In this document: in pieces, positions 1 to 64,000 of the stretch
Position numbering within the stretch: the first letter of the stretch is position 1
How the letters are laid out: the number at the start of each line of letters is the position of its first letter
DNA from: Ardenticatenaceae bacterium
GTDB lineage: Bacteria; Chloroflexota; Anaerolineae; Promineifilales; Promineifilaceae
Direction of reading: 5' to 3'
DNA length: 64,000 nucleotides
NCBI GenBank assembly: GCA_030065875.1
Contig: JASJCR010000052.1
Coordinates: 2,347-66,346, forward strand
Notes under the pieces: model-generated
The model's input: only the letters and a program-made list of their open reading frames with translations
The model's database searches: none
Told to the model about the DNA's origin: nothing
Made by a program: the position numbers and the translations under genes

Positions 1-447
1 CACGATGTGACCAAACATGGCGATAAAGCGGCGGTAGGCGTCGAGGGCGAAGCGGCGGCTGCCGCTGATTTTGGCCAGCCCTTCAACCGTTTCGTCGTTG
101 AGGCCCAAATTGAGCACCGTGTCCATCATGCCCGGCATCGAAATCGCCGCGCCGGAGCGAACCGAAACCAGCAGGGGATCATCGACGTTGCCAAAGGTTT
201 TGCCGGCCGCTTTTTCCACTTCTTTTAGGGCCGCCTGCGTCTGGCTCCACATCCCTTCCGGGAATTGCCCATCATATTCCAAATACCCCAGACACGCCTC
301 GGTGGTGATGGTGAATCCCGGCGGAACCGGCAGACCAGCGTGCCGCATCTCGGCCACGTTGGCTCCTTTTCCACCCAGGAGATTTTTCATTGTGGCGTGG
401 CCATCCTGAAATAAGTAAACCCATTTGTGATCGCGATTTTGGAACAT
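1..447 (-). CDS. ppdK: Pyruvate, phosphate dikinase, N-terminal fragment (continues beyond the left edge)
   Basis: Minus-strand reading from the ATG at 445-447 gives [52 protein letters not shown]...[19 protein letters not shown], the conserved PPDK N-terminus. It is absent from the ORF track because no stop lies in the window. Confidence 0.85.
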
Positions 448-641
448 CGTATTCTCCTACCGATACAAAAATGCTGAACAAATTATCGTTGATAGCCTTC
501 CACCCCTGGGTGAAAAGTGTCAGGTTGACGGTCTTGGTGAGAGAGGGAACGTGGTATGATTGAGCCGAACGCAATCGTTTCGCGACCGTTTGCCGGACAC
601 ATCGCGAACATTATACACAAAATAAACGGGCTCGTGAAAAA

Positions 642-1379
642 ATGCACAAAGTTGAACCATCAACTTCTTTAAAGATTCTTTATTTGGATGAGCATCTGGC
701 GGCCGTCTACAAACCGGCCGGTTTGCTGGTTCACCGCACCGATATTGCCAGGGGGCAGGATGAGCGTTTTGCCCTGCAGATGGTACGCGATCAGCTGGGG
801 CAGCCGGTGTATCCGGCCCATCGCCTCGATCGCAAAACGGCCGGTATTTTGCTGTTTGCGCTCGACAGCGAGACGATGAGCCGGCTCAAGCCGCTGTTTG
901 ACGAGCAGCGGGTCAAAAAGAAGTATTTGGCTCTGGTGCGCGGGCACGCGCCTGAAGAGGGGGAAATTGACCGGCCGCTCAAAAAGGCGTTTTTAAGCGG
1001 GGCGCAGAAGGCGGCGGCCGTGGCCAAACCGGCCGTGACCCGCTATAGGCGGCTGGAAACGGTTGAACTGCCGATCCCGGCCGGGCCGTATCCGACCGCC
1101 CGCTATTCTTTAATTGAAGTGGCGCCGTTGACCGGCCGGACCCATCAAATCCGGCGTCATCTGGCTTCGATTTCTCATCCGATTGTAGGGGATACCCGCT
1201 ACGGGGACAGCGCTCACAACCGCCTGTTTCGCCGGGAATTTGACAGCTATCGCATGTTTTTGATCGCCCATTATCTGTCTTTTCCCCATCCACACGAAGA
1301 GAAACAGGTGAGTGTGGCTGTCGAGCCCGACGAGGATTGCCGCGCGATCTGGCGGCGTGTGGGGATCGATCGGATGTAA
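642..1379 (+). CDS. RluA-family pseudouridine synthase (TruC/RluA-like)
   Basis: 245-aa ORF with the catalytic-Asp motif HRLDRKTAGILLFA and the RTHQIRRHL motif typical of RluA-family synthases. Confidence 0.85.
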   Translation: MHKVEPSTSLKILYLDEHLAAVYKPAGLLVHRTDIARGQDERFALQMVRDQLGQPVYPAHRLDRKTAGILLFALDSETMSRLKPLFDEQRVKKKYLALVRGHAPEEGEIDRPLKKAFLSGAQKAAAVAKPAVTRYRRLETVELPIPAGPYPTARYSLIEVAPLTGRTHQIRRHLASISHPIVGDTRYGDSAHNRLFRREFDSYRMFLIAHYLSFPHPHEEKQVSVAVEPDEDCRAIWRRVGIDRM

Positions 1380-1581
1380 GGTGGTTCAGGGGGGTACAGG
1401 TCTTCAATGGCAACTGTCCTTGCCGCGTTCAAGCTGTGGACAAAGCGTAGAAGTGGCTAGGGTGAAACCAGAGCCTTGTTGTAAGGGCTTGGCTAGCCAA
1501 GCCCCTACCAATGTCTAACTGCCTCCTGACACGGGTGGGGAATTTGTTGAGCTAAAAAAAATAACTTTTGGTTGGTGATAT

Positions 1582-1610
1582 TTCAATCCATCTGGGCTAT
1601 CTGCTATAAT
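1582..1610 (+). promoter_or_regulatory. Candidate sigma70-type promoter of the Asp23-yloV pair
   Basis: TTCAAT (1582-1587), 17 nt spacer, TATAAT (1605-1610), about 25 nt upstream of the 1636 start. Match by eye only. Confidence 0.35.
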
Positions 1611-1635
1611 CGTGCTCCAGCGGCAAGCAGATTGA

Positions 1636-2007
1636 ATGAAGGAGATGTGCATGCCTGAAGAAGAAAACCGATATGGAGAGATCGAAATCTCATCAACAGC
1701 GGTGGCCTCGGTCGCCAGCCAGGCGGTTGACCAATGTTACGGCGTTGTGGGGATGGCCAGCAAAGGTTTTGTGGACGGCATCGCCCAACTTTTGACCCGC
1801 GATCCCCATCGGGGCATTGATGTCCAAATGCATGATGATGGGATCCAGGTTGACGTCTATGTGATTGTCGAGTATGGCATTCGCATTCGTGCGGTGGCGG
1901 AGAGTATCCAGAATACGGTTCAATTTCACGTGGTCCAGGCCACCGGCCGGCCGGTTAAGGCGGTCAATGTGTTTGTCCAGGGTCTGCTCCATACTCCGGA
2001 CCAATAA
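1636..2007 (+). CDS. Asp23/Gls24-family (alkaline shock) protein
   Basis: 123-aa ORF. YGEIEISSTAVASVASQAVDQCYGVVGM is the typical Asp23-family N-terminus. It sits directly upstream of a DAK2/YloV gene, a conserved pairing. Confidence 0.85.
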   Translation: MKEMCMPEEENRYGEIEISSTAVASVASQAVDQCYGVVGMASKGFVDGIAQLLTRDPHRGIDVQMHDDGIQVDVYVIVEYGIRIRAVAESIQNTVQFHVVQATGRPVKAVNVFVQGLLHTPDQ

Positions 2008-2046
2008 TTTGACACGCTAAGATTTGTGTTGGGCGAAAGATTGGGA

Positions 2047-2103
2047 TCAATAACTAATAACCAATACTCAATAATCAATGGCCAATTATCAATTATCAAT
2101 GGC
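2047..2103. repeat. Heptanucleotide tandem array (CAATNNN units)
   Basis: caataac taataac caatact caataat caatggc caattat caattat caatggc: eight consecutive 7-nt units in the Asp23-yloV spacer. Confidence 0.8.
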
Positions 2104-2129
2104 CCAACACCCATGAAGAGGTTATCCAT

Positions 2130-3824
2130 TTGACTAAAATATCCGGCGCCCCATGGCACACTTGTAATGGCCTCACGTATAAGAAGCTGGTGCAGGCTGG
2201 TTTATATGTGCTCGAGCAAAACCACCACACCGTCAACGCCCTGAACGTCTTTCCCGTTCCGGATGGCGATACCGGCACCAACATGCTGTTGACGATGCGC
2301 TCCGCGTGGCGGGCGATCAAGGATGCGGACGAATCCCACGTAGGGGCGGTGGCACAGGCATTTTCGCGGGGGGCGCTAATGGGTGCCAGGGGGAATTCCG
2401 GGGTGATTTTGAGCCAGATTTGGCGGGGAATCGGCCGTTCACTGGCTGAAAAAGAGGCGTTTGAAGCGGATGATTTGGCGGATGCCCTGCAGGCGGCCGT
2501 CGAAACCGCTTACGGGGGGGTGATGAAGCCGGTTGAAGGGACCATTTTGACCGTCATTCGCGAGGGGGCGGCTGAGGCGGTTGATGCGGCCGACAAGAGT
2601 GACGACATCCGCTTTGTGCTGCGGCGCACGCTAACTCGTTCACGCCAGTCGTTGGAGCGCACCCCCGAGCTGCTGCCGATCCTCAAACAGGCCGGCGTGG
2701 TTGATTCCGGCGGGATGGGTTTGGTTTTTATTTTGGAAGGGATGTACAAGCTGGCCACCGGCGAACTGGAAGGAATCGACGAAGCGGCCGGGTCGACCTT
2801 CGAGGCGCAGGTTGCTTCTTTACCGGCCCAGGCGCACGCGGTGCCGGAGGGTGGCGTCCTTGAAAATCATTACGACGTGCAGTTCATTTTGATGGGCGAA
2901 AATTTAAATGTCGAAGTGGTGCGCAATACGATAGACGCCATGGGGGATTCAACGGTGGTCGTGGGGGATGAAACGACGATCAAGGTGCACGTCCACGTCG
3001 ACAATCCAGGTGAGCCGCTTTCATATGGGATCAGCCTGGGGGAGATCACCGACGTGGTGGTTGAGAATATGCAGATGCAGATGGAGGAGATCGTAACGGC
3101 CGGTGCTCCGCCGGCCGCGCCATCGGCTCAGGAGCTGGCCCAGAAGATCCAGATCGAGCCCGGGCAAATCGCCGTTGTCACGGTAGCGCCGGGGTCCGGG
3201 TTTGAGACGCTGTTTCAGGATTTGGGGGCCTCAGGGATCGTGCCGGGTGGGCAGACTAACAATCCCAGCACCGAAGAGCTGTTTGCGGCGATCGAGGCGG
3301 TAGACACCGACAAGGTGATTTTGCTGCCCAACAACAAAAATATCATTTTGGCCAGCGAGGCGGCCCGCGATTTGGCTGATAAAAAGCAGGTCGTGGTGGT
3401 GCCCACGCGCACCGTCCCACAGGGGATCGCGGCGATGCTGGCCTTGGACCCGGCCGGCGAGATCGAGGCGGTGGGTGAGGCGATGATGGCCATGGCGGCC
3501 GATGTGGTGACGGTGCAGGTGACCGTGGCCACCCGTTCGGTGCAGCTCAACGGGGTAGCGGTGGCTGAAGGGGATATTATCGGTCTGGTAGATGGGGAGA
3601 TTGTGGCGTCCGGGCAGAATATCGTGGCGGTTTTAAAAGAGGCGATGGCGGCCGTTGAGGATATTGACGAGCGGGAGATCGTGTCGCTATTTTACGGGGA
3701 GGACACCACTGCGGACGAGGCGCAAAAAACGGCCGAGACGATTGAAGAGTGGTATGAGGAGCTTGAGGTGGAGGTCCAGCCGGGTGGTCAGGCGCATTAT
3801 TTCTACATTTTGGGGGTGGAGTAG
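2130..3824 (+). CDS. DAK2 domain fusion protein YloV
   Basis: 564-aa ORF (TTG start in the track). It has the N-terminal Dak2 motif PVPDGDTGTNM and a long C-terminal YloV-type half, and it follows Asp23. Confidence 0.9.
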   Translation: MTKISGAPWHTCNGLTYKKLVQAGLYVLEQNHHTVNALNVFPVPDGDTGTNMLLTMRSAWRAIKDADESHVGAVAQAFSRGALMGARGNSGVILSQIWRGIGRSLAEKEAFEADDLADALQAAVETAYGGVMKPVEGTILTVIREGAAEAVDAADKSDDIRFVLRRTLTRSRQSLERTPELLPILKQAGVVDSGGMGLVFILEGMYKLATGELEGIDEAAGSTFEAQVASLPAQAHAVPEGGVLENHYDVQFILMGENLNVEVVRNTIDAMGDSTVVVGDETTIKVHVHVDNPGEPLSYGISLGEITDVVVENMQMQMEEIVTAGAPPAAPSAQELAQKIQIEPGQIAVVTVAPGSGFETLFQDLGASGIVPGGQTNNPSTEELFAAIEAVDTDKVILLPNNKNIILASEAARDLADKKQVVVVPTRTVPQGIAAMLALDPAGEIEAVGEAMMAMAADVVTVQVTVATRSVQLNGVAVAEGDIIGLVDGEIVASGQNIVAVLKEAMAAVEDIDEREIVSLFYGEDTTADEAQKTAETIEEWYEELEVEVQPGGQAHYFYILGVE

Positions 3825-4122
3825 CCGGGCCGGTCTTTTTCGAACTTGCTCCTTGACTGAGGGACACCATTGTTAGGGGCCGCTGAAGGTCGTGAGTGGG
3901 TCTTTTTTTGAGGAAGCTAGGGCTGAATGACTCTGGACCAGGGTCGCATTTCCCATATAATGTCCGTAATGGACTTGCATTGGGTTCCACCCTACATCAT
4001 TATCAATGTGGCTTAAAACCCATATCTTTTCTCCTGGTGTGGCTTGACTTTGTTCAACATGGATTTTGCGTCGACACAGCAACGCAAGAATCCTTTTTCG
4101 TTACAAAGGAAAAGAACGCAGC

Positions 4123-4623
4123 ATGAAATACTACATAATTACTTGCTTACTATTCTCGTTCTGCCTGATTTCGTGCGGTGGTGGTTCCGAGACAAATGAA
4201 ACCGATACCATTGACGGAACAGATGATTCAGAAACCCAATCTTCTGTGGATTTCAGCCACCTCAATTCCAATAAGTTTATTTTGGTTGTCGATCAAATTG
4301 CCGAATCTCCCAATATTGATGTGCAGGGCCCAGGCGAACCCGTTCCAGAATCCGAATATGTTGAGTCCATCGCAGGTACCGAATATGAAATCGAATTTTC
4401 AGAAGATCGGAATCGTGTTGTAATTGGTTCAGAGCCGATAATTGGCGACCTCGAGACAGAAGAAGACAATTTGATTAGGTATCAACTCTCTACCGGACTG
4501 TTTGCAGGCGGTCGATTCCTAGTTCGGATAGAAAATGACCAGTTTGAGGCAGAGTTGACCGAGTACGGATCTGGTTTGCCAATTGTGAGGAGTGAAAAAG
4601 GAATTTTAGAGCCAGTCGATTAG
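4123..4623 (+). CDS. Hypothetical lipoprotein
   Basis: The internal ATG at 4123 gives MKYYIITCLLFSFCLISCGGGS, a signal peptide plus lipobox Cys. The rest of the sequence is acidic and low in complexity. An attC-like site follows 24 nt after the stop. Confidence 0.65.
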   Translation: MKYYIITCLLFSFCLISCGGGSETNETDTIDGTDDSETQSSVDFSHLNSNKFILVVDQIAESPNIDVQGPGEPVPESEYVESIAGTEYEIEFSEDRNRVVIGSEPIIGDLETEEDNLIRYQLSTGLFAGGRFLVRIENDQFEAELTEYGSGLPIVRSEKGILEPVD

Positions 4624-4646
4624 CAAATTGAACTAATCGATGACGA

Positions 4647-4718
4647 GCGTAACAAAAAATTGCAGGCGACCACATGGCGTCTGCACCGCCATACGGCACC
4701 TGAATTTTAACGTTAGGA
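4647..4718 (+). repeat. attC-like site j
   Basis: GCGTAAC...GTTAGGA. The arms cgtaacaaaaaattgcagg / cctgaattttaacgttagg and catggcg / cgccata pair into a 72-nt imperfect hairpin. Confidence 0.6.
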
Positions 4719-4795
4719 CGGCTTATGCAAAGTTGCGTTTTGCCGAACATGAAAAATCTTTGTAATTGAAGATAGTTCTACAAACCAAAACTCTG

Positions 4796-4844
4796 CCCTA
4801 ACAAGCTTGCATCTGACCTATGGCAGGTGAAGCGGGCGTTGGGG
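4796..4844 (+). repeat. attC-like site k (short)
   Basis: CCCTAAC-aa-gcttgc...gcgggc-GTTGGGG. The R boxes are complementary. At 49 nt it is shorter than classical attC sites. Confidence 0.45.
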
Positions 4845-4888
4845 CGGCTTATCCAGCATTCCATCAACCCTAACGCCCAAAGCGCCGA

Positions 4889-4950
4889 CCCCAACGCAGC
4901 ATCAAGCCGACAAAAACTGCACACAGATTTTGCGGCTTATGCAACTAAAC
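4889..4950 (+). repeat. attC-like site a (degenerate 3' box)
   Basis: CCCCAAC-gca-GCATCAAGCCGACAAAAACTG-caca-CAGATTTTGCGGCTTATGC-aactaaac. It forms a long stem with one extra C in the left arm. The GTTRRRY box is not intact. Confidence 0.45.
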
Positions 4951-4995
4951 GATCACACATAGAGAAAACACTTCGCGGATCACATTTGTTTTTGC

Positions 4996-6147
4996 TTATG
5001 TTGCAGATGCTGAATTGAGTATAAGGGATAGGGCATTGGTAAGGTGTTGGAGAGGCTCGCTGGACGCCCTGTAAAGAACATAGTAGCTGTCACGTTCTGC
5101 GCCTATCCAGCCTACGCGTTGCATCAGTTTCAATTGCTTTGAGATTGCACTTTCACTTAGACCAATAATCCGCGCTAATTCCATCGTGGAGCACGGCTTT
5201 TGCGCGACCAATTCCAAAATTTGAAGTCGAGTAGGGTCTGCTACACCACGAAGGATATTGAGTAGCTGATCTGAGGGAACGGGCGGCTTGCCTGCCAGCC
5301 GGTGTTGTGGCATCGGATATGTGATGGAAAGGGTAAGAGGTTCGGCTGGCGACCGATTTTTGATGAAAAAGATGAGCGAAGGATACGTGTAGTAGGAAGG
5401 ATAAAGATTGAGATTATCAATCTGCCTAAACGTGCATTCTTCTATAACATTCGGTTTGAAGTAGGTGGCTATTTGTTGAGCAATATCGACCGAAAATCGC
5501 TCACTCAAACCTGCCAGCATTGGTACACTCCCCGAACGCTGGAGCTCATGACCTCGCACCCTAATTTCCTCCAATATGATTGATTCAATCCCTTGCCATT
5601 CATACTCGAAAAAAGTGCTCCAATACCTTCTAAGCAACTGTAGAAAACGTTGCTGGAGTTGCTCCGGTTCGTATGCGAGCAAAGGTAAAAGCGTATCATC
5701 ATCACCATACCACATTTTTAGATAGCCCGAGACCTTTTGCTGGATCGAATCAGACTCTCGAAATTCGGTGAGGCTGACTAGCTGTTTCAAAGGACGTTGC
5801 CCATTAGGAGGGGCATTGATCAGGCAATCGTTGACAAGAACCTCCGCAAAATGTTCTGAATGCATTGATTCAAGAGCAGAAATTTCTCGTTCAAACGCTG
5901 GCTCTTCTACTTGTTCAGATGCAACGAGAAATCTGGCGGCAGTTGCAATAACTGGTCGCAATGTACGCAATTCAGAGCGGAGTTCGGCCGAAATCTTCTG
6001 TCTTGTCGATAATGCCCATGAGATGTGAAGCGGATGGTTTTTATGATTGCTCAGCACGTTCAAGCTCAGTAACAACTCTCTGATAATCGAGTAGCCAAAG
6101 CCGATGTTTTCCTCTGGGAGCTGAGCTAAGTTGAGTTTGATTGCCAT
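4996..6147 (-). CDS. ArsR-family winged-helix regulator with a large N-terminal domain
   Basis: C-terminal HTH: LNILRGVADPTRLQILELVAQKPCSTMELARIIGLSESAISKQLKLMQRVGWI. The start is uncertain: the track ORF runs to 6282 and would overlap the divergent DinB gene, and ATGs at 6201 and 6147 are alternatives. Confidence 0.7.
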   Translation of the reverse strand: MAIKLNLAQLPEENIGFGYSIIRELLLSLNVLSNHKNHPLHISWALSTRQKISAELRSELRTLRPVIATAARFLVASEQVEEPAFEREISALESMHSEHFAEVLVNDCLINAPPNGQRPLKQLVSLTEFRESDSIQQKVSGYLKMWYGDDDTLLPLLAYEPEQLQQRFLQLLRRYWSTFFEYEWQGIESIILEEIRVRGHELQRSGSVPMLAGLSERFSVDIAQQIATYFKPNVIEECTFRQIDNLNLYPSYYTYPSLIFFIKNRSPAEPLTLSITYPMPQHRLAGKPPVPSDQLLNILRGVADPTRLQILELVAQKPCSTMELARIIGLSESAISKQLKLMQRVGWIGAERDSYYVLYRASSEPLQHLTNALSLILNSASAT

Positions 6148-6235
6148 TTGATTGAGTGATTGGGAAATTAGTTGATTGCTCGCTACAGCGTAGTTTATCA
6201 TTTTCACTGTAGCAATCAAGCTAATCAGGAATGAT

Positions 6236-6751
6236 ATGGGGCGAAAAATGGCGCATAGAATTGTTGAAAATCTTTGGTTCACACGTGAAAAATGGTTGAG
6301 TGGTTACGCAGACATTTCGGCCGAAGATGCAGTCAAGCGCATCGGTGACGCCAACAGTGTCAGTTGGATGGTCGGCCATCTTGCTTGTTTTGAACAATTT
6401 ACCTGGTGCCAATTGGCACAGGGCATTACGGTTGTTGAAGAACTCCGTGTTTACGACTTTGGTCAGCCTGCAACAACACCTGCATTAAATGAGGTGCTAG
6501 AAATGTGGCACAAAGTAATGCCCGTTGCCGATCAATATCTTGAAACATTGACAACTGCAGATATGTCAACCCATCTGGTGCTCCCAAACGGCGCAAAGTT
6601 TCGGGACGACATTGGCACGACTATCCTGCGCCACACGTGGCACTATTGGTATCACCTGGGAGAAATGCGAGCATTACGCTCAGGGATGCAGCACAAAAAT
6701 ATGCCGCAATTTGTGGGTAATATGGCTGGTTATGGCCAATATAGTCGTTGA
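6236..6751 (+). CDS. DinB-family protein
   Basis: 171-aa ORF with His-rich four-helix-bundle motifs (WMVGHLACFEQ, HTWHYWYHLGEMR) typical of the DinB superfamily. Confidence 0.75.
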   Translation: MGRKMAHRIVENLWFTREKWLSGYADISAEDAVKRIGDANSVSWMVGHLACFEQFTWCQLAQGITVVEELRVYDFGQPATTPALNEVLEMWHKVMPVADQYLETLTTADMSTHLVLPNGAKFRDDIGTTILRHTWHYWYHLGEMRALRSGMQHKNMPQFVGNMAGYGQYSR

Positions 6752-6788
6752 CAACACCTTTCACTAATGGCAAGACAAGCAACACAAC

Positions 6789-7361
6789 ATGATTGAGACA
6801 CGGCACGTCACTACAGAACGCTTAGATGATTTAGCCGATTTGTTTTGCACAAATCGTTACACCGAAAAATGCTGGTGCATGTGGCATATTATTTCAGTCA
6901 AAGCGTTTCATGCGGGTGGCTCTGCTGGAAACCGGGCAAAATTGGCAGAAATTGCACAAACAGAAGATTTGCCAGTTGGCATTTTAGCATACCAAGATGG
7001 CGAGCCAATTGGTTGGTGTGCTGTTGGCCCTCGTGAACGGTATAAACGAGCACTTACGACACCATCCTACAAAATTGATTTTAAAGAATCGTATCAAAAC
7101 GTGTGGCTCGTACCGTGCTTTCTTTCTCGTTCTGACAAAAGGGGGATGGGCTTAAGCAGGCTTCTGCTTGAGGCAGCAGTTCAATTGGCACAAGAGCACA
7201 AGGCTGAGGCTATCGACGGTTTTCCTTTTGCTTCTGGGAAACGCCGCTCAAGCAGTCAAATCCATGTTGGCTTTGAATCAACTTTCGTTGCATGTGGGTT
7301 TGCCCCGATTAGCAGACCATCTGGTAGCCGTGTTATTATGCGTCGTGTGATACTGAGATAA
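6789..7361 (+). CDS. GNAT-family N-acetyltransferase
   Basis: 190-aa ORF. The RGMGLSRLLLEAAVQLAQEH segment matches the acetyl-CoA binding motif A (R/Q-x-x-G-x-G/A). An attC-like site follows 17 nt after the stop. Confidence 0.7.
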   Translation: MIETRHVTTERLDDLADLFCTNRYTEKCWCMWHIISVKAFHAGGSAGNRAKLAEIAQTEDLPVGILAYQDGEPIGWCAVGPRERYKRALTTPSYKIDFKESYQNVWLVPCFLSRSDKRGMGLSRLLLEAAVQLAQEHKAEAIDGFPFASGKRRSSSQIHVGFESTFVACGFAPISRPSGSRVIMRRVILR

Positions 7362-7377
7362 TCAGGTGTCAATCGCC

Positions 7378-7439
7378 GCCCAACAAAGCATCAAGCCAAC
7401 AAAACTGCTCGCAGATTTTGCGGCTTATGCAAGTAAGCA
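7378..7439 (+). repeat. attC-like site b
   Basis: GCCCAAC-aaa-GCATCAAGCC...GGCTTATGC-aa-GTAAGCA. The left arm has one extra C relative to the right arm. The 3' box is GTAAGC, one T short of GTTRRRY. Confidence 0.5.
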
Positions 7440-7572
7440 AGCTGAGATGTGATAGAGTTGGGTAGAGACGTTTGTACGATTGTTTTAACGGAAACCACAA
7501 TGGAGAATAACGCTATTTATCATCCAATAGATAGACGAAAGTATGATACGTGTTCACCGGAAGGAGATATCG

Positions 7573-8072
7573 ATGAATGAATTTGTGCGTGTTGACCAAC
7601 CAGGAGACCAGGACGAACGCAATTTGCTGCCTGGCTAGTTGGCATTTCATCGAAATGCATTGGAAGCTAAGTGTATTGGACTTAGCTCAGAGCAGCTTGT
7701 CACAAGAGCGATGCCACCGTCAACGTTGTCTTTGCCTGGGTTGATTCGACACTTAACCGAGATGGAGCGAGCGTATCTGGTTTGGGTGCTTGGTTCTGGC
7801 GAACCTCTTGAGTGGGTTTGGGGAGAATATGCGGTCCAGATTGGGATTTCGAAGCTGATGCTTCCATGGTATCCGAGTCAATGACAGCCTAGGCAAAAGA
7901 GCAACAGGCCGTAAATAGTTTGAGTTTAGGCTATGAGTCTCTTGAACAACGGGGGACAGGAAATGGACATTTGCTTCGATGGAATCTTATGAAACTTATT
8001 CAGGAGTATGTGCGACATAACGGACATGCTGACCTTCTTCGAGAGCGCATTGACGGGCAAGTGGGCGAATAG
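7573..8072 (+). pseudogene. DinB/DUF664-family gene remnant
   Basis: The family-like sequence is ERNLLPG*LAFHRNALEAKCIGLSSEQLVTRAMPPSTLSLPGLIRHLTEMERAY ... [28 protein letters not shown]. It is interrupted by in-frame TAGs at 7636 and 7890 and by a frameshift near 7838. Confidence 0.7.
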
Positions 8073-8103
8073 TGTTGTCAACTCGGACATCATGCACCGT
8101 GCC

Positions 8104-8155
8104 GCCCAACAATGCTTCCAACCGACGAAGGGCGCGGCTGAAGCAGGGGTTAGGC
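8104..8155 (+). repeat. attC-like site c
   Basis: GCCCAAC-aat-GCTTCCAACCG-acgaagggcg-CGGCTGAAGC-aggg-GTTAGGC. Both R boxes are canonical and the left arm carries an extra C. Confidence 0.65.
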
Positions 8156-8224
8156 AGCTGTTTGAAAAAGTGGTGGGTTTTCAAGCTGGATTCTAGAGAT
8201 TCTGTCAATCAAGGAGGATACACT

Positions 8225-9073
8225 ATGTCAGATAGAGAACTTCGCGTTTTTGATGGAGCCACGGCGATTATCACCGGTGGTGCATCTGGAATTGGCCGAG
8301 CGCTTGGTGGAGAATTGGCCAAGCGTGGCAGCGAGGTTGTGCTGGCCGATCTTCAGATCGAACTGGCTGAAGAAGTGGCCTCAGGAATCCGTGATGCTGG
8401 CGGTAAGGCAACGGCACTGAAACTAGATGTGACCGATTTCTCTGCCGTGGAGAGCTTGCTTCGAGAAGTAGTTGAGCGTACTGGTGGCTTGGACTTTATG
8501 TTCAACAATGCAGGAATCACCATTGCTGGCCCTATCCGTCTTCATGCTATTGAGGATTGGAATCGGATCATCGATGTCAATCTCCGAGGCGTGGTAAACG
8601 GAGTTCAAGCGGCATACCAGATTATGTTGGACCAGGGGTTCGGGCACATTGTGAATACAGCCTCTACGGGTGGACTTGTGCCTAATGTAATAAGCCCCTC
8701 GTACACGACGACTAAGTATGCTGTAATTGGTCTTTCACGGGTTCTCCGTGCTGAAGCAGCAGCGGAAGGCATCCGGGTCAGTGTTCTCTGTCCGGGTTTT
8801 GTTCGTACTCCTATGCTAGAAGGAGGAAAATACGGTAAAACCCTTATGGATCTATCTCCTGAACAAGAACGGGAACTTCGCGATAGCTTTGAGAAGCTCA
8901 AACCTATGCCTCCCGACACTTTTGCAGGAAAAGCACTGGACGCGATCGCGAAAAACAAAGCCATTATCGTAGAACCGTCTTGGTGGAAGCTACTCTGGTG
9001 GATCGACCGCCTGTCTCCGCAATTGACGATGCTTCAGCTCCGGAAGCAAGTTATGGAAATGAACAAGGGCTAG
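8225..9073 (+). CDS. SDR-family oxidoreductase
   Basis: Start taken at MSDRELRVF. It has TGGASGIGRAL (TGxxxGxG), NNAG and YTTTK (YxxxK). The longer track ORF (8072) would read through attC site c. Confidence 0.85.
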   Translation: MSDRELRVFDGATAIITGGASGIGRALGGELAKRGSEVVLADLQIELAEEVASGIRDAGGKATALKLDVTDFSAVESLLREVVERTGGLDFMFNNAGITIAGPIRLHAIEDWNRIIDVNLRGVVNGVQAAYQIMLDQGFGHIVNTASTGGLVPNVISPSYTTTKYAVIGLSRVLRAEAAAEGIRVSVLCPGFVRTPMLEGGKYGKTLMDLSPEQERELRDSFEKLKPMPPDTFAGKALDAIAKNKAIIVEPSWWKLLWWIDRLSPQLTMLQLRKQVMEMNKG

Positions 9074-9125
9074 GATTCTTGTGGCGTCATGATGGCAACA
9101 CCTCCTTCACTGCAGAGAAAGAGCG

Positions 9126-9185
9126 GCCTAACCCAGCATCAACCTGATTTACGCATGGCCGGATTTTGGATGAATATCCAACTTC
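9126..9185 (+). repeat. attC-like site d (degenerate)
   Basis: GCCTAAC-cca-GCATCAACC...GGATTTTGGATGAATATCC. It is related to sites a and b but has a poor right arm. Confidence 0.3.
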
Positions 9186-9274
9186 GCTGGGATCTTTATC
9201 ATGCTTAGAAATCTGAGGAGTGGGAACTAAAGACGATGGAATCATTCTCAAATTCATCCAATACCCCTCTAGCT

Positions 9275-9326
9275 GCATAACATCGCTTCCAACCGGCGCG
9301 AAGCGCGGCTAAAGCAGGCGTTAAGC
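9275..9326 (+). repeat. attC-like site e
   Basis: GCATAAC-atc-GCTTCCAACCGGCGC-gaa-GCGCGGCTAAAGC-aggc-GTTAAGC. Confidence 0.6.
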
Positions 9327-9521
9327 CTACAACACGAGTATATTCCACCCATTACAGACGCACGGCCACCGATTGATATTCATTAATTATTCGAATGTTC
9401 TGAATCGCTTCTAGCCTAAGGCACAAGCATTGCATTATACAGAGCACGTGGTTAAAGTGGACACATCACTTCGTAGTTACCCCGGATCTGTGACCCCGAA
9501 TGATCGGTCCTTCTCTGCGAG

Positions 9522-10844
9522 TTAATACCAAGTTAGCTTTCGCATCACACTTTCTACGCCACTAACCACTTTTGATAATTGTGAATTTGGAATTGCGGGA
9601 CCAATTGCAAAGCGTTTTTTATTTGCTTGGTCAATAAAGTTTTCTCGTGCGGCAAGGCGGGCGCGTCCTACAAGGTCTTTCCATATCGGTACACGGCTTT
9701 TAGCATATGGTTTGGCGATGATTTCTTTAAAGTGGGTTCGGATATCGTCTGGGTTTGGATATTTTTCAAGCGCGTTTGCAATCTGTTTACCCACCAATTC
9801 AGCATCTTCAATGGCTAAGCTTGCACCCATCCCAATCGTCGGCAGAATCGCATGTGCAGCATCTCCTATTAGAAGAAGGTTACAATTCTCAGGGGAGGGG
9901 TTCAATAAAGGATCTGTATCTTTCATTCGCCACAAGTAAATCTTGTAACTATCCCAATCATCTACATGGTCTAATGCTTCTAGGTATGTGGAATCATGAG
10001 GGCAAGCGTCTTCAACCAGCGAAGCCGCAATGTTACGTTTTGTGAAGGCCGGTATTTCAGCCCATTTTTCATCATTCTGAAGGTTGTTTTGGGCCCAAAG
10101 CGCTTGTTTTGTGTGATGGTCAAAGCCAATACCATAAGCTAAACGATTTTTACCCAATGGAAAGAGCGTTAAAGTGGATTTGGTCCCCATGATAAGCTGG
10201 CTGGTTCCACCATTGGATAAATTCAGAAAACGTTCAGAGGCATCCAGAGGATTTTTGGGCTCGACCAGCATATACATGCAAGAGAAGCCCTGATCAATTT
10301 TTTCAGCAGATTCTGGGTAAAACAAACGACGAGCGGTGGAAAATGAGCCATCACAGGCAATAAAGATATCGAAGATAAATTGATCACGCTTGTTTACGTG
10401 ATCAATTGTCTCGACTTGAACGGAACCATCTGCTAAGGCCGCAATGTCGACGACTTTATGTTGCATCTTGACTGTCGTTGTAGATATTAAATCTGAAAGA
10501 TCGCTTAAAAACTCTTGTCTGACCACGCAGCGAGTATATTCCGGATTGCTATTGATTGGTTGGAACCGGCGATTTAGTCTGCTGTTGTAGAACTCAATTG
10601 TATGGGCGCGAACGCCTCTATGTAGCGCTCGCTCCTTAATGCCTATTCGTTCTAAGGCACGACAGGCTCTTTCTTGAATACCATACTCCACGCCAGGGTA
10701 ATCATAAGGTGTCTCGTTTTTATCAAACAGGATAATGTCGAAATCAACATTTGGTGCATAAGCTTCAAGGGCCAATGCAGTGGTCAGACCGGCCGGGCCT
10801 GCTCCAACAATGCCTATTTTGACAGCTTTTTTATCTTGTTTCAT
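9522..10844 (-). CDS. FAD-dependent monooxygenase
   Basis: 440-aa ORF with the N-terminal GIVGAGPAGLTTALAL (GxGxxG) and the GDAAHAILPTIGMGASLAIEDA motif of flavoprotein aromatic hydroxylases. Confidence 0.85.
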   Translation of the reverse strand: MKQDKKAVKIGIVGAGPAGLTTALALEAYAPNVDFDIILFDKNETPYDYPGVEYGIQERACRALERIGIKERALHRGVRAHTIEFYNSRLNRRFQPINSNPEYTRCVVRQEFLSDLSDLISTTTVKMQHKVVDIAALADGSVQVETIDHVNKRDQFIFDIFIACDGSFSTARRLFYPESAEKIDQGFSCMYMLVEPKNPLDASERFLNLSNGGTSQLIMGTKSTLTLFPLGKNRLAYGIGFDHHTKQALWAQNNLQNDEKWAEIPAFTKRNIAASLVEDACPHDSTYLEALDHVDDWDSYKIYLWRMKDTDPLLNPSPENCNLLLIGDAAHAILPTIGMGASLAIEDAELVGKQIANALEKYPNPDDIRTHFKEIIAKPYAKSRVPIWKDLVGRARLAARENFIDQANKKRFAIGPAIPNSQLSKVVSGVESVMRKLTWY

Positions 10845-10885
10845 CCACTTATTTTCCTTATGACCGATAATTGTATTTTGTTCTG

Positions 10886-11356
10886 TTATGAGAGAGCCGG
10901 TTTTGAACCACGTAATTTGTCCAGCAGGTAATTTAACTGTTTGGCTTCATTTGCTGTTAAGTTTTTTCTGAGGCGGGTATAACTTTCTAACTTCTCATCC
11001 ATTAGCCTAAGCGTTCTGAGCCCCTTTGCACTCAAAGTAATATCAACCATGCGGCGATTATCGGAGTTTGTTTGCCTTTCAATCAGCCCCAGCTTGTACA
11101 GCTTGTCGAGGAGGCGGGTCATATCACCCCGTTTATTGAGCAGCAGCTCTTTAATCACACCCACCTGCATTGGATTAGGATGATGAATCTCAATAACTTT
11201 CAAAATATTGTAATGTTGGTCGTTAATGTTGAACGGTTTTAGCGTGTGCTGCATGATGCTGAACAACACGTTGTGGGTATGAAGCAAATTGACAATCGCT
11301 CGTTCTTGTTCGTCTTTGAAAGGCTTTGCTAACAGAATTTCGTGTTCTATGCTCAT
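10886..11356 (-). CDS. MarR-family transcriptional regulator
   Basis: Start taken at MSIEHEILL. The winged-helix region is QVGVIKELLLNKRGDMTRLLDKLYKLGLIERQTNSDNRRMVDITLSAKG. The longer track ORF (to 11440) would cover the operator. Confidence 0.8.
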   Translation of the reverse strand: MSIEHEILLAKPFKDEQERAIVNLLHTHNVLFSIMQHTLKPFNINDQHYNILKVIEIHHPNPMQVGVIKELLLNKRGDMTRLLDKLYKLGLIERQTNSDNRRMVDITLSAKGLRTLRLMDEKLESYTRLRKNLTANEAKQLNYLLDKLRGSKPALS

Positions 11357-11383
11357 AAGTGATCTGATTATGGGGCAAAATGC

Positions 11384-11408
11384 TGTAATTACAAAATATG
11401 TAATTACA
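11384..11408. promoter_or_regulatory. Candidate MarR operator (two palindromic 10-mers)
   Basis: TGTAATTACA-aaata-TGTAATTACA, 28 nt upstream of the MarR start. Each 10-mer is a perfect palindrome. Confidence 0.55.
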
Positions 11409-11477
11409 GATATACTATCTTTGATCGTACTCAATGTCAACCCTCAGGGATTGAGCCCCTCTCAGCGCAATCAGGCC

Positions 11478-11527
11478 GCCTCATGGCTTCCAGCCGACGC
11501 GAAGCGCGGTTGAAGCGGCCGTTCAGT
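11478..11527 (+). repeat. attC-like site f
   Basis: GCCTCAT-g-GCTTCCAGCCGACGC-gaa-GCGCGGTTGAAGC-ggcc-GTTCAGT. It has the same architecture as sites c and e, but its R boxes are weaker. Confidence 0.5.
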
Positions 11528-11636
11528 GGTTTAACTCACCATGTTAAATTATTGAAAACCTGCAAATTAAGCAGATCAACGGCGGACAATTCAAATCATG
11601 CAAAATGAGAGAAGAAGGTTACCGTATCTACGCTGG

Positions 11637-12026
11637 TCAGAAATTGTTGCTAGGAGACAGTTTCATTTCTGGTTTTCTGAAGTACCACGATACGACAATA
11701 AAAATAGTTTGCATAAGCGGAGCAGAAGCCTCAACGATCTGACCACTCGCCAAATGTGAAAAAACAGCCCCTGTCATAGCGAAAAACAATCCAGCATATG
11801 CCCACTCTTTCACCAGTTTATAACCAGGAATCAAGATCACGATAACACCAAGAATCTTCCACATGCCTATGATGTACAAGAAGTATTGTGGGTAGCCTAG
11901 CGGGATGATTAAGTCAACCATCCCTTGTAATTGGAGTAAGGCTGCTGCACCACTTCCAAATTGACCAAAGACCATTAGCAGTGTGGCAACCCAATAGATT
12001 ATGTGATTCCATCTTTGTTTGTTCAT
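11637..12026 (-). CDS. DoxX-like family membrane protein
   Basis: 129-aa, four-TM ORF with GYPQYFLYIIGMWKILGVIVILIPGYKLVKEWAYAG, typical of DoxX-like proteins. Confidence 0.75.
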   Translation of the reverse strand: MNKQRWNHIIYWVATLLMVFGQFGSGAAALLQLQGMVDLIIPLGYPQYFLYIIGMWKILGVIVILIPGYKLVKEWAYAGLFFAMTGAVFSHLASGQIVEASAPLMQTIFIVVSWYFRKPEMKLSPSNNF

Positions 12027-12071
12027 GTTTCTCTCCGTGTGATGTAGCTGGCTGGCAACAGGGAAGTAGAC

Positions 12072-12563
12072 TTACGCCGCCAAAAACTCACCCAGCTTAT
12101 CTAGCTGCTGCTTGTAGCCCCACCGCATGCCAAAGGCTGCCATTTGCGCACCGAGCCCAGTTTTGATGATCGTAACCCTTAGATTCAAGGTCGTTTTTCC
12201 ATTTTCGCCTGTCAATGTCAGTTCGTTAATCTGATCAATAGTAGAAGTATCTTTTTCACCCTCAGTCCATGCCTGAGCGTTGTATGTTAATTTTGATGGC
12301 GCTTCAATCACGGTGAAGGTGCCCTCCATCGGCCAGCGCGTCCCCTTGTATTTGCCCATCGCATCTCCAGCCTCAACAACGATGTAGATTCTTCCGCCCA
12401 CACGTAGGTCAATCTCACATTCTGAAACAATGGTATCTTTTGCTCCCCACCACTGCTTCACGAGTGTAGGATCCGTCCATGCGTTCCAAACTCTATCGAT
12501 TGGTGCGTCATAAGTGCGCTCGAAACGCACCTCTTTTTTCTTGCGAAACAGGTTCAAAAACAT
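12072..12563 (-). CDS. SRPBCC (AHSA1/START-like) domain protein
   Basis: 163-aa ORF. FERTYDAPIDRVWNAWTDPTLVKQWWG is the characteristic start of Aha1-like SRPBCC proteins. Confidence 0.8.
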   Translation of the reverse strand: MFLNLFRKKKEVRFERTYDAPIDRVWNAWTDPTLVKQWWGAKDTIVSECEIDLRVGGRIYIVVEAGDAMGKYKGTRWPMEGTFTVIEAPSKLTYNAQAWTEGEKDTSTIDQINELTLTGENGKTTLNLRVTIIKTGLGAQMAAFGMRWGYKQQLDKLGEFLAA

Positions 12564-12582
12564 GATGCTTGTCTTGAGAAAA

Positions 12583-12954
12583 CTAGTTGTTGATAACCGC
12601 CTTACTCACTATTTCAGCGATTTTTTCTTCGGTTGCTTTGTCGAGGTCTGTAAAAAACCATGCATGTGGCATCAGTTGATCAGTCGCCTCTTCTTCAAGG
12701 GTGAAGTTCGCCTTTTCGGAAAGACCAAACGTCATATAGTCATCTTTGCGAAAATAGCAGAGGACCGGCCGGCTCTTCGACAAGGCGTACCCAGGCATGC
12801 CATACCACAATCTGGGTTTGAGCGCTGGCACGCTCTTTGTGATGACTTCATGAAGACGCATACCCATGGTGCGATACGGCTCTGGCATTTCGGCGATCTT
12901 TGCGAGGACGGCTTCCTCGTCGTTTGCCTTACTTGCTACCCTTTTCTTACTCAT
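12583..12954 (-). CDS. DUF1801 (YdhG-like) domain protein
   Basis: Start taken at MSKKRVASK. The PALKPRLWYGMPGYA motif and the gene's position beside ArsR and SRPBCC genes are both typical. Confidence 0.7.
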   Translation of the reverse strand: MSKKRVASKANDEEAVLAKIAEMPEPYRTMGMRLHEVITKSVPALKPRLWYGMPGYALSKSRPVLCYFRKDDYMTFGLSEKANFTLEEEATDQLMPHAWFFTDLDKATEEKIAEIVSKAVINN

Positions 12955-12964
12955 AGTAAATACC

Positions 12965-13273
12965 TCAATCATCAGCTGAACTTAAAAATGAATCTAGGGA
13001 ATCAAGTCGTTGTTCCCAAAGTTGAATAATTTGGGTTGCCCACACCTCAACCTCAGCAATGCCCTCAGGATTAATCTGATAAATGCGCTGCTGGCCCCGC
13101 CTTTCGACCAGCACCAGATTTGCATCCAGAAGCACTTTTAGATGTTGGGAAATAGCAGAAGCCGTAATCGTAAAATGCCTGCTAATCTCTGTCGCGGTCA
13201 AACGGCCATTTCTAGCCAACGTTTCCACAATGGTGAGCCTTGCCGGTACAGCAAGGGCAGAAAATGCGTTCAT
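12965..13273 (-). CDS. ArsR/SmtB-family transcriptional regulator
   Basis: 102-aa ORF with ALAVPARLTIVETLARNGRLTATEISRHFTITASAISQHLKVLLDANLV. It is the first gene of a four-gene minus-strand unit. Confidence 0.85.
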   Translation of the reverse strand: MNAFSALAVPARLTIVETLARNGRLTATEISRHFTITASAISQHLKVLLDANLVLVERRGQQRIYQINPEGIAEVEVWATQIIQLWEQRLDSLDSFLSSADD

Positions 13274-13490
13274 AGTTAACCTAACGGGCAGTCTGGTTTT
13301 GGTGAAGTTCCCCCTATTAGGATTTCACAATGTCAATGCATTCTAAAATGCCCTGCCTACAATCCGTAATGGGTTCTAATTCACCTTAACTACCACGCAG
13401 CTATTATAAAGCACGCGCTTAATTAAGTCAACACTAAATTAACTGCACTCCCTTACACATGGAAAATAGCCCAGGGGCTCGATTATCGAA

Positions 13491-13543
13491 CCCCAACAAA
13501 GCTGGCAGTCAACGTGAAGTGCGGCTCACGCAGGCGGTTGGCC
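13491..13543 (+). repeat. attC-like site g
   Basis: CCCCAAC-aaa-GCTGGCAGTC...GCGGCTCACGC-aggcg-GTTGGCC. Confidence 0.5.
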
Positions 13544-13601
13544 TGCGAAAATTGAATGAAAGAAAACAAAAGAGAAGCGATCCTCTGAAAAACTTGAATC
13601 G

Positions 13602-14999
13602 TTACACAGGATCAGCAGAAAGCGGCTGCGTGCGCGACAGCCCCCAGACAACAACGGCACTTCCAGCGGCGATAAAACACAGCACCCCGGCAAAGAGGAA
13701 CGCCAACACATATTGCTGTGTTATATCAAACAGGACACCTCCTACAACTGGCCCCAAAATACCGGCGACGCCATATGCTGTAAAGATCCAGCCGTAATTC
13801 ATGCCTATGTTTTTGGTGCCAAAGTAATCGGCCGTTGCCGAGGGGAAGAGAGCAAAGTTGCCGCCAAAGTTCAAACCAACCCACGCTGAAGCGAGAAATA
13901 CCGCCAGGTGCGATTCGACACTGACCAAGATCATAAAGGCCATTCCCTGCGCGAGAAACATCATCATCATCGCTCGCGGCCGGTCAATGATATCACTAAC
14001 GCGACCCCAGAAAATGCGCCCCAGGGCATTAAAAATCGCCAGAATGCCAACCGGTTCGACAAAGCGTCCGAAAGTCCCCATCCATTCTGGAGCAAAGGTT
14101 TGGCCCTGTAATATGGAGGCCATCAGCGGCTTCCATTGGCCAATCGCCATTAAGCCTGATGTGGCTCCAAAAATAAAGGTCAACCACATCATACAGGCCA
14201 GGGGGGTGTTCAGCATCTGTTGCCATTCTAAGTCGGCTTGGACTTTCGCTTGTGTCTGGGTTCCCTCCCAACCTGGAGGAGCCCAGCCTTCAGGTGGATT
14301 GCGCAATAACATGGCCCCCATGATCACGGCTACAGCAGCGACAATGCCGTGTAAGACAAAAAACGACTGCCAGCCGATCCCAAAGCCGGTACCCTCCCTG
14401 ATTCCTAACCCGACCATTAGGATTTGGGAAAGGCCCATGGCCTCCGCGCCCTGGCCGGGCGGAAGAAGCAAGATGGATGCCGGGCCTGCAAAAAAGAGGG
14501 CCCCCGCTCCAAATCCGGCTACCGCCAACCCGGTGATTAACCCTTTTTTATCGGGATACCATTTGACGGCCGCGGCGATAGGGCAGACATAGGCAAAACC
14601 AATGCCCGCTCCGCCGATAAGACCGTATGTCAAATATAGCGCCCAGGGGCGGTTTTCGTTCACCAACAACGCTCCCAATAGAAACGACAGCCCCAGAAGT
14701 ATCCCTCCAATGGCCGCGACTTTTCGTGGCCCAATCTTGTCTTGCAGTCGCCCAGCTGGAATCATGCTAATGGCAAATGCTGCTAAGGCAAAGGAGAAGG
14801 CCCATTGGGTCGTGGCCCGGCTCCAGCCGAATTCCAGCTCGAGTGGTCTGACAAAGACGCTGAATGCATATACCGTCCCCAAGATAATCTGAACAATCAA
14901 CGCCCCAACGATGACTGTCCAGCGATTGCTGCCCACTTCTCTAGTGGACTCTGTTTGCTTACCTACAAGTTTTTGCGGGTGGCTCTTAAATGTGGTCAC
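13602..14999 (-). CDS. MFS transporter (oxalate/formate antiporter-like)
   Basis: 465-aa ORF with about 12 predicted TM segments, including MIPAGRLQDKIGPRKVA (the MFS loop 2-3 motif). Confidence 0.8.
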   Translation of the reverse strand: MTTFKSHPQKLVGKQTESTREVGSNRWTVIVGALIVQIILGTVYAFSVFVRPLELEFGWSRATTQWAFSFALAAFAISMIPAGRLQDKIGPRKVAAIGGILLGLSFLLGALLVNENRPWALYLTYGLIGGAGIGFAYVCPIAAAVKWYPDKKGLITGLAVAGFGAGALFFAGPASILLLPPGQGAEAMGLSQILMVGLGIREGTGFGIGWQSFFVLHGIVAAVAVIMGAMLLRNPPEGWAPPGWEGTQTQAKVQADLEWQQMLNTPLACMMWLTFIFGATSGLMAIGQWKPLMASILQGQTFAPEWMGTFGRFVEPVGILAIFNALGRIFWGRVSDIIDRPRAMMMMFLAQGMAFMILVSVESHLAVFLASAWVGLNFGGNFALFPSATADYFGTKNIGMNYGWIFTAYGVAGILGPVVGGVLFDITQQYVLAFLFAGVLCFIAAGSAVVVWGLSRTQPLSADPV

Positions 15000-15312
15000 A
15001 TTTCACCTGGCCTTGGAATGATTAGACTCAGTAAAATCAGGCAACGTGTACGCTCGCGCTCGTTCGCACTATAAATAAGTGTATTTACAATCCCATCGGT
15101 TTTCATAGTGTCATTTATCACCCCCCGAATGGATGAGTGTCATTGGTGAAACTCCATCAGATGATACCGGATATGACGTGATTTAATTGGCGTCTCCTAC
15201 ACTTTGCCCGACATCATTAAGCGCACCGTCTCAACTGAACAATAAAAAAATGGAGGTGAAGTCGGTTGAAAAAAGGAATGTGTCATGGAATACTTCAAAT
15301 GAACAGTAATTC

Positions 15313-15852
15313 ATGAAAAGAGTATTTGACATAATCATCTCAACTGTTTTATTGGTTGCCTCGTTACCGATGATGGTGATCATTGCAATCGGGATTAAAT
15401 TTGATTCGCCAGGAGTGATCTTTGTAGGGTCAAAGCGAATGGGTCGGCATGGTAAACCCTTTAGTTATTTTCGTTTTCGTACAATGGGAGGCGAGCCATT
15501 AAGAAGGACGCGTTTCGGCCGATTGATAGGAAATTTATCGCTGGATGATATTCCAACGCTGTGGAATGTTCTGCGTGGCGATATGAGTTTAATTGGTCCT
15601 CGACCCGAGTTGGTTGAAAAGGTGGATTTAACAGATCCGGATTGGCAAAAAGTGCTTTCGGTGAAACCCGGTCTCTCCGGTCCTGCACTTCTTACATTGA
15701 GGGAGCGATATAATCAAACAACAGTGAAGGAGCGCATACAACCGGATATAAAATACGCAGAGAATAGCTCATTGACGTACGATATCCGACTGCTGTTCGA
15801 GACACTATACTGGTGGATTCGTAACCGAGGGCATATTAAAGGTCGTTTTTAA
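15313..15852 (+). CDS. Small monotopic phosphoglycosyl (sugar) transferase, PglC/WbaP C-terminal type
   Basis: 179-aa ORF with one N-terminal hydrophobic hairpin, KFDSPGVIF, FRFRTM and LDDIPTLWNVLRGDMSLIGPRP. Confidence 0.8.
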   Translation: MKRVFDIIISTVLLVASLPMMVIIAIGIKFDSPGVIFVGSKRMGRHGKPFSYFRFRTMGGEPLRRTRFGRLIGNLSLDDIPTLWNVLRGDMSLIGPRPELVEKVDLTDPDWQKVLSVKPGLSGPALLTLRERYNQTTVKERIQPDIKYAENSSLTYDIRLLFETLYWWIRNRGHIKGRF

Positions 15853-15885
15853 CGCTCAAACGGCAATCAGAATGAGCACGGCATC

Positions 15886-16107
15886 ATGGTTCTGAGCACC
15901 CTCTTGGGTATAGCATTTGGTTGGCTGTTCTGGAAACTGGGAATTGAGTGGGCGATCTTCGCCCATTTTGCCTATGATGCCATCGTTAGTGCAGGGTTAC
16001 TAAAAGTTTATCTATTGGCTAACCCGCTGGTTTGGGCCGGATTCCTCACGGTCTTGGTTCTAGCTTCCTGGATGGCCTGGTGGACAATAAACCGGATAGT
16101 TAACTAA
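15886..16107 (+). pseudogene. CPBP-family intramembrane protease, C-terminal remnant
   Basis: The ORF is only 73 aa. It keeps the last CPBP motif (IEWAIFAHFAYDAIV) but lacks the N-terminal EExxxR motif region. Its last codons lie inside a dispersed repeat copy. Confidence 0.45.
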
Positions 16108-16154
16108 AAGTGATTTATTGCGTTTTGGTCCCTTTGGCCTATTCATCGGGAAGG
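16091..16154. repeat. Partial copy of the 29717-29869 element
   Basis: aaccggat...gatttattgcgttttggtccctttggcctattcatcgggaagg matches 29771-29846, apart from a deletion in the ccgatgaat hairpin. Confidence 0.7.
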
Positions 16155-16235
16155 CAATCGGGGGCGTATGTCAAATACACATCTGCATATAAAATAGATA
16201 GCGACTATGAAAGCAGTTCGGGTTGGAGATAACTC

Positions 16236-17060
16236 ATGAACGGTATGATTTTAGCCCAAAAAATAGCAGATGAATTTTGGAACATTCCGGATGTAGAAGC
16301 AGTCGCCCTTGGGGGGTCACAAAGTAGTGGTGTACTCGATCAAGATTCGGATATTGATCTTTACGTTTATTCAAAAGAAGTTGTGCCCTTAGAGAACCGC
16401 CAGAAGATAGTAGAAAAACTAGGAGCGAGCAGGGCGGATATGAATCTCACATTTTGGGATACGGGGGATGAATGGTTTGATCGAGACACAGGCATTGAAG
16501 TAGATATAATCTATTGGAGCCCGGCCTGGATTGAGGAACAGCTAGATCGGGTGCTTGTAAATCACCAGGCAAGCATGGGATACACGACGTGTTTTTGGCG
16601 GACAGTGAAGCATTCAAAAATATTGTATGATCGTGACGGCTGGTTTAGGGGATTGCAGGTAAAAGCCAATCAACCTTATCCTGCCCAATTAAAGCGAGCG
16701 ATCATCGCCAAAAATCACCCCGTTTTGAGAACGGTAATTCCTTCGTATCACAATCAAATCAAGAAAGCACTGGGGCGACAGGATTTGGTAAGCGTCAACC
16801 ATCGGATTGCCTCGCTGCTTGCAAGTTATTTTGATGTGTTGTTTGCTCTAAATGGGGTTCTGAACCCTGGCGAGAAGAAGATGATCTGGTTTGTAAAAAC
16901 AGAATGTTCTCATTTTCCAGCCGATTTTGAACGACAGATCACGAACATCTTCCAGTCGGCCGCCACTGGAGATATAAACCTGTTGAAACAGGTGAATGAA
17001 CTGTTGGATGGACTGGATGAATTGTTGAGGAAAAAGGGTCTGATCCAGGCCAAGCTTTGA
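16236..17060 (+). CDS. Nucleotidyltransferase-domain protein with a helical C-terminal domain (DUF4037/KNTase-like)
   Basis: 274-aa ORF. ALGGSQSSGVLDQDSDIDLYVY fits the hG[GS]x9-13Dh[DE]h nucleotidyltransferase signature. Confidence 0.7.
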   Translation: MNGMILAQKIADEFWNIPDVEAVALGGSQSSGVLDQDSDIDLYVYSKEVVPLENRQKIVEKLGASRADMNLTFWDTGDEWFDRDTGIEVDIIYWSPAWIEEQLDRVLVNHQASMGYTTCFWRTVKHSKILYDRDGWFRGLQVKANQPYPAQLKRAIIAKNHPVLRTVIPSYHNQIKKALGRQDLVSVNHRIASLLASYFDVLFALNGVLNPGEKKMIWFVKTECSHFPADFERQITNIFQSAATGDINLLKQVNELLDGLDELLRKKGLIQAKL

Positions 17061-17133
17061 TGGCCTCATATTCGCCTGACCACGCTTACGTCCGATGCGG
17101 CGTGCTGGATTTTATTAAAATTTTTAACCCAAA

Positions 17134-17814
17134 ATGAAAATTTCATTTGACGAAGAGAATGACGTTATCGTATTCCGTGTGTCTGAATTCGACCACAAAT
17201 ACGAATCTGTCTTGAAACAATGCTTTTACTCTCAGGAAGGCGCGAGTTATACCAAGCGATATCCCAAAAATACAAAGTATTTGGAAAAAATTACGAAATA
17301 TTACTTTGATCACGCGCAAGAGATGTTTGATCAGCTTGGCTATTTTGCTCCAATTCCGTGGAAAAAAGCTTTGTTTGAGTTTGCGAAGGAAGTAGAGGAT
17401 AAAGATATTTTTTGGTGGTTAACCGGCAGTTGTGCGGTTTGCATTAGAGGTATTCCTCTCCAACCTCATGATGTTGACATAATGATTGATTCCTCGGATG
17501 TGAACAAAATTAGCGATATTTTTTCCGATTATCTCATTGAGCCAATTGTTGACACCAACGGATGGTTGACAAAGGATTTTGGGGTTATCTTCAAGCACGC
17601 TAGAATTGACATCGCTTCAGATCCACAGGCAATTTTAGACGATCCAAGGCCTATTGACTGCGGTCCTTACGCATTAGCCAATTTGGAAGAAGTTATTTGG
17701 GAGGGATTAATAATTAGAGTTCCCCCCTTGCAGCTATCACTCAACGCCAACAGAAAACGAAAAAGGCTTGATAGAGTTGAAAAAATAGAGCAATATTTAA
17801 ATCAAATCAGCTAG
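17134..17814 (+). CDS. Hypothetical protein with nucleotidyltransferase-fold signature (ANT(2'')/Lnu-like)
   Basis: 226-aa ORF. WWLTGSCAVCIRGIPLQPHDVDIMID has G-S, 13 residues, then DVD. Assignment by motif only. Confidence 0.5.
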   Translation: MKISFDEENDVIVFRVSEFDHKYESVLKQCFYSQEGASYTKRYPKNTKYLEKITKYYFDHAQEMFDQLGYFAPIPWKKALFEFAKEVEDKDIFWWLTGSCAVCIRGIPLQPHDVDIMIDSSDVNKISDIFSDYLIEPIVDTNGWLTKDFGVIFKHARIDIASDPQAILDDPRPIDCGPYALANLEEVIWEGLIIRVPPLQLSLNANRKRKRLDRVEKIEQYLNQIS

Positions 17815-17976
17815 CGAATGTTTCCAGACAATCTTACTCGCTCCTTTGTCGCCCTGAGAAACGTAACTTAAATGACTAACGGCACATCGTTTGGGCAATC
17901 TTAAAGCAAGTCGTGGCTTTGCAGATGATTGGTATTCACTTGGTTAGACAAAAAGTATAGAAAATGGAGAGAAAAC

Positions 17977-18276
17977 ATGGTTGTGGAATATATTCGTTAT
18001 CGTATTTCAAGCGAGAAACAAAATAGCTTTCTTGAAGCCTATAGCAAAGCTGCGAGTGCCCTTGACGATTCAGAGTATTGTTTGGGGTATGAGCTTTCCC
18101 ATTGTGAGGAAGAACCGGATCGCTTTATTTTGCGAATTGAGTGGACCTCAACCGAAGATCATTTGGGCAAATTTAGATCAAGCCCGGAGTTTCGGGCTTT
18201 TCTGCCCCATATTCGGCCGTATATCAACGATATTGAAGAAATGCAGCACTATCAATTAACTCAGGTGGTATCGTAA
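17977..18276 (+). CDS. ABM (antibiotic biosynthesis monooxygenase-like) domain protein
   Basis: Start taken at MVVEYIRYRI. About 100 aa with WTSTEDHLGKFRSSPEFRAF, typical of ferredoxin-fold ABM proteins. Confidence 0.65.
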   Translation: MVVEYIRYRISSEKQNSFLEAYSKAASALDDSEYCLGYELSHCEEEPDRFILRIEWTSTEDHLGKFRSSPEFRAFLPHIRPYINDIEEMQHYQLTQVVS

Positions 18277-18331
18277 AATAGCAGCCGAGCCATCAATTTG
18301 ACGTCCTTACCTTTCCTTTAGTCAGCTAATT

Positions 18332-18748
18332 ATGACCATTTCCTTCAACGATCTTGAAGATGCATTTTTGTGGGCTTCGGTCGATTTTGTGGACACGGAG
18401 GCGTGGATCAACAGGGTCACCGGACAGATCTACTATGTCGGCGATGATTCCATCCCGGAGCAGGGAGAACCGGTCGATCTTCATTCCGGTAACTGGGTCA
18501 AAGTGCCCCACAAAAATCTCCTTGATCTCGGCTCAAACCTCGTTTTTGAGTTTGCCGAAACGCTGCCCTCCGACCAATATGACGAGATCCGCTTCATCTT
18601 CCGCCGCAAAGGCGCATACCGGCGGTTTCGCAACTACCTGGTGGCCATTGGCCAACTCGATAATTGGCATACTTTTGAGGCCAAAATCACCAAAACCCGA
18701 CTTCTGTCTTGGGCTGAGCAAAATCAGATTCAAGTGTCTGTGGAATGA
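18332..18748 (+). CDS. Hypothetical protein (possibly UPF0158-like)
   Basis: 138-aa acidic ORF with no overlapping competitor of comparable quality. Family assignment is weak. Confidence 0.5.
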   Translation: MTISFNDLEDAFLWASVDFVDTEAWINRVTGQIYYVGDDSIPEQGEPVDLHSGNWVKVPHKNLLDLGSNLVFEFAETLPSDQYDEIRFIFRRKGAYRRFRNYLVAIGQLDNWHTFEAKITKTRLLSWAEQNQIQVSVE

Positions 18749-18894
18749 AAGGAATACGGCTTGATATTGCACATAGGCTGCTGCTTTGATAGGGTTCCTT
18801 CACAAACGCACCACCTAATGTGCTTGGGCCGACGAAAAACGCAGCTAAACCGGCCGTTTGGCAGTAAGAAATCGTAGAAAAACAGAGAGTCGTC

Positions 18895-19503
18895 ATGAAA
18901 ATACTAATTATTGGTGGCAGTGGGACAATCGGGAAAAAAGTAAGCGAACATTTTTCAAAAAATCATGAAGTCATTATCGGTGGCAGAAAGTCAGGCGATG
19001 TTATTGTTGACATCGCCGATACCCAGTCGATCAAAAAGATGTTTGATGAGACAGGCAAAATTGATGCCATCATATGCATTGCCGGAGAAGCAAAATGGGC
19101 AGCGTTTGAATCGTTGAGTGAAGAAGATTTTTATATCGGTTTACGCAGCAAGCTGATGGGGCAGGTTAACCTCGTCAGAGTCGGCCTCGAATATTTAAAT
19201 GATGGGGGCTCTTTTACCTTAACAACCGGGATCTTGGCCGATCACCCGGTGGAAATGACCACAAGTGCCGCCATGGTAAACGGCGGGATTCACAGTTTTG
19301 TCAAGGCGGTTGCCCTTGAACTGCAGGAGGGGAAGAGAATCAATGTGGTGTCATCGGGCTTGGTAGAAAATTCAGTAGAAAAATATGCGTCTTATTTTCC
19401 CGGGCATAACCCAATCCCCATGAAGAAAGTAGTCAACGGGTATGTGAAAAGTGTTGTAGGAAAAGGAACGGGTGAGATCATCCGCATGTACGATAATTGT
19501 TAA
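18895..19503 (+). CDS. NAD(P)-binding short-chain dehydrogenase-like protein
   Basis: 202-aa ORF with the N-terminal MKILIIGGSGTIGKKV Rossmann motif. Confidence 0.7.
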   Translation: MKILIIGGSGTIGKKVSEHFSKNHEVIIGGRKSGDVIVDIADTQSIKKMFDETGKIDAIICIAGEAKWAAFESLSEEDFYIGLRSKLMGQVNLVRVGLEYLNDGGSFTLTTGILADHPVEMTTSAAMVNGGIHSFVKAVALELQEGKRINVVSSGLVENSVEKYASYFPGHNPIPMKKVVNGYVKSVVGKGTGEIIRMYDNC

Positions 19504-19607
19504 AGTGGCAGATGCCTGGTTGAAAAAAGGAGCTTGTTCCAGGAGACATCTTCGAAGACAGGGGCAGCCGGAAAAATCTCTCCGTGAAAAAATATTGAGG
19601 AACTGAG

Positions 19608-20312
19608 ATGTCAGCAGAGCAAACTAACTATGATGAGGTAGCTGAGGCGTATTTATTAGCCACCAACGAAAAACCATTTACGAAATACTACGAGAGGCCG
19701 TTCATCATTGACAATTTGCCACCATTGGCCGGGAAGTCAATTCTGGACGTCGGTTGTGGAACCGGATTTTACAGCAAATATTGCCTTGAAAATGGAGCCA
19801 CAGTCATTTCGGTCGATGCGAGCACAAAGATGGTCGAGCACACGGTCGAGCTTTGTAACGGGAAGAATGCGGGCTATGTCCATGATATCGCGAAACCTTT
19901 TGACTTCGTAAAATCTGGCTCAATTGACGTAATCATATGTTCTCTTGTCCTTCACTACATCGCCGATTGGACTCAAACGTTGAGCGAGTTTTACAGAACT
20001 CTAAAGTTGGGGGGCAAGTGTCTGATATCAACTCACCATCCAATAATCGACTTCACCCACTTTAACCGTGATTCGTATCACTCAAAGCGACTTGTCGAAG
20101 ACGAGTGGCAAGGGTTTGATCCCCCCATTAAAGTCAAGTATTGGGTGAGACCGCTCAACGAGTACATCCAACCAATGATCGACTCAAAGATGACTCTCGT
20201 ATCGGTAAATGAGCCAGGCCCGATAAAGGATTTGGAAAGCATTGACCCCCGCACGCACGCCAGGTTGTCCACTCGGCCGGCCTTTCTTTTCTTTGTACTG
20301 AAGAGGTCCTGA
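19608..20312 (+). CDS. Class I SAM-dependent methyltransferase
   Basis: 234-aa ORF with motif I ILDVGCGTGFYS and post-I ISVDAS. Confidence 0.85.
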   Translation: MSAEQTNYDEVAEAYLLATNEKPFTKYYERPFIIDNLPPLAGKSILDVGCGTGFYSKYCLENGATVISVDASTKMVEHTVELCNGKNAGYVHDIAKPFDFVKSGSIDVIICSLVLHYIADWTQTLSEFYRTLKLGGKCLISTHHPIIDFTHFNRDSYHSKRLVEDEWQGFDPPIKVKYWVRPLNEYIQPMIDSKMTLVSVNEPGPIKDLESIDPRTHARLSTRPAFLFFVLKRS

Positions 20313-20551
20313 GTGAGCTGAGCGATTGCTCTCTGACGCGACCAACGACATGACATACTCAACAACCAAATGGACCTGGACTGACGGCTGGCTTCTGATG
20401 TCTATCAAAAGGCGGGTTGTTTAAAAGTAGCGAAAAAGGCCTTGATTGGCTGGAAAGTTCGATTCATCCCCAAATTAATGCGAAAACGGTCTCTTTTTCT
20501 ATTGAAGGTTTACAAATCAATATGGATACGAACCATCTATAACAACAAACC

Positions 20552-20620
20552 CGTCATTCCCGCTTTCGCGGGAATCTATTGGATTGCCACCGATGGATCC
20601 CCGCCTACGCGGGGATGACG
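20552..20620. repeat. Inverted pair of REP-like hairpins at the right edge of the AT-rich island
   Basis: CGTCATTCCCGCtttcGCGGGAAT ... ATCCCCGCctacGCGGGGATGACG: two 8-bp-stem hairpins in inverted orientation. Confidence 0.75.
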
Positions 20621-20673
20621 CTGCGGCATGGCTGATTGTGAATAGCGATTCACTTAAAGAAGGAAGCTGAATA

Positions 20674-21147
20674 ATGTCTGAAATTCAAGCGGAACACTTC
20701 ACCAAAGCGCTGCTGATGCTGCTCGATGAGACCTTTGATCAGGTTCACGGCTTTTATCTCGACCGGAATACTTCCCTGTTTGAAACACTGGCCGGGATAA
20801 CGGCCGAGGAGGCGTCGATCCCGGTCGGCGGCCGGTGCGCGACGTTGGCCGCCCAGGTCAAGCACATCGCTTTTTATTTAGATGTGGTTGAAAAAAGCGT
20901 GCGGGACCCCAACTTCCCCCAGGCAGACTGGGGTGAAATTTGGCGCACGGTTAGCAGTGTGACACCCAAAGAATGGCAGGCGCTTCAGGACGAGCTGCGC
21001 GCCAGTTACACAAGCATTCAAACCCTGATCAAAACCACCCCGGCCTGGCCCAGCGACGATGAAATTGGCGGGGCGATGGCGATTTTGGCCCACACCGCCT
21101 ATCATCTGGGCGAGATTCGCCAGGCGTTGTGTATGCTGCAATCCTGA
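20674..21147 (+). CDS. DinB-family protein
   Basis: 157-aa ORF with HIAFYLDV and ILAHTAYHLGEIRQ motifs. GC-rich like the core. Confidence 0.75.
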   Translation: MSEIQAEHFTKALLMLLDETFDQVHGFYLDRNTSLFETLAGITAEEASIPVGGRCATLAAQVKHIAFYLDVVEKSVRDPNFPQADWGEIWRTVSSVTPKEWQALQDELRASYTSIQTLIKTTPAWPSDDEIGGAMAILAHTAYHLGEIRQALCMLQS

Positions 21148-21161
21148 GGATTTGGAGAAAA

Positions 21162-21194
21162 CTCCGCGATCTCAGCGGCCTCCGCGGTGATTTT
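21162..21194. repeat. CTCCGCGGTGA-type short dispersed repeat, copy 1
   Basis: ctccgcgatctcagcggcctccgcggtgatttt. Compare the copy at 22555-22597. Confidence 0.55.
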
Positions 21195-21220
21195 ATTTAG
21201 ATTGACGATCCATCAACTGT

Positions 21221-22270
21221 TTAAATTAAGACGGCCTTCGGCTGCAGATGCTCCTGCAGAAATGCGGTCATCTCCCCGACCGCTTTCTCAAAATAATCTC
21301 CTTCGTAGATGTCAAAATGACCAATCGGGTACGTTATGACCTTCGCTTTAGCGCCCAAAGCCTCGGCCGCTCGCTTGTGCGAATCTGGAGCCGCGAGATT
21401 GTCATTTTCACACGCCAAAAAAAGGACCGGGCACTGTACCTTTTTGGCCGCTTCTACGGCGTCGGGCCCATGCTGCCTGAGGAGCAGGCGGGCACACACT
21501 TCATTTTTGAAGGTTTCTGAATGCTGCACGACCCGCGAATACCCCTCGAAAGCACCGGGAGCAGTTAACATGGCCACGGTTCCCGGTTTGCCGACGATGG
21601 GAAACGTATGGGGTGAGAGACCCAGGCGGGATCGTCCTTTGTCTCGCTGGGCGTGGGGAAGCAGGCGGAGAATGTAACCGATCCCGTCCCGTTTCATGAA
21701 CAGCTCGGTGTCCGCCTGGTGATCAATTGCCCCACATTGGGAGATAACCGCTCCGATCTGCGGGTCTTCAGCGGCGATAATCAGCCCGTACCCCCCGGCC
21801 GCAGACGTGCCCCACAGGGCGATTTTTTCTCCATCAATTTCCTGCCGGCCGCGGGCATAAGCAACCGCCGCCCGCAAATCATCATGCTGCGCCAAAACGT
21901 CGAAAACCTGACGTGGCTCCCCGCCGCTTTCACCAAAATGCCGGTAGTCATAGGTTAGTGCGGCCATCCCCGCGGCGACAAAGCGCAGCGCATATGATTC
22001 GATAACCCCATCTTTGGTTCCGCCAAAGCCGGTGCTGATGATGACGCACGGCACCGGGTGAGAAGCAGCTTCCGGCAGGTAAAGCCAGCCGCGGATTGGA
22101 ATATCACCCACAAAAAATTGTACGTCTCGACGGCAATCTGGTTTGCGTTTTTTGTGATCGACCCGTTTGAACGGCTGTTTAGGAACCTTCAGGACGGGAA
22201 AAAAGATAATCACGATGAGATACAGTAGAACAATCCCAAATGCGAAAAGGACACCCCGCAAAATCTTCAT
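21221..22270 (-). CDS. Alpha/beta hydrolase with N-terminal membrane anchor
   Basis: 349-aa ORF with one N-terminal TM segment, a nucleophile-elbow-like LWGTSAAGG, and C-terminal PIGHFD (catalytic His region). Confidence 0.7.
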   Translation of the reverse strand: MKILRGVLFAFGIVLLYLIVIIFFPVLKVPKQPFKRVDHKKRKPDCRRDVQFFVGDIPIRGWLYLPEAASHPVPCVIISTGFGGTKDGVIESYALRFVAAGMAALTYDYRHFGESGGEPRQVFDVLAQHDDLRAAVAYARGRQEIDGEKIALWGTSAAGGYGLIIAAEDPQIGAVISQCGAIDHQADTELFMKRDGIGYILRLLPHAQRDKGRSRLGLSPHTFPIVGKPGTVAMLTAPGAFEGYSRVVQHSETFKNEVCARLLLRQHGPDAVEAAKKVQCPVLFLACENDNLAAPDSHKRAAEALGAKAKVITYPIGHFDIYEGDYFEKAVGEMTAFLQEHLQPKAVLI

Positions 22271-22554
22271 TATGACCCCCTAAGCCTAAAGATAAACGAA
22301 GAACATTCTAATATTTTGCCATGATTTGGCACAGATTTCCACCCTTTTTGTGATCCCATTCAGGATAGCAAGAAGCCCATCAGATCACCCCGCAATTTTG
22401 GGAACGGTTTGGCTACGGAGGAAGCCTATACTGCTGCTCAAGTAGTTAAAACTTACGGAATTTACCTCCGCCGCGTGTTTATAACGCGGGACAAATCTCC
22501 TGATTTCAAGACGCAATTCTCTGGTGAAATTATTGAGTTTTCTCTAAATCAATC

Positions 22555-22597
22555 ATCTCTGCGGTCTCCGGTTCTCCGCGGTGAGATATGTTTTTTT
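22555..22597. repeat. CTCCGCGGTGA-type short dispersed repeat, copy 2
   Basis: atctctgcggtctccggttctccgcggtgagatatgttttttt. Confidence 0.55.
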
Positions 22598-22645
22598 AGT
22601 GAACCAGCCCAGTACTAAACAGAAACTTCTGGAAAAGGAAAAATC

Positions 22646-24019
22646 ATGAATCCTCCAATCACATCTGACCTGGTCATGCACCGTATGCCAACCGCAGCCC
22701 GCATGCCGCTAGTCGGCAGTCTACCCTATCTAGTGCGCCGGCCGTTTGACTACCTCCGGCAAGCCCATCAGCAGCATGGCGATATCTTTCGCCTCGATCT
22801 GGGCGTGACCGATGCGGTGATGCTCAATCATCCGCGCCACGTACAGTACATCCTGCGCGACAATGTCCGCAACTTCCGCAAGGGAGGCAATATGTGGACC
22901 TCCATCCGCTCGCTGTTTGGCAACGGCCTGGTCGTCAGCGAAGGCGATTTCTGGCTGCGGCAGCGGCGCATGATGCAGCCTCATTTTCACCGCCGCTATC
23001 TGGTCGGGCTGTTTGACCTGATGCTTTCGGCCATCGACGAGCAGCTGGAAACGTGGCCTGCGGCGGCCGAATCGTTCAACATCAGTGAGGCGTTTAACCA
23101 GATCACCATGCGGGTCATTGTGCGCACCATGTTTGGGACACAGCTGGGTGATCAGGAACTGAATCAGCTCAGCGAGGCGATCACCCACGCCCTGGATTAT
23201 CTCCTGCTTGGCGTGGTGGGTGAGTCCCTGCCGTCCTGGGCCCCGATGCCGGGCAAGCAGCGCTATCTGGCCTCGCGCCAAACGTTCGATGACATCGTAT
23301 ACGACGTGATCGGCCGCAGCCGCAAAGCGTCCAACGACACCAGCCTGTTGGGTATGCTGCTCAACACCGTCGATGCTGAAACCGGCGAGCAGATGACCGA
23401 TCAGCAGGTGCGGGATGAGGTGGCGACCATATTTGTGGCCGGCTACGAGACCACGGCCATCGCCCTGGCGTGGGCGGCCGACTACTTGGCGCGCGATCCG
23501 GAATTACAGGGACGGCTGGTGCGGGAAATCGATACCACCATCGGCCGGGAAGCCCCTGATCTAAACTCCCTGCGATCCCTCGACCTGGTGAAACGCACTT
23601 TTCAGGAGGCGCTGCGCATCCGGCCGAGCGCCTGGTTCCTGCCGCGCCTGACGGTTGAAGATGACGAAATCGACGGTCTGCCGCTGCCGGCCGGTACGCA
23701 GGTGGCCCTGCTCATCAGCCACATTCATCATCATCCGGATCAGTGGGCTGAGCCGCATCGCTTTGACCCAGACCGCTTTTTGCCCGAGGTGGCCAAAACC
23801 CGTCATCCATTTGCTTACGTGCCGTTTGGGGCCGGTCAGCGGCAGTGCATCGGCCGCGATTTTGCTTATATGGAAGGGCAGCTCATCCTGGCCCGACTGC
23901 TGCAGCGCTGGCGGCTGCTGCCCCAGGGTGACCCGGCCCGGCCGCAGCTTTCGAGCACCCTGCGGCCCAAAGGCGGGGTGAAAACCCAGCTGTTGAGCTG
24001 GCCCAGGATCATCGTTTGA
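22646..24019 (+). CDS. Cytochrome P450
   Basis: 457-aa ORF with I-helix AGYETT, EALR (ExxR) and the haem-thiolate loop FGAGQRQCIGRDFA. Confidence 0.92.
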   Translation: MNPPITSDLVMHRMPTAARMPLVGSLPYLVRRPFDYLRQAHQQHGDIFRLDLGVTDAVMLNHPRHVQYILRDNVRNFRKGGNMWTSIRSLFGNGLVVSEGDFWLRQRRMMQPHFHRRYLVGLFDLMLSAIDEQLETWPAAAESFNISEAFNQITMRVIVRTMFGTQLGDQELNQLSEAITHALDYLLLGVVGESLPSWAPMPGKQRYLASRQTFDDIVYDVIGRSRKASNDTSLLGMLLNTVDAETGEQMTDQQVRDEVATIFVAGYETTAIALAWAADYLARDPELQGRLVREIDTTIGREAPDLNSLRSLDLVKRTFQEALRIRPSAWFLPRLTVEDDEIDGLPLPAGTQVALLISHIHHHPDQWAEPHRFDPDRFLPEVAKTRHPFAYVPFGAGQRQCIGRDFAYMEGQLILARLLQRWRLLPQGDPARPQLSSTLRPKGGVKTQLLSWPRIIV

Positions 24020-25625
24020 TCATTGGTATCCACACTTTTTCCAAAGTGAGCCACTCGTAGGCCCCGGCGTCGGGTGGGGGAAATCGGCTGCGGCCGTCAT
24101 AGTTAAACGGACTGCTCTGAGTTGGGTGTCCGGCATTGACCAGGGCGGCCGTTTCCGACCCCGGTCGTAAATCGGTATCGCTCAAAAATCCCGGATCGGC
24201 CGCCTGTGAGTGGCTTCCCCATCCCTGACCCTGCCACGCTGCCAGATTGTTCGCCCCGGCGGCCCAGACGCCGCTGCTGAATTGGCAGATATTGTAATCA
24301 ATGACGTCGTAGCTCCCGGCCGTCGCGTCGAGGCAGTGCCACCCCGAGTCGCTGCCGGTCAGCCGCAGGGCATTGCTGACAATCGTATGTCCGCTGCCGG
24401 CATTGAGCACGATCCCCCGGCCGCTGCTCAGGGCCAGGCTGTTGTTGCGAATGGTGACGTCGGTTGAAACGGCGTCACCGGCACCCGGTGTCTTGTCCGG
24501 AACGGCGATCCCGGCCACGCCAAACGCCTGCTGATGCACCACCACGTTGTTTTCGATGGTACAGCTAATGCAGGATGAGGTGCCAATGGCCACGTTACCC
24601 ACGTTTTCCACCCGATTGCCGCGAATGGTGACGTTGGTAAACGCTTCCGGGGTGCTATAACCGGTTGTAATGGAGATCCCCCAGCACGTTTGGTTCGCCT
24701 GCCCCACGTCTTCATGCACATAATTGCCCTCGATGAGCAGGTCGGTGAGGTACCCGTGGCCGACCAAAGAGGTGCCGCCGCAGCGGCCGGACCCGTCCAG
24801 TGAGGATCGGTACAGCTCATTGTTGCGAATGGTGATGCGGCTGCCCCCGCTGACGTAAATGTTGTGGTCAAATACCGTGCCGCTGCCGTTGCGGTCAAAG
24901 ATGCTGTCTTCGATCAGCAAATCGTTGCCTGATCCCAGAAATCCCTGGGAGAAGCTGTTGGTGACGTCGACATTGCTTACGGTGATGCGATCGTTTTGAC
25001 CATTGCATAACGGGTCACCGGCCGCGCAGGGATTGGCCCCGGCCAGGTGAATGCCGATGGCGAATCCGTCCATACTGACGGTGTCGATCACCACGTCGTT
25101 GACGTCATTAAATAAGAAGAATCCCCAGCCGCCGCCGGAGGTGCATGCCGGGCAGCGCAAATCGAGATTGCGAAAGGCGTAACCGCCGTTAGCCACCGCA
25201 TCTCCTCCATTTGACAGCTCAAAGGCGTGGTCATCGGCCGTGCGGTTTAGAATCGGCCGATTTTCATCCCCCGAGGCCCACGGCGGGGTGTAATCCGCGA
25301 TCAGGCAGGGTTGGGCTGCTGTACAGCTAAAGGTCGACCAGCGGCCGCTGCCGCTTCCCAAATCAAACGATCCGCCCCGACAAAAGCGGATTTCATCTCC
25401 CGCCTGAATGCTGCTGTTGAAGTGGTTCCGGGCTTGGTCATAGGTTTGCCAGGGCGCGGCCGGATCGGTGCCGCTGCTGCCGTTGTTCCCTGGCGTACAC
25501 TCTCCATCAGCCCCATTTTGACAGTCACAAACATAGTAAACCGTCGAGGCCGCCTGGCTGTCGGGCTGAAAGAGCAGCACCAGAGAAATGGCAATCGTTA
25601 AAACTGCAATCCATTTGTATGTCAT
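24009..25625 (-). CDS. Secreted right-handed parallel beta-helix repeat protein
   Basis: 538-aa ORF with a signal peptide (MTYKWIAVLTIAISLVLLF). Repeated N/G-rich turns (IRNN, IENN, IRGN) indicate a pectate-lyase-like fold. It ends in VWIPMIKR. Confidence 0.75.
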   Translation of the reverse strand: MTYKWIAVLTIAISLVLLFQPDSQAASTVYYVCDCQNGADGECTPGNNGSSGTDPAAPWQTYDQARNHFNSSIQAGDEIRFCRGGSFDLGSGSGRWSTFSCTAAQPCLIADYTPPWASGDENRPILNRTADDHAFELSNGGDAVANGGYAFRNLDLRCPACTSGGGWGFFLFNDVNDVVIDTVSMDGFAIGIHLAGANPCAAGDPLCNGQNDRITVSNVDVTNSFSQGFLGSGNDLLIEDSIFDRNGSGTVFDHNIYVSGGSRITIRNNELYRSSLDGSGRCGGTSLVGHGYLTDLLIEGNYVHEDVGQANQTCWGISITTGYSTPEAFTNVTIRGNRVENVGNVAIGTSSCISCTIENNVVVHQQAFGVAGIAVPDKTPGAGDAVSTDVTIRNNSLALSSGRGIVLNAGSGHTIVSNALRLTGSDSGWHCLDATAGSYDVIDYNICQFSSGVWAAGANNLAAWQGQGWGSHSQAADPGFLSDTDLRPGSETAALVNAGHPTQSSPFNYDGRSRFPPPDAGAYEWLTLEKVWIPMIKR

Positions 25626-25865
25626 CGTTAACTCCCGTACCGATTGACTTGGTTAGCACAATTCTCAACAGGATACAACATCGCTATTTCCAAAGCTGTT
25701 TCCAAATCTACCCAAAAAAGTAGTCCATTCTTCGATCACCCTGGATTCTTTGGACCGTTTGGCTCGAGCGATTGGGAAACGTTTAAAAATTGCGTTTGCA
25801 TAACTGAAAAGAAACTCAAGTTGCGGCCTCAATGTGCAGTCGAGTAGCAGCTGTCTGGACCTTGA

Positions 25866-26423
25866 CTAAGAAGTTCTTTTTGCAGCACGTCTATTGATTG
25901 CTGCACCCATGCGAACCAGCACGTCCTCCTCGGTAACTTGATGGAGAATCACGCCGCCAATGTGGGCGATCAGCAGTGCAATATAAGATCTGGCGGCCAG
26001 CCCGTGAACGAAATGCGGCGTCAGATCGGTCAAATCGGTCGGTAAGGCGGCCGTTGAACCGGAAAAAATGGATCCCATTTCACCGAGAACCATCAAGCCG
26101 ATCCCGCTAAACGACAGCAGGAGCAGCACCGCATAAAGCAGAAAATGCACCGTTTTGAAGGCGATTTTCTGGAGGAGGGACATCCCTGAAGGGGGTTCGG
26201 GACCGTTTTCCGTCCAGCGCCACCCGATGCGGAAGAGCGTCATCAACAAAATGACCACCCCCAGAACGATGTGGAGCCGATAAAGCGTGAGTTTTATCGC
26301 TTCATTTGTGATCCGGGCCATCGCAAACCCCAGAGGAAACATCAGCAAGATGGCGCCTGCGCTTAGCCAATGAAGGCGCTGGGTTATTTGACTGTAGGTG
26401 ACCGTTGAATTTCTTAAAGACAT
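25866..26423 (-). CDS. Cytochrome b561-family membrane protein
   Basis: 185-aa four-TM ORF with conserved His in TM1, TM2 and TM4 (QRLHWLSAG, RLHIVLG, HIGGVILH). Confidence 0.75.
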   Translation of the reverse strand: MSLRNSTVTYSQITQRLHWLSAGAILLMFPLGFAMARITNEAIKLTLYRLHIVLGVVILLMTLFRIGWRWTENGPEPPSGMSLLQKIAFKTVHFLLYAVLLLLSFSGIGLMVLGEMGSIFSGSTAALPTDLTDLTPHFVHGLAARSYIALLIAHIGGVILHQVTEEDVLVRMGAAINRRAAKRTS

Positions 26424-26446
26424 GATTCCTCCAAGTAGATGATATA

Positions 26447-26465
26447 TGGTTGTTGTAACAACTAT
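26447..26465. promoter_or_regulatory. Second copy of the MarR-type palindrome (imperfect)
   Basis: tGGTTGTTGTAACAACTat lies between the marR stop and the cytochrome b561 start. It differs from the AGTTGTTGCAACAACT core of the 26939 site at two positions. Confidence 0.5.
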
Positions 26466-26477
26466 AGTGCAAAAAAA

Positions 26478-26912
26478 TTAACCCAAATTATCGTGAACGA
26501 TATTGAGTACCTTTCCAATTTGCTCGATATCAGCGGCCGTTAATCCCTGATACGCTTGGTCCAAAACCTCAGCCGCCAGGGGAATAAGCTGCTGCTTTAA
26601 AGCCCGGCCTTCGGCCGTTAAAAATACCTTGTAAACTCGGCGATCGTGCTCATCCCGCTCCCGAATCACCAATCCCCGCCTTTCAAGGACTTCTAACATG
26701 CGGGTGACGTTTGGCTTGTCTTTGAAGGTGAGCTCGGCCAGCTCAACCTGAGATAATCCTTCTCGTTCCCACAGCCGGTTCAACAGAGCCCACTGTTCAG
26801 GGGTGATTTGATGCCCGTGGGCCTTAAAGGCGTGCTGGAGTTCGCGTTTGAGCCGCATGGCCGTGCGATTAATGATAAACCCCAAAGATTCGTCAAAGAC
26901 AAAGTGTTTCAT
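26478..26912 (-). CDS. MarR-family transcriptional regulator
   Basis: 144-aa ORF with LSQVELAELTFKDKPNVTRMLEVLERRGLVIRERDEHDRRVYKVFLTAEG. Confidence 0.88.
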   Translation of the reverse strand: MKHFVFDESLGFIINRTAMRLKRELQHAFKAHGHQITPEQWALLNRLWEREGLSQVELAELTFKDKPNVTRMLEVLERRGLVIRERDEHDRRVYKVFLTAEGRALKQQLIPLAAEVLDQAYQGLTAADIEQIGKVLNIVHDNLG

Positions 26913-26938
26913 ATGGATTGGAACGGATAAATGTGACT

Positions 26939-26960
26939 AATTAGTTGTTGCAACAACTAA
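26939..26960. promoter_or_regulatory. Perfect 22-bp palindrome, candidate MarR operator
   Basis: ATTAGTTGTTGCAACAACTAAT, 27 nt upstream of the MarR start codon. Confidence 0.6.
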
Positions 26961-27057
26961 TATGCCATAGTTGGACCCTGGTGTCAAGCGGTAAAACCAT
27001 CGTGTATGGGATAGGTTAACAGCTTAGAGTGTGTTTAAAATGGGATATTTCTTCACC

Positions 27058-27157
27058 CCCGCATTAAAATGCAGGGCTAAAGTGCCTGACCTGATTGGTG
27101 ACCAACCCTTTAGCCGTCGGTTTTAATCGACGGGTATCGGTTTTAATCGACGGGTAT
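27058..27157. repeat. Nested palindromic element with a 20-nt tandem duplication
   Basis: From left to right: hairpin cccgcattaaaatgcaggg; the outer stem GGCTAAAG...CTTTAGCC enclosing TTGGTGACCAA; hairpin ccgtcggttttaatcgacgg; and the unit cggttttaatcgacgggtat repeated twice (27118-27137, 27138-27157). Confidence 0.7.
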
Positions 27158-27388
27158 AGAAAATATCGTAAAATCGACGATGGATCAGCACATTGAATCA
27201 AATGTCAACAGAACCTAGTAAAGTGAAAGCTGATGATAACCATTTAATGGTACCGGCGAAATTTGAAACTTGCCTTCAATATCCTTCGTAAATATTAATA
27301 AGGTTTTATTTTTAAGCTTTTAAGTGAATCACAATATGTTTTATTTAAAACCAGCCACGGATTTCACAGATCGACTCTGATTTTTGTC

Positions 27389-27457
27389 CTGTAATCTGCG
27401 AAAATCTGCGTAATCTGCGGATAATTTATTTTTGAATAGTTCTTGTAATTCACTTAA
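27389..27457 (+). repeat. AATCTGCG-family dispersed element, copy 1
   Basis: ctgtaatctgcgaaaatctgcgtaatctgcggataatttatttttgaatagttcttgtaattcacttaa. Confidence 0.75.
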
Positions 27458-27596
27458 TCGATCCAAGTTGGCGTGATCTCCTAATCACGCCGACCTTTGA
27501 CGCAATTGGGAAATTGCGCCAACCTTTAATGGGGTTTGCACACCCCTCAATTAAATCAGAATATATAAAATAATTCTCTGAGTCTGGATAATTACT

Positions 27597-28046
27597 ATGA
27601 ATATATGGGTTTCTCTTATATTTATCGCTGTTTTTTTGCTGCTCGTTGGATACGGTCATTTATTTCGTCAGGACGTAAAAAAAATCATTCAAGAAGAAAT
27701 CGAGCGCCTGGGTGGAATCCCTATAGAAGTCTCTGAAAAGCGAGGGTTTTCCGAAGGAATTATATATTATAAGGTCGTCTTTGCAGACCAGTTTGGCCAG
27801 AAATACAATACGGAGTGCATTGTGGATACGCCAAAAAGGCTTTACTGGCTAAAAAACCCCGCTGAACTCATGAGCGGGCAGCAGCCTGCACCTCCTGAAA
27901 ATTCTCAAGTCAATTCGACCGGATTTGAAAGCCGCACAAAATCATCAAAAGAGCAGATCATCGACAGCCTGCATGCCGAAAATCAAAATCTCAAAGAAGA
28001 AATTGAGAGACTGCGCAGCGGCCTCAACCGCCAGAGAGATGCCTGA
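27597..28046 (+). CDS. Hypothetical membrane-anchored protein with C-terminal coiled coil
   Basis: 149-aa ORF with an N-terminal TM (MNIWVSLIFIAVFLLLVGY). The C-terminus EQIIDSLHAENQNLKEEIERLRSGL is heptad-like. It overlaps the next gene by 8 nt. Confidence 0.55.
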   Translation: MNIWVSLIFIAVFLLLVGYGHLFRQDVKKIIQEEIERLGGIPIEVSEKRGFSEGIIYYKVVFADQFGQKYNTECIVDTPKRLYWLKNPAELMSGQQPAPPENSQVNSTGFESRTKSSKEQIIDSLHAENQNLKEEIERLRSGLNRQRDA

Positions 28047-28584
28047 TCCGATCATCATTGTGCCCTACGATGCCCAATGGCCGGACCTTTTTCGGGAATT
28101 GGCCGCGGGCCTGCGCCAGGTTCTGGGCGAGACCGCGCTGCGGATCGATCACATCGGCTCGACCGCCATCCCCGGCTGTGACGCCAAACCGATTATCGAT
28201 GTACAAATTTCCGTGGCCGAGCTTGAGCCTGTGGATCGCTATCAAGCAGCGATCAAGAGCCTGGGATTTTTCTTTCGCCACGACAACCCGGATTTAACCA
28301 AGCGCTACTTCCGCGAAATTCCCGGCCGTCGCCGCACCCATATCCACGTGCGCCGCTGGGGCAGCTGGCCGGAACAGTTTGCCCTCCTTTTTCGAGATTA
28401 CCTGCGCACCCATCCGGAAGAAGTCCAAAAATACGTTCAGGCGAAATATGACCTGGCCCGGAAGTTTCGCCACAACCGGCCGGGCTACGTCGACGGCAAG
28501 GGACCGGTTATCTGGGAGATCATGGTCGAAGCCAGTAAATGGACCCAGGAAACCGGCTGGCAGCCCAGTCCTTCAGATGCCTAG
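28039..28584 (+). CDS. GrpB-family (UPF0157) protein
   Basis: Start taken at MPDPIIIVPYDAQWPDLF. IDHIGSTAIPGCDAKPIIDVQISV is the GrpB signature. Confidence 0.85.
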   Translation: MPDPIIIVPYDAQWPDLFRELAAGLRQVLGETALRIDHIGSTAIPGCDAKPIIDVQISVAELEPVDRYQAAIKSLGFFFRHDNPDLTKRYFREIPGRRRTHIHVRRWGSWPEQFALLFRDYLRTHPEEVQKYVQAKYDLARKFRHNRPGYVDGKGPVIWEIMVEASKWTQETGWQPSPSDA

Positions 28585-29674
28585 AATTATTCCCTCCAAC
28601 AACCCCTTTCTAGACGGCGACAGCAGCATTCGCTCGCTCAACCAGGCGCGCATTATGACCCTGCCGGAAGCGGCCGCCGATCCCGAGATCATTGGCAAAA
28701 CCGGCTATGATCTTTTATCGGCCGAGGCGCTGCAACAGGAAATTACTCATTTTGCGGCCGAGCTTAATCTTCAGGCAGATGCTCCCCATCTGCTGCGTCA
28801 GTTTGACCACTGTCTCCAGATGAAGGAGAAGAGAGCCCTTCAAATCGCGCAAATTTACGGCCGCAAACTCGGGGCGCTGCTGCTCATGCTCAAGCGTGGG
28901 GATCTGGTAAATCGCCAATCTCGGCCGCAGTGGGGTCTGGAACACTGGCGGTTTTGGCAGCAGGTCACAGGCGTCATCATCGGGGGTGGCATGATGGCCG
29001 GCCGGCTGGGTCAGCTTGCCGCTCCAGTAGCGCAGGAGACGCTGAGCCGGCACGCTTTTCCTGATTTCAAAGTCACCCGCTCTCCACATGCAGCACATTT
29101 GCCACTTGTTGGGCTGGCTCGCAAGGCTCCATGCTGTACTAAGGCGATGATCGTGTTTGATTTTGGTCAGACGGCTATCAAGCGAGCCATCGCCCGTTAT
29201 CGAGATGGGGAAGTGGCTGCCCTTCAGCTGCTTACGACGCTGCCAACCGTCTGCCGTGACTTGAGCTTCAAAAAGCGGCCGGTCGATGACGTGAGGCGGC
29301 AGTGGCGGCAGATGCGCGCCGTAATTGAACAGACCTGGCGCGAAGCGGCTGCAGGGCGAGAAAAAATTTCCGACATCCGGATTAGCCTGTCGTGCTATCT
29401 CTTTGATGGGCATCCCTCACCTCGCGATCACGGATGTTATGGCGGACTGCAGGTGTTGGCTCCCAACCTGGATGCCTTTATTCAGGAAGAACTGGATCGT
29501 CGTCTGCCGTACAGGGTAAAAATTCACCTCGTTCACGACGGCACGGCCGCAGCCACGGCACACGCAGGAGAGGTTGGCCGCGTGGTTCTCACTCTGGGCA
29601 CGGCCATCGGGAACGGTTTTCCTCCGCCGGCTGATAGCGTGTGTCCCTTGGCCGACGATTTTCAGATTCTCTAA
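28577..29674 (+). CDS. ASKHA/ROK-like protein with unusual motif order
   Basis: Start taken at the ATG that overlaps the GrpB stop (ATGCCTAG). Motifs occur in the order VIIGGGMMAGRLG, then VFDFGQTAIKRAI, VHDGTAAATAH and LTLGTAIGNGF. The track ORF from 28379 would overlap GrpB by 200 nt. Confidence 0.5.
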   Translation: MPRIIPSNNPFLDGDSSIRSLNQARIMTLPEAAADPEIIGKTGYDLLSAEALQQEITHFAAELNLQADAPHLLRQFDHCLQMKEKRALQIAQIYGRKLGALLLMLKRGDLVNRQSRPQWGLEHWRFWQQVTGVIIGGGMMAGRLGQLAAPVAQETLSRHAFPDFKVTRSPHAAHLPLVGLARKAPCCTKAMIVFDFGQTAIKRAIARYRDGEVAALQLLTTLPTVCRDLSFKKRPVDDVRRQWRQMRAVIEQTWREAAAGREKISDIRISLSCYLFDGHPSPRDHGCYGGLQVLAPNLDAFIQEELDRRLPYRVKIHLVHDGTAAATAHAGEVGRVVLTLGTAIGNGFPPPADSVCPLADDFQIL

Positions 29675-29716
29675 CTAAACTAAATCGACTTCATATTTAT
29701 CACCCACCTTCATTAT

Positions 29717-29869
29717 TTAACCCAAGTTGCGACCTTCTGACGCGACCGAATAGTCGCTATGGAAACCGAAACCGGATTTATCTGGTTAATTAACGCGATT
29801 TATCGCGTTTCGGTCCCTTTGGCCGATGAATTTATTCATCGGGAAGGTTAAGGTAGCAACTTAGGTTAA
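29717..29869. mobile_element. MITE-like element with 14-bp terminal inverted repeats
   Basis: TTAACCCAAGTTGC ... GCAACTTAGGTTAA (13/14 complementary). Internal palindromes are aacgcgatttatcgcgtt and ccgatgaatttattcatcgg. A partial second copy lies at 16091-16154. Confidence 0.6.
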
Positions 29870-29896
29870 TTTAGTAAATTTATTGGGTCAATCCAG

Positions 29897-29934
29897 AACG
29901 TTTTTGATAAAAACGTTTACAATTAAAACGTTTT
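29897..29934. promoter_or_regulatory. Three AACGTT-centred palindromes, candidate MarR operator
   Basis: gAACGTTttt, aaaAACGTTt and aaAACGTTtt lie within 38 nt, ending 17 nt upstream of the MarR start at 29951. Confidence 0.45.
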
Positions 29935-29950
29935 TTGCTAAAATGTTTTA

Positions 29951-30478
29951 ATGAGAAGATCCGAACCCACAAAACAACCCGCCAATCAGCCGGAGATAGT
30001 TAAAGCCAACCCTGATGAGGTGGCCTTCGAGCTTGAGTGGCACCCTCTACATGAAGCGCTTAACAAGTGGACAGGCTTTATGCTTTTCCACGTCACCGAG
30101 CTGGCCGGCCAAATGTATGCCCAGGCGATGGCTTCCATCCGTTTATTGCCGCAGCAGGTTGGCGTTTTGCAGCTTCTTGAAAGTGAAGGACCCATGGTGC
30201 AGGCTCGCTTAAGCGATTATCTTTCGGCGGACAAGGCCAAGATGGTCAGTTTGCTAAATGACCTGGAATCCCAGGGTTTGGTAGCACGTAGGCCCAATCC
30301 TCATGATAAGCGCTCTTACCTCGTGCATTTGCTTGATTCTGGGCGCGATCGCCTGAGGGAAGCGGCGAAGGTCAATGATCTGGTCAATGAGCAGTTTTTT
30401 GCCGATTTATCCCAGGATGAACGGGCAACCCTGCACCAGATCCTGGTGCGTTTGGCATCCAGCAACCGCTTCACGTGA
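29951..30478 (+). CDS. MarR-family transcriptional regulator
   Basis: 175-aa ORF with VQARLSDYLSADKAKMVSLLNDLESQGLVARRPNPHDKRSYLVHLLDSG. Confidence 0.85.
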   Translation: MRRSEPTKQPANQPEIVKANPDEVAFELEWHPLHEALNKWTGFMLFHVTELAGQMYAQAMASIRLLPQQVGVLQLLESEGPMVQARLSDYLSADKAKMVSLLNDLESQGLVARRPNPHDKRSYLVHLLDSGRDRLREAAKVNDLVNEQFFADLSQDERATLHQILVRLASSNRFT

Positions 30479-30488
30479 ATTCATTGTC

Positions 30489-30547
30489 CGGCCTTCGACA
30501 GACGCAAGCCTCGATCGCAGCGGTGGCTGAGCTTGTCAAAGCCATTC
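30489..30547. repeat. GGTGGCTGAGCTTGTC-family REP-like element, copy A
   Basis: cggccttcgacagacgcaagcctcgatcgcagcggtggctgagcttgtcaaagccat. The arms gccttcgaca and cttgtcaaagcc are roughly complementary. Confidence 0.65.
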
Positions 30548-30606
30548 GGTAAACATTAATTCTGGGGCAATGCAATAAAGTGGATCACAATAAATTTTAT
30601 AAAAAA

Positions 30607-30698
30607 TATCCGCAGATTACGCAGATGGCCGCAGATTACAGGGAAAATCTGCGGCCATCTGTGGACAATTATTTTGAAAAGATTTTGTAAACCACTGA
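30607..30698. repeat. AATCTGCG-family dispersed element, copy 2 (composite)
   Basis: The left part, atccgcagattacgcagat, is the reverse complement of copy 1. A perfect 13-bp-stem hairpin, GATGGCCGCAGAT/ATCTGCGGCCATC, lies at 30624-30659. The right end is ttgtaaaccactgaa. Confidence 0.75.
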
Positions 30699-30721
30699 AT
30701 TTATAAAGGTAATAAAAAATA

Positions 30722-31207
30722 ATGATCAATCAACCGGTTCCACAAAACAAAGTTACAACGGCCGCAGGGTTTGCCGCTGGCATGCTGGCCATCGGCATGG
30801 GGGTGTCATTCCTGGCCATGACCTTTTTACCTATAGATGTATTCACCCCGCAAAATGTGCCCGAGTTCGCGTCCTTTGGCTGGATATTTTGGGCCGTCTG
30901 GATTGTGATTTATCCCAGCCTTGGGGTGGCCACTTATCTGATCTGGAAGCGGCGGCATGTTGAAGATGTCACCCTGCCCCTCCTGCTCTTTGGGGTGTCG
31001 CTTATTCAGGGTTTTACATTTTGGCTGTCTGATACAGTGCGGATGACTACGGTGATTGATGGGACCGGCCTGCTTTTTTCATATACCCTTGCTTTTGTAT
31101 ATTATCGCCATTCAAAATCGGCCGCGCTGTGGCTTCTTCCTCTACTGATATGGATGCCCATCACGCTAATCCTTAAAATCTGGTTATGGGTAACCCAAGG
31201 GGGGTAG
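30722..31207 (+). CDS. TspO/MBR-like tryptophan-rich membrane protein
   Basis: 161-aa five-TM ORF with FGWIFWAVWIVIYPSLGVATYLIWKRR and LLPLLIWMPITLILKIWLW, which resemble TspO motifs. Confidence 0.5.
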   Translation: MINQPVPQNKVTTAAGFAAGMLAIGMGVSFLAMTFLPIDVFTPQNVPEFASFGWIFWAVWIVIYPSLGVATYLIWKRRHVEDVTLPLLLFGVSLIQGFTFWLSDTVRMTTVIDGTGLLFSYTLAFVYYRHSKSAALWLLPLLIWMPITLILKIWLWVTQGG

Positions 31208-31211
31208 GGCA

Positions 31212-31303
31212 GAAAAGTTAAAAAGTAGAAAGTTAAAAGTAAAAAGTATGGCTCTTCAGTAGGGGACGCCCTTCCTCTTCCTTTAAACTTTGTACTTTTT
31301 ACT
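31212..31303. repeat. Heptanucleotide array (AAAAGTN) with an inverted partner
   Basis: gaaaagt taaaaag tagaaag ttaaaag taaaaag ta ... followed by the complementary aaactttgtactttttact. Confidence 0.6.
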
Positions 31304-31392
31304 GAGCACTGTTTTGTGTTCTACTTGATGATTTAACAAAGCCTGATACGCTGTAGGTCCGCCGCACGCTGCGGCCGAAAATAGGGAAAGAC

Positions 31393-32328
31393 ATGCAGAG
31401 TTTCAGAAGCCGATTGTTTATCTTTTTGCTCTCTCACCGCCACTGGTTTCGTCTGCAGTGGCAGCGAGAAAAAATCGATTGGGACACCTCAATCGAGGCG
31501 CTGCGCGAGCGAGTTGAAAAATCCTCCGGTATGTTCGGCCGCCTGCCGTCTGAGATCGAAATCCATCCGGCCCCTATTGACAATCCAACCGCTGAGTTTG
31601 TGAAAATCAACGATCGGAATCAGGACGGACTTATTCTGTATTTCCACGGCGGAGGATATGTGATGGGTTCCGGCCGTGCCCATCGAAGCATTGTGTCAAA
31701 ATTTGTCCAGGGAAGCCGGATCAACGCCCTGACATTTGATTATCGTCTAGCTCCGGAACACCCGTTCCCGGCCGCGCTTGACGACGCCACCCGCGTTTAT
31801 CGCTGGCTTCTCGGCCAGGGGCTAGATCCTTATCGGATCATCTTTGCCGGAGATTCGGCCGGCGGCGGACTGTGTCTGGCCGCGCTGCTGGCCATCAAGG
31901 AGCAAAACCTGCCGCAGCCGGCCGCGGCTGTCGCCCTCTCGCCGTGGACCGATCTGGCCTGCACCGGAGATTCCTACCGGCTGATAGATCCATTGGTCCC
32001 GGAGGGATCGTGGCAGGTGTACAGTCATTATTACGCTGGAGACCAGGATAAAACCCACCCGCTAATCTCCCCCCTGTACGGCGACCTGGCCGGGCTGCCC
32101 CCTCTTTTTATCTCCGCAGGTCAAAATGAAAACATGCTTGATGACTCGACCCGCTTTGCCGAGAAGGCGCGGGAAGCCGGTGTTGAGGTCACTTTGCAGG
32201 TGGGTGAAGGGATGGTCCACTGCTATCCGGCCCTTTCTCCCTTTTTTGTCGAGGCCAAAGAAGCGATGGCTGAAATTTGTGAGTTTATCCGATCGCATAT
32301 CGATAGACCTTTGCCGGGGGTGTTCTAA
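31393..32328 (+). CDS. Alpha/beta hydrolase, hormone-sensitive-lipase-type esterase
   Basis: 311-aa ORF with the oxyanion motif FHGGGYVMGS and the nucleophile motif GDSAGG. Confidence 0.88.
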   Translation: MQSFRSRLFIFLLSHRHWFRLQWQREKIDWDTSIEALRERVEKSSGMFGRLPSEIEIHPAPIDNPTAEFVKINDRNQDGLILYFHGGGYVMGSGRAHRSIVSKFVQGSRINALTFDYRLAPEHPFPAALDDATRVYRWLLGQGLDPYRIIFAGDSAGGGLCLAALLAIKEQNLPQPAAAVALSPWTDLACTGDSYRLIDPLVPEGSWQVYSHYYAGDQDKTHPLISPLYGDLAGLPPLFISAGQNENMLDDSTRFAEKAREAGVEVTLQVGEGMVHCYPALSPFFVEAKEAMAEICEFIRSHIDRPLPGVF

Positions 32329-32449
32329 ATCGCGAATCGTTATAGTTAAGCTCGATTCAAGGGTGGAAAGGTTTGAGTTTCTGATCAAGCAGAGAGTGGT
32401 GGATCATCCTTGCGCCGTCAGGCCGGAGCATGCTGTGTGACATAAATTC

Positions 32450-32482
32450 AGATTGGACCAATCTCCAAGATTGGTCCAATCT
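32450..32482. promoter_or_regulatory. Two adjacent 15-nt near-palindromes (orphan operator-like site)
   Basis: AGATTGGACCAATCT-cca-AGATTGGTCCAATCT. The two 15-mers are exact reverse complements of each other. Confidence 0.4.
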
Positions 32483-32948
32483 ATGAGTACTTTGACCGTT
32501 TAAGAACAGAATTTTAATCTGTCGGCCCTTGGCCCCCTTCTGGGAGGAATTCCCCCCAATTTCCACCTGTTTTATGTTATCCTATAAGATCACCACGGTA
32601 ACTTTTTTTGGCGTAGAAATTGCCGTGTGGATGACATATTTCAACAAACGAGGTTTGACGATTTAGCCGTAAAGAATTAATTGTCGCTGCTTGTTTGCCG
32701 GAATATCGATTCAGCTGGCGTTAAATCAATTACGGTGCTAATAACGCTGTGATTACTCTGCTTTTTCTCAGCGATTTTGTTTAGCTTTGCAGTGAATTTG
32801 GCAAGATCAAGAAATTCCAACCGGGTCAAATAGAGAATTGAGGCAGCTGCTTTTAAGCAAAGAGGACCGGCCGCGCACCGTTCATCTGGGAGAGCCAGGA
32901 AACCCCATGACAACCTGCTCAGATTTCACAATCTGAAAAGGAGTCCCG

Positions 32949-34247
32949 ATGTCAAAAAACAGAATATTTTCCGCCTTTTTGCTCCTCGCGCTCGTGATGT
33001 GGATTAGCAGCTTGGGGCTCTCTCCAACTGTCAAGGCCGTCGCTCCCTCCGAGAAGGGTGATATTGCACAACTCAATGTTCCGCTGGCCCCGCCCATGGA
33101 CAATTTTTTGGATATTTGGGTTGGTGATGGGGTGGACAACCTGGCCTCGGCCGTGGCCTACAACAGCCGGCACGATGAATTTCTGGTGGTATGGGAAAAC
33201 GACCGCGGGGCTACGCGTGACATTTACGCTCGACGTGTGGCCAGCAGTGGGGATATCTTAAGCTGGTTTACCATTGTTTCAAATGCCGGTCGCTGGAATT
33301 ACCTGCCAGACGTTTCTTACAATCCCATCCAGGACGAGTATCTGGTTGTTTACACTTACCAGGTCACGGCAAGCGATTATGATATCTGGGCCCGACGGGT
33401 CAAATGGGACGGGAGCTGGATGAGTCCCGAAATTCCGATCAACCAGGATCCTGCTAAACAATGGTATCCGGCCGTAGCCTACAACAGCCGGGATAACGAA
33501 TACCTCGTGGTTTATGAGAATTACTGGGCGGGCGGTTTGCGCGATATTGCCGCCCAGCGGGTGGCCGGTAACGGCAGTTTACTCAGCTGGCGCAACATCG
33601 CTACCGGGCCAGGAACGACGCGCCGCCTGCCGGACGCGGCATACAACGAGGTTCGCAACGAGTATCTGATTGCATACACATATGATTTCCCCACCAATGG
33701 CGACATTCGCGGCAAAATCACGTCGTTCAACCTGGGTCTGCTCGGTGCCGAAATCGACATCGTAAACAACACCAATCATCAGGATGATGTTGCCCTGACG
33801 GCCGGCCCTAATGAATACCTGGCGATCTGGGAAGATGGGCCGATGCTCTCCGACAGAACTATTTACGGCCGCCGCCTGACCGCCACCGGCGTATTGCAGT
33901 CGTATATTCAGATCGCCGCTCATACAGGAGAATCATGTGTGGAACCGGCTGTCGCCTACAGCGACGTTTACGGCTACATGATCAGCTGGCGGCACATTTC
34001 AGCCATGGGGGATTGGGACGTGTTCGGCCGCCAGATTAAGGCCGGTCACAACCTACCCGCGGACGTTGAATTTCCCATCGACATCGGATCTGATCAGCAA
34101 AAATCACCGGTCCTGGCCTGCTCGCCTCTCGGGTTCTGCCTCCTAGTTGAAGAGGACAACTATTCACCGGCCGGACCGATTGACTATGAAATTCGCGGCC
34201 GGTTAATCCAACCCAACCAGCTGCACCTGCCGATGGTCCGGAAGTGA
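32949..34247 (+). CDS. Secreted protein with seven ~50-aa repeats (propeller-like), unknown family
   Basis: 432-aa ORF with a signal peptide. The repeat core recurs seven times: AVAYNSRHDEFLVVWEND, DVSYNPIQDEYLVVYTYQ, AVAYNSRDNEYLVVYENY, DAAYNEVRNEYLIAYTYD, LTAGPNEYLAIWEDG, AVAYSDVYGYMISWRH and LACSPLGFCLLVEED. It ends in LHLPMVRK. Confidence 0.75.
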   Translation: MSKNRIFSAFLLLALVMWISSLGLSPTVKAVAPSEKGDIAQLNVPLAPPMDNFLDIWVGDGVDNLASAVAYNSRHDEFLVVWENDRGATRDIYARRVASSGDILSWFTIVSNAGRWNYLPDVSYNPIQDEYLVVYTYQVTASDYDIWARRVKWDGSWMSPEIPINQDPAKQWYPAVAYNSRDNEYLVVYENYWAGGLRDIAAQRVAGNGSLLSWRNIATGPGTTRRLPDAAYNEVRNEYLIAYTYDFPTNGDIRGKITSFNLGLLGAEIDIVNNTNHQDDVALTAGPNEYLAIWEDGPMLSDRTIYGRRLTATGVLQSYIQIAAHTGESCVEPAVAYSDVYGYMISWRHISAMGDWDVFGRQIKAGHNLPADVEFPIDIGSDQQKSPVLACSPLGFCLLVEEDNYSPAGPIDYEIRGRLIQPNQLHLPMVRK

Positions 34248-34253
34248 CACATT

Positions 34254-34310
34254 CGCCTTCGATAGGCTCAGGCTCCAGTATTGGCGGTGGCTGAGCTTGT
34301 CGAAGCCATG
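34254..34310. repeat. GGTGGCTGAGCTTGTC-family REP-like element, copy B
   Basis: cgccttcgataggctcaggctccagtattggcggtggctgagcttgtcgaagccatg. Confidence 0.65.
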
Positions 34311-34358
34311 AGCCTCTTGTTTTGAATCATTTAAAAATAAGGCGTTGCAGGCAAACTG

Positions 34359-36335
34359 ATGTCATTAACAAAATCTTACCGGCCGCAGATTGATCGACAA
34401 CCGTCGGCGATCACGATTGGGATTGTGGCTTTTTGTGCGGCGCTGCTGGTGACCCTGCTGCTGCCACAAATGATGGGGAGGGCGTCACGGGCGATCCACG
34501 CCACGCCATTTGAGGGCGCGGCGCTCGATAACCGCAGCGGTATGATCGTCTTGAGTGATGACGGCCGCTATCTGGTCGTCGTCAATCCCGATTCCAACAC
34601 CCTTTCCATTGTAGATCCGGCCGCCCGGCAGCTGCTGGCCGAAATTCCCGTGGGGGTCGACCCGCGCAGCGCAGCCATCACCCGTGATGGCGCAACCGCT
34701 TACGCTGCCAATCAGGGGTCGGACGACATTTCGGTCATCGATGTGGAGAACAGACAACTGCTGGCGACTGTGCCTGTGGGGGACCGGCCGGTCAACGTGA
34801 CCCTCACTCCGGACGGCCGCTACCTGGCCGTAGCGGAACTGGGTGACGACACCGTACGCTTTCTTGATACGTCTACTCTGGCCACCCTGTCCGTTCAGAC
34901 CGTGCCCGACCGGCCGCACGGCCTGAGCTTCACCCCGGACGGTCGCTCGCTGCTTGTGACCCATTTGCTCAGCGGAAGCGTGACCGTTTTGCCGGCCCGC
35001 CCTTATGCTCAATTTCTGCCGCTTGTTGGCCAACAGGGAGCTGTTTTCAGCACGGCGAAACCCTTAAATCAGTCTTCAGGTGCAGCACAAAGCGACCGGC
35101 AAACGATTGCCACCTGGCCTAACGTCGCTCCCGCCCCGGCCGTCGTTATCAACGCGGCCGGCACCCGCGCCTACCTGCCCCAAACGATGGCCAACGGGCT
35201 GGGGCTCAACGTCCAGTTTGACACCACCGTCTTCCCCAAAGTGTCGGTGCTCAATTTGCAGACCGGCACCCATGAGACAAGCGAGCACATCCCCCTGCCG
35301 GAAACCGATCAGCCGGTTGGTCTGCCGTGGGATGTGGCTTTGACTAAAAATGACGCCGAATTATGGGTGGTCAATGCCGCCAGCAATGACGTTTCGATTA
35401 TCAATCTTTCCAATCCGGCTCAGCCGGTCCGAACCGCTCATATTCAGGCCAGAGATAATCCACGGGGGATCGCTTTCAGCCCGGACGGTCAGACCGCCTA
35501 CATCAACAACGTGCTGGCCGGGATTGTCAGCGTGATCGACACCAGCACGTACACGGTCACAACCGAAATTCCCGTGACGACGATCCCTCTGCCGCCGCTG
35601 CTGCTGACCGGCAAGCGGCTGTTCCACAGCAGCGCCACCCCCGAACTGGCCCAGGCGCGCTGGGTTGCCTGCAATACCTGCCATGTCGAAGGGGAGCACG
35701 ACGGCCGGACGTGGCAGCTGCAGTTCACCGGCAGCCCGTCAGCTGTGGCCGGCATTCCCACAATCAGGCGCAATACCACTAGCCTGCTGGGCATGATTGA
35801 AACTTATCCCCTGCGCTGGTCGGCCGAATGGGATGAATCGGCCGACAGCGAGTTTAGCATTCGCTTTGAGCAGTTTGGCGACGGTCTTATCAACGGCGAG
35901 ATGCACCCGACCCTTGGTTTGCCCAACCAGGGGCGCTCCCTCGAATTAGACAGCCTGGCCGCGTATATCGACAGCTTGGCTGTCCCGCAGCGCAGCCACA
36001 CGCTGACTGCAGCCGAGCTGCGGGGCAAAGTACTGTTTGAATCGGCTCAAACCGGCTGCGCCGTCTGTCATCCCCCACCGCTTTACACCAACCTGAGCCA
36101 ATACGACGTGGGCACGGCCGATGGTCCGGGTGAATGGTTTGGCCCGCTGATCGACACCCCTACGCTGCGCTTCTTGTATGACAGCGCTCCCTATTTGCAC
36201 GACGGCAGCGCAGCCACGCTGCATGATGTATTGACGGTCGCCAATCCCCAGGACGAGCACGGGGTGACTTCCCATCTCACGGAAGTGGAATTGGCCGACC
36301 TGGCCGCATTTTTACGGGCGCTGCCTCATGAATGA
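34359..36335 (+). CDS. YVTN-type beta-propeller fused to a di-haem cytochrome c peroxidase (CCP/MauG-like) domain
   Basis: 658-aa ORF with an N-terminal TM anchor. It has repeated D..S..(L/I)SV(I/V)D blades (NTLSIVDPA, DDISVIDVE, NDVSIINLS, GIVSVIDTS), two CxxCH motifs (CNTCH, CAVCH) and a CCP-like PYLHDGSAATLHDV. Confidence 0.85.
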   Translation: MSLTKSYRPQIDRQPSAITIGIVAFCAALLVTLLLPQMMGRASRAIHATPFEGAALDNRSGMIVLSDDGRYLVVVNPDSNTLSIVDPAARQLLAEIPVGVDPRSAAITRDGATAYAANQGSDDISVIDVENRQLLATVPVGDRPVNVTLTPDGRYLAVAELGDDTVRFLDTSTLATLSVQTVPDRPHGLSFTPDGRSLLVTHLLSGSVTVLPARPYAQFLPLVGQQGAVFSTAKPLNQSSGAAQSDRQTIATWPNVAPAPAVVINAAGTRAYLPQTMANGLGLNVQFDTTVFPKVSVLNLQTGTHETSEHIPLPETDQPVGLPWDVALTKNDAELWVVNAASNDVSIINLSNPAQPVRTAHIQARDNPRGIAFSPDGQTAYINNVLAGIVSVIDTSTYTVTTEIPVTTIPLPPLLLTGKRLFHSSATPELAQARWVACNTCHVEGEHDGRTWQLQFTGSPSAVAGIPTIRRNTTSLLGMIETYPLRWSAEWDESADSEFSIRFEQFGDGLINGEMHPTLGLPNQGRSLELDSLAAYIDSLAVPQRSHTLTAAELRGKVLFESAQTGCAVCHPPPLYTNLSQYDVGTADGPGEWFGPLIDTPTLRFLYDSAPYLHDGSAATLHDVLTVANPQDEHGVTSHLTEVELADLAAFLRALPHE

Positions 36336-36350
36336 GTAACGGAGATCCTC

Positions 36351-39300
36351 ATGAACAAAAAAGACCCTTCTTCGATAAAACTATTGCTGCCGCTGGCCCT
36401 GGCCGCGCTTCTAACCCTGCTGGTTTTTTTGGCCGACCGGCCGTTTTTCCAGTCAACCAACGCTTTTGAAGAGCTTGTGGTTATACATTCCCTTGCTTCA
36501 CCTCAAGTCACCTACCCCACCACGCCGCCGGACGCCAGCAAAATTACCGTGGGTGACCCTGATGCTGATGGATACGCAACCGTGACGGGGGGAAACGGGG
36601 CTGTACCGGCCGCTGCTGAGGTGGTGGTGATTAACCTCAATGCCCACACAGTGATGACCGATACCGCCGACGCCAACGGGGCGTTTACGGCCGAACTGTA
36701 TGCGCCCCCCGGTTCCTCGCTGCTCATCAAATATGAAATCGGGCCGGACAATGCAATTGAAAGATTCTGGAATGACGCCGTCATAAAAATTTCCGACGCC
36801 TCCACCGAAAATCTCAATCCGCTACCTGGAACGATGATTTACGTGGCGGCCCCACCCCCGGGAGACGGCACGTCACAGCCGTTTCACGCCGTCGGCAACT
36901 GGTGGAGCGAATCACCCAAAGGGTGGGCCGGTTGGCACGTGAGCGGCACGGTGCAGGCACCACCTGGCGTGCCGCCCGGATTGGCCGCCGAGCCGGGAGA
37001 GCCGGTGACGATAACCGCCAAGGTGTTCCTGACTTCCCCGGCCATCAACTGCACGGGCTCGCCGACTTACACGGCCGCGGCCAACATCGGCCTGCGCTAT
37101 ATGTTTGATGATGAAGGTCGGGCAGAACCGTGGGATATCTGGTTTAACGCCCATCTATTTACCCCCACCGGTTTGCCGATTGAGCACGAAGCGCATGGTG
37201 AAAAGCGACACGTGGTGGGAACACCGGTTACGTCATTTGTCTGTCAGAGCTCACAAACGGTTGCCAGCGATTTGGTGGTCACCTTTAACATACCGGGAGA
37301 TTTCCCGGAGGGGATTTACCGGCCGGAAATTGAGCTGTTTAGCGATGTGCCGCTTGGATCAACCGTTCCGCAGGCTGTAGTCTGGTATCGCACCGGGGAA
37401 GTTGGCCTGCTGCCGCTTTTGCGCGTTGGCGATCCGGCACCGCCGCGCATTCCGTGGACCCTGATGGGGGACGAGCTGCTCAACGGCCATCGCGGGCTGC
37501 AGGCGCGTGAAGACGCCGGATCGTTCCTGATGACGACGCGAGTGGTTTTCCCGCCGCATCAGGTTGTGGTGCCGCGGCTGGATGCTCGCAGCGGTTTGCC
37601 CATCCCCTACCGGCTGGAACCGGGTTCAAACTGGCTGTCCGGAACGGAGCGTCGCCAGCCGCCGCCAACCCATATCCCGCTGGCGCTCCCCTCGGGGGAG
37701 CTAATCGTCGAAATTCTCAAGCCGGACGGCAAGGTCGATCAGCTTGGCCCGGCCGTTATCCTGCAGCCATCGATACGCACGCCGACCACGCCGGGTGGGG
37801 CTCCGATTGGCGAGGCGTCCGGCCATATTGGAGACCTTTTTCACCTGACGACGATGAATCCGTTGTTTGATTACTCTTTTGAGATGGACGGCCCCCACAC
37901 GATTTTTGTCTTTGGGGAAGTGGAAGACATTTACGGCAACGTGTATGGGTTAAACAATGCCTATGACGTGATGGTGGCTCGCGTGCTCGATCTCGACCCG
38001 GCCCAGCTTCCGACCACCCCATATATGATGGGGGATGCGTTTGCGCCCGGCCTGCGTCTGTTCCCACCCGTTCCGGCCGATGTGACGGTGAATCTGGTGC
38101 ACATGCCGTTTTCCGATCCGACGCTGGCCATCACCCAAACCGTCACCGGTCAGGCCAACCGCTTTGGGTATTTCCAGCCGCCGCCCGGAACCGAGATTCG
38201 ATTTGCTTCGCCGGGTGAATTTCGGGTCGATATTAGCGCCGAGTTTGAGACTCCGGAAGGGGAGCTGTGGGCCGGCTATATGACCTGGGGAAGTGTTGTC
38301 GAAGGCCCTGGGGCGCTAATTGAGGCCCACGGCCGCCGCGGGATGAGCTATAAAAGCAACACGATTGACGACATGCCCGCCTGGTTTATCCATCAGCAGC
38401 TGCCGCCGGACAAGGTCGACGTCGATACCTACTATCCGTACTTTAGCGGCGACATTCATTGGGGAAATGAGACGCCCGACAGCAACGACCCCGGTGATTC
38501 AATTCATACGGTCATTACGCTCAAAGACCTGACCGGGGTCAGCGAAACGATTTACAACGTGATGCGCACCCATTTCCCGCGGGCGCGTAACGTGTTCCGC
38601 TGGCCGCCCATCGACACCAGCGCGGTTGGTCTGGAGAAACGGCTCGATATCGGTGAAGCGCCGCTGTTTATCACCACCCAGAGCGGGATCGATCCGGCCG
38701 TCGAGCCAGCCGATATTGATTTGTGGGGGTATTACTATGGCTCATCGCAGCGGCCGGACGTGCGGGTGCGCGAGATTATTGCCGAAGACGGGATGGGCAC
38801 CGCCTACTGGCGCTTTAACGACACGTACGGTTATCAAATTGGGGAGCCGGCCGATGGGGATCAGCCCGGCGACCTCAAGTGGGAGTTCGGCGGCGCGGTG
38901 TTCCGGGTGCCGGACCAGGCCATCAACGAATACGCCATCTACAGCTCGCTGTGGGTGCTGCTGCCGCATAACGACCCGGTTGGTGCGCGCATCACCCCGC
39001 CGTTTCAGGATGCCACCGGAGCCAGCATCAACGGCGGCCCGATCATGGAGCTGTTGGGGGAAGAGATCGACATGCTCTTCCTGCCCAAGGGGGTCAGACC
39101 TGGTGACGTGCTGGAGGTTGGCGATACGATTTCGTTTTCCGGCCACGTTGGTCCACCGCTGGACAGCCTGGTCGACGTGACGATTACCTCGCCTACCGGC
39201 GTGCAGTTCGGCCGCATCTGGCGGGCCAACAAAATCGGCTGGGTTTACGATCCGACATTTGATTTCCCGGCCAATGAGGCGGGGCGATGGACGGTGGATG

Positions 39301-39818
39301 TGTTTGTCGAGCACGACCGGCCGTACGTGGGCAACGGGGTTATTCCTCAGAGCCACAATACCGGCACCGTGCTGGGCACCGGCGGCCGCTATGAATTTTA
39401 CGTCGTGGCGCCGGATACCCCGCAGATGATGATTACCACTCCTCTCCCGGGTTATCTCCCCTGGCCGGAGGATGTGATTGAGCCGATCGAGATTCATGGA
39501 TTTGCCCCGCCGGGTACAACCGCTGTGCACTACACCATTCACGACAAGGGGGTGGTGATGGGTCAGGGAACTCTGGTGCCCGATGCGGGCGGCCGTTTCA
39601 CGATGATCTATGACGCCACCCTACTGCACGATGATTTCCCCATGCTCAGTCTAACCGATCGTGAGGGGCGCTGGGCGGGATTGGCCGACGAAGTAGCTAT
39701 TCACTTTTTAGCTGTGGGCAGCGGCCCATCGCGAGCTACTACCGTCACGTTGATCGGAGAAGAGGTGTTTGTGGGGCAGAGTGCCCGCACTTTGTTTTTA
39801 CCGGTTGTTGTGCGGTGA
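36351..39818 (+). CDS. Large secreted protein of unknown function
   Basis: 1155-aa uninterrupted ORF with a signal/anchor (IKLLLPLALAALLTLLVFLA). It has no CxxCH motif and no motif I recognise. It starts 13 nt after the previous stop and ends in LFLPVVVR. Confidence 0.8.
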   Translation: MNKKDPSSIKLLLPLALAALLTLLVFLADRPFFQSTNAFEELVVIHSLASPQVTYPTTPPDASKITVGDPDADGYATVTGGNGAVPAAAEVVVINLNAHTVMTDTADANGAFTAELYAPPGSSLLIKYEIGPDNAIERFWNDAVIKISDASTENLNPLPGTMIYVAAPPPGDGTSQPFHAVGNWWSESPKGWAGWHVSGTVQAPPGVPPGLAAEPGEPVTITAKVFLTSPAINCTGSPTYTAAANIGLRYMFDDEGRAEPWDIWFNAHLFTPTGLPIEHEAHGEKRHVVGTPVTSFVCQSSQTVASDLVVTFNIPGDFPEGIYRPEIELFSDVPLGSTVPQAVVWYRTGEVGLLPLLRVGDPAPPRIPWTLMGDELLNGHRGLQAREDAGSFLMTTRVVFPPHQVVVPRLDARSGLPIPYRLEPGSNWLSGTERRQPPPTHIPLALPSGELIVEILKPDGKVDQLGPAVILQPSIRTPTTPGGAPIGEASGHIGDLFHLTTMNPLFDYSFEMDGPHTIFVFGEVEDIYGNVYGLNNAYDVMVARVLDLDPAQLPTTPYMMGDAFAPGLRLFPPVPADVTVNLVHMPFSDPTLAITQTVTGQANRFGYFQPPPGTEIRFASPGEFRVDISAEFETPEGELWAGYMTWGSVVEGPGALIEAHGRRGMSYKSNTIDDMPAWFIHQQLPPDKVDVDTYYPYFSGDIHWGNETPDSNDPGDSIHTVITLKDLTGVSETIYNVMRTHFPRARNVFRWPPIDTSAVGLEKRLDIGEAPLFITTQSGIDPAVEPADIDLWGYYYGSSQRPDVRVREIIAEDGMGTAYWRFNDTYGYQIGEPADGDQPGDLKWEFGGAVFRVPDQAINEYAIYSSLWVLLPHNDPVGARITPPFQDATGASINGGPIMELLGEEIDMLFLPKGVRPGDVLEVGDTISFSGHVGPPLDSLVDVTITSPTGVQFGRIWRANKIGWVYDPTFDFPANEAGRWTVDVFVEHDRPYVGNGVIPQSHNTGTVLGTGGRYEFYVVAPDTPQMMITTPLPGYLPWPEDVIEPIEIHGFAPPGTTAVHYTIHDKGVVMGQGTLVPDAGGRFTMIYDATLLHDDFPMLSLTDREGRWAGLADEVAIHFLAVGSGPSRATTVTLIGEEVFVGQSARTLFLPVVVR

Positions 39819-39930
39819 TATTGGGCGGATGGGTAAGAGGTTTATTCAGTTTGGTCTACCAAGCACCCCTGCCCGATTCGGGTTCAGAAGCGGATAGGTA
39901 AAATTTCCGATTCCAAACAGCTCAATAAGC

Positions 39931-40018
39931 TCCCTTCCCCGCATCGGGGAGGGGCTGGGGGAGGGGTGAGCTGACGGAAAGACCCACCCCCTAACCCCCT
40001 CCCGATTCGGGAGGGGGA
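39931..40018. repeat. G/C-run hairpin element inside the cluster spacer
   Basis: Two hairpins, tCCCTTCCCCgcatcGGGGAGGGG and CCCCCTCCCgattcGGGAGGGGG, lie between the 1155-aa gene and the multihaem gene. Confidence 0.65.
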
Positions 40019-40092
40019 ATTTGATGGACTGAAGAAGAGCAACATCGGCAATTTGAATTACCTGACTGCTCCAGAACCATTTTGGAGAAAAA

Positions 40093-41706
40093 ATGTTTAG
40101 CAAAAATAACCACCGCTTGCTGTTAATCGTGTGTGTGTTGATGGCCGCGACAGCCGGTGTGGCGCTGCTGCTTGCCGGCCGGGATCTCATTGCGGCCGGG
40201 GCCGGCACGGTGTCCGGCATTGTGGTTGACGAGAGAGGCGATTCGGCCGCCGGGGCCACCGTGCGCGTGCGGGCCACCGAACATGCGGCGCATACTGATG
40301 CCAACGGCCGTTTTACCTTAGGTGGCCTGACCGAAGGGACAGAAATTGAGGTCACCGCCTGGCGCAGCGGCACCTATATCGCCTCTCTTCACGTCACGCC
40401 GACCGTGAGCGGGGTGACGCTAACCTTGCGACCGCATCACACCGTGGATCACCCCGAGTACGTGTGGACCTCACCGATCAGCAGCACGTCGGCCAAGGCG
40501 TGCGGAAACTGCCATCCCATGATTGTGTCCCAGTGGGAAAACAATGCCCACGGCACGGCCGTCAGCAATCGGCGCTTTTTTAGCCTTTACAACGGCACCA
40601 ACCTCAGCGGCACGGCCAAAATTGCGCCGGGGTATGTGGATGATTTCCCGCTCACGGCCGGGAACTGCGCCAGCTGCCACGCGCCGGGCTGGGGGATCGA
40701 TGGGTATCTGACGACCGATATGAATACAGCGCGCGACGTCATCACCGCCGGCATTCACTGCGACTACTGTCATAAGGTGGGAGATGTCTATCTAAATCCG
40801 GCCGATGGTGCGGTTTATCCCAACGTGCCGGGCGTGGCCGGTCAGAAAATGCTCCGTCCGCCAGCCGGGGACGATATTTTTTTAGGGCCGTATGACGATA
40901 TTCCCGACCCCGATACCTTTGCCCCCGTTTACCAGCAGAGTGGGTACTGCGCTACCTGCCATCAATTTAGCTTCTGGGGCACGCCAATTTACGAATCTTA
41001 CGGGGAATGGCTGGCCAGTCCCTATGTGGCGGCCGGGGTAACCTGCCAGGATTGTCACATGCCGCCCAGCGGTGACATTTACTTTGCTCTACCGGAGCAG
41101 GGAGGGCTGCCGCACCCGCCGGAAGTGATCCCTTCACATCTGCAGCTGGGTGCGGCGGATGCGGATTTTTTGCGGGAGGCGATCACCATGACCCTGTCGG
41201 CCCGGCAGGTTGGCCGGGTAATTGAGGCCACCGTCAGCGTGACGAATACCGGTGGCGGCCATCATTATCCAACCGATCATCCCGGTCGGCATCTGATTTT
41301 AACGGTGACGGCTGCCGATGGTGGGGGGGCACCTCTGGCGCAGCAGGCCGGGTCGACCGTGCCCGACTGGGGTGGAGCTCAGGCCGGGCGGCCGGGTACG
41401 GTTTACGCCAAAATTTTGGCCGACGCGGTGACCGGTGAAGCGCCGGTCGTCAGCTATTGGAAACAAACCTATATTGCCAGCGATAACCGTCTGCCTGCTT
41501 TAACCGGAGATACATCCGTTTATACCTTTGCGATGCCGGACAGCGGCACGGCTGCCCTGACGGCCGAGCTGCGTTTCCGGCGAGCGTTTCAGCCGCTATT
41601 GGATAGTAGAGGATGGCCGGATTCAGACATTGTTCTGGCTCAGGCGGATACGGCCGTTGATGTGCAGCCGGTATGGCTAATTTATTTACCTCGTATAGGC
41701 AGGTGA
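40093..41706 (+). CDS. Secreted penta-haem c-type cytochrome with N-terminal carboxypeptidase-regulatory-like domain
   Basis: 537-aa ORF with a signal peptide. GTVSGIVVDERGDSAAGATVRV...TDANGRFTLGGL is CarboxypepD_reg-like. Five CxxCH motifs are present (CGNCH, CASCH, CDYCH, CATCH, CQDCH). It ends in IYLPRIGR. Confidence 0.85.
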   Translation: MFSKNNHRLLLIVCVLMAATAGVALLLAGRDLIAAGAGTVSGIVVDERGDSAAGATVRVRATEHAAHTDANGRFTLGGLTEGTEIEVTAWRSGTYIASLHVTPTVSGVTLTLRPHHTVDHPEYVWTSPISSTSAKACGNCHPMIVSQWENNAHGTAVSNRRFFSLYNGTNLSGTAKIAPGYVDDFPLTAGNCASCHAPGWGIDGYLTTDMNTARDVITAGIHCDYCHKVGDVYLNPADGAVYPNVPGVAGQKMLRPPAGDDIFLGPYDDIPDPDTFAPVYQQSGYCATCHQFSFWGTPIYESYGEWLASPYVAAGVTCQDCHMPPSGDIYFALPEQGGLPHPPEVIPSHLQLGAADADFLREAITMTLSARQVGRVIEATVSVTNTGGGHHYPTDHPGRHLILTVTAADGGGAPLAQQAGSTVPDWGGAQAGRPGTVYAKILADAVTGEAPVVSYWKQTYIASDNRLPALTGDTSVYTFAMPDSGTAALTAELRFRRAFQPLLDSRGWPDSDIVLAQADTAVDVQPVWLIYLPRIGR

Positions 41707-41926
41707 TTTTTAATCGAGTTGATACCTTTCCCTCCGGGTAACGAATAACAGACGACAGAATAATCCACAACAAACAGGATTTCACCAATTAAAAGGATTT
41801 TTGCCATGGTAGTCCTACAAAATTCGTGTATTTTGTGGAATCCTGTTTTAGAATTTAGCTTGTTCCCCTGTTGCTGATAATATTAGGTTCATTTAAACCT
41901 TATCTGGCTGGAAAAGGAGTAAGTTT

Positions 41927-42283
41927 ATGGCCATCGCTGCCAATATCGTGGTGGGTTTGATCGGGCTGCTGCACGTGTACATCATGGTGCTGGAAATGTT
42001 TTTGTGGGAGAAACCGATAGGGCTGCGCGCCTTTAATCAGACCAAAGAAAGTGCAGCCGCATCCAAGGTTCTAGCGGCCAATCAGGGACTTTACAACGGT
42101 TTTCTGGCGGCCGGTTTGTTCTGGAGTTTGTTCCTGGATGCGGCCGGCACCGGTGTTAAACTGTTTTTTCTCGGTTGTGTTCTGATCGCTGGTCTATATG
42201 GAGGCGCTACCGCCAGCCGCCGCATTCTTTATATTCAGGCGCTCCCGGCCGCGATTGGAATTATCTTGGTATTGCTATCTTAG
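41927..42283 (+). CDS. DUF1304-family membrane protein
   Basis: 118-aa four-TM ORF with LLHVYIMVLEMFLWEKP and NQGLYNGFLAAGL motifs. Confidence 0.75.
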   Translation: MAIAANIVVGLIGLLHVYIMVLEMFLWEKPIGLRAFNQTKESAAASKVLAANQGLYNGFLAAGLFWSLFLDAAGTGVKLFFLGCVLIAGLYGGATASRRILYIQALPAAIGIILVLLS

Positions 42284-42389
42284 CGCTAAACGGACCACTT
42301 AGTTCAGTGGAGAGTTTGATTTGTTTCCTTAAAATCCAGCTGGTAAACTTCGATATTCATTTCAAGAAGGCCTTCACTATGAGTAAGCG

Positions 42390-43268
42390 GTGTTGGGAGC
42401 AACTGAGGTAGCTGTGTCGAAGAAATACAAAAATAAAGTGAATCAAAAACCAGGCTGGGGCACCATGATCTTTGCCTTGGCACTTATTGCTCTGGGTTTA
42501 TTTTCAAGCAAAGTATTGTTTGAAGGGCGTTATTTTCAGGGGGGAACGGGCTTATTTCGCCTTGCAGAAGGAGCGGCACCTGAAACTGGATCTTTTCGGT
42601 CTGGTTCAGATGGTGGAATAGTAATTGAATTTGGGAATTTAGATTTTTATTCTGTGTGGATCAAGGATGGAGAGGTTATTGGTGGCCATGCTCAGGGAAG
42701 TGCCTATTGGGAAATTTTGGGAGGCGTCTTTGATGGTCAAAATCTTCAGTTGATTATGGTTACAGACGATCAAGACAATTGCAACGAATGGTGGTCCCAT
42801 AATTTTTTTGTAGAGTCGTCACAGGTTACTCTCCGAACTAGCGTCAATAAATGCGGGGAAGCAATAGTTGAGCAAGATGTCGTCTACCCACGAACCGGGC
42901 TGGTAAGGCCCATACAGATGAAGTATATACCTAGCGTATTTGCTCCTAACTCTGTCGCGCCTACAATGATTCCTGCTGAAGAAACGCTCATCTTTGGAGA
43001 TTCAGAATCCTATTATGTTAGGATTGTGGATGAAGAGGTCGTGAGTGGGTACGCACAGGGAAGTGCAGATTGGGAAATATTGAGTGGTGTCTATGATGGG
43101 ATAAATTTGCAAATTATTATGACTACGCCGGATCGCAGTAATTGTTACGAGTGGTGGTCACATAATTTTATTGTTGAAGATTCACAGGTTACTTTGAGAA
43201 CAAGCGTCAATAAATGTGGAGAAGCGATCGTTGATCGTAATGTCGTCTATCCACGCACAGATAATTAG
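42390..43268 (+). CDS. Membrane-anchored protein with two tandem ~84-aa repeats, unknown family
   Basis: 292-aa ORF in an AT-richer patch. Residues 87-170 and 208-291 are clearly homologous (HAQGSAYWEILGGVFDGQNLQLIM...CNEWWSHNFFVESSQVTLRTSVNKCGEAIV versus YAQGSADWEILSGVYDGINLQIIM...CYEWWSHNFIVEDSQVTLRTSVNKCGEAIV). The true start may be the GTG at about 42414. Confidence 0.65.
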   Translation: MLGATEVAVSKKYKNKVNQKPGWGTMIFALALIALGLFSSKVLFEGRYFQGGTGLFRLAEGAAPETGSFRSGSDGGIVIEFGNLDFYSVWIKDGEVIGGHAQGSAYWEILGGVFDGQNLQLIMVTDDQDNCNEWWSHNFFVESSQVTLRTSVNKCGEAIVEQDVVYPRTGLVRPIQMKYIPSVFAPNSVAPTMIPAEETLIFGDSESYYVRIVDEEVVSGYAQGSADWEILSGVYDGINLQIIMTTPDRSNCYEWWSHNFIVEDSQVTLRTSVNKCGEAIVDRNVVYPRTDN

Positions 43269-43413
43269 CGAAGAACGCGATTGGGTTATCGCGCCTACGG
43301 TATCTCTCACCCCTTTTTCCTATTGAAACCTCGCCCCCTGCAGTTTACACTGGCAATTGATCAGCAACCACCATAAGCTGATGAACCACCACCAAGGGGT
43401 GAGCCCGGGTTAA

Positions 43414-43489
43414 GTGCCAGCTGCCGATCGCAAGTCTCCGGCCCTTGTTAGCGAGGGGGGACAAGCGCCGACACTGGCATTTTTGTTTT
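43414..43489 (+). terminator. Long imperfect hairpin followed by a T-run (orphan terminator or structured RNA 3' end)
   Basis: gtgccagctgccg pairs approximately with cgccgacactggcat, and the inner hairpin is CTTGT-N12-ACAAG. tttttgtttt follows. No ORF ends nearby on the plus strand. Confidence 0.35.
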
Positions 43490-43775
43490 CGGATACCGCT
43501 TGCCACACATAATTTCCAGAGATTTTTGCCTTTTTTCTGATTTCAAAACCCTTTTCGATAAAATCCAGCTTATTTTGTTTCAGACCTTAAAATGTTTGGC
43601 AAAAATCTATGTACTTCTAGCACAAAACGTTTAGATTGAGACAAATTTCACAATCAAAAGTAATTTATCAGGCTACAGTATGGTGTGGCCTCAAAGAGCC
43701 CATTATTTGTTAATCAAGTAGGTAGTTAAGCTTCTTTCTATATTTTGGCGCAGTTTTTATGATAGAAATCTGCTC

Positions 43776-44564
43776 ATGAACCCCTTTATGTCCAAACAAT
43801 CGGCCGTTGTGCAAATCAAGCAAGTGGTAAAACGATTTCCGGTTGGCGACCGTGAAATTACAATTTTGCGTGGCATCTCGTTTGATGTACAACGAGGAGA
43901 GTTTGTGTGTATCGTTGGCCCCTCAGGAAACGGCAAGTCAACTCTGCTTAACATGATTACCGGCATCGATCATCCCACTGAGGGGGAAGTCATTGTCACC
44001 GGCCGGCCGGTGCACCAGATGGGCGAAAACGACCTGGCCCGCTGGCGCGGGGCCCACGTGGGCATTATTTTTCAGTTTTTTCAAATGCTGCCGGCTCTAA
44101 ATTTGCTGCAAAACGTTATTTTGCCCATGGATTTTGTCAAGCAGCTGTCCCCTAAAGAACGACGGGAGCGGGCGCTGCATTTGCTGGATATGGTTGGGTT
44201 AGCCGACCAGGCGCTCAAGCTGCCCAGCATGGTTTCCGGCGGACAGCAGCAGCGGGCCGCGATCGCGCGGGCGTTGGCCAACGATCCGCCTCTGATTGTG
44301 GCCGATGAGCCAACGGGCAACCTCGATTCCAAAACGGAAGAGATCGTATTCTCTTTGTTTGAGCGCCTCGTGGCCGATGGCAAAACGATGATCATGGTCA
44401 CTCACAGCCGCTCGCTAGCGGCCCGGATTCCACGTCAAATTGAGATTCGCGATGGGGTAATCGGTCGGGATACAAGCAATGATGTGACCGGGGTAACTGA
44501 TACCTCGAACGGCATTTCTCAACCTCTGATCCCCATTCCCCATTCCAAATCCCTCAACTCATGA
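43776..44564 (+). CDS. ABC transporter ATP-binding protein (MacB/LolD type)
   Basis: Walker A GPSGNGKST, signature VSGGQQQR and Walker B LIVADEPTGNLD. Its stop overlaps the permease start (ATGA). Confidence 0.92.
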   Translation: MNPFMSKQSAVVQIKQVVKRFPVGDREITILRGISFDVQRGEFVCIVGPSGNGKSTLLNMITGIDHPTEGEVIVTGRPVHQMGENDLARWRGAHVGIIFQFFQMLPALNLLQNVILPMDFVKQLSPKERRERALHLLDMVGLADQALKLPSMVSGGQQQRAAIARALANDPPLIVADEPTGNLDSKTEEIVFSLFERLVADGKTMIMVTHSRSLAARIPRQIEIRDGVIGRDTSNDVTGVTDTSNGISQPLIPIPHSKSLNS

Positions 44565-46975
44565 GCGTTATCTGGTACAAAGTTTGGAACGATATCTGGC
44601 AGCGCAAGGTGCGCACAGCCCTGGCCGTCTTTAGCATTGCGGCCGGTGTTTTTGCCATCGGCACCATCTTTGGCATGGTCGATCAACTGCTGAGTACGAT
44701 GAACGCCTCTCACCAGGCGACCAACCCCTCACACGTTAACGTGATATTGCGCCAGCGCATCGATCTGGAAACCGTTCGCGGTCTGGAACGGATTGAGGGG
44801 ATTGTGGGGGTTGAGCCGCTCAATATTTTAGCCGGCCGCTACAAAACCGATCCTGACGGCCGGTGGGAATCAGCCACGTTTGTCATGCGCAACGAGTTTG
44901 ATAATCAGCAATTTGACCAGCTAACCCTTCTGGAGGGGGATTGGCCTAACCGAGGAAATATCGCCGTTGAACGGCTGTCGCACAATGCCTTTGATATCGA
45001 TATAGGCGACAGTTTGATTTTAGAGCTCGACGGGACCGATCGAGCCTTTCCGGTAACCGGCATGATCCGCCATCCCTTTGTCCCTCCACCAGATTTTGGG
45101 GGAGATGCTCATATACTGCTCAGCGAAGAGGTTGTGGCACGCATGGGTATTCCGCAGGGGCTTTATAATCAGCTGCTCGTACAGGTTGAACCTTACAGCG
45201 AAGCATATGCGCGCGATCGGATGGCGGTTGTCAAAGATCAGCTGGCGAAGCAGGGGTTGGGAATTGTCTTTACCGTCTACCAAGAGCCGGAGGAGCATTG
45301 GGGTCAGCCGTTTCTGGAAGGGGTAAACCTGGTGCTGCAGGTGCTGGCCATTGTCTCCTTGTTTGCCAGCGTGATTTTGGTGATAAACACCATGACGGCG
45401 GTGATTACCCAGCAAATCGATCAAATTGGGGTAATCAAGGCTCTGGGCGGCACAACCGACCTGCTGACGCGTGTCTATCTGGCGGGCGTTCTGATCTATG
45501 GGGTGCTGGCGGCCGTTATTGCCCTGCCGCTGGGCATGTTGATGGCTTACGCGGCCAGCCGGTGGATGCTCAACATTTTTAATATCGACTATGAAATCTT
45601 TCAATTTTCAACGCGGGCGGTTGTTTTCCAGCTGCTGGCGGCTCTGATCGCCCCGCTGCTGGCCGCACTGTGGCCGGTAATGCAGGGAGCGGCCATTTCC
45701 GTGCGCGAAGCGATCGCTTCTTATGGCCTGGGGGGGGATTTTGGCTTTAGCCGCTTTGACCGGTTGATTGAGGGAGTTGCGCAGCGCTTTTTATCTTCTC
45801 CATACGCCATTGCCCTGGGGAATATGTTTCGTCGCAAAGGGCGACTTTTATTAACGCAGGGGGTGCTAATTATCGCCGGCACGATGTTTATGATGGTCTT
45901 GACCCTCTCCAATTCGGTCAATTTCACCCTGGAGAATGAGCTGGCACGCCGCGGCTATGAGATCCGCTTTGTCCTTGGGGGGTTGGAGCGAGAGAGCCGG
46001 GTGACTGAGCTGGCCCTGCGATATCCGGAAATCGTGGCCGCCGAGGCGTGGTATACCGTCACCGGAACCGTTACCCGCGAAGGAGAAGCGGTCAAGGATA
46101 CGGCCGGTTTGGGGTCTGAGCTGTTTGCGGTACCTTCCGGCAGCCGCATGTACACGCCAAATATTGTAGCCGGCCGGTGGCTGACCGAAAGCGATCGGGG
46201 GAACGTGGTGATCATCAGCAAAGACACGGCTGAATTTAATGGCTTGACCCTAGGAGACAGATTAACCATCGATCTGGGTGAATTAGGGGAAGGGGTTTGG
46301 GAAATTATCGGAATTTATCAGGCGATCGCTTCGGAGCCGTTTTCGACCGATCCGATTTATGCGCCGGAAGCGGCCGTGACGGCCGTGACCAAAAAAGCCA
46401 ATCGGGCCCGTCAGCTTTATTTGACGATTGACCCACCAACCGCGGCCGTGACCGGTGAGCTTAAGCGGGAGCTTGTGAGTGATTTTGAAATGCTGAATAT
46501 TCCGGTGAGCATGTTTCAAACCCGCACGATACATGAGGAGCGAGCGTACGCATATGAGCAGTTCAGCATCGTGACGCAGCTGCTGTTGGGTCTATCAATT
46601 GTCATGGCTTTGGTCGGGGGTGTGGGGCTGGCTGGGGCGCTGTCGATCAGCGTGGTCGAGCGGACCCGCGAAATCGGGGTTTTGCGCGCTATTGGAGCCG
46701 AATCCGCCTCAATTATGGGGATGTTTATGATGGAAGGGGTCTTGCAGGGGGTCATGAGCTGGATTTTGGCGGTGCCAATCGCCTTTATCGTGGCTCGGCC
46801 GATGGCCCTGGCGCTGGGTGAAATTATGCTGCAGACCGGTCTTGATTTTTCCTTTGACTTTGCAGCCGTGGGGTACTGGCTGCTGCTGGTTGTGGTGATT
46901 TCCACGCTGGCTTCGGTGCTGCCTGCTCTGAGCGCGACCCGGATTAGCGTGCGGGAGAGCTTGGCCTATGGGTAG
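44561..46975 (+). CDS. ABC transporter permease with two FtsX-type domains (MacB-like)
   Basis: 804-aa ORF. Each of the two four-TM blocks follows a large extracytoplasmic domain. It is translationally coupled to the ATPase. Confidence 0.88.
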   Translation: MSVIWYKVWNDIWQRKVRTALAVFSIAAGVFAIGTIFGMVDQLLSTMNASHQATNPSHVNVILRQRIDLETVRGLERIEGIVGVEPLNILAGRYKTDPDGRWESATFVMRNEFDNQQFDQLTLLEGDWPNRGNIAVERLSHNAFDIDIGDSLILELDGTDRAFPVTGMIRHPFVPPPDFGGDAHILLSEEVVARMGIPQGLYNQLLVQVEPYSEAYARDRMAVVKDQLAKQGLGIVFTVYQEPEEHWGQPFLEGVNLVLQVLAIVSLFASVILVINTMTAVITQQIDQIGVIKALGGTTDLLTRVYLAGVLIYGVLAAVIALPLGMLMAYAASRWMLNIFNIDYEIFQFSTRAVVFQLLAALIAPLLAALWPVMQGAAISVREAIASYGLGGDFGFSRFDRLIEGVAQRFLSSPYAIALGNMFRRKGRLLLTQGVLIIAGTMFMMVLTLSNSVNFTLENELARRGYEIRFVLGGLERESRVTELALRYPEIVAAEAWYTVTGTVTREGEAVKDTAGLGSELFAVPSGSRMYTPNIVAGRWLTESDRGNVVIISKDTAEFNGLTLGDRLTIDLGELGEGVWEIIGIYQAIASEPFSTDPIYAPEAAVTAVTKKANRARQLYLTIDPPTAAVTGELKRELVSDFEMLNIPVSMFQTRTIHEERAYAYEQFSIVTQLLLGLSIVMALVGGVGLAGALSISVVERTREIGVLRAIGAESASIMGMFMMEGVLQGVMSWILAVPIAFIVARPMALALGEIMLQTGLDFSFDFAAVGYWLLLVVVISTLASVLPALSATRISVRESLAYG

Positions 46976-47068
46976 GAGACTACAGACTTCAGACGAGAGA
47001 CGAGAGACGAGAGACGAGAGACGAGAGACGAGAGACGAGAGACGAGAGACGAGAGACGAGAGACGAGA
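46976..47068. repeat. Perfect heptanucleotide tandem array (GACGAGA x ~11) with degenerate leading units
   Basis: gagacta cagactt ca, then gacgaga repeated about 11 times, immediately after the permease stop. Confidence 0.9.
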
Positions 47069-47256
47069 GAGGGCTTGACATAAAGATGAGAAGAAATTAA
47101 ACTTTTTAAAGAATCGTAAATCGTCTTCTCCCACCAAACTCCTACCCCTTTTTTCCACAGTAGTACCTTCTTCCTCTATACGCTTCCTGTTAAACCGTTT
47201 ACACTTGACTCATCTTAGCTGCAGTAACAAAACTGCAAGGCGGTTAAAAAAACCGC

Positions 47257-47574
47257 GTGAGAGGCGACACGGTATTTTGCGGTGCGTCACACCTTAGAGG
47301 AAGCATTTTTGTGAGTCCGGTTAGTCTTAAAAAGAGAGTCACATACCAAAGTGTAAGGCGGTCGGCCATCCGCCTTTTTTGGTTCGCTTTATGGGTTGGG
47401 ATGGTTCAACCGGCGGCGGCAGCCGAACGGTTGGCCCCTCTAACCCAGGAAGCTGAGATTCCTTTTGAAACCTGGGTCATGATTGGCGTGGTGGCCACCG
47501 GGTTACTCCTGTTGGGGTTCGCACTTTTTCGACCCCGGCCGCAGGTAGATCCGATCACGTCAGACGAAAGTTAA
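47257..47574 (+). CDS. Possible small membrane protein
   Basis: 105-aa ORF (GTG start) with two hydrophobic segments (LFWFALWVGMV, VMIGVVATGLLLLGFALF). No family recognised. Confidence 0.3.
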   Translation: MRGDTVFCGASHLRGSIFVSPVSLKKRVTYQSVRRSAIRLFWFALWVGMVQPAAAAERLAPLTQEAEIPFETWVMIGVVATGLLLLGFALFRPRPQVDPITSDES

Positions 47575-47583
47575 CAGCAATTT

Positions 47584-47812
47584 AGCACGGCGCTGCGCGC
47601 CTTTTAGCAAATCAGTCATCTTGCCAGTGAACAAAGTGCTTCATCCTTGCCCACATCCCAAACTATAAGCACCTTGTAATTCACCTCCCCACATTCCTGC
47701 TCAATAGCCCACGAGACGGTGCTTAGCACCGCTCTGCAAGCACGCCCATCGATATGGTGTATCACCATCCCTGCCTTATTCTGAGGCGCTGAAAGGCGCG
47801 CAGCGCCGTGCT
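47584..47812. mobile_element. 229-bp element bounded by perfect 21-bp inverted repeats
   Basis: AGCACGGCGCTGCGCGCCTTT (47584-47604) and AAAGGCGCGCAGCGCCGTGCT (47792-47812). The interior holds only a short minus-strand ORF. Confidence 0.6.
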
Positions 47813-47877
47813 GGGGCGCTGTTATCCCCCGATTTCGGCACATGCCGATCCCCCTAAATTTGTTACAATCGCATCAT

Positions 47878-48996
47878 ATGGTTCATATCGGGATTAACGC
47901 ACAGCTGCTGACCCGCGCGGCAAATTACCGGCGGGCAGGAATTCACACGTTTATCGCGGAAACCCTTCGTCATTTACCTGATGACCTTGGCCAAATAACG
48001 GTTTTCTCGGGGGATCCTCCTGAATTTCTAAATCAGCTTCCATTTGAAGTGACCGGCCGCTCCTGGGCGACGCGTCACCCGGCCACACGGATTTTGTGGG
48101 AACAGCTGGTGTGGCCGGCATTGGCCAGCCGTCGTCAAATCGATCTGCTGCACAGCATGGCCTTTGTTTCCCCTGTTTTCACTTCGATTCCGACAATAGT
48201 GACCGTTTATGATTTGAGTTTTTTGCGCTATCCGCAGGCGTTCCCTCGCCTGCAGCAGCGCTATCTGGCCACGCAAACCCGCCGTTCATGCCAAACGGCC
48301 GCGCGTGTTTTGGCTATCTCACAATCAGGACGGGAGGATATCCACCGCGAATTTGGGGTGCCTTTGGAGCGTATTGACGTCATTTATCCTGGGTTAGGTA
48401 CACGGTTCCAGCCGCCTGCTGAGGCCAGCCTGGCCGCTTTCAAAGAGCGTTACCGGCCGCCGGAGCGATTTATTTTGCATGTGGGCACGCTCCAGCCGCG
48501 CAAAAACCTGAGTACCCTGTTGCAGGCGGTTGATTTACTCGATGATCCGGATTTGCATGTGGTTTTGGTGGGGGGCAAGGGGTGGCTGTATGATGAGCTG
48601 TTTGCCCAGGTTAACCGGCTGGGTTTAAGTCATCGGGTCCATTTCCAGGGGTATGTGCCGGATGAGGATTTGCCCTGCTGGTATGGGGCCGCTGAGCTGT
48701 TGGCTTTCCCATCAATTTATGAGGGCTTTGGCATGCCGATCATTCAGGCGATGGCCTGCGGCACGCCGGTTGTGGCTTCAAATGCTTCCGCGATGCCGGA
48801 AGCTGCAGGAGAAGCGGCCGTGCTGGTTGATCCGTTCGACGTGGAAGCGTTTGCAGAAGGTATGGTGTCCGTATTGAATAACCGGGCACAAGCGGCTACA
48901 ATGCGCGCTGCCGGTTTGCGCCAGGCGGCAAAGTTTACCTGGGCGGCGGCCGGGCAGGCGACCGGAGCAAGCTACCTCCAGGCGCTAAATCAATGA
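47878..48996 (+). CDS. Glycosyltransferase family 4 (GT-B)
   Basis: Start taken at MVHIGINAQLL. EGFGMPIIQAMACGTPVVASN matches the GT4 E-x7-E region. Confidence 0.88.
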   Translation: MVHIGINAQLLTRAANYRRAGIHTFIAETLRHLPDDLGQITVFSGDPPEFLNQLPFEVTGRSWATRHPATRILWEQLVWPALASRRQIDLLHSMAFVSPVFTSIPTIVTVYDLSFLRYPQAFPRLQQRYLATQTRRSCQTAARVLAISQSGREDIHREFGVPLERIDVIYPGLGTRFQPPAEASLAAFKERYRPPERFILHVGTLQPRKNLSTLLQAVDLLDDPDLHVVLVGGKGWLYDELFAQVNRLGLSHRVHFQGYVPDEDLPCWYGAAELLAFPSIYEGFGMPIIQAMACGTPVVASNASAMPEAAGEAAVLVDPFDVEAFAEGMVSVLNNRAQAATMRAAGLRQAAKFTWAAAGQATGASYLQALNQ

Positions 48997-49011
48997 TAGT
49001 GAAGCGATACT

Positions 49012-50436
49012 ATGCGTCTCAATACGCGTCCCATACGCATTTTAACTTTTTTAACTGACATCCTGCTGATCAATTTGGCCTTTTATCTGGCGCACATGGT
49101 CCGCTATGATTTTCAGTTTCCGGCATCCATTCAAACATATCATCCTTTTGGCGCTTATCAATCGCAGCAGATTTTGCTGAATTTCTTCATGCTGGCCGCT
49201 TTTTGGCAGCTAAAAGTATGGCGCCGCCGCCGGGGTGAATTTTGGATCGATGAGGTAGGGCGCTTGGTTGCGGCTACCGCTGTCGGTATCGCCTTGATGA
49301 TCATTTATGTCTTTGTCGCTTTTCCAACCGCTTTTTCTCGTTATTTTTGGGCGCTGGTGCCGATTTTTATCGTCGTACTGCTGGCTGTTGCCCGTGCCGG
49401 CCGGCGCTGGTTTTTAAATATTTTGTACCTGCGGGGGTGGTGGACCGATCCGGTGCTCATCGTCGGCGCGGGGGAAACCGGCCGGGGGGTGCTGCGCACC
49501 ATTCTGGCTCGCCCTGATTTGGGATTTCGACCGATCGGTTTTATGCATGATGGGCAACAGTATGATATGCCCGGTTTGGGGAAGCGCATTCCCGATTTAG
49601 GGCGCTTTGATGACTTGCCCCGCGTGCTGCAAACTGAAGCAAATTTACACTCCGTTTTTATCGCCCTTCCAGCCGCGATGCACCAGCAGACAACTCGGCT
49701 TATTCGCATTTGTCGACAGCATAATGTGGCGGTTCAGGTTGCGCCAGATATGTTTCAGCTCAGCTTGAGCCGGGTTGAATTTACCAATATGGCCGGGATT
49801 CCGGTGTTAGGGATGCGCGAAGTCCGTTTTGGGGCGCTCAACCGGCTGTTGAAACGTTTGCTGGACGCGGTGCTGGTGATCATTGGGGCGGTTCCGGCAT
49901 TAACTGTAGGGGCTTTGATTGCCCTGGCCATTAAACTCGACTCATCAGGTCCGGTATTTTATGTGGCTGAGCGGATCGGCCGCAACGGCAAGCCGTTTCG
50001 GATGTATAAATTTCGTTCGATGGTAGTCGATGCGGACAGCCAGAAAAGCGCGCTGGCGCAGCTCAATGAGGCAGAAGGCCCGATTTTTAAGATCAGAGAT
50101 GATCCCCGGCTGACTCGCGTGGGTCGTTTGATTCGCCGCTTGAGCCTGGACGAACTGCCGCAGTTGATCAACGTGATGCGCGGTGAAATGAGTTTGGTCG
50201 GCCCCCGCCCACCTCTCAAAGAAGAAGTGGATCAATATCAATCGTGGCACAAACAGCGCCTGGCGGTTCGGGGTGGCATTACCGGCCTGTGGCAGGTCAG
50301 CGGCCGTTCTGACTTAACATTTGATGAGCAGTGCCTGCTCGATATTTACTACATCGAAAATTGGTCGCTGAGCCTCGACTTGCGGATTATTGTGCAGACG
50401 ATTCCGTATGCGTTGTTTGGGAGAGGCGCATATTAA
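49012..50436 (+). CDS. Polyprenyl-phosphate glycosyl-1-phosphate transferase (WbaP/WcaJ type)
   Basis: 474-aa ORF with N-terminal TM segments, a central Rossmann-like VLIVGAGETG, and a C-terminal catalytic domain (KFRSM, LDELPQLINVMRGEMSLVGPRP). Confidence 0.9.
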   Translation: MRLNTRPIRILTFLTDILLINLAFYLAHMVRYDFQFPASIQTYHPFGAYQSQQILLNFFMLAAFWQLKVWRRRRGEFWIDEVGRLVAATAVGIALMIIYVFVAFPTAFSRYFWALVPIFIVVLLAVARAGRRWFLNILYLRGWWTDPVLIVGAGETGRGVLRTILARPDLGFRPIGFMHDGQQYDMPGLGKRIPDLGRFDDLPRVLQTEANLHSVFIALPAAMHQQTTRLIRICRQHNVAVQVAPDMFQLSLSRVEFTNMAGIPVLGMREVRFGALNRLLKRLLDAVLVIIGAVPALTVGALIALAIKLDSSGPVFYVAERIGRNGKPFRMYKFRSMVVDADSQKSALAQLNEAEGPIFKIRDDPRLTRVGRLIRRLSLDELPQLINVMRGEMSLVGPRPPLKEEVDQYQSWHKQRLAVRGGITGLWQVSGRSDLTFDEQCLLDIYYIENWSLSLDLRIIVQTIPYALFGRGAY

Positions 50437-50515
50437 TAGCTAATTTTTAATTTTCAATAGCTAAGTGCTAAATCTTCTAGCTATTAGTTATTAGCCGTTA
50501 GCAATTAGCCATTAA
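50437..50515. repeat. Degenerate heptanucleotide array (TAGCNAN type)
   Basis: tagctaa tttttaa ttttcaa tagctaa gtgctaa ... tagctat tagttat tagccgt tagcaat tagccat taa, between convergent genes. Confidence 0.7.
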
Positions 50516-50922
50516 TCTTCATCCGGCACTTCCGGCTGCTTGAGCTCCACAATTTCCCCATGAACGTTAATGACAATTTTGAACCCCATCATGCCCATCA
50601 TTTGACGGGCCTGCAATGGCATGCCCTGCTTTATGATTTGATCGATATCGATTTGGTCAATTGAGGCATCAACGGCCGCTTTGGTAAAAAGATCGTCTGT
50701 ACCCATAAAATTGAGCGCCTGGGAAACGGCGATATCTTTATTCTGCTGCAGCTGCTCTATAAATACGGTTAACACCTGCCGGTCGACCACTTCCGCATCG
50801 ATGTGGCGATGAAAACCGTTGTCATCCACGATATATTGGGCAGCTGTACCGACAAAACCAACCGCAACCGGTTGATCTTTTTCATCAAATATGAGACCTT
50901 CGAAGAATGCTTTGCTAGACAT
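50512..50922 (-). CDS. Hypothetical protein
   Basis: Start taken at MSSKAFFEGLIFDEKDQPV (136 aa). The longer track ORF extends into a heptamer array. No family recognised. Confidence 0.55.
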   Translation of the reverse strand: MSSKAFFEGLIFDEKDQPVAVGFVGTAAQYIVDDNGFHRHIDAEVVDRQVLTVFIEQLQQNKDIAVSQALNFMGTDDLFTKAAVDASIDQIDIDQIIKQGMPLQARQMMGMMGFKIVINVHGEIVELKQPEVPDED

Positions 50923-50928
50923 GATGTG

Positions 50929-50975
50929 AATTACGAGATACGAAATACGAGATACGAGATGTGATTGATTACTGT
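50929..50975. repeat. Heptanucleotide array (ATACGAG type)
   Basis: attacga gatacga aatacga gatacga gatgtga ttgatta. Confidence 0.65.
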
Positions 50976-51032
50976 ACTGGTTAGCGTAGACGAGTTCGAT
51001 TAGAGAAAAATAAACCCCACCCAAATCCTAAT

Positions 51033-51094
51033 CTCTCCCGTCTCCGGTCTCTTGTCTCTCGTCTCCTGTCTCTGGTCTCCAGTCTGTAGTCTGT
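51033..51094. repeat. Degenerate heptanucleotide array (TCTCNNG), inverse of the 46976 array
   Basis: tctcccg tctccgg tctcttg tctctcg tctcctg tctctgg tctccag tctgtag tctgtta. The reverse complement reads ...gagacNN, like 46976-47068, including the shared cagactacagact end. Confidence 0.8.
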
Positions 51095-51110
51095 TATAAT
51101 TTCCGCCTAT

Positions 51111-51935
51111 ATGTCACAAAAAGAAAGCGATCCTAAACCACTCCCTTCAACGCTGTATACGGAAGAATATTTTTTAACCGCGTGTGAAGGATACGAAGAA
51201 TTTATCGCCTCAGAAGGGCAGCATCTCTCGCGCCGCTTAAATGATGCTTTTGTCGTCGCGGAGGTCAAGCCCGGCATGCGGGTACTCGACGTTGGGTGCG
51301 GCCGGGGAGAGATTTTGCGCCACTGCATGGCCCGGGGGGTTGAAGTGTTTGGCATCGATTATGCTGAAGTGGCGGTGCGCATGAGTCGAGAAGTCATTGA
51401 AGCAACTCAAAAAGAGCTGGCTAATGAAGAACAGTCGATCAAAGCTGGAGTTTGCCTCTCTGATGCCAAAAAATTGCCCTTTCCCGATCGATATTTTGAT
51501 CGGGTTTTGATGTTTGACGTCGTTGAGCATTTGCATCCCTGGGAACTGCAGGAATCGATGGTCGAAATTCGGCGAGTGATGCGCGATGACGGCATGTTTA
51601 TTATTCATACCGCACCCAATCGCTGGTATGATGCCTACGCTTATCCGCTGGTGCGCATGGTGCGCACATTGATGGGTCAGGGTGATAAATACCCCAAAGA
51701 CCCGCGAGCGATTACCCCGGTTAATCAGGACGTGCACGTCAATGAACAGGATCTGCGCAGTATGCACAAGGCGCTTCGATCGGCCGGTTTTCGCGGCAAG
51801 GTGTGGCTCGACTCTCCTCCTCAAAACCGACAGGAAAGCGGTTTGATGGCCATGCTGCGCAAGGTTGCCTTTGACGTCGCCCCCTTTCGCTGGTTTTTTG
51901 AGCGCGAAGTATTTGCTGTTGCCCGAAAAGCATAA
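51111..51935 (+). CDS. Class I SAM-dependent methyltransferase
   Basis: 274-aa ORF with motif I VLDVGCGRGE and post-I FGIDYA. Confidence 0.85.
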   Translation: MSQKESDPKPLPSTLYTEEYFLTACEGYEEFIASEGQHLSRRLNDAFVVAEVKPGMRVLDVGCGRGEILRHCMARGVEVFGIDYAEVAVRMSREVIEATQKELANEEQSIKAGVCLSDAKKLPFPDRYFDRVLMFDVVEHLHPWELQESMVEIRRVMRDDGMFIIHTAPNRWYDAYAYPLVRMVRTLMGQGDKYPKDPRAITPVNQDVHVNEQDLRSMHKALRSAGFRGKVWLDSPPQNRQESGLMAMLRKVAFDVAPFRWFFEREVFAVARKA

Positions 51936-53873
51936 GTGATGCGGCGCTGGCCCATTTTAACGATTTTGCTTCTGGCTTATGGCCTGTCCGTTGTGGGTCT
52001 AAGCGATATGCCTCCTGGGTTAACCCATGATGAGGCGGCTCACGGTTGGGAAGCGCTGCAGGTGTTGGGAGGGGAGTTCCGCTACTACTTCCCCCTGGGA
52101 TACGGCCGGGAGCCACTTTACGCTTATTTGCTGGCCGGCACGATGAAGTTGATCGGGGTCAGCCCCTTTACCCTGCGGCTGGTGATCCCCTGGGCGATGA
52201 TCTATGCTCTGGCCGGCGGCTACAGCTGGAGTCGTCGAGAATTTGGCCGGCCGGCCGCCTTGCTAACGAGCGCCTTTTGGGCGGTTGGATTCTGGCCCAT
52301 CGCCGTCAGCCGGCAGGCGCTGCGATCCGGTCTGCTGCCGCTGCTGCTGGTTTTGATGGCCATTGGCGTCACGCTGGCCCTCAAACCGGCCGCCAAACGA
52401 AAAACACCCTCCTGGCAAATTAGCGCCATCCTTGCTCTGACCGGCGGCTTGATGCTCCACACCTACATCGCTGCCCGCGTGTTGTGGATATTGCCGCTGC
52501 TGTTTTGGCTGGCGCTGTGGATTGTGGATCGAGATCGCGCCCGGATATCAGCCCGGCCGCTTTTACTGGGTACGCTCGGGGGTCTCGTGCTGGGTGCCCC
52601 CCTGATGATATTTTTGCAGCTCAACCCGGGGCTGGAGAGCCGTCTCGATATGCTGAGCCGGCCGCTAACTGCGCTGCTGGACGGGGATGTATGGCCATTG
52701 GTTAACAACAGCTGGGCGTCTCTCAAGGCGCTCGCGTGGCCCGGAGCCGGTGATTATTTTCTGGCGTACAATATTCCCGGCCGGCCGACATTAGAGATCA
52801 CATCCGCGCTGCTGGCCGTTTTGGGTTTGGGAGTCGTCCTGTGGCGCTGGCGTCAACCGCCGTATCTTTATCTGCTGCTGTGGTTGGGGGTGGGGCTTGC
52901 CCCCTCGTTGATTACCGGACCCACAGCCAACACGACGCGAAATATCGGGGCGCTGCCGCCGCTGTATGCCCTAGTGGGGATTGGCGGCTGGGTTTTGATA
53001 CAGCGTTTGCCTCGCGGATGGTGGCGGCCGGCTGTCGGGGTGATTCTGATCACCGCAGCCGCAGGGCAGAGCAGCCGGGATTATTTTGCCGTATGGCAAA
53101 CATCACCTGATGTGCGGGCCGCTTATCAATCGACCATCATCGCTGCGCTGGATGAAATTGAACAAACGATTCCGCCTGACCAGCCGCTGATGATTTCGTC
53201 CGTTTACCCCGGCCCCGCCCACGACCCATTAATTGGTGACCTCGTTTTGGGGGCTGGTGACCGGCCGCTGCGCTGGGTGGATGCCCGGCGAGCGCTTCTT
53301 TTCCCGGCCGGGAACGCCGTAGAGGCGTTTGTGCCCTCTGCGGCCGATTTACATCCGCTGTTCGCCTCGTGGAGCACGGTAAAAAGCCAAACAAACCTGC
53401 CTGCAGGTGAATTGGACCCGCTGATAACCCATTATCAGATCGCTCCCCCGCCTCTGGATAACGTTAACGCACTGGCCGAGTTTGAGGGGGCGATCACGCT
53501 GCTGTCGGCCGAATGGCTGGCTGATAACGTTCCGCCTGGGGGCGTTGCCGAAATGATGACGGTGTGGCAAATTGAAAGCCCGGCCGTCTGGCCCGCGGCA
53601 GCTGATCGAGCCCCGGACCTGGCTATTTTTGTGCATGTTTTAGCAGACGATGGAGAAATTTTTACGCAGGAAGATCGTCTGGATGCGCCTTTTTCAACGT
53701 GGCGGAGCGGAGATTTGCTGGTTCAAATCCATCAGCTGTATTTGCCGCCCGAAACAACGCCTGGGGATTATCGGGGGCGTCTGGGAATGTACGAGCGCGG
53801 CAGCGAGCAGCGCTTAATGACCGCGGCCGGGGAAGATTTTATGATGCTGCCGGCTCTTCAGGTTAGCGAGTAA
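51936..53873 (+). CDS. GT-C fold membrane glycosyltransferase (family 39/ArnT-PMT-like)
   Basis: 645-aa ORF with about 11 TM segments. The first loop PPGLTHDEAAHGWEA carries the DE motif typical of ArnT/PMT-type enzymes. The C-terminal domain is soluble. Confidence 0.7.
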   Translation: MMRRWPILTILLLAYGLSVVGLSDMPPGLTHDEAAHGWEALQVLGGEFRYYFPLGYGREPLYAYLLAGTMKLIGVSPFTLRLVIPWAMIYALAGGYSWSRREFGRPAALLTSAFWAVGFWPIAVSRQALRSGLLPLLLVLMAIGVTLALKPAAKRKTPSWQISAILALTGGLMLHTYIAARVLWILPLLFWLALWIVDRDRARISARPLLLGTLGGLVLGAPLMIFLQLNPGLESRLDMLSRPLTALLDGDVWPLVNNSWASLKALAWPGAGDYFLAYNIPGRPTLEITSALLAVLGLGVVLWRWRQPPYLYLLLWLGVGLAPSLITGPTANTTRNIGALPPLYALVGIGGWVLIQRLPRGWWRPAVGVILITAAAGQSSRDYFAVWQTSPDVRAAYQSTIIAALDEIEQTIPPDQPLMISSVYPGPAHDPLIGDLVLGAGDRPLRWVDARRALLFPAGNAVEAFVPSAADLHPLFASWSTVKSQTNLPAGELDPLITHYQIAPPPLDNVNALAEFEGAITLLSAEWLADNVPPGGVAEMMTVWQIESPAVWPAAADRAPDLAIFVHVLADDGEIFTQEDRLDAPFSTWRSGDLLVQIHQLYLPPETTPGDYRGRLGMYERGSEQRLMTAAGEDFMMLPALQVSE

Positions 53874-54017
53874 GCGTACGGTTTAACATAAAGTTTGGAT
53901 GAAAAAACCGACTTTCCCATTTACGAGCGTGGTGTTGGACGTTAGAATGAGGCTCACGAACCTGGTGCTGCACATCTTTGAACTAAAAACTTTGCGACTT
54001 TGATTTAGGATTGCTCT

Positions 54018-54974
54018 ATGCGTGGTTTAGACAAATTCTCCGAAGAAGAACTCGAAGAGGCCTTGATTCGCAAGCGCTACCGACAGCGACAGGCGCGATT
54101 GGGGCGTTTGCGAGAAGAAGGGCGGGTGCTGGATGTGGCCCGTGATGCCCCGGCCGGTGGAGGGGTTCGTCCGGCCGCTGATCGAGAGCGATGGGCGGAT
54201 TGGTCTGGCTCAGAACCAGAAACCGCACCGACCGGGTGGCGCTTGATCGCCAATCGAGCGCTGCTGGTGGTGGAGGTGGCGGCCGTGCTGGGTTTTGTGG
54301 GGGTTCTCGTTTCGATGGGATTCTCGGTCATGGAATTAAACCGCGACACCGCGGCTCTGCAGCAGCAGGCCGTAGGCGAGGTTGCTGCCGCCCAACCGAC
54401 AACCGCCGCTGATCCGGTGATCGATTTGGTGGTGCTGCCAACCGGGCATAAACCGCCGGTTGATGGGCAGCCCATCGTTTATGAAGAAGCCGGTGAGATT
54501 CCCGGGCATTTACTCCCTCAGGTAGCCGCCTATGTGCCGCCACCGATACCGGCCCCCAGTGTTGAGCAACCGCGGCGGGTTGAAATTGAGTCGATTGACG
54601 TGACGGCTACGGTGGTCCAGGGTCATGAACCGGAACAGCTCAAGAAGGGTGTGGGACATTCAATTGGTACGGCGATGCCCGGGCAGAGCGGCAATATGGT
54701 TTTGTCGGCCCACAATGACATCTACGGTGAGATTTTTCGCCATCTCGATAAGCTTTCCCCTGGTGATGAGATCGTTGTCTCCACCGCCCGACAGCGTTAC
54801 ACTTATGTGGTTAATGAAATCAGGGTGGTTGCCCCGACGGATGTGGAGGTTATGGATCCCACCGATCACGCCAGCCTGACCTTGATTTCCTGTTATCCAT
54901 ATTTGATTAACAACAAGCGCATTGTGGTCTTTGCCGATTTGGTAGAAGAAAGCAGTGTTGGGCTGAACGGATAG
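54018..54974 (+). CDS. Class E-type sortase
   Basis: 318-aa ORF with a charged N-terminus, one TM segment, catalytic His (VLSAHND), TLISCYP (TLxTC Cys) and NNKRIVVFA (Arg). Confidence 0.85.
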   Translation: MRGLDKFSEEELEEALIRKRYRQRQARLGRLREEGRVLDVARDAPAGGGVRPAADRERWADWSGSEPETAPTGWRLIANRALLVVEVAAVLGFVGVLVSMGFSVMELNRDTAALQQQAVGEVAAAQPTTAADPVIDLVVLPTGHKPPVDGQPIVYEEAGEIPGHLLPQVAAYVPPPIPAPSVEQPRRVEIESIDVTATVVQGHEPEQLKKGVGHSIGTAMPGQSGNMVLSAHNDIYGEIFRHLDKLSPGDEIVVSTARQRYTYVVNEIRVVAPTDVEVMDPTDHASLTLISCYPYLINNKRIVVFADLVEESSVGLNG

Positions 54975-55040
54975 AGTGTATACACCGCGGGAGTTTTTAT
55001 AAAAGCCAAACTGCGGTGCCGGTGGGATTGAGAAATTTTT

Positions 55041-55316
55041 ATGAGTAAGAAAGTAAGACGCGTCAAGCGCTCCTCTGGTGAGCAACGGAAAAAGAGTGAG
55101 GCCACTTCAGCAACGCCCAATCGCAGACAGATTGGTGGGGTTGGCAAAACTCCTTCGCGGCGCTCCCGTCGAGGGCGCATCCGGCAGGTGCCTATTGAAG
55201 AATTAAAAGAGCAGTATGCTTACGTCATCAAAGACCTGCGCCGCATTTTTATACTGGCGATCGTGATGTTTGTTCTGCTATTTTTGGCGAACCTGTTCCT
55301 GCCCTCTTTCTTTTAA
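55041..55316 (+). CDS. Small tail-anchored basic protein
   Basis: 91-aa ORF with a very basic N-terminal half and one C-terminal TM segment (IFILAIVMFVLLFLANLFL). Confidence 0.45.
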   Translation: MSKKVRRVKRSSGEQRKKSEATSATPNRRQIGGVGKTPSRRSRRGRIRQVPIEELKEQYAYVIKDLRRIFILAIVMFVLLFLANLFLPSFF

Positions 55317-55343
55317 GTAATTGCTAGAATTTTTCAAAATTTT

Positions 55344-55460
55344 ATTGTCCACAGAGCGCGCAGCGCAGAACCGTAGGTTCGCAGATTAGAGAGAAAAATC
55401 TGTGAAAATCTGCGTAATCTGCGAACAATTTTTCTCATAACATTTTTTGTAAACCACTTA
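55344..55460. repeat. AATCTGCG-family dispersed element, copy 3
   Basis: attgtccacagagcgcgcagcgcagaaccgtaggttcgcagatt...aaaatctgcgtaatctgcgaacaatttttctcataacattttttgtaaaccactta. Confidence 0.75.
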
Positions 55461-55495
55461 AAATAAATGCCCGAAATCTTGCAAAATCAGGGCGC

Positions 55496-57139
55496 TTAGG
55501 CGACCGAAAGCGTAAAGTAAAAGCAGCTTCCCCCTTCCGGCCGAGTTTTATACCCCACATTACCGCCCATGCGTTTCACAATTCGAGCCACAATAGAAAG
55601 CCCTAATCCGTAGCCATCTCGATTGGCCGGATTGAGCTGCTTGTACGGCCGGAATAAATTGTGAATAAACTCCTGGTTGACGCCTGGACCTTTGTCGCTG
55701 ACCCAGAAACAAATATAGTTGGAATCCGATTTGAGGCTGGCGTTTAACTCGATTTCAGGGGTAGGTCCCCCATATTTAAGGGCATTGCTGAGGTAGTTGT
55801 ACCAAATTTCTTCAACCCAAGGTGCATAGCCCAAAGCTGCAGGCCATTGGTCGGGCAGGGTAATAAGTGAATCTACCTCTTCAATTCTCTCTTTAAGGCG
55901 TTCCATCACCTCACTGATAATCGTTTCCATCTGAATGGGGGAGAAAGTGACTTCCGCATCGCGAACAGACGAAAAGAGGAGCAGGGCATCGATGATCGTG
56001 CTCATTTTGCGACTGTTGCGCGAGATAAGCGTCGCTGATCGTCTAAGCTGATCGGCCGACATGGTAATTTCATCACTCTGAAACTCACTCTCAATTAACT
56101 CGGCAAAACCGGCAATGCGTGCCAGAATATTTTGCAGATCATGGGCCAGGGTGTAGCCAAAGGCATCAAGCTCTTCGTTCCGCTCTTCAAGATCGTTGGT
56201 ATGGAGACGCAACTGGTCGACCAGGCGGGCGTTTTCGAGGGCGGTGGCGGCCGTGGCGGCCAGGGTCTCAGCCACGACGAGATCGTCTTCGTCAAAACGG
56301 CCGTTGAGCTTGTTCACAAATTCCAGCACCCCGATGGCTCGATCGCGAATTCGCAAGGGCACCGCCATTAACATGCGGGTCTCAAAATTAATTTGCTGGT
56401 CAACCTCTCGCGAAAAACGCTCGTCTCTGTCCACTCGATCGAGGATGGTGCTTTGATTATTCATCGATACCCAACCAACGATCCCTTCTGACGCATGCCG
56501 TTCGACCCCCAACAGCGGCGGCGTGCCCGTACGATGCAGTACCGCCCGGCACACCAGGGTGTTTTTCCGAGCATCCGACCACAACCACAGCGAACCCCCT
56601 TCCGCGTTGAGGATATCGATGGCGGCCCGCATGAGGCGATTAATCAAGCGATCCGGCTCCAATATTGAAGTCAACTCTCCCCCAATCCGGTTGAGAGAGG
56701 TCAAAACCAGGTTGCGCTGTTTGAGGGTATTGAGCATGGCAATTTTTTCCTGCTCGAGCTGGCGACGGCGCAGGATATTTGTGATTACCATGGGCAGTAG
56801 ATGGAGGTAGCGCTCTTCTCGATCTTGAATAATGTAATCGCTGGCCCCCAACCGCAATGCTTCGACGGCAAAATGTTCCTGGCCGGGTTGAATAAACACC
56901 AATACGGCGGGCATTGGATAAGAAGCCATCACCGTAGAAATTAAGCTGAGGCGATTGGCGTGCTCAATTTCAGGCCCCATCAAGATTAGATCAAACCGCT
57001 GTCGGCTAATCCGTTCAACAGCAGATCGCCAACCGGCAACCGTCACCAATTCGAACTTGATCCCTTCAAGCTGTTGGGAAATTTTCCGGTGTACGGAGCG
57101 ACGACCTTCAACCAATAATATCCAAACTGAACGATCCAT
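55496..57139 (-). CDS. Histidine kinase with degenerate N-terminal receiver, GAF, HisKA and HATPase domains
   Basis: 547-aa ORF with H-box TLAHDLQNIL, N-box YLSNALKY, G1 VSDKGPGV and G2 GYGLGLSIV. A GAF-like segment lies around VPLRIRDRAIGVLEF. Confidence 0.88.
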   Translation of the reverse strand: MDRSVWILLVEGRRSVHRKISQQLEGIKFELVTVAGWRSAVERISRQRFDLILMGPEIEHANRLSLISTVMASYPMPAVLVFIQPGQEHFAVEALRLGASDYIIQDREERYLHLLPMVITNILRRRQLEQEKIAMLNTLKQRNLVLTSLNRIGGELTSILEPDRLINRLMRAAIDILNAEGGSLWLWSDARKNTLVCRAVLHRTGTPPLLGVERHASEGIVGWVSMNNQSTILDRVDRDERFSREVDQQINFETRMLMAVPLRIRDRAIGVLEFVNKLNGRFDEDDLVVAETLAATAATALENARLVDQLRLHTNDLEERNEELDAFGYTLAHDLQNILARIAGFAELIESEFQSDEITMSADQLRRSATLISRNSRKMSTIIDALLLFSSVRDAEVTFSPIQMETIISEVMERLKERIEEVDSLITLPDQWPAALGYAPWVEEIWYNYLSNALKYGGPTPEIELNASLKSDSNYICFWVSDKGPGVNQEFIHNLFRPYKQLNPANRDGYGLGLSIVARIVKRMGGNVGYKTRPEGGSCFYFTLSVA

Positions 57140-57185
57140 TTTGTCTTTTGTGCAGCCTACATTTTTGACGTTGACAAGCGTTCAA

Positions 57186-58157
57186 CTACCACCAGGTTTC
57201 GAACGTAACGGATGTTTCTCCTAATAAATTCCGCTCCAGATTGTATGCTCCGATAGTCGCCTGAACCCTTTTGCCAGGGGTGAGGTTTAGTGTGGCAGGA
57301 TCAAGGGTCACTGCGGCTTTCCCTTGAGAATCGGTTGTCGCTTCGACCGTCAGCGGGTTATCTGAGCTGCCAAGCATAATTTGAATGTCGATGCCGTCAA
57401 CCGGTTCTTGTGAAGGAGAGAACGCCTGAATAAAAAATGTTTGAGATTCTCCATCAAACAAGATCGGGGCGGATACGACGGCAGAGAGATTGACCTGCTC
57501 CAGTCGGTCTTGAATCGGTTGAGCGATAATTTCATAATTGTAGGCGGTTTGATCAAAATGAGCCCGTCCCAGGGACCCGCTTGAGAGGCCGCTGGTTGTC
57601 GTTAATCCGGGCTGCCATTCTAGACGAATATTTTCAAAATATTGCACCCGCAAACTGCCGTCCTGCAGGAGTGGGGTCAGTGGATCGCCAAAAATTTCTC
57701 GTCCATCATAAATGATGTAAAAATCGACAAATGGCGCGGCCACATCGTGTGTTGAGAGCCGCATTGTTTCCTGTTCATCAGAGCTGAGCCCTTCAAACGC
57801 CCATTCACCCAGATTTGGAATGTCAAATTGGCCGCTTTGTGGATAGTAATCGATCCGCATGCTTTCAAAATATTGACTGACGTATTCCTCTTCGAGCGTG
57901 AGGGCAAGCTCACCTGAAATCGGTGCGCCAAAAACGGCTGCTCCCCCATGGTCATTATAAAATTCCTGAAATGTAGGGCTGACGCAGTATTCAGCACAGA
58001 AAACTTCAGCTGACGGATCTGTGGAACTGGCTGAACGGCACCCGATCGTGCACCAGGCTAAAATGATTAGAAAGGGCACAAACCATATGGTCCGTGGGGT
58101 GAGTGGTTTGATTGTTGGGTTCATAAGCGGAAACCGCAATTTAGGATAGTGTAACAA
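57186..58157 (-). CDS. Secreted or lipid-anchored hypothetical protein
   Basis: 323-aa ORF in an AT-richer patch. It has a signal sequence with Cys (FLIILAWCTIGC). The start may be the internal ATG at 58124. Confidence 0.55.
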   Translation of the reverse strand: MLHYPKLRFPLMNPTIKPLTPRTIWFVPFLIILAWCTIGCRSASSTDPSAEVFCAEYCVSPTFQEFYNDHGGAAVFGAPISGELALTLEEEYVSQYFESMRIDYYPQSGQFDIPNLGEWAFEGLSSDEQETMRLSTHDVAAPFVDFYIIYDGREIFGDPLTPLLQDGSLRVQYFENIRLEWQPGLTTTSGLSSGSLGRAHFDQTAYNYEIIAQPIQDRLEQVNLSAVVSAPILFDGESQTFFIQAFSPSQEPVDGIDIQIMLGSSDNPLTVEATTDSQGKAAVTLDPATLNLTPGKRVQATIGAYNLERNLLGETSVTFETWW

Positions 58158-58323
58158 ATTACCTTAAGCGATTGGCCAAGGATTCACGCAGAATTTTCGA
58201 TTGAAGAGGTGAACCCAGCGCACGCATTAAGGAAGTTGCTGTTACACGTTGTTTTGCTAGGGCCATTCCATTTAGCCTGAAGGTGGCGATCATTTAAGAT
58301 ACGGCAAACGTCGCCCGGATCGT

Positions 58324-59280
58324 TTAGCGGCCGTAGGCCGCCTGTAACAATGCTTCATGTTCTTCACGCAGGCGAAGATAAGAATCATACCGACTGCCCT
58401 CAATTTCACCGGCCGTGACCGCCGCGCGGATCGCACAACCGGGTTCGTGACGGTGGGTACAGTCGCTAAATTGACAATTGGCAACCAGCGGTGCCATTTC
58501 TCGGAAGTAGCCATCCAGCTCTTCCGGTTCCAGATTATAAAGTGCCCACCCCCGAATTCCGGGGGTGTCAGCCACAAACCCACCTTCCTTGAGAGGAATA
58601 AGGTGTGCATACCTGGTGGTGTGCATTCCTTTATCGGTGGCTTCACTGACCGCGCTGACCTTTAAAGATAATCCCGGCTGGATAGCGTTGAGCAAACTTG
58701 ATTTCCCGACACCGGACGATCCAGTAAAGACGGAAATCCGTCCGAGCAGCTGGGATTTAAAGGAGTCGATATTGAGCCCTGTTTTGGCGCTAACGTAAAA
58801 AACGGGGTAGCCGATTTTCTCATAGACGGAGAAGATTTTGCGGGCTTCGACTTCGCTACCCAGGTCAACTTTGTTAATGCAGATCACGGCCGGAATTTGC
58901 TGCACCTCAGTCACGACCAACATGCGATCCAGCTTGCGTAAATTGGTAACCGGTTTGTGCAGCGAGTTGATCAAAACGATTTGGTCAACATTGGCCACTA
59001 AAACCTGCTCTTTTTCCGTCTGCCATTGGCGGGAATGGCCGCTCGGCCGGGTGCGTGCTAGGGCATTTCTCCGGGCAAAAATATGGGTAATCAGCCCGCT
59101 TTCTTCGTCAATGGGTTCAATCGTGACTCGCTCACCAACCGCAACAAGGTCCGTTTGTTTACGGGTTTGTTTGAGGCGGCCGGGTAATTTGCACACAATT
59201 TCCCCACCTTGGTCGAGCAAAACAGTGTAAAAACCGCTAATCGATTGGACCACTGTTCCATCAAAAGATTGTTTATCCAT
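58324..59280 (-). CDS. rsgA: Ribosome small-subunit-dependent GTPase A
   Basis: 318-aa ORF with the circularly permuted GTPase order NKVDL ... GSSGVGKSSLLN, and the C-terminal zinc motif CQFSDCTHRHEPGC. Confidence 0.92.
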   Translation of the reverse strand: MDKQSFDGTVVQSISGFYTVLLDQGGEIVCKLPGRLKQTRKQTDLVAVGERVTIEPIDEESGLITHIFARRNALARTRPSGHSRQWQTEKEQVLVANVDQIVLINSLHKPVTNLRKLDRMLVVTEVQQIPAVICINKVDLGSEVEARKIFSVYEKIGYPVFYVSAKTGLNIDSFKSQLLGRISVFTGSSGVGKSSLLNAIQPGLSLKVSAVSEATDKGMHTTRYAHLIPLKEGGFVADTPGIRGWALYNLEPEELDGYFREMAPLVANCQFSDCTHRHEPGCAIRAAVTAGEIEGSRYDSYLRLREEHEALLQAAYGR

Positions 59281-59471
59281 AAATTAAAGTGAAGGATAGC
59301 GCCATCAAAGCCGACAGACCGAAAAGACACACGACATAAAATTATAGCTTAAGATAGACCGGAATTCAGTACGGAACCTCACCGAATTAATTTGAATTGT
59401 AGTCGGTGAATAGTACTTTAGTACCTTATTCTATATATAAATGATAGAGTGGGAAAAATCAATATGAAATT

Positions 59472-59498
59472 AAAAAAGGGATACCAGAACGGTATCCC
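59472..59498 (-). terminator. Rho-independent terminator downstream of etfA
   Basis: On the minus strand: GGGATACC-gttct-GGTATCCC followed by TTTTTT, about 25 nt after the etfA stop. Confidence 0.7.
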
Positions 59499-59523
59499 TT
59501 TTGATGTTGATTGGGTGAGGGTT

Positions 59524-60492
59524 TTAGCCCAACCGCTTTTTGAACTCCGCTTCAACGGCCGGCACGACATCAAACAAATCGCCAACCACACCGTAGTGGG
59601 CCAACCCGAAAATAGGTGCCTCACTATCTTTGTTGATGGCTACGATAATTTTCGATGTGCGCATGCCCGCCTGATGTTGAATCGCACCACTAATACCGCA
59701 GGCGATGTAGAGATCTGGACTGACGGTTTTCCCGGTTTGACCCACCTGATGATCGTACGGGATCCAGCCGGCATCTACTGTGGCCCGAGATGCTCCAAGC
59801 GCCCCTCCCAGCGTATCCGCCAGGGCACGAACCGGGTCAAACCCTTCGGGGCCACCGACGCCGCGGCCGCCGCTGACGATGATTTTGGCATCGGTCAGGC
59901 TGACCCCGCCTTCTTTGGCTTTAAAGCCTGTAACTTCGGTGGAAATATCCCCTACATTGGCATCAACCCACTGAGCTGAGCCGCTGCCGCCGGTTGATTC
60001 AGCCGGCGCAAAGGCCCGGCTGCGGAGGCTAATAATTTGCATTCCTTCGGGAATTACCGTGTCGCTCAGCAGTTTGCCGGCGTAAACCGGCCGGGTGGCC
60101 ACAACGCGGTCCCCGTCAACCTTTAGAGCTGTGGCATCGGCAATGAGACCGGCATTCAGGTCGGCCGCCAGCCAGGCGGTCATGTCTCGCCCCTGGGTGG
60201 TGGCACCGGCGATCAAGACATCTAAACCGGCCTCCTGAACCAGCTGGGTTAAGAGAGGGCCAAATGCTTCCGCTCGATATTCAGCCAGGGCGGCGTGGTC
60301 GCTGCCGATCACGCTGTCGGCCCCAAGATCAAAGGCGGCCGCAGCCACATCGGCCACGTTTTGACCGATCACCACGGCCGTTAAGGATTTCCCTAAGTCA
60401 TTGGCTGTTTGCCGGGCTGCCCCCAGGGCCTCCTGGCTGACAGTCATCATTTTGCCTTCGTAATTTTCGATGTATACGCCTACGCCGCTCAT
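59524..60492 (-). CDS. etfA: Electron transfer flavoprotein subunit alpha
   Basis: 322-aa ORF. The C-terminal FAD-binding region is SRATVDAGWIPYDHQVGQTGKTVSPDLYIACGISGAIQHQAGM. Confidence 0.92.
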   Translation of the reverse strand: MSGVGVYIENYEGKMMTVSQEALGAARQTANDLGKSLTAVVIGQNVADVAAAAFDLGADSVIGSDHAALAEYRAEAFGPLLTQLVQEAGLDVLIAGATTQGRDMTAWLAADLNAGLIADATALKVDGDRVVATRPVYAGKLLSDTVIPEGMQIISLRSRAFAPAESTGGSGSAQWVDANVGDISTEVTGFKAKEGGVSLTDAKIIVSGGRGVGGPEGFDPVRALADTLGGALGASRATVDAGWIPYDHQVGQTGKTVSPDLYIACGISGAIQHQAGMRTSKIIVAINKDSEAPIFGLAHYGVVGDLFDVVPAVEAEFKKRLG

Positions 60493-61277
60493 ATCACTTT
60501 CTCCTCAAACAATTTGTCGACCAGCTTCTTGGCTTTGTCATTCATGCTGTCGCCATCAATCATTTCGACGCTCCCTTCACGGGCCGGTAGCGAGTAGATT
60601 TTTTGCCAATTTACACGAGGAGCTGATACGCTGACGCCCAAATCATCCAGAGACCAGGTTGGAACGGTGGCCCGGTTCGCTTTGCGAATTCCCATAAATG
60701 AGGGATAGCGCGGTTCGTTAATTTCTTTGACCACGCTCATAACAACCGGCAGTTTGGCGGTGATCACCTGCCGGCCGTTTTCCAGCAGACGCTCCACCGT
60801 AATGGAATCTTCAGTAATTTCATTGATGGCAGCCACAAAGGTAAGCGGGGTCCAGCCTAGCTTGCGGGCGACCAACATCGGCATGACGCCGCTGTCACCG
60901 TCTATGGCCTGCTTGCCGCACATAGCGACTTTGACGTCTTCAACTTTTTCAATGGCGGCGGCCAAAACTGCGGCCGTGTCGAGCGCATCGACCTCCTCCG
61001 CCCCTTCATTTGAAATATGCACGGCTGAGGTACACCCCATAGCCAGACCGGTCCGCAGCACGTCAACGCTGTCGGCTGATCCGAATGTCAGGGCGATTGT
61101 TTCAGTGGCACCGTGATTTTCTTTGAGACGAATCCCTTCTTCGATGGTGTATTCATCCCAAGGATTGACGACATTGGGTTTCCCACTGCCGGTGTCTTCC
61201 CAGGTGACGACGTTGTCGTTCACCGAGATGGTGGCGGTGGTACTGGGCGTTTGTTTTACACAAACCACGACCTTCAT
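60489..61277 (-). CDS. etfB: Electron transfer flavoprotein subunit beta
   Basis: Start taken at MKVVVCVKQTPS (the canonical EtfB N-terminus). It overlaps etfA by 4 nt. The longer track ORF adds an implausible extension. Confidence 0.9.
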   Translation of the reverse strand: MKVVVCVKQTPSTTATISVNDNVVTWEDTGSGKPNVVNPWDEYTIEEGIRLKENHGATETIALTFGSADSVDVLRTGLAMGCTSAVHISNEGAEEVDALDTAAVLAAAIEKVEDVKVAMCGKQAIDGDSGVMPMLVARKLGWTPLTFVAAINEITEDSITVERLLENGRQVITAKLPVVMSVVKEINEPRYPSFMGIRKANRATVPTWSLDDLGVSVSAPRVNWQKIYSLPAREGSVEMIDGDSMNDKAKKLVDKLFEEKVI

Positions 61278-61466
61278 AAATATCCTCCAAAGGGCCAGGT
61301 AGAAAGCTCTACCGGGGCGATGATAATTTGAGTTTAGACAGGTGGTTGAAATTATGAACGTTTGTGAAAGTTGCACAATTAATCAAACGATAAGTTGATT
61401 CATTTGCTGCAAACATTATAACCATCTCTCTCTTTTGAAGCAATATGACGCAGGGTGTCAAAATTG

Positions 61467-61525
61467 TCAATGGTCAATTGACAATTGGGTATTGACCCTT
61501 GACTGTTGATTATTGATTATTTTCT
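61467..61525. repeat. Heptanucleotide array (CAATNNN / TTGANNN type) overlapping a gene end
   Basis: caatggt caattga caattgg gtattga cccttga ctgttga ttattga ttatt. The last ~17 codons of the 831-aa ORF are read from this array. Confidence 0.6.
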
Positions 61526-63962
61526 CAAAAACAAAGGTTCCACCGTTTTGATACACCAATTTCCAGTTCGGGTTTTTGTCCAGTTCGGCCGGATCAAGCC
61601 CGCCACTGCGTACACCTACAAAAATATGAGTGATGCCAAAATTTTCAAGGAGAATGTTTGCTTCAGGAGATCCCCAATCGTCGATTTCTTTAGCGGCCGT
61701 ATTGTAGGCGGTTGTGCGGGCAAAGCCATCGCGATTGTAAACGTGATCGATGGGTGGTGTGATCGAAAAGCGGCCGGTCAGCGGTAAAATCCACGCCCCA
61801 CCATCGCTGCCGGCCCAGATGTTATCCAGCCACAGCCAGCTGTTGTGGGCGATTCGAGCATCGGGTGGGGCATGGTCGTTTATCCAGGTCAATCCGTGTA
61901 GATCGGATGGCTGCACCAGCAGGGTGTTGTCATTTAAGATGCCGGCTTGATAATGCACGCCAAATAAAGCGGTCAGCAGAAATCCAGCGCCCAAAGGGAT
62001 ATATAGCCCTTTGTGAACCAGCGGGAAGCGGAGCGCTATTTGCTTGTGAAGCCACCATCCGCCGCTGGCCAATAAAATTGCCTCAGCGGTAAAAAGGGAG
62101 ATGTAGGCGCTGTTGAGGGAGACCTGTGGCAGCCAGATCGGCCAGCGTGGATGGATGTAGCTGCCGCCCATCAACAAGGCCAAAACGCTGATCCACAGGG
62201 CCAGCAGCAGAGTGACGTGAACGGCCCGGTCAACCGGCCGCCAGCGCAGCCAAACAATCAGCATGACGGTCGTAAAGGTTGCGGCGGCTATCCAAAAACC
62301 CGTCTCCCAACCGGTGGTTAAATAGCCGGTTGGGAAAGCCTGGGCCGTAGAATTGGTTGTCTGGATCCTAACCAGCTGCGGGAAAGAACGAGTTAAAGTC
62401 CACAGGCGTGGGCCACAAAGGATGGTTATCGCTGCCAGCGGCCACCCCCACTGAGCGATCATTCGTTTCCACGCGTGCGGCCGCTGCCATAAGCGGAGAC
62501 TATGAGCCATTACCAAGCCCCAAAACGGCACAAAAACCATAAACACGCGGGCGTGGACAAAAAAAAGACCGGCCGTTAAGGCGATAAACAGCACCTGGCG
62601 CGGAAAGAGGTGAACCCGGCTGCGCAGTCGCCAGGTGATTCCCAGCAAGACGGCTAAAATAATCAGCCCGGCCAGCTGCGTCAGACGCCCCCAGGTGGTG
62701 TAGTAAGCGGGGAAGAAAAACGGCACGCCAATTAAAAACGCGGCCAGCCAGCCAATCGGGCGACGGCCGGTTAACAGCCAGCTTCCGCTAAAAACAGCCA
62801 GGCAGATAATCGTGCTGAGAAGCTGCATCACGGCCGGAAGGATATCGGTCAGCGCGGCCGCCGGCAGCATAATCGCGACTCCGGCCGTTAGCGTATGGAG
62901 GCCATAATGATACGGAGCAAAATCAACCGCCAACAGCGGGCGATAGCTGGTTAACATTTGCCCACTGCTGCTCATAATCGTCGTAATTAAGGCGTGACGA
63001 CTGGCATCAACCCAGGGAAGGGTGCTGACATCACGGATGGCGATCAGCCGCAGGCAAAAAATAATGCTCAGGAACAGCGTCAGGGCCAGCGGTTCTTGGG
63101 GCACGCGCCGCGGCCAGGAAAACCCATTCCGATAGTTCATGAATAAACAGAAAACCCACCCTATCAAAATCACGACCCACAGTGTCGTTGTGGTCCAGCG
63201 GCCGCCTACCAAAGTTACGCCTCCCCATATCAGGGGCCACAAGGCAATACCGGCCGCCCAACTGACCCCCCAGCGAACGGTCACCGGCCATGTTGGCGGT
63301 CGCCACGTGAGCAGCAGGGCACCCGGCAGCGGAATTAGGAGAACGGCCGTGAGAAAAATCGATAACCAGGCCCGGGTTCTTTGAATGCTGCCGGTCAGCG
63401 CTTCCGACCACTGCAAAGTGTAGCGGCTCTTGAGGTAAAGCGTTTGGGCCCCGTTGAGATTTGGTCCGGTTAAAGTGCCGTTGGGCAGGGTATTTAGCGT
63501 ATATCCTTGAAAGGCGGTTTGATTGTTTTGATCCCCGCGGAGCACAATTTGATAAGGGCGTCCCTTTGATCGGGTTTCCGGGGCAAAAGCAAGCGTAACG
63601 GTTTGGGAGGTTGAAAATTGGCTGTTTCTTAACACCCGCTCAGCGATCACTTCTCTCTCATCATCAACGAGTGTGAGCGTGCCCCCCAAATTTGGGTTCA
63701 GCTGTGAATCAACGGCCGCGATGCGCACCGACACTTCTGACAGGCCGTTGTGCTCCGGGAAAAAGGTTTGGGCAATTTGTTCATCTTGTTGTGGGGGAGA
63801 AACCACGACGTTTACACGCACCTGCTGGACATCTTTGTCGACGACCGGGTTTGGCCAGCCCAAAAAAGCGGCGGTCGTAATTGCCAGCAGAAGACCAAGC
63901 AGAAACAGACCGGTTTGCCACAGACGAGTTGAATAATTTGCCGCGGGCGACGCCAGATTCAT
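61467..63962 (-). CDS. Large polytopic membrane protein, possibly a GT-C-type glycosyltransferase
   Basis: 831-aa ORF with an N-terminal anchor, a ~170-aa extracytoplasmic domain, more than 12 TM segments and a C-terminal soluble domain. Function inferred from architecture only. Confidence 0.6.
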   Translation of the reverse strand: MNLASPAANYSTRLWQTGLFLLGLLLAITTAAFLGWPNPVVDKDVQQVRVNVVVSPPQQDEQIAQTFFPEHNGLSEVSVRIAAVDSQLNPNLGGTLTLVDDEREVIAERVLRNSQFSTSQTVTLAFAPETRSKGRPYQIVLRGDQNNQTAFQGYTLNTLPNGTLTGPNLNGAQTLYLKSRYTLQWSEALTGSIQRTRAWLSIFLTAVLLIPLPGALLLTWRPPTWPVTVRWGVSWAAGIALWPLIWGGVTLVGGRWTTTTLWVVILIGWVFCLFMNYRNGFSWPRRVPQEPLALTLFLSIIFCLRLIAIRDVSTLPWVDASRHALITTIMSSSGQMLTSYRPLLAVDFAPYHYGLHTLTAGVAIMLPAAALTDILPAVMQLLSTIICLAVFSGSWLLTGRRPIGWLAAFLIGVPFFFPAYYTTWGRLTQLAGLIILAVLLGITWRLRSRVHLFPRQVLFIALTAGLFFVHARVFMVFVPFWGLVMAHSLRLWQRPHAWKRMIAQWGWPLAAITILCGPRLWTLTRSFPQLVRIQTTNSTAQAFPTGYLTTGWETGFWIAAATFTTVMLIVWLRWRPVDRAVHVTLLLALWISVLALLMGGSYIHPRWPIWLPQVSLNSAYISLFTAEAILLASGGWWLHKQIALRFPLVHKGLYIPLGAGFLLTALFGVHYQAGILNDNTLLVQPSDLHGLTWINDHAPPDARIAHNSWLWLDNIWAGSDGGAWILPLTGRFSITPPIDHVYNRDGFARTTAYNTAAKEIDDWGSPEANILLENFGITHIFVGVRSGGLDPAELDKNPNWKLVYQNGGTFVFEKIINNQQSRVNTQLSIDH

Positions 63963-64000
63963 GATATAAGCGTAGCAAAGGGAGGATATCCAGGCGAACA

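Follow-up and report, generated by a model that had tools for sequence, protein, structure and literature searches.

A probable, partly decayed integron gene-cassette array without a nearby integrase in an uncultured Ardenticatenaceae genome

Organization of the locus

The locus described here belongs to a metagenome-assembled genome of an uncultured member of the Ardenticatenaceae (Chloroflexota) and lies in a 64-kb stretch of DNA, hereafter the window. The GC content is 0.55-0.59 before 4 kb and 0.40-0.51 over 4-21 kb, which agrees with the AT-rich island of a preliminary description of this DNA. The left neighbours reported there, Asp23 and YloV, are indeed Asp23 and FakA/DAK2. A GTTAGGG box lies 45 nt 3' of the fakA stop codon (3869-3875, plus strand). 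From the sequence and the GC profile, this box at the GC drop is a possible left junction of the array described below. In the closest relative (L019), whose FakA is 66% identical, fakA is directly followed by an ABC transporter that is located at 43.8 kb in the window. Because L019 lacks the region from 3.8 to 43.7 kb, the island is an insertion. Its left junction is not mappable on L019 because the intergenic DNA of this relative is too diverged. The array is absent from this locus in 63 related genomes and present in near-identical strains, so that a gene order common to relatives, which had been named as an argument against an array, is not what is found.

The first cassette gene (4123-4623, plus strand) encodes a 166-aa orphan protein with a lipoprotein-like N-terminus. 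It has no Pfam, NCBIfam or PADLOC family match and just three relatives among 5.8 billion proteins, and its stop codon lies 23 nt before an attC site at 4647. A regulator combining DUF5937 with an ArsR-type HTH (4996-6147, minus strand; Pfam, NCBIfam and a gene call in the independent scaffold L078) is transcribed divergently from a DinB_2 family gene (6236-6751, plus strand; Pfam) and a GNAT-like acetyltransferase gene (6789-7361, plus strand; weak Pfam match). The GNAT-like protein is identical in two other assemblies of the same population, and the stop codon of its gene is 16 nt before 7378, the start first given for the next attC site. A DinB/DUF664 (mycothiol S-transferase-like) pseudogene (7560-8073, plus strand) is recognized by a Pfam MST match to a fragment, and its translation contains an in-frame stop codon and a frameshift. 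Further along are an SDR oxidoreductase gene (8225-9073, plus strand; Pfam) and the 3' remnant of an HTH (HigA-like) antitoxin cassette gene (9157-9274, plus strand). The remnant, identified by homology to a second array (L118), has lost its 5' part and carries a premature TAG.

Two operons occupy the minus strand. One consists of a MarR regulator and an FAD-dependent monooxygenase (9522-11357; Pfam, NCBIfam and gene calls in the strain variant L197), and operator-like palindromes of its own lie at about 11370-11400. The other contains ArsR, DUF1801, SRPBCC/AHSA1 and DoxX genes (11637-13273; Pfam). An AT-rich run of co-oriented small genes (15313-21147, plus strand; Pfam, GC 0.40-0.50) encodes a sugar transferase, a CAAX protease fragment, two nucleotidyltransferase-like proteins, ABM, UPF0158-like, SDR, methyltransferase and DinB_2 proteins. 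One attC remnant lies inside this run, and its genes probably originated as cassettes that have since lost their attC sites by erosion.

Regulators and detoxification-type enzymes make up most of the cargo, and several of the genes are pseudogenised or truncated. It includes no resistance genes. Defence roles had been suggested for some cassettes, and this suggestion is weakened by the nature of the cargo, which has no match to defence-system models. A tblastn search with IntI1 over the 64-kb window gave nothing better than E 1.3, and Pfam on all large ORFs of the window identified no Phage_integrase, tyrosine recombinase or transposase family. The earlier statement that the window has no tyrosine recombinase ORF is therefore upheld.

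Identification of the attC sites

Two covariance models were used. The only input to R1 was a set of 17 attC sites of class 1 integrons from plasmid records, and this model is a proxy for IntegronFinder's own attC model (attc_4); the acceptance threshold for attC in IntegronFinder is E <= 1. R2 was built from environmental cassette arrays and is partly circular because the pattern that selected its seed loci was derived from sites in the window. The top three R1 matches in the window, with both strands searched (128 kb of search space), are all on the plus strand, at 4647-4718 (24.3 bits), 8104-8155 (24.0 bits) and 9275-9326 (21.4 bits; E 0.001-0.006 for the three). The noise elsewhere on both strands of the window is at most 12.7 bits, and single-site E-values with R1 are no better than about 1e-3. 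R2 scores these sites at 28.9, 39.9 and 36.2 bits and adds those at 4796 (22.9 bits) and 11478 (24.7 bits, from the L boxes alone), giving five matches with E < 0.01. Every model match is on the plus strand, as expected from the single polarity described before; the site at 8104 has 39.9 bits with R2 on the plus strand versus 10.3 on the minus strand.

Related genomes served as controls. In 994 kb around fakA from 63 related Chloroflexota genomes the R1 maximum was 18.5 bits (default filters), and in 94 kb of the closest relatives, compared like-for-like with filters off, it was 12.4 bits. The R2 maximum on relatives was 14.8 bits. The core of the sites at 8104, 9275 and 11478, used as a pattern on metagenome contigs, matched 109 stretches, and 80 fetched loci with this core contained 147 R1 matches at E <= 1, the best with 48.7 bits. 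There are several such matches per contig, on a single strand and with a spacing of 0.6-1 kb. In two of the fetched contigs, IntI-like N-terminal fragments head the array.

The bottom strands of the sites at 4647, 8104 and 9275 are predicted to fold into an R stem, a spacer and an L stem with one bulged base. Seven sites have an extra base at the same position, which is the bulge column of the class 1 alignment. It is a C at 8104, 9275, 11478, 4889 and 7378, the five sites for which an extra C in the left arm had correctly been noted, and a G at 4647 and 4796. Two of the checks proposed at the outset, an attC covariance search (here with R1 and R2) and folding of the bottom strands, have thus returned significant matches and, for 4647, 8104 and 9275, attC-like predicted folds, respectively.

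Individual attC sites and their decay

The preliminary description listed nine palindromes. All nine sequences are in place, but they are of unequal quality, and those at 4889, 7378, 9126 and 13491 are degenerate. About four sites (4647, 4796, 8104 and 9275) still look complete, and five more are degenerate or half sites. The R''/R' boxes are strict or near in four sites: GCCCAAC/GTTAGGC at 8104, GCATAAC/GTTAAGC at 9275, GCGTAAC/GTTAGGA at 4647 and CCCTAAC/GTTGGGG at 4796. The R' boxes at 4889 and 7378 are defective (CTAAACG and GTAAGCA), the R'' box at 11478 is lost, and the 3' half at 9126 is absent. The attC sites are short, at 49-52 nt, attC A measuring 72 nt. By sequence they form two families, type 1 (8104, 9275 and 11478) and type 2 (4889 and 7378). 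All sites are on the plus strand and are designated A to J below.

attC A (4647-4718; R1 24.3 bits, E 0.001; R2 28.9 bits) has a predicted bottom-strand fold of -15.8 kcal/mol (z -4.3). attC B (4796-4844, 49 nt; R2 22.9 bits, E 0.005; R1 11.4 bits) ends a cassette without an ORF and is 91% identical to an attC at 7715-7765 of array L118. attC E (8104-8155, 52 nt) is canonical and reads GCCCAAC aat GCTTCCAACCG ... CGGCTGAAGC aggg GTTAGGC, and its bottom strand is predicted to fold with a bulged G. attC G (9275-9326, 52 nt) has two substitutions in strain variant L197, one in the AAC triplet of R'' and one in the L' box, and its score drops to 23.8 bits there.

The type 2 sites attC C (4879-4951; start first given as 4889) and attC D (7371-7446; first given as 7378) are sister copies (nhmmer 76-77 bits) with intact L stems, and their model scores are 9.6-13.5 bits. 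In attC C, R2 (13.5 bits) matches the L boxes only. This site retains an intact R'' box (CCCCAAC) and an intact L stem (GCATCAAGCCG/CGGCTTATGC), and the stem is predicted to fold at -17.8 kcal/mol (z -6.2). attC D runs from GCCCAAC to GTAAGCA, an R' box with one T absent, and scores 9.6 bits with R2 and 9.9 with R1.

attC F (9119-9148; first given as 9126) is a 5' half site only, GCCTAAC cca GCATCAACC, with the truncated higA-like remnant directly 3' of it. It has no match with R1 or R2 and a weak nhmmer match to type 2 (E 0.55), and we read it as a deletion scar. attC H (11476-11529; first given as 11478) has a local R2 match covering model positions 9-54. It retains the L boxes and the R' box GTTCAGT, the R'' box is now GCCTCAT, and it is 86.5% identical to the L118 attC at 1982-2034, located after a HigB/HigA cassette. 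attC I (13492-13543; first given as 13491) has no R1 or R2 match and its predicted fold is not attC-like. It is counted as a decayed copy because its sequence is significantly homologous to the type 1 family (nhmmer E 9.4e-5). attC J (18828-18865) is a decayed type 1 3' half ending in GTTTGGC (nhmmer E 9e-4). It was absent from the first list of sites.

The array starts just 3' of fakA and extends to at least 18.9 kb and probably to about 21 kb. The attC array of the preliminary description stands; it is longer, with decayed sites to at least 18.87 kb, and more degraded than was claimed.

A sister array and the SDR module

Array L118 contains five plus-strand attC sites that are 83-91% identical to those at 4796, 9275 and 11478 in the window, and its cassettes include toxin-antitoxin cassettes of the HigB/HigA type. 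The block at 9157-9323, comprising the remnant and attC G, is 87% identical to L118 354-520, which is the 3' end of a 108-aa HTH_3 gene with its attC. Judged by this homology, 9157-9326 is a truncated copy of an L118-type higA-like antitoxin cassette with its attC. The metagenome assembly JAAUYD01 holds both L118 and a 98.9%-identical strain variant of the window locus. Three further assemblies (L078, L079 and L197) contain the interior of the window array with 98.9-100% identity.

The integron integrase recombines the folded bottom strand of attC, and the crossover falls between the G and the TT of GTTRRRY. A textbook cassette would bring along its own attC. Copies of the SDR gene with 82-93% DNA identity were found in six other contigs (L189-L192, L194 and L196), where the upstream flanks are unrelated. 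Homology of this module starts at 8149/8150, the G|TTAGGC crossover point of attC E, in four unrelated contexts, and the cassette body is homologous to about 9101. Downstream, the copies share no attC, and homology stops at the stop codon or 28 nt past it; attC was not detectable in L189-L193. The position of the breakpoint in four contexts would be indirect support for attC recombination.

Classification and relationship to known systems

To qualify as a CALIN, a cluster needs two or more attC sites spaced by at most 4 kb and must have no integron integrase within it or nearby. The model-supported sites at 4647, 4796, 8104, 9275 and 11478 are separated by gaps of at most 3.4 kb, and no IntI or PF00589-type ORF lies within the 64-kb window. 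In a complete integron, the array is headed at its 5' end by intI with an adjacent attI and a cassette promoter. Here the 5' end abuts fakA with no attI or intI, and intI is absent in the 3.8 kb to the left and the 45 kb to the right. We conclude, with a probability of roughly 0.85, that the feature is a partly decayed chromosomal integron gene-cassette array without a nearby integrase (CALIN) in the Ardenticatenaceae (Chloroflexota, Anaerolineae). The earlier suggestion of a CALIN-like attC array thus gains significant attC-model matches and the lack of an integrase within reach. The array is an already known type of element and no novel class. It had been placed in a lineage with poorly documented integrons, a claim weakened by the fact that Chloroflexi/Chloroflexota are already listed as having them (PMC4889954, PMC8618304), so that the lineage adds little novelty.

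Like other CALINs, the array has at least two attC sites within 4 kb, in one orientation, no nearby integrase, and cassettes mostly unrelated to those of clinical integrons and free of resistance genes. Neither tblastn with IntI1 nor Pfam on large ORFs revealed a recognisable intI pseudogene beside it, and 95% of CALINs have no neighbouring intI pseudogene (PMC4889954). It differs in being more degraded than the definition demands: some attC sites are halves, one no longer has its R'' box, one gene is a pseudogene and one cassette is truncated. It further differs in its reverse-oriented multi-gene units of 2-2.5 kb with their own regulators and its attC length of 49-52 nt. A cassette is one, usually promoterless, ORF with its own attC close behind, bounded by G|TT crossovers. 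This organization is seen for the lipoprotein-like gene with the site at 4647, the DUF664 pseudogene with that at 8104 and the higA-like remnant with that at 9275. Plus-strand ORFs stop 16-52 nt upstream of sites, close to what was first reported. Several genes, partly in reverse orientation, are found in each of the units at 4.9-7.4, 9.3-11.5 and 11.5-13.5 kb, and these atypical 2-2.5 kb units could be later insertions instead of cassettes.

Sedentary chromosomal integrons, such as the Vibrio superintegron with its VCR repeats and the integrons of Xanthomonas, share with the array a chromosomal location, near-identical attC families, toxin-antitoxin content (the higA-like remnant here, HigBA in L118) and orphan cassette genes. 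However, the window contains no intI, attI or cassette promoter. Sedentary integrons are recognized by more than 19 attC sites or by species- or lineage-wide conservation. The window has about 10 recognisable sites, half of them decayed, and 63 related genomes have the locus without the array. The closest relative, with a FakA 66% identical, is without the array, which leaves conservation across the lineage unsupported.

The class 1 attC (aadA type, 60 nt) has similar architecture and sequence, with the bulged base at the same position (compare GCCCAACAAT-GCTTCCAACCGACG...GCGGCTGAAGC-AGGGGTTAGGC with GTCTAACAATTCGTTCAAGCCGACG...GCGGCTTAACTCAAGCGTTAGAT). The window sites have a shorter central loop, and unlike class 1 integrons the window has no resistance cargo, Tn402/Tn21 context or IntI1. 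SALIN/attG insertions (Loot et al., bioRxiv 10.1101/2022.09.11.507474) are also chromosomal cassettes away from any attI. A GTT-containing site that directly follows a housekeeping gene would likewise mark the start of the window array, and the SDR copies elsewhere start at TTAGGC without a recognisable attC. However, the window holds a multi-site array and not one cassette. Secondary-site insertion of the array can only be proposed because the original target sequence is not reconstructable.

Origin and decay of the array

From established integron biology, an integrase would have recombined the folded bottom-strand attC of each cassette with a target site, and crossover at G|TT in the GTTRRRY box would have set the cassette boundaries. 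The single polarity of all sites may be explained by the single bulged L'' base, which would set the strand choice. The array presumably has no integron promoter for its expression. The reverse-oriented units carry their own regulators (MarR, ArsR and DUF5937-ArsR) and are therefore probably self-expressed. The degenerate sites, the damaged cassette genes (one pseudogene, one truncated) and the AAC of the site at 9275 that is mutated in a strain variant indicate that the array is eroding and not selected for recombination. Units flanked by intact sites, such as 8156-9326 with the SDR gene, might still be excised if an integrase were provided in trans.

Alternatively, the array may have come away from, or form the far end of, a complete chromosomal integron whose intI lies outside the 64-kb window; this integrase would still service it in trans, or a rearrangement would have separated the two. 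We consider this a tenable reading, somewhat short of even odds. The homogeneous attC families (8104/9275/11478 and 4889/7378) favour it, and the 83-91% identity with L118, from the same assembly as a strain variant, fits lineage-specific chromosomal integrons. About half of CALINs occur in replicons or genomes that encode IntI (Cury et al., PMC4889954), which also speaks for it. Yet the 5' end abuts fakA without attI or intI, an integrase is missing from the 3.8 kb before the array and the 45 kb after it, and the many degenerate sites, with the AAC at 9275 mutated in a strain variant, speak against selection for recombination being still at work.

The DNA of another organism could also have been joined to Ardenticatenaceae core genes by an error of assembly or binning. 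In favour of such a chimera are the sharp GC drop at the junction and a 100-N gap in scaffold L078, which covers window positions 3233-4040 and spans the fakA-array junction. A chimera is nevertheless improbable: the genes are syntenic with L019 on both flanks, the scaffolding of L078 still joins Asp23/fakA to the array, and the interior recurs at 98.9-100% identity in L078, L079 and L197. It is more improbable still that the palindromes are REP-type elements or transcription terminators that resemble attC by chance, because these short GC-rich imperfect hairpins, although they directly follow stop codons, occur in an island that also has non-attC hairpins (20,555-20,625) and have single-site R1 E-values of only about 1e-3, lack a following T-run and are never called terminator-like, are confined to one strand of one island and absent from the other 45-50 kb of the window and about 1 Mb of related genomes, carry AAC/GTT boxes with a bulged base at the canonical position, have close homologues in classical arrays beside IntI fragments, and include the site whose G|TT is exactly the SDR homology breakpoint. 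An identity as REP elements or terminators is largely refuted by the single-strand confinement, boxes, bulge, array homologues and breakpoint, and neither the window nor about 1 Mb of related genomes shows the dispersal of the palindromes that was raised earlier as a sign of ordinary repeats.

Within the reading as a decayed cassette array, a more specific origin is tentative and on balance unlikely. The array would be a fossil fragment of an integron system that is specific to the Ardenticatenaceae/Promineifilaceae lineage (Chloroflexota) and still active, with attC families that are unusually short (about 50 nt) and also occur in other arrays of the same community (L118). If so, cassettes such as the SDR module, whose copies have 82-93% DNA identity and lie in contigs with a GC content of 46-63%, would be mobile between distant genomes, and the SDR copies without a recognisable attC would be natural secondary-site (attG-type) insertions.

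Identification of the attC sites

The reading of this region as an integron-type attC array without an integrase, offered in a preliminary description of the interval 3872-13543, is supported by matches to a model of class 1 attC sites, by the negative controls, by the boundary of an SDR module and by a sister array. The nine palindromes on which that description was based (4647, 4796, 4889, 7378, 8104, 9126, 9275, 11478 and 13491, named by window start position) are all present when the sequence is read directly. An Rfam search at the gathering threshold and at E <= 1 gave no match and is uninformative, as Rfam seemingly holds no attC family. A proxy covariance model (R1) was built from class 1 integrons found in plasmid records by means of the IntI1 protein, 14 of which were fetched. 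The seed comprises 17 true attC sites directly 3' of annotated cassette genes (aadA1/2/5, aadB, cmlA1, blaVIM-2, aac(6')-Ib, arr-3, dfrA5/12/27, estX, psp, qacL, gcuF and others). The consensus fold of the seed alignment has a 4-5 bp R stem and a 9 bp L stem with a one-base bulge. A regex and folding scan for RYYYAAC...GTTRRRY hairpins gave many intragenic false positives on known integron loci; it was rejected as a detector and kept solely to locate the true class 1 sites for the seed.

R1 was searched against both strands of the entire window with filters off. The three top matches, all on the plus strand, are 4647-4718 (24.3 bits, E 0.001), 8104-8155 (24.0 bits, E 0.0013) and 9275-9326 (21.4 bits, E 0.0058). 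They stand above all background, the best match elsewhere in the window reaching 12.7 bits, and so bear out the covariance-model check that had been proposed. Sites 4796, 11478, 4889 and 7378 score in the 10-11 bit range.

The controls were FakA relatives from genome collections, to which the window FakA is at most 66-69% identical. They place the host in the Ardenticatenaceae/Promineifilaceae group of the Chloroflexota, and proteins identical to those of the window are recorded at NCBI as 'MAG: Ardenticatenaceae bacterium'. In 994 kb around fakA from 63 such genomes R1 gave two matches at E <= 10, the better one of 18.5 bits, and with filters off it reached a maximum of 12.4 bits in 94 kb of the closest relatives. 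Because R1 is nearly silent in the relatives, the palindromes are not a background feature of these genomes.

The core shared by 8104, 9275 and 11478 (the type 1 family), together with the GTT box, was run as a pattern over metagenome contigs and occurred in 109 stretches. The 80 pattern loci that were fetched (413 kb) contain 147 R1 matches at E <= 1, many of them of 30-48 bits. Several matches lie on each contig, on a single strand and at a spacing of 0.6-1 kb, which is the layout of a classical cassette array. Two contigs have IntI-like N-terminal fragments, divergently oriented, where the array begins. The environmental locus L108 carries on its minus strand (401-739) an intI-like ORF that matches IntI1 over the first ~50 residues only and then diverges; it looks like a disrupted integrase and adjoins a 164-aa ORF followed by an attC with the type 1 core.

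A second model (R2) was built from 114 of the R1 matches in the fetched loci. In the window R2 scores 8104 at 39.9 bits, 9275 at 36.2, 4647 at 28.9, 11483-11520 at 24.7 (L boxes only) and 4796 at 22.9, with weaker matches at 4900 (13.5 bits) and 7378 (9.6 bits); all else in the window is at or below 11.4 bits, and nothing in the relatives exceeds 14.8 bits. At 8104 the minus strand scores only 10.3 bits versus 39.9 bits on the plus strand. R2 is partly circular, since a pattern taken from the window was used to pick its source loci. Independent evidence comes from R1, and R2 chiefly ranks the sites and shows their polarity.

Folding predictions that use DNA energy parameters give the bottom strands of sites 4647, 8104 and 9275 the textbook attC shape, in which the R stem closes the structure, a spacer stays unpaired and the L stem has a single bulged base. 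The extra C said to mark the left arm is found in 8104, 9275, 11478, 4889 and 7378; in 4647 and 4796 the additional base, at the same position, is a G. An extra G also occurs there in true class 1 sites, for example those of cmlA1 and VIM-2.

The SDR module and the sister array

DNA copies of the SDR gene (8225-9073) that are 82-93% identical were found on unrelated contigs. In L189, L190/L191, L194 and L196 the homology starts exactly at window 8149/8150, that is, at G|TTAGGC in the R' box of attC 8104. The upstream flanks all differ (AGGGG|TTAGGC, CAATCG|TTAGGC, GACAGTG|TTAGGC and GAAGCA|TTAGGC). The breakpoint lies at the position expected for an integrase crossover between G and TT. On L196 an attC of 29.5 bits lies two genes upstream of the SDR copy. 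At the 3' side the homology extends no further than the stop codon or 28 nt beyond it, so the copies have no downstream attC in common, which does not fit cassette behaviour. Neither model found an attC in L189-L193, the contigs that carry the closest SDR copies in long runs of co-oriented genes, though sites were expected there.

The closest SDR copies (L189 1-20849, L190 and L191) lie inside runs of 19-25 co-oriented small genes, including those for DUF4386, DUF6326, zinc alcohol dehydrogenases, Acyl_transf_3 and Rce1-like proteins. The gene layout resembles a cassette array; the spacers of these three runs have no regular motif in common.

The sister array (L118) comes from a metagenome assembly that also holds L197, a 98.9%-identical strain variant of the window locus. 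It contains five plus-strand attC sites of 25-52 bits (R2), with 83-91% identity to window sites 4796, 9275 and 11478. As cargo it carries genes typical of chromosomal integrons, for a HigB-like toxin plus an HTH antitoxin, a solitary HTH antitoxin, DUF6429, MORN and GNAT. The 3' end of the L118 HTH antitoxin gene, together with its attC, aligns with window 9157-9326 at 87% identity; the window copy of this higA-like gene lacks the 5' two-thirds and has a premature TAG. The remnant explains half site 9126, of which only the 5' half (9119-9148) is present, as the SDR cassette's own attC cut by a deletion. The deletion would have fused what remained of that attC to the next cassette.

A non-coding element of ~85 nt is also shared with the sister array (window 4020-4103, L118 5993-6076; 80% identical). 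In the window it lies directly upstream of the orphan lipoprotein gene and contains the hairpin TTGCGTCG...CGACGCAA, and in L118 it precedes an unrelated plus-strand ORF without a family. The element has no Rfam match and might serve cassettes as a common 5' leader or promoter module.

Degenerate sites and decay of the array

A sequence-only profile of the type 1 family identified two decayed plus-strand copies, one at 13492-13543 (E 9e-5) and one at 18828-18865 (E 9e-4). The latter was absent from the preliminary description and extends the array to at least 18.87 kb; the array probably reaches across the co-oriented genes of the AT-rich run to about 21 kb. Recognisable sites become sparser toward its right end. 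Sites 4879-4951 and 7371-7446 form a sister pair (type 2) with good L stems and broken R' boxes, and their core (GCATCAAGCC...GGCTTATGC) occurs in no other fetched locus except the same-population assemblies. Site 11478 has lost its R'' box, and the DUF664/MST gene 5' of site 8104 carries an in-frame stop and a frameshift. In L197, attC 9275 has two substitutions, one of which changes the invariant AAC to AAT, and the R2 score falls from 36.2 bits in the window to 23.8. The attC sites do not look maintained by selection, and the array looks visibly eroded.

Absence of an integrase and comparison with known integrons

The window was described as having no tyrosine recombinase, and a Pfam search of all sizeable ORFs over the 64 kb found none, nor any transposase. 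With IntI1 as the query, tblastn against the window gave a best E of 1.3, and there are no tRNA genes in the window. Two ORFs were considered as integrase candidates and rejected. A 349-aa ORF (21221-22270) had a suitable size and location for an integrase but encodes an alpha/beta hydrolase, and a 323-aa ORF (57186-58157) has no family and no IntI similarity.

The housekeeping neighbours reported on the left, Asp23 and the FakA/DAK2 kinase, were confirmed, together with an RluA-type pseudouridine synthase; exact look-up of the Asp23 protein found no identical entry on record. The reported drop in GC is also present, from 0.55-0.59 before 4 kb to 0.40-0.51 over 4-21 kb. A gene order shared with relatives, which would have argued against an array, was not found: the closest relative (L019, FakA 66% identical) lacks the 3.8-43.7 kb stretch and has genes matching window 1-3824, then ~380 bp, then genes matching 43776 onward. 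The DNA between fakA and the ABC transporter in L019 is too diverged from the window for the junctions to be mapped by alignment. A GTTAGGG box at 3869, at the GC drop, is inferred to be a plausible left end of the array.

Relative to L019, ~40 kb (3830-43770) is inserted between fakA and the ABC transporter, and only the first ~17 kb is cassette-like. The 21-43 kb part has a GC of 0.50-0.62 and encodes a P450, a beta-helix protein, cytochrome b561, two MarR regulators, GrpB, TspO, hydrolases, a beta-propeller protein and a multihaem cytochrome. It also has several large ORFs without a family, one of them of 1155 aa (36351-39818).

To our knowledge, integron biology in the Ardenticatenaceae is known almost wholly from automated genome scans. 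The view that integrons are poorly documented in the lineage adds little novelty, since Chloroflexi/Chloroflexota are already listed among the phyla with integrons (PMC4889954; PMC8618304). [quoted passage not shown] CALINs are common (279 in 2,484 genomes), and 95% of them are without a neighbouring intI pseudogene (PMC4889954). [quoted passage not shown] The element is of a known kind and reveals no new mechanism. It adds a well-documented integrase-less cassette array from uncultured filamentous Chloroflexota (Ardenticatenaceae), caught mid-decay: some attC sites are reduced to halves and one has lost its R'' box, a toxin-antitoxin cassette is truncated, and invariant attC bases are mutated at strain level. 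Of the leads that follow from it, the most useful are the short (~50 nt) attC families, which are common to arrays in one Chloroflexota-rich community, and the sharp start of the SDR module at G|TT, whose recurrence in several contexts, including copies without an attC, bears on the origin of CALINs and isolated cassettes.

Cargo and regulation

The cargo consists, as had been proposed, of small genes, among them an orphan lipoprotein-like protein, DinB_2, GNAT, SDR, MarR, ArsR, DoxX and SRPBCC. The single-gene units on the plus strand are the orphan lipoprotein-like protein (three relatives among 5.8 billion proteins), the pseudogene, the SDR and the antitoxin remnant. In each of the larger units a regulator is combined with enzymes (DUF5937-ArsR with DinB/GNAT; MarR with an FAD monooxygenase; ArsR with DUF1801/SRPBCC/DoxX), and two of the three are reverse-oriented. 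These units are inferred to have promoters of their own, and this would account for their persistence in an array without an integron promoter. A scan for promoters and terminators found no more of them than expected from shuffled sequence. The candidate defence role suggested for the cassettes was not upheld, since no cassette protein matches a defence-system model (PADLOC); nor does any match a specific resistance family. The resemblance of an ArsR-type regulator to Csa3 in PADLOC reflects similarity of the HTH domain alone and is irrelevant.

Two adjacent nucleotidyltransferase-like genes (16236-17060 and 17134-17814) have no NCBIfam or PADLOC match. One of them matches Polbeta/NTP_transf_2 and DUF4037 and the other weakly matches Aminoglyc_resit; aminoglycoside modification by these genes is not supported. 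A tandem palindrome (TGTAATTACA, twice) at 11370-11400, in the promoter region of the MarR-monooxygenase operon, looks from its sequence like a putative MarR operator. The two adjacent GC-rich hairpins at 20555-20625 (GTCATTCCCGCTTTCGCGGGAATC and GGATCCCCGCCTACGCGGGGATGAC) resemble REP-type elements rather than attC sites. The window and L197 show 57 differences, 39 of them clustered within ~680 bp (12019-12698) over the SRPBCC and DUF1801 genes, and the local divergence of ~5.7%, against ~0.4% elsewhere, suggests a local recombination tract.

Follow-up and report, generated by a model that had tools for sequence, protein, structure and literature searches.

Several classes of C-terminal sorting signal have been described for exported proteins. 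The LPXTG signals of sortase substrates occur on many unrelated surface proteins that also carry an N-terminal signal peptide, and they comprise 30-40 residues, in which a motif centred on Leu-Pro and containing Thr-Gly is combined with a hydrophobic helix of 15-20 residues and a basic cluster; a Pro/Thr-rich spacer sometimes precedes the motif. The signals of the PEP-CTERM/exosortase, PGF-CTERM/archaeosortase, GlyGly-CTERM/rhombosortase and MYXO-CTERM/myxosortase systems are lineage-restricted, multi-copy and modular, and they are interchangeable in homologues. Each of these tripartite signals is built from a signature motif, a transmembrane (TM) helix and an Arg cluster, and intramembrane proteases cleave them (bioRxiv 10.1101/2023.06.07.544157; PMC11980579). 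In one phylum, the Bacteroidota, diverse secreted and surface proteins carry the C-terminal domain (CTD) of the type IX secretion system, a sorting element that lacks a TM helix and folds into a beta-sandwich of about 70-100 residues. The outer-membrane beta-signal is a C-terminal aromatic residue, usually Phe, that ends a barrel strand. In the Braun lipoprotein the C-terminal Lys is required and is cross-linked to peptidoglycan by L,D-transpeptidases. Short C-terminal tags that are read by a receptor or an enzyme are known from eukaryotes, namely the KDEL/HDEL retrieval signal, the PTS1 signal -SKL and the CaaX box.

The window analysed here, a stretch of 64,000 nucleotides from an Ardenticatenaceae bacterium, encodes four proteins which share a tail of eight residues directly before the stop codon:

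24009..25625, minus strand: secreted beta-helix protein of 538 aa with a signal peptide (Pfam Beta_helix/NosD)
24012..24035, minus strand: its tail, VWIPMIKR (stop codon 24009-24011)
32949..34247, plus strand: secreted repeat protein of 432 aa with a signal peptide, without a Pfam family (Pfam and NCBIfam scans)
34221..34244, plus strand: its tail, LHLPMVRK (stop codon 34245-34247)
36351..39818, plus strand: secreted protein of 1155 aa with a signal peptide; in Pfam no more than weak Ig/CarboxypepD_reg-like matches
39792..39815, plus strand: its tail, LFLPVVVR (stop codon 39816-39818)
40093..41706, plus strand: secreted multihaem c-type cytochrome of 537 aa with an N-terminal CarboxypepD_reg domain (Pfam and NCBIfam)
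41680..41703, plus strand: its tail, IYLPRIGR (stop codon 41704-41706)

The tails and their DNA proved to be exactly as the first-pass annotation had quoted them, and its statement that all four proteins are exported agrees with the N-terminal signal peptide predicted in 4/4. Each tail is directly followed by TGA. The cytochrome tail, with Arg at -4 and Gly at -2, is the weakest of the four. We found that the pattern [LIV]P.[VIL].[RK]$ is matched by four of the 581 window ORFs (stop-to-stop, at least 50 aa, all six frames), which are exactly the four tail proteins. At internal positions of the 55 likely genes of the window, the 7-residue expression gave 2 matches in 17,309.

The tail resembles the LPXTG signals in its Leu-Pro centre, its basic end, its combination with a signal peptide on many unrelated proteins and the presence of a sortase gene in the window. 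Moreover, a long Pro/Thr- or Asp/Pro-rich spacer, of a type typical of surface tethers, precedes it in 4/87 proteins. However, the signal spans only 8-12 residues, has neither Thr-Gly nor the hydrophobic helix, carries a single R/K in place of the basic cluster and does not conform to any of the pentapeptides LPXTG, LAXTG, NPQTN or LPNTA with a small P1' residue; nor was an association with sortase genes seen in 80 loci of sortase relatives. The absence of a hydrophobic helix after the motif, which had been noted for the window proteins, was confirmed, and none of 1,669 proteins examined proved to be a tripartite ancestor or variant, with a TM helix after the motif. The tail also lacks the Arg cluster of the tripartite signals and, since it has no TM helix, could not reach an intramembrane enzyme in the way they do, although it shares their lineage restriction, copy number, modularity and interchangeability. 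In contrast to the type IX CTD it is a peptide of eight residues, predicted to be disordered, without a Pfam or NCBIfam match, and in contrast to the beta-signal it ends in R/K or a polar residue on cargo of soluble folds. A basic residue at the extreme C-terminus of an exported protein recalls the wall attachment of the Braun lipoprotein, but in the tail Arg is as common as Lys or commoner, and up to four residues may follow the basic one. In size and logic, as a short and portable tag that would be read in trans, the closest analogy is to KDEL/HDEL, -SKL and CaaX; these belong to another domain of life and have other sequences and machinery, and the likeness is one of functional analogy only.

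In the four window proteins no Pfam or NCBIfam model covers the tail, and no NCBIfam sorting-domain model matches at E<=1. No description of it was found in open-access papers and preprints, and the tail has apparently been undescribed until now.

The consensus reads [polar/basic]-[V/I/L]-[Y/F/W]-L-P-[L/M/V]-[V/I]-[V/L/x]-[R/K], then 0-3 residues to the C-terminus, or in short hydrophobic-Tyr-Leu-Pro-Leu-Val-Val-Arg and stop. Pro is invariant, Leu precedes it in about 90% and an aromatic residue stands at -7; six or seven hydrophobic residues lie between basic or polar ones. Counted from L-P, V, I, T or A occupies the fourth position; the fifth is taken by V or L, and G, N or A is never seen there. 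Between one and four residues lie beyond the 7-residue core in 191/194 near-terminal cases. The specific conservation of Pro, Leu and the aromatic residue points to recognition by a protein rather than to mere hydrophobicity.

The motif is real and far beyond chance. Among 332 Chloroflexota ORFs that were not chosen by the search pattern, 10 end in a strict tail, whereas internal positions match at a rate of 1.6e-4 each; this is a 189-fold enrichment at the C-terminus (Poisson P=4e-20). Shadow-frame ORFs gave 1 match in 549 non-seed ORFs. The conservation at the level of the peptide and not of the DNA, first claimed from the four window tails, holds well beyond them: in 90 identical tails the 24 nt of DNA take 88 different forms, each of the three stop codons occurs after them, and the flanking DNA has zero information content. 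Because the DNA is unconstrained, selection acts on the peptide. Genes with a tail make up 7% of the genes of the window, about 4% of those near seed hits and about 0.2-0.3% of those in sortase-centred loci, which indicates clustering and possibly an uneven distribution among lineages, and makes the abundance per genome uncertain.

The first-pass annotation had made its reading depend on C-terminal enrichment and on retention of the tail in orthologues, and on the second point, too, the data bear it out. The tail is kept in 41/43 best homologues of the beta-helix protein and in at least 103/120 homologues of the 432-aa repeat protein, two unrelated families, down to about 45-55% identity. In the repeat family it often carries 1-4 extra polar residues, and many members have Thr or Ala at the P1 position; one homologue from an Ardenticatenaceae MAG (P0121) is 100% identical to the window protein. 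Where an extra domain of about 100 aa has been added, the tail is still terminal. One distant relative of the 1155-aa protein (L037) and one of the multihaem cytochrome (L060) are without the tail.

A scan of 185,579 species genomes for a hydrophobic residue followed by YLPLVVR and stop gave at least 120 loci, and 91 of the 120 listed are from Chloroflexota. Among the matches listed, 90/92 from Chloroflexota end long ORFs, against 3/29 from elsewhere (OR 390, P=7e-21), and most of the Chloroflexota ORFs also carry a signal peptide; 23/29 of the latter lie in junk ORFs, and two apparent exceptions trace back to Chloroflexota as mis-binned contigs. By the taxon labels, which are MAG titles, the tail extends over at least five NCBI classes (Chloroflexia, Anaerolineae, Ardenticatenia, Caldilineae and Thermoflexia). 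It is a lineage-specific feature on many unrelated secreted proteins of filamentous Chloroflexota.

The 88 tail proteins fall into 63 BLAST clusters of proteins typical of cell surfaces, and their domains include PKD, FG-GAP, LRR, cadherin-like/DUF11, M23 with LamG, SBBP, beta-helix and multihaem cytochrome. With a crude predictor, signal peptides were found in 48/54 complete tail ORFs and in 118/276 others (OR 10.7, P=1.5e-10), and many signal-peptide proteins are without the tail. The AlphaFold2 model of the beta-helix protein has a mean pLDDT of 91.6, with values below 50 only at residues 20-22 and 530-538, which places the tail outside the fold in a probably disordered state. Restriction to exported proteins, modularity across unrelated families and many copies per lineage are among the criteria by which Haft and colleagues recognise sorting signals, and the tail shows all three.

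In the beta-helix protein, a segment like the choice-of-anchor-Q domain is followed by a short linker and then by VWIPMIKR. We found MYXO-CTERM, a validated sorting signal, above its curated cutoff at the same position in the deltaproteobacterial homologues P0060, P0062 and P0080. The choice_anch_Q model lies upstream of this slot, above cutoff in P0058 and below threshold (13-20 bits) in 6/10 tail-bearing orthologues, where it ends 14-15 residues before the C-terminus. The exchange of one sorting signal for another in homologues is what defines a 'choice of anchor', and here MYXO-CTERM is exchanged for the tail. Modularity, the association with signal peptides, the disorder predicted by AlphaFold2 and the replacement by MYXO-CTERM strongly suggest a sorting or processing function. 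What had been proposed as a possible sorting or processing signal therefore stands as a TM-less, peptide-level signal on secreted proteins, with a function that is strongly suggested.

A fifth copy of the motif lies within a neighbouring gene:

34359..36335, plus strand: 658-aa protein with a YVTN beta-propeller and a di-haem peroxidase-like domain, N-terminal signal or anchor, C-terminus not a tail
35007..35036, plus strand: internal motif copy AQFLPLVGQQ, residues 217-226, loop in blade 4

This copy is real and under selection: 99/112 homologues keep it, often in the canonical form YLPLVLR or YLPLILK, and P221 is invariant; a hypervariable linker lies directly beyond it. It had been placed at a domain junction and taken as a trace of an ancestral gene fusion. 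Its presence and conservation hold, but in the AlphaFold2 model residues 218-244 have a pLDDT below 50 and lie between strands 208-212 and 248-250, and the copy would therefore sit in a disordered loop inside blade 4 and not at a junction. A HMMER search with residues 1-226 retrieved mostly giant YVTN-repeat proteins and a single stand-alone homologue of 239 aa that ends at the motif (P0383, ...LYLPLILRPW), on a 1.2-kb contig that ends 15 nt beyond the stop codon. This homologue is the sole support for a fusion, and we rejected that reading in favour of a loop in one continuous propeller. The conserved internal copy shows that a free C-terminus is not always required, which complicates a simple C-terminal-tag model.

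The window also encodes one candidate reader:

54018..54974, plus strand: membrane-anchored sortase-family transpeptidase of 318 aa (Pfam Sortase, E=1e-34)

It is a genuine sortase-family enzyme, with a cytoplasmic N-terminal region, one TM helix and a catalytic domain at residues 187-312, in which we read His, the Cys of TLISC and Arg. Its earlier assignment to class E goes too far, since it reaches 103.9 bits against the NCBIfam class E model with a cutoff of 160 and stays below every curated class cutoff. A link between this enzyme and the tail finds no backing in the neighbourhoods of its close relatives, where 80 metagenomic loci hold 1-2 tail genes among 628 ORFs, without enrichment. All-versus-all clustering of the 573 ORFs of tail-centred loci likewise revealed no recurrent non-tail family. 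The best-recurring neighbour family occurs at 4 of about 90 tail loci, and by their sequences the recurring neighbours are generic (an ABC ATPase, a PD40-repeat protein, a large regulatory ATPase-like protein, an RlmN-like protein and similar).

It is nevertheless conceivable that the tail is a miniaturised wall-sorting signal, read at L-P-x-[V/I/T/A] by a sortase such as that at 54018-54974 and cut after the fourth residue. The last 2-6 residues would then be released and the protein linked to peptidoglycan, and the internal copy would be cut in the propeller loop, which would account for a motif tolerated at an exposed site. Conservation within the motif is highest at Leu-Pro, as it is in LPXTG, the P1 residue is often beta-branched, with many 432-aa family members showing Thr or Ala there, a basic residue ends the tail as it ends sortase signals, and the window sortase has an intact His/Cys/Arg triad. 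Moreover, canonical substrates with LPXTG, TM helix and basic end were found neither in 510 Chloroflexota ORFs nor in the 628 ORFs of the sortase loci, which leaves the Chloroflexota sortases without obvious substrates. Yet Gly or another small residue is never seen at P1', the TM helix by which sortase signals keep their substrate at the membrane, one of the features that define them, is missing, tail genes do not gather around the sortase relatives, and the 54018 enzyme lies under all curated class cutoffs. We regard a sortase substrate as rather unlikely.

The hydrophobic stretch bracketed by basic or polar residues, its predicted disorder and exposure, and the failure of the neighbourhood analyses to find a partner gene would also suit a passive anchor, which partitions, without any reader, into the membrane's outer leaflet or a hydrophobic layer of the envelope. 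This is improbable, as partitioning needs no invariant Pro, no Leu before it in about 90% and no aromatic residue at -7, and would not be expected to limit the residues past the core to four; by a rough estimate from interfacial hydrophobicity scales, seven residues with a Pro would contribute about -1 to -2 kcal/mol, too little for stable anchoring. PDZ proteases such as Tsp/Prc and DegS take hydrophobic C-termini as ligands, and a disordered, accessible motif within four residues of the C-terminus could be a maturation or turnover signal, through which a tail-specific or PDZ-domain protease trims, activates or degrades the protein, with no role in localisation. The known PDZ-protease ligands do not, however, end in a basic residue that 1-4 polar residues may follow, a degradation tag conserved over classes on dozens of large and costly surface proteins is hard to rationalise, a bona fide surface-sorting signal fills the same slot in homologues, and the motif is conserved in an internal loop as well; this reading is highly improbable. 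For an artefact we found no supporting point, and its probability is negligible. Chance or composition is ruled out by the window count, the 189-fold enrichment and the odds ratio of 390, a DNA- or RNA-level element such as a terminator or repeat over the stop codon by the codon diversity (88 DNAs for 90 tails) and the uninformative flanks, and a structural folding strand by the disorder in the AlphaFold2 models and the presence on at least 63 unrelated folds.

We therefore consider that the tail is probably a modular, lineage-specific short linear motif, which serves as an envelope-sorting or retention signal and is read in trans by a dedicated factor. It would be a disordered tag added to Sec-exported proteins of filamentous Chloroflexota. 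After export and removal of the signal peptide, the exposed tail would be recognised by this putative factor, which may be an enzyme that processes it or a receptor that docks it, and recognition would keep the cargo from diffusing away and hold it within or on the multilayered envelope (the wall, the outer layer or a protein layer). We infer that the tail directs localisation and that a specific protein reads it, with or without cleavage. In the lineages concerned, the envelope comprises an intermediate compartment and an outer layer as well as a protein lattice (PMC13319060; bioRxiv 10.1101/2025.08.19.671072). A bolder proposal, which we make only tentatively, is that the tail represents a new class of sorting signal, an 8-residue, TM-less, near-C-terminal tag with a putative Chloroflexota-specific receptor or enzyme, that delivers or tethers dozens of exoproteins in each genome, multihaem cytochromes among them, to the unusual outer layers of these filamentous, 'monoderm-like' bacteria. 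If so, the conserved copy in the internal loop implies that the machinery also acts on internal sites.

Soils, sediments, hot springs and wastewater plants all harbour abundant Chloroflexota, yet to our knowledge next to nothing has been described of how their unusual multilayered envelope is built and populated with proteins. Every established prokaryotic C-terminal sorting system that we know of relies on a TM helix or a folded domain. A conserved tag of eight residues would need another mechanism and hence points to undiscovered machinery. The motif would provide a simple sequence rule to predict the surface and envelope proteome of Chloroflexota MAGs, including hydrolases and the cytochromes of extracellular electron transfer, and a phylogenetic marker for mis-binned contigs, two of which surfaced in our scan. 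Furthermore, it may serve as a pull-down handle toward the reader and possibly as a portable display tag.

Four exported proteins of the window end in a short peptide with a Leu-Pro or, in one of them, Ile-Pro core. The tails listed by the first-pass annotation were confirmed in the sequence, each with TGA directly after it, and signal peptides are present at the start of all four proteins, in line with the signal peptides or anchors that had been stated:

24012-24035, minus strand: VWIPMIKR, then TGA; right-handed beta-helix protein (24009-25625)
34221-34244, plus strand: LHLPMVRK, then TGA; 432-aa repeat protein, no Pfam family
39792-39815, plus strand: LFLPVVVR, then TGA; 1155-aa protein, weak Ig-like matches only
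41680-41703, plus strand: IYLPRIGR, then TGA; multihaem c-type cytochrome

Among 581 ORFs (stop to stop, at least 50 aa, six frames), just these four end in [LIV]P.[VIL].[RK], and the equivalent 7-residue pattern occurs at 2 of 17,309 internal positions of the 55 likely window genes. Scans of the four proteins against Pfam and NCBIfam gave no model that spans the tail. The closest homologues of the tested window proteins are labelled Anaerolineae, Ardenticatenaceae, Caldilineaceae or Chloroflexota, and P0121 from an Ardenticatenaceae MAG matches the 432-aa protein at 100% identity. These homologues place the window in the Chloroflexota, in class Ardenticatenia of the NCBI taxonomy.

The stretch 32949-41706 holds four successive exported-protein genes on one strand, encoding the repeat protein, a propeller with a di-haem peroxidase (propeller-peroxidase, 34359-36335), the 1155-aa protein and the multihaem cytochrome. 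It could be an extracellular redox module with the motif on every part. Homologues of the repeat protein (P0122) and of the propeller-peroxidase (P0392) each lie on a 4,044-nt Logan contig, possibly one and the same, which would indicate that the adjacency of the two genes is conserved. The G+C content is 0.57-0.60 around this cluster (34001-42000) compared to 0.42-0.49 at 4001-20000, where the low value may reflect a mosaic origin or horizontal acquisition. The beta-helix gene overlaps by 11 nt (24009-24019) with the 3' end of a convergent 457-aa ORF (22646-24019, plus strand) that reads as cytochrome P450-like. At 42390-43268 (plus strand), an N-terminally anchored protein of 292 aa consists of two near-identical halves of about 110 residues (...GGHAQGSAYWEILGGVFDGQNLQLIM...CNEWWSHNF.VE.SQVTLRTSVNKCGEAIV...) and belongs to no family in Pfam or NCBIfam.

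The tail is retained in orthologues of two unrelated carrier families; its absence from orthologues was an outcome that the first-pass annotation had named as refuting. In the beta-helix family, a near-terminal phi-[Y/F/W]-L-P-phi-phi-phi-[R/K] tail (e.g. VYLPLVLR, LFLPLVVR, VWLPLVVK) is found in 41 of the 43 best matches, from 99% down to about 54% identity; the other two are a truncated fragment and a protein with 30 residues added past the motif. Where homologues have gained a further domain (about 100 residues), the tail remains at their extreme end (P0022, P0034, P0039, P0042, P0045, P0061, P0064-66). In the 432-aa family, 103 of 120 homologues have a tail matching the pattern and the remainder mostly show visible near-variants; many continue for 1-4 polar residues past the basic one (e.g. 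...YLPLVLRNH, ...YLPLVLRNSP, ...YLPLMLKSY). One distant relative each of the 1155-aa protein and the cytochrome lacks the tail.

Conservation acts on the peptide, as had been proposed. A set of 90 tails with an identical peptide is encoded by 88 distinct 24-nt sequences, in which each synonymous codon and each of the three stop codons occurs, and the flanks have zero information content over 30 nt upstream and 45 nt downstream. The codon diversity and uninformative flanks rule out a terminator, repeat or other nucleic-acid element. Sets unbiased by the search pattern give the consensus [polar/basic]-[V/I/L]-[Y/F/W]-L-P-[L/M/V]-[V/I]-[V/L, more variable]-[R/K], with an invariant Pro preceded by Leu in about 90%; position -9 is K/R in many tails. 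The 7-residue core is followed by one residue in 122 cases, by two to four in 69 and by five to seven in 3, with practically nothing beyond. A check of C-terminal extensions in 1,669 proteins found no variant with a transmembrane helix and basic cluster after the motif, in agreement with the earlier remark that no hydrophobic helix follows. In an AlphaFold2 model of the beta-helix protein (45-sequence alignment, mean pLDDT 91.6), values below 50 occur only at residues 20-22, the signal-peptide junction, and at 530-538, the tail. The tail is thus predicted to be a conserved yet unstructured linear motif, a combination that would imply a reader acting in trans.

In one genome per species (185,579 in all), we searched the DNA for sequences that encode phi-Y-[L/F]-P-[L/F]-V-V-R plus a stop-like codon and obtained at least 120 loci, where by our own estimate chance predicts in the order of 140 matches. 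Only a few percent of species are Chloroflexota, and they account for 91 of the 120 loci among the matches listed, including Roseiflexus, Chloroflexus, Oscillochloris, Candidatus Viridilinea, Anaerolinea, Longilinea, Caldilinea/Caldilineales, Ardenticatenaceae, Promineifilaceae and Thermoflexales. Dehalococcoidia, Ktedonobacteria and Thermomicrobia labels do not occur among these 120; MAG titles are vague and this is only suggestive. Among the matches listed, 90 of 92 from Chloroflexota lie at the ends of long ORFs (2,299 codons at most), whereas at the 29 listed loci from elsewhere 23 matches fall in ORFs shorter than 40 codons, as chance predicts, and only 3 are at the end of a long one (Fisher OR 390, P=7e-21). 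Two foreign labels are probably mis-binned Chloroflexota contigs. The 'Cellvibrionaceae' protein at L027 (contig JBLIMP010000224.1) clusters at ≥90% identity with one from a Candidatus Promineifilaceae MAG, and the 'Elioraea' match at L074 (contig CALFVI010000026.1) lies at a contig edge and repeats the tail context of Roseiflexus. Such binning errors suggest that the motif could act as a contamination marker.

The enrichment at C-termini, another test named in the first-pass annotation, also holds in ORFs that were not selected by the motif. Within the 8-kb loci, 332 long Chloroflexota ORFs outside the search pattern contain 10 strict and 4 loose tails, compared to 1 tail in 549 non-seed ORFs of the shadow-frame control. 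The pattern occurs inside proteins at 1.6e-4 per position, giving a 189-fold C-terminal enrichment (Poisson P=4e-20). Signal peptides were predicted for 48 of 54 complete tail ORFs and 118 of 276 others (OR 10.7, P=1.5e-10), with a crude predictor whose counts include membrane proteins.

The propeller-peroxidase carries an internal fifth copy at residues 217-226, for which a domain-junction position and an ancestral gene fusion had been suggested. The copy is no chance match: it is kept by 99 of 112 alignable homologues (61-99% identity) with an invariant Pro. It is often more canonical there (YLPLVLR, YLPLILK) than in the window protein, and is always trailed by a linker of about 30-50 residues that is hypervariable and of low complexity. 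The junction did not hold up: AlphaFold2 is confident at 56-217 and 245-410, with 218-244 disordered, and places strands at 186-191, 197-202, 208-212 and then 248-250, so that the motif is modelled in a loop within blade 4 of one continuous propeller. A fusion is weakly supported at best, since the single stand-alone homologue, P0383 (239 aa), which ends in ...LYLPLILRPW-stop exactly at the internal motif, lies on a contig of 1,237 nt that extends 15 nt past the stop. The motif can persist in an exposed loop inside a protein. Either the C-terminus need not strictly be free, as would fit a docking peptide, or cleavage of the loop makes a free one, as would fit a processing site.

The cargo is diverse: 88 tail proteins from the loci and the window fall into 63 BLAST clusters. 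Sampled domains include PKD and PMP repeats, FG-GAP, LRR, Big_9/cadherin-like/DUF11, peptidase M23 with LamG and SBBP propellers, to which the window adds the beta-helix and the cytochrome. In other phyla, such a repertoire usually bears LPXTG, PEP-CTERM or T9SS signals. Long Pro/Thr- or Asp/Pro-rich spacers precede 4 of 87 tails.

Within the beta-helix family, the segment directly upstream of the C-terminal signal matches the NCBIfam choice-of-anchor Q model in 23 of 45 aligned members, with P0058 over the cutoff. 'Choice-of-anchor' domains are so named in NCBIfam since the C-terminal anchor behind them varies with the lineage. Six of ten tail-bearing Chloroflexota members give sub-threshold matches (13-20 bits, cutoff 25) that end 14-15 residues short of the C-terminus, abutting linker and tail. 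At the position of the tail, deltaproteobacterial homologues have a Cys-containing motif, a transmembrane helix and an Arg cluster, and P0060, P0062 and P0080 exceed the curated TIGR03901 cutoff for MYXO-CTERM, a surface-sorting tag with experimental support (PMC11980579). Judged from these matches, the Chloroflexota tail behaves as one more anchor after the choice-of-anchor domain. Other beta-helix homologues (P0059, P0063, P0067, P0069-P0079 and others), some labelled Xanthomonadales, Pseudomonadota, Holophagales or Acidobacteriota, have a conserved 'F.DGFESGD.S.W' motif in the slot of the tail, possibly a further alternative signal. Moreover, three Chloroflexota ORFs (L018:1856-3703, plus; L018:3-1679, plus; L021:518-3091, minus) end in W-P-W, a transmembrane helix and an Arg/Lys cluster (e.g. 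...TPWPWLALCIIVLGLAAIFRRG...). No NCBIfam model matches this C-terminus, which may be a second undescribed sorting signal of Chloroflexota.

We rate the tail as a probable C-terminal protein-sorting signal, and searches of Pfam, of NCBIfam release 20 and of open-access papers and preprints turned up no prior account of it. Like LPXTG, it has a Leu-Pro core and a signal-peptide requirement; its basic end is a single R/K in place of the canonical cluster, and the defining Thr-Gly and the transmembrane helix are missing. It also lacks the tripartite build that defines exosortase, archaeosortase, rhombosortase and myxosortase signals (bioRxiv 10.1101/2023.06.07.544157), is not a folded domain like the T9SS CTD, and departs from the terminal-aromatic rule of the outer-membrane-protein beta-signal. 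By analogy only, the eukaryotic KDEL, PTS1 and CaaX tags come nearest in size and logic. A categorically new mechanism is a real possibility, towards which we are slightly sceptical.

Probably, the tail is a lineage-specific envelope-sorting or retention tag that would be read in trans by a putative factor, which would act by sortase-type cleavage or by non-covalent docking. Cleavage of this type seems unlikely to us. In its favour, canonical signals of LPXTG, transmembrane helix and basic residues are absent from all Chloroflexota DNA examined, which leaves the window sortase and its relatives without obvious substrates. The window protein at 54018-54974 (plus strand), previously called a class E sortase, is a true sortase with a membrane anchor (Pfam E=1e-34; His, Cys of TLISC and Arg present); the class is not supported, as it scores under every curated class cutoff (e.g. 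103.9 vs 160 bits for class E). Around its close relatives, 80 metagenomic loci (719 kb, 628 ORFs) hold just one or two real tails, and LPXTG-type substrates are absent there. This counts neither for nor against a sortase that acts as a housekeeping enzyme, but it shows that the window, with its 4 in 55, has a local cluster of genes for secreted proteins. Beside tail genes, no family without the tail recurs; the most frequent is found in 4 of about 90 loci, and all that recur resemble generic housekeeping or regulatory proteins. Purely physicochemical anchoring, a turnover signal and an artefact are, in this order, progressively less likely. Next to the sortase genes of at least two relatives, an ORF of about 105-115 aa overlaps or directly follows the sortase gene (L125:7930-8271 and L155:1733-2050, both plus); its conserved C-terminal transmembrane segment (...Y.Y[VI][VI].DL[KR]RI...) is that of what may be a conserved sortase partner.

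The envelope of Litorilinea aerophila was described as multilayered and as comprising an intermediate compartment, an outer layer common to the filament and a protein lattice, and a likeness to Roseiflexus was noted (PMC13319060; bioRxiv 10.1101/2025.08.19.671072). The tail-bearing lineages are those with a reported multilayered envelope. It is plausible that this envelope is the destination of the tail proteins.

Follow-up and report, generated by a model that had tools for sequence, protein, structure and literature searches.

What kind of redox system is encoded by four adjacent genes of an Ardenticatenaceae bacterium (Bacteria; Chloroflexota; Anaerolineae; Promineifilales; Promineifilaceae in GTDB)? 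The original prediction regarded them as an extracytoplasmic redox machine, for peroxide, metal or polymer oxidation or for extracellular electron transfer, whose composition could not be mapped to a described system. We analyzed the 64,000-nt stretch (the window) at positions 2,347-66,346 of the forward strand of contig JASJCR010000052.1 (GCA_030065875.1). The four plus-strand ORFs, here called A to D (Table 1), lie where that prediction placed them, with spacers of 111, 15 and 274 nt. The seven CxxCH haem sites were also recovered, two in B and five in D. A hydrophobic signal or anchor segment is present at the N-terminus of all four proteins. Furthermore, c-type haem attachment implies export of B and D, and fusions of C to D and to B (see below) imply export of C, in agreement with the claim that all four are exported or anchored. 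As predicted, no regulator or maturation gene was found inside the cluster, nor was a quinol dehydrogenase. The flanks in the window encode MarR, TspO, an alpha/beta hydrolase, DUF1304 and an ABC/FtsX transporter.

Table 1. Features of the four-gene cluster, in window coordinates
Feature	Position	Strand	Description
Gene A, 432 aa	32949..34247	+	ORF; neighbour of the module
Gene B, 658 aa	34359..36335	+	ORF; propeller and di-haem protein
B haem motif 1, CNTCH, aa 438-442	35670..35684	+	invariant in both clades
B haem motif 2, CAVCH, aa 567-571	36057..36071	+	invariant in both clades
Gene C, 1155 aa	36351..39818	+	ORF; large haem-free protein
C most conserved segment, aa 812-848, EDGMGTAYWRFNDTYGYQIGEPADGDQPGDLKWEFGG	38784..38894	+	from column identity
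C tail, FLPVVVR	39795..39815	+	member of the [YFL]-L-P-x-[IVL]-x-[RK] end motif
C-D spacer, 274 nt	39819..40092	+	three GC-rich palindromic hairpins
Gene D, 537 aa	40093..41706	+	ORF; penta-haem protein

We compared 31 related Anaerolineae loci (clade 1), from distinct GTDB species or metagenomes. B, C and D occur in the same order and on the same strand in 20 of them, and a further eight, ended by contig edges, are consistent with this order. When the flanking ORFs were clustered all-against-all, only B (22 loci, upstream of C), C (30 loci) and D (25 loci, adjoining C) recurred; the next recurrent family was a generic response regulator (six loci). The genes are also fused or duplicated together. 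One protein (P0055) is a fusion of C and D in which the C tail and the D anchor are missing, another (P0359) joins C with a propeller and a CCP_MauG domain, and two (P0248 and P0250) combine CarboxypepD_reg and FG-GAP domains with C, the former keeping B and D as flanks; in locus L019 the order is B-C-B'-C'-D by co-duplication. In a sister clade of Chloroflexota, D is absent and C' and B' are adjacent in 15 loci, and thus the pair C·B is the core of the module. The functional unit is the three genes B-C-D. It is conserved in many Chloroflexota, every one of the carriers found being an uncultured MAG. The original prediction had named gene-neighbourhood conservation as one of its checks, to be refuted by a lack of synteny in every other genome; for B-C-D the synteny is strong, and the four-gene set has to be reduced by A.

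A is a neighbour only and lies outside the conserved module. It was not found beside B-C-D in the other genomes compared, its numerous homologues stand in contexts unrelated to B-C-D, and in one MAG an A homologue (L035) and B-C-D (L025) are on separate contigs. The GC content of A is 0.55, versus 0.60 for B-D, and a 14-bp hairpin directly follows its stop codon. A is exported and its fold is likely a beta-propeller, with no Pfam family above threshold; of the seven repeats counted originally, six of about 53 aa, each ending in D[IV][YWF][AG]RR[VIL], are clear, and the seventh is degenerate. The C-terminal tail of A is HLPMVRK. The end motif given in Table 1 is common to A, C, D and other exported proteins, and it stands at the C-terminus of 35 of the 320 ORFs of the related loci versus 0.27% of internal sequence windows; it is presumably a sorting or anchoring signal.

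B consists of an N-terminal membrane anchor, a seven-bladed YVTN-type beta-propeller (about aa 55-410; TIGR02276, 6.7e-40) and a di-haem domain resembling the CCP/MauG superfamily (about aa 415-658), in line with the propeller and di-haem modules described originally. Weak matches were obtained to CCP_MauG (21.9 bits versus a Pfam gathering threshold of 25.6), to RoxA-like proteins and, far under threshold, to DHOR and DUF1513. When the B family profile was searched against PDB sequences, the best matches were the hydrazine synthase (HZS) subunits HzsB (1.8e-32) and HzsC (1.3e-24), followed by MbnH (3.7e-9) and CCP (1e-8), and the C-terminal block aligned best with HzsC (...DMHGRTSHL...). At the level of sequence matching, B has the architecture of a fused HZS beta-gamma subunit, a beta-type propeller followed by a gamma-type di-haem module, although its NCBIfam scores are far below the cut-offs (hydrazine_BC, 134.3 versus 1250 bits; beta, 110.5 versus 560; gamma, 64.7 versus 625). 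Both CxxCH motifs are invariant in 23 orthologues and in the sister clade, and therefore are not chance occurrences. N472-T473, W487, W491, the PY.HDG motif (H614) and H634 are also kept in both clades, the last two C-terminal to haem motif 2. By analogy with the CCP/HZS-gamma fold, haem 1 presumably occupies the catalytic, low-potential position, and haem 2 is presumed to be the electron-entry haem. The Cys residues of B are Cys26 of the anchor and the four of the haem motifs; most sister-clade B' proteins have four Cys in total.

D has, in order, an N-terminal anchor, an Ig-like CarboxypepD_reg domain (aa 39-105), a five-haem cap, an Ig-like stem and a YLPRIGR tail, and the originally described combination of five haems with a carboxypeptidase-regulatory-like domain agrees with the Pfam matches (CarboxypepD_reg, 1.3e-9; Cytochrome_C554, 1.6e-8). 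The haem motifs start at aa 137 (CGNCH), 192 (CASCH), 223 (CDYCH), 286 (CATCH) and 318 (CQDCH), and four of the five are invariant among homologues, so that chance is not their origin either; D has no Cys beyond these motifs and the anchor. The best PDB match was cytochrome c552 (5ze8; aa 127-502, 4.4e-9), then c554. The best NCBIfam match was ExtKL (38.5 bits, cut-off 250), and OmcA/MtrC (24 bits, cut-off 209) and DmsE (14 bits, cut-off 192) scored lower. The stem contains a conserved GHH.PTD.PGRH motif. The three hairpins in the spacer before D are centred at 39872-39882, 39938-39948 and 40001-40011, with six palindrome matches versus 0.23 expected and an RNA fold z-score of -4.6. Elsewhere this spacer is mostly short, and it is short or overlapping in, for example, L002 and L010.

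C is an orphan, as originally stated: neither Pfam nor NCBIfam contains a matching family (at E<=0.1 Pfam gave weak Ig-type domains only), and the family profile had no sequence match in the PDB at E<=1. The family, with about 200 close homologues and 971 cluster representatives at 50% identity, is a large one that is undescribed in existing family collections. After the N-terminal anchor, C has all-beta domains, and its AlphaFold model (pLDDT 85.6, pTM 0.86; nearly all beta) depicts a compact array of macroglobulin/Ig-like sandwich domains; the pTM favours a compact body over a stalk. A model of a sub-domain had a pLDDT of 37.9. The top Foldseek matches were alpha-2-macroglobulin, C3, C5 and CD109 (E from 2.7e-15 to 1e-10, probability 1.0), with a TM of about 0.1 and an identity of about 8%. 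We found no CxxCH, no thioester (CxEQ) and no recognizable active site in C, which contains just two Cys. C is 55-69% identical across the class, as conserved as the enzyme B, which speaks against a passive spacer. The most conserved segment (column identity of 0.93 over aa 811-840) is an acidic, aromatic loop with a pLDDT of 51-63, which includes the stretch GEPADGDQPGD and invariant Y819, W820, Y826, Y828 and W844. Its core, QIG....GD.PGD...F.FGG, recurs in the sister-clade consensus, and the loop is a candidate for binding a partner or a metal. Four His of C are invariant in clade 1, and not all of them are retained in the sister-clade consensus.

From these features, B, C and D probably work together as a cell-surface redox enzyme. 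A more specific model, a three-subunit enzyme anchored at the outer side of the cytoplasmic membrane, in which D feeds the C·B core and a small oxidant is reduced, seems to us evenly balanced between right and wrong. Counting against it are the lack of a recognizable active site in C and of a quinol dehydrogenase in the cluster, the incomplete retention of the four His, the low-confidence sub-domain model of C and the CCP_MauG score of B, which is under the gathering threshold. The linkage and the fusions suggest that the three proteins form a physical complex. The obligate, membrane-anchored and extracytoplasmic core would be the pair C·B, in which C would bind B and most likely contribute a second site or a surface for substrate binding or channelling. 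D may act as a dedicated electron wire that draws on the membrane or on general carriers and supplies the C-terminal haem of B and, through it, the N-terminal catalytic haem, although the direction of this flow is our inference. Since the sister clade lacks D, a dedicated electron donor should not be essential to the core chemistry. The N-terminal haem of B would then reduce a small oxidant. By analogy with CCP and HZS gamma, our guess at the substrate is peroxide or else a nitrogen oxide (NO or hydroxylamine, for example), and an enzyme for peroxide or another small oxidant is plausible.

A rather unlikely alternative is that C·B is an extracytoplasmic Fe/Mn system, in which C binds metal and Fe(II) or Mn(II) is oxidized with peroxide or captured for uptake. 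In seven of the 15 distinct sister-clade loci, the gene directly downstream of B' and in the same orientation encodes a DtxR/IdeR-type regulator (Fe_dep_repress, Fe_dep_repr_C and FeoA), and one is found 8 kb downstream in L002 of clade 1. The acidic stretch of the C loop and the faint DHOR and DUF1513 similarities of B are consistent with this role, and di-haem peroxidase-like proteins in Fur-regulated iron-uptake operons with imelysins provide a precedent (PMC3143127). However, of the 31 clade-1 loci 30 lack this regulator, as does the window, a search upstream of C' gave no IdeR, Fur or MntR box, and no imelysin, permease, metal transporter or EfeU-like gene recurs in the flanks of the module in either clade; the DHOR and DUF1513 scores, moreover, lie well under threshold.

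For both MauG and MbnH, the substrate is a protein whose gene lies alongside. B is probably a member of their superfamily, B and C are inseparable and co-duplicated, the sister clade manages without a dedicated cytochrome, and the conserved segment of C, modelled as an unstructured loop, is rich in invariant Trp and Tyr. One could thus suppose that B oxidatively modifies aromatic residues of C to produce a protein-derived cofactor or cross-link, with C as the real catalyst or binder. We consider such maturation unlikely: B is much more similar to HZS gamma than to either MbnH or MauG (1e-24 versus 4e-9), its score with the MauG model TIGR03791 is 30 bits (cut-off 444), and neither MauG nor MbnH has a counterpart of its fused propeller. 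Furthermore, a stable complex explains the covalent fusion of C with B in P0359 and the dedicated five-haem partner more readily than a transiently acting maturase does.

Quite improbable, in our estimation, is an enzyme with two sites coupled by a tunnel and with HZS beta-gamma as its chassis, to which C would contribute the second, non-haem subunit. In it, a reactive small intermediate formed at the catalytic haem of B would be passed to the C loop for a further reaction there. If so, the module would represent a new extracytoplasmic chemistry widespread in Chloroflexota, and HZS beta-gamma would be a reusable front end paired with unrelated partners, which would bear on the origin of hydrazine synthase.

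The initial view of an extracytoplasmic redox machine is supported in part: B, C and D form a conserved, extracytoplasmic module with haem proteins. Of the functions listed for it, extracellular electron transfer has the lowest likelihood, with two haems in the core and no D in the sister clade. A conduit for respiratory electrons, in which C spans the envelope of a monoderm-like filament as a scaffold and D and B pass the electrons on to minerals or partners, is very improbable. Such a role would suit seven haems that are all extracytoplasmic and anchored, the weak OmcA/MtrC and DmsE matches of D, and the cultured relative Ardenticatena maritima, which respires electrodes and Fe(III) via surface c-type cytochromes (PMC5808234). 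However, those model scores are about ten-fold under the cut-offs, C is haem-free and predicted to be compact with no extended stalk, and a propeller with a CCP-like domain is an enzyme fold and no wire. Neither a porin nor a further cytochrome recurs in the clade-1 neighbourhoods.

A true hydrazine synthase, or cryptic anammox-type N-N bond formation, in Chloroflexota would account for HZS beta and gamma being the best solved relatives of B and for the order of beta-gamma then a large partner as in hzsBCA (PMC12758564), but is refuted for practical purposes, as an alpha-subunit homologue is missing (C has no CxxCH, HZS_alpha or PDB match), the hydrazine_BC score is low (134 versus 1250 bits), B has no third Cys equivalent to gamma-Cys165 for the third covalent haem link, and conserved Trp residues of B stand where non-anammox homologues carry Trp (PMC12758564).

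We return to the preferred reading, a cell-surface redox enzyme of B, C and D, and to its composition, which the original prediction could not place. This remains true of C, whereas B resembles HZS beta-gamma and D the five-haem, Ig-stemmed proteins of the MccSep/c552 type. The Mtr, Pcc and OmcA conduits consist of a deca-haem-class chain with a porin or wall-spanning cytochromes, and the core pair here has two haems; the Efe/imelysin iron-uptake clusters combine a peroxidase with an imelysin/EfeO protein and, often, an EfeU permease under control by iron, and all that is linked here is a DtxR-type regulator, in the sister clade alone. C shares with alpha-2-macroglobulin, C3, CD109 and TEP a long chain of macroglobulin-type beta-sandwiches in a compact body. 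The TM and identity values indicate that it does not share their global arrangement, and it lacks the CxEQ thioester and the alpha-helical TED domain, which together with a bait region characterize these proteins, and any match at the sequence level.

The MccSep fold, known from the Geobacter MccSep/ExtKL polysulfide reductase, is a five-haem cap with an Ig-like stem (PMC13510729). In D, as in MccSep and in Thermochromatium tepidum c552 (5ze8), an alpha-helical cap with five haems precedes a beta-sandwich stem of the Ig-like type, and the GHH.PTD.PGRH loop of D stands at the place of the MccSep Sec loop (HAGHSIPDGUPTPNR). However, D has neither the catalytic Sec/Cys, at whose position H, F, Y, Q or S is found, nor the Cys distal ligand of haem 2, and it has an additional N-terminal anchor, CarboxypepD_reg domain and C-terminal tail.

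The di-haem CCP, MauG and MbnH proteins (PF03150) and B have in common a spacing of about 125 residues between two CxxCH motifs, an RN(T/S)-type motif that follows haem 1, a conserved Trp in the inter-haem region and, beyond haem 2, PY.HDG (PY(F/M/L)HDG in the superfamily). B differs from them by the fused N-terminal propeller, the membrane anchor and the obligatory giant partner C, and its sequence similarity to them is weaker than that to HZS gamma; its candidate distal ligand region also appears to be like that of HzsC (..EHGVTSHL) and unlike the Met loop of CCP. The closest parallel is hydrazine synthase (Kuenenia, 5c2v; Scalindua, with fused beta-gamma), in which, as in B, a seven-bladed YVTN-type propeller and a di-haem CCP-like domain come together, in one chain when fused, and the gene likewise adjoins that of a large partner. 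The partners differ: HZS alpha carries haems alpha-I and alpha-II, whereas C is haem-free and macroglobulin-like, its profile did not recover 5c2v_A in the PDB (E<=1), and HZS alpha was absent from its top 50 Foldseek matches. Fused beta-gamma HZS-like proteins of non-anammox organisms have been catalogued in other phyla (Hagglund et al. 2025, PMC12758564), and we found no Chloroflexota in that paper or its supplements. Those HZS-like clades have c554-type haem domains and FG-GAP propellers either as fusion partners or as neighbours. In the present module the c554/c552-like protein, D, stands on its own, and FG-GAP domains are fused to some members of the C family.

The original prediction had described a co-oriented cluster of four genes for exported proteins (A to D), combining seven haem sites with two orphan proteins. 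The four plus-strand ORFs are present as described, with spacers of 111, 15 and 274 nt, and a hydrophobic signal or anchor segment is found at the N-terminus of all four products. The source contig belongs to an Ardenticatenaceae MAG, whose deposited annotation lists A (QNJ45_16675) and C (QNJ45_16685) as hypothetical proteins. However, the conserved unit is the three genes B-C-D, not A-B-C-D; thus, the observation was borne out but its interpretation only in part, as B, C and D are syntenic elsewhere and A is not linked to them. Among 31 related loci (29 GTDB species representatives and two long metagenome contigs), B, C and D occur together at 20, in the order B-C-D at all but one (L031, D-B-C). 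Eight loci are cut at contig ends and are compatible with the same arrangement, one is uninformative, and two are exceptions: L018, with an A-like gene where D is expected, and L021, with a lone partial C. All-against-all clustering of every flanking ORF gave just three recurring families, B (22 loci), C (30) and D (25); next came a generic response regulator at six loci. No conserved flanking gene was found at these loci or at those of a sister clade, a distant Chloroflexota branch. The MarR, TspO, alpha/beta hydrolase, DUF1304 and ABC/FtsX transporter genes on the flanks of the cluster are unrelated to it and are not kept at other loci. No Rfam family was found in the window.

Coordinates of the features discussed, in the window and at related loci
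Feature	Locus	Position	Strand	Detail
ORF A	window	32949-34247	+	432 aa
ORF B	window	34359-36335	+	658 aa
ORF C	window	36351-39818	+	1155 aa
ORF D	window	40093-41706	+	537 aa
Tail in A	window	34224-34244	+	HLPMVRK
Tail in C	window	39795-39815	+	FLPVVVR
Tail in D	window	41683-41703	+	YLPRIGR
ORF with C-terminal tail	window	24009-25625	-	WIPMIKR
Palindrome between hydrolase gene and A	window	32449-32483	-	16 bp
Hairpin after A	window	34258-34304		14 bp
C-D spacer	window	39819-40092		
Haem motif 1 of D	window	40501-40515		CGNCH
ORF 3' of module	window	42390-43268		292 aa
Tandem B-C-B'-C'-D	L019	6990-21621		
C'-B' pair, sister clade	L039	1233-7618		
C'-B' pair, sister clade	L041	7001-13395		
VIT or VIT/VWA gene pair	L002	442-6110	-	with exosortase EpsH
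VIT or VIT/VWA gene pair	L037	78-2851		with rhomboid protease

A consists of about seven repeats of ~53 aa and has no match in Pfam or NCBIfam. Its homologues form a separate, large family in Anaerolineae (at least 685 matches, without a Pfam match), whose members lie in neighbourhoods unrelated to the module. In MAG GCA_016929095.1, the A homologue is on one contig (L035) and B-C-D on another (L025). A four-gene operon with A was rejected, since no A lies beside B-C-D elsewhere except for weak A-like genes at L014 and L018, which is about the chance level for a large family. The GC content of A (0.55) is below that of B-D (0.60). Directly 3' of the A stop codon there is a hairpin (fold z-score -2.8), with a U-rich stretch ~13 nt further, which may be a terminator parting A from B; the lower GC and the hairpin are weakly consistent with A standing apart. 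Between the hydrolase gene and A, a gap of 620 nt holds a near-perfect palindrome, TAGATTGGACCAATCT...AGATTGGTCCAATCT, found by the terminator scan. The ORF 3' of the module (GC 0.43, GC3 0.375, compared with 0.52 in the window and 0.60 in B-D) has no match in the Pfam scan and an internal repeat visible in tblastn, and may be foreign DNA.

Linkage of B, C and D is directly observed, as are their domain identities and fusions. In one C-family protein (P0055, 1780 aa), C is fused straight to D, and both the C tail and the D anchor are gone; in another (P0359, 1818 aa), the C domain is followed by a propeller and then a CCP_MauG (cytochrome c peroxidase type) domain, that is, C+B. Two further members (P0248 and P0250) have an FG-GAP propeller before the C domain, the former with B and D on its flanks. 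Pfam scans of distant C-family members gave only fused FG-GAP, propeller/CCP and CarboxypepD_reg domains. Close homologues of C (55-69% identity) number about 200, almost all of them in MAGs or metagenomes of Anaerolineae or Chloroflexota. When a family profile was run against 1.84 billion cluster representatives (50% identity), 971 proteins passed E<=1e-3, of which 414 also passed E<=1e-30. The sister clade, also in Chloroflexota, is homologous to C across 1015 columns (33% identity, hhalign probability 100). Its counterparts of C and B stand in reversed order, C'-B', at 15 loci (within L039-L057), and none of these has a D-like gene. Thus, the C·B pair is the invariant core and D an accessory of the Anaerolineae clade. 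The tandem at L019, in which B' and C' are second copies, shows that B and C were duplicated together. This contig is binned as 'Thermotogae', and the module recurs in another bin of that label (L032) and in one labelled 'Bipolaricaulia' (L029); such carriers may be explained by misbinning or by lateral transfer. Every carrier found is a MAG, and the genome scan, which used exact peptide patterns, under-counts them.

No Pfam or NCBIfam model or PDB sequence matched C. An AlphaFold2 model built with 50 homologues (pLDDT 85.6, pTM 0.86) is nearly all beta, and Foldseek against the PDB returned alpha-2-macroglobulin, complement C3/C5, CD109 and TEP1 (E 2.7e-15 to 1e-10), with TM-scores of just ~0.1 and ~8% identity. 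From this model, C is read as a compact array of macroglobulin/Ig-like sandwiches outside the alpha-2-macroglobulin family. Membership of that family was rejected because C has two Cys only, no CxEQ/thioester, no helical thioester domain and a TM-score of 0.1. The most conserved stretch (aa 812-848, EDGMGTAYWRFNDTYGYQIGEPADGDQPGDLKWEFGG, column identity 0.93) is modelled at low confidence, a combination that would fit a loop ordered only upon binding of a partner or ligand.

B carries YVTN propeller repeats (TIGR02276, 6.7e-40) and, in its C-terminal third, weak CCP_MauG and RoxA-like signals (Pfam/NCBIfam) with the haem motifs CNTCH and CAVCH. Against solved structures, the family profile matched the hydrazine synthase (HZS) beta subunit HzsB (1.8e-32) and gamma subunit HzsC (1.3e-24), behind only a generic YVTN S-layer propeller; MbnH (3.7e-9) and cytochrome c peroxidases (about 1e-8) lay far behind. 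The matches to HzsB and HzsC together indicate that B is a fused beta-gamma-like protein. Residues kept in both clades are the two CxxCH motifs, D448-G-R-x-W452, N472-T473, W487, W491, PY.HDG (H614) and H634.

D combines CarboxypepD_reg and Cytochrome_C554 domains (Pfam/NCBIfam) and aligns over aa 127-502 to the T. tepidum c552 structure 5ze8 (4.4e-9) and also to c554. Its haem motifs are CGNCH, CASCH, CDYCH, CATCH and CQDCH. Haems 2-5 are invariant CxxCH among the orthologues, whereas motif 1 reads CxxCH in the window and at about ten further loci, CxxCK in six and CxxCM in six (listed for this motif: L004, L006, L013, L014, L016, L017, L019, L020, L022, L024, L025 and L032). CxxCK occurs in NrfA; to our knowledge, it is unusual for the proximal ligand of one haem to switch among His, Lys and Met. 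This variation hints that haem 1 may be specially tuned or catalytic. The top NCBIfam match of D is ExtKL. Recent work established ExtKL/MccSep as a polysulfide reductase with five haems in a helical cap, an Ig-like stem whose loop bears Sec, and Cys as a ligand of haem 2 (PMC13510729). D shares this layout, but it has no spare Cys, and various residues (H/F/Y/Q/S) occupy the position equivalent to Sec. A MccSep-type polysulfide reductase was thus rejected, as Sec/Cys and the Cys ligand are missing, and an electron carrier would be the simplest reading of D. The unusually long C-D spacer contains three GC-rich palindromes, CCCTGCCCGATTCGGG, CCCCGCATCGGGGAGGGG and CCCCCTCCCGATTCGGGAGGGGG, ~65 nt apart (RNA fold z-score -4.6). 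In the window, 6 copies of their core pattern were found against 0.23 expected, all but one inside this spacer, which may represent a REP-like insertion or an intercistronic processing/stability element.

A short tail, [YFLW]-[LI]-P-x-[IVL]-x-[RK] (family consensus YLPLVLR), closes exported proteins zero to few residues ahead of the stop codon, and is also found on many ORFs in L002-L032. At related loci, it is at the C-terminus of 35 of 320 ORFs, compared with 0.27% of internal windows, and its bearers are unrelated proteins with N-terminal signals. It has no NCBIfam or Pfam model, and literature searches found nothing describing it; the YLPxxxR tail may be an undescribed Chloroflexota sorting or anchoring signal. 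At L002, a VIT or VIT/VWA protein adjoins exosortase EpsH, with an FG-GAP protein nearby, and at L037 such a protein adjoins a rhomboid protease. These pairs with membrane proteases of a sorting type are possibly linked to the module or the tail.

We infer that the module may encode an extracytoplasmic enzyme complex anchored at the membrane, with a C·B core and D as a dedicated electron wire, a reading to which we give about an even chance. Electrons would pass from D to the C-terminal haem of B and then to its N-terminal catalytic haem. Small oxidants are the favoured candidate substrates, because the sole characterised relatives act on such molecules: cytochrome c peroxidases reduce H2O2, and the HZS gamma subunit is proposed to reduce NO to hydroxylamine. 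A metal-linked role, a less likely alternative, is suggested by the sister clade, in which a co-oriented DtxR/IdeR-type regulator (Fe_dep_repress + FeoA) starts ~50-130 nt past B' at 7 of the 15 distinct loci; as a precedent, di-haem peroxidase and imelysin genes share Fur-regulated clusters (PMC3143127). However, neither a transporter nor an imelysin gene nor a recognisable operator accompanies the module, and a search upstream of sister-clade C' for IdeR/DtxR, Fur and MntR operators and shared k-mers gave nothing convincing, only a promoter-like TATACT context. If B and C were instead a maturase-substrate pair of the MauG/MbnH kind, the Trp/Tyr-rich loop of C would be the target of B; this reading is disfavoured by the fusions, by the propeller of B and by the closer affinity of B to HZS gamma. 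A core of two haems, a compact C devoid of haem and the absence of D from the sister clade make an extracellular electron conduit unlikely. True hydrazine synthesis by the module is effectively excluded; as a hydrazine synthase, B was rejected because its scores lie about ten-fold under the NCBIfam cut-offs, the third Cys for the gamma-Cys165 haem link is absent and the module has no alpha homologue.

The B-C-D module is solid and previously unreported; literature searches on this cluster (including Anaerolineae and Ardenticatena), the C family or DUF1513/imelysin found nothing on it. We infer its function, and no feature contradicts current understanding. The module supplies a genomic context and a testable role for the C family, whose 971 representatives have no Pfam match and are annotated only as hypothetical. 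The family occurs in Chloroflexota, a phylum common in sediments and aquifers as well as in hot springs and reactors treating wastewater. If the proposed complex reduces peroxide, NO or hydroxylamine, or handles iron, it would be an unrecognised extracytoplasmic redox activity in a major uncultured lineage. The recently opened question of the origin of HZS is also extended, by a beta-gamma-like B locked to a partner wholly unlike the alpha subunit, and now reaches a phylum unreported by the 2025 survey. The catalogue of HZS-like clusters by Hagglund et al. (2025, PMC12758564) covers Planctomycetota, Desulfobacterota and a small number of further phyla; Chloroflexota are mentioned neither there nor in the supplements. 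Besides an alpha homologue and an FG-GAP/CRTAC1 protein, these clusters encode a beta-gamma fusion, often with c554 haem domains, and according to the authors the catalytic residues are not conserved (PMC12758564). The module is best placed among CCP/HZS-beta-gamma-type haem enzymes that act outside the cytoplasm and have a multihaem donor of their own, and is distinguished by the large, widespread and undescribed partner family C. The beta-gamma chassis, the c554-type haem association and, in some members, the FG-GAP propeller are common to the module and the HZS-like clusters; however, where the HZS-like clusters have the alpha subunit, the module has the unrelated C family.
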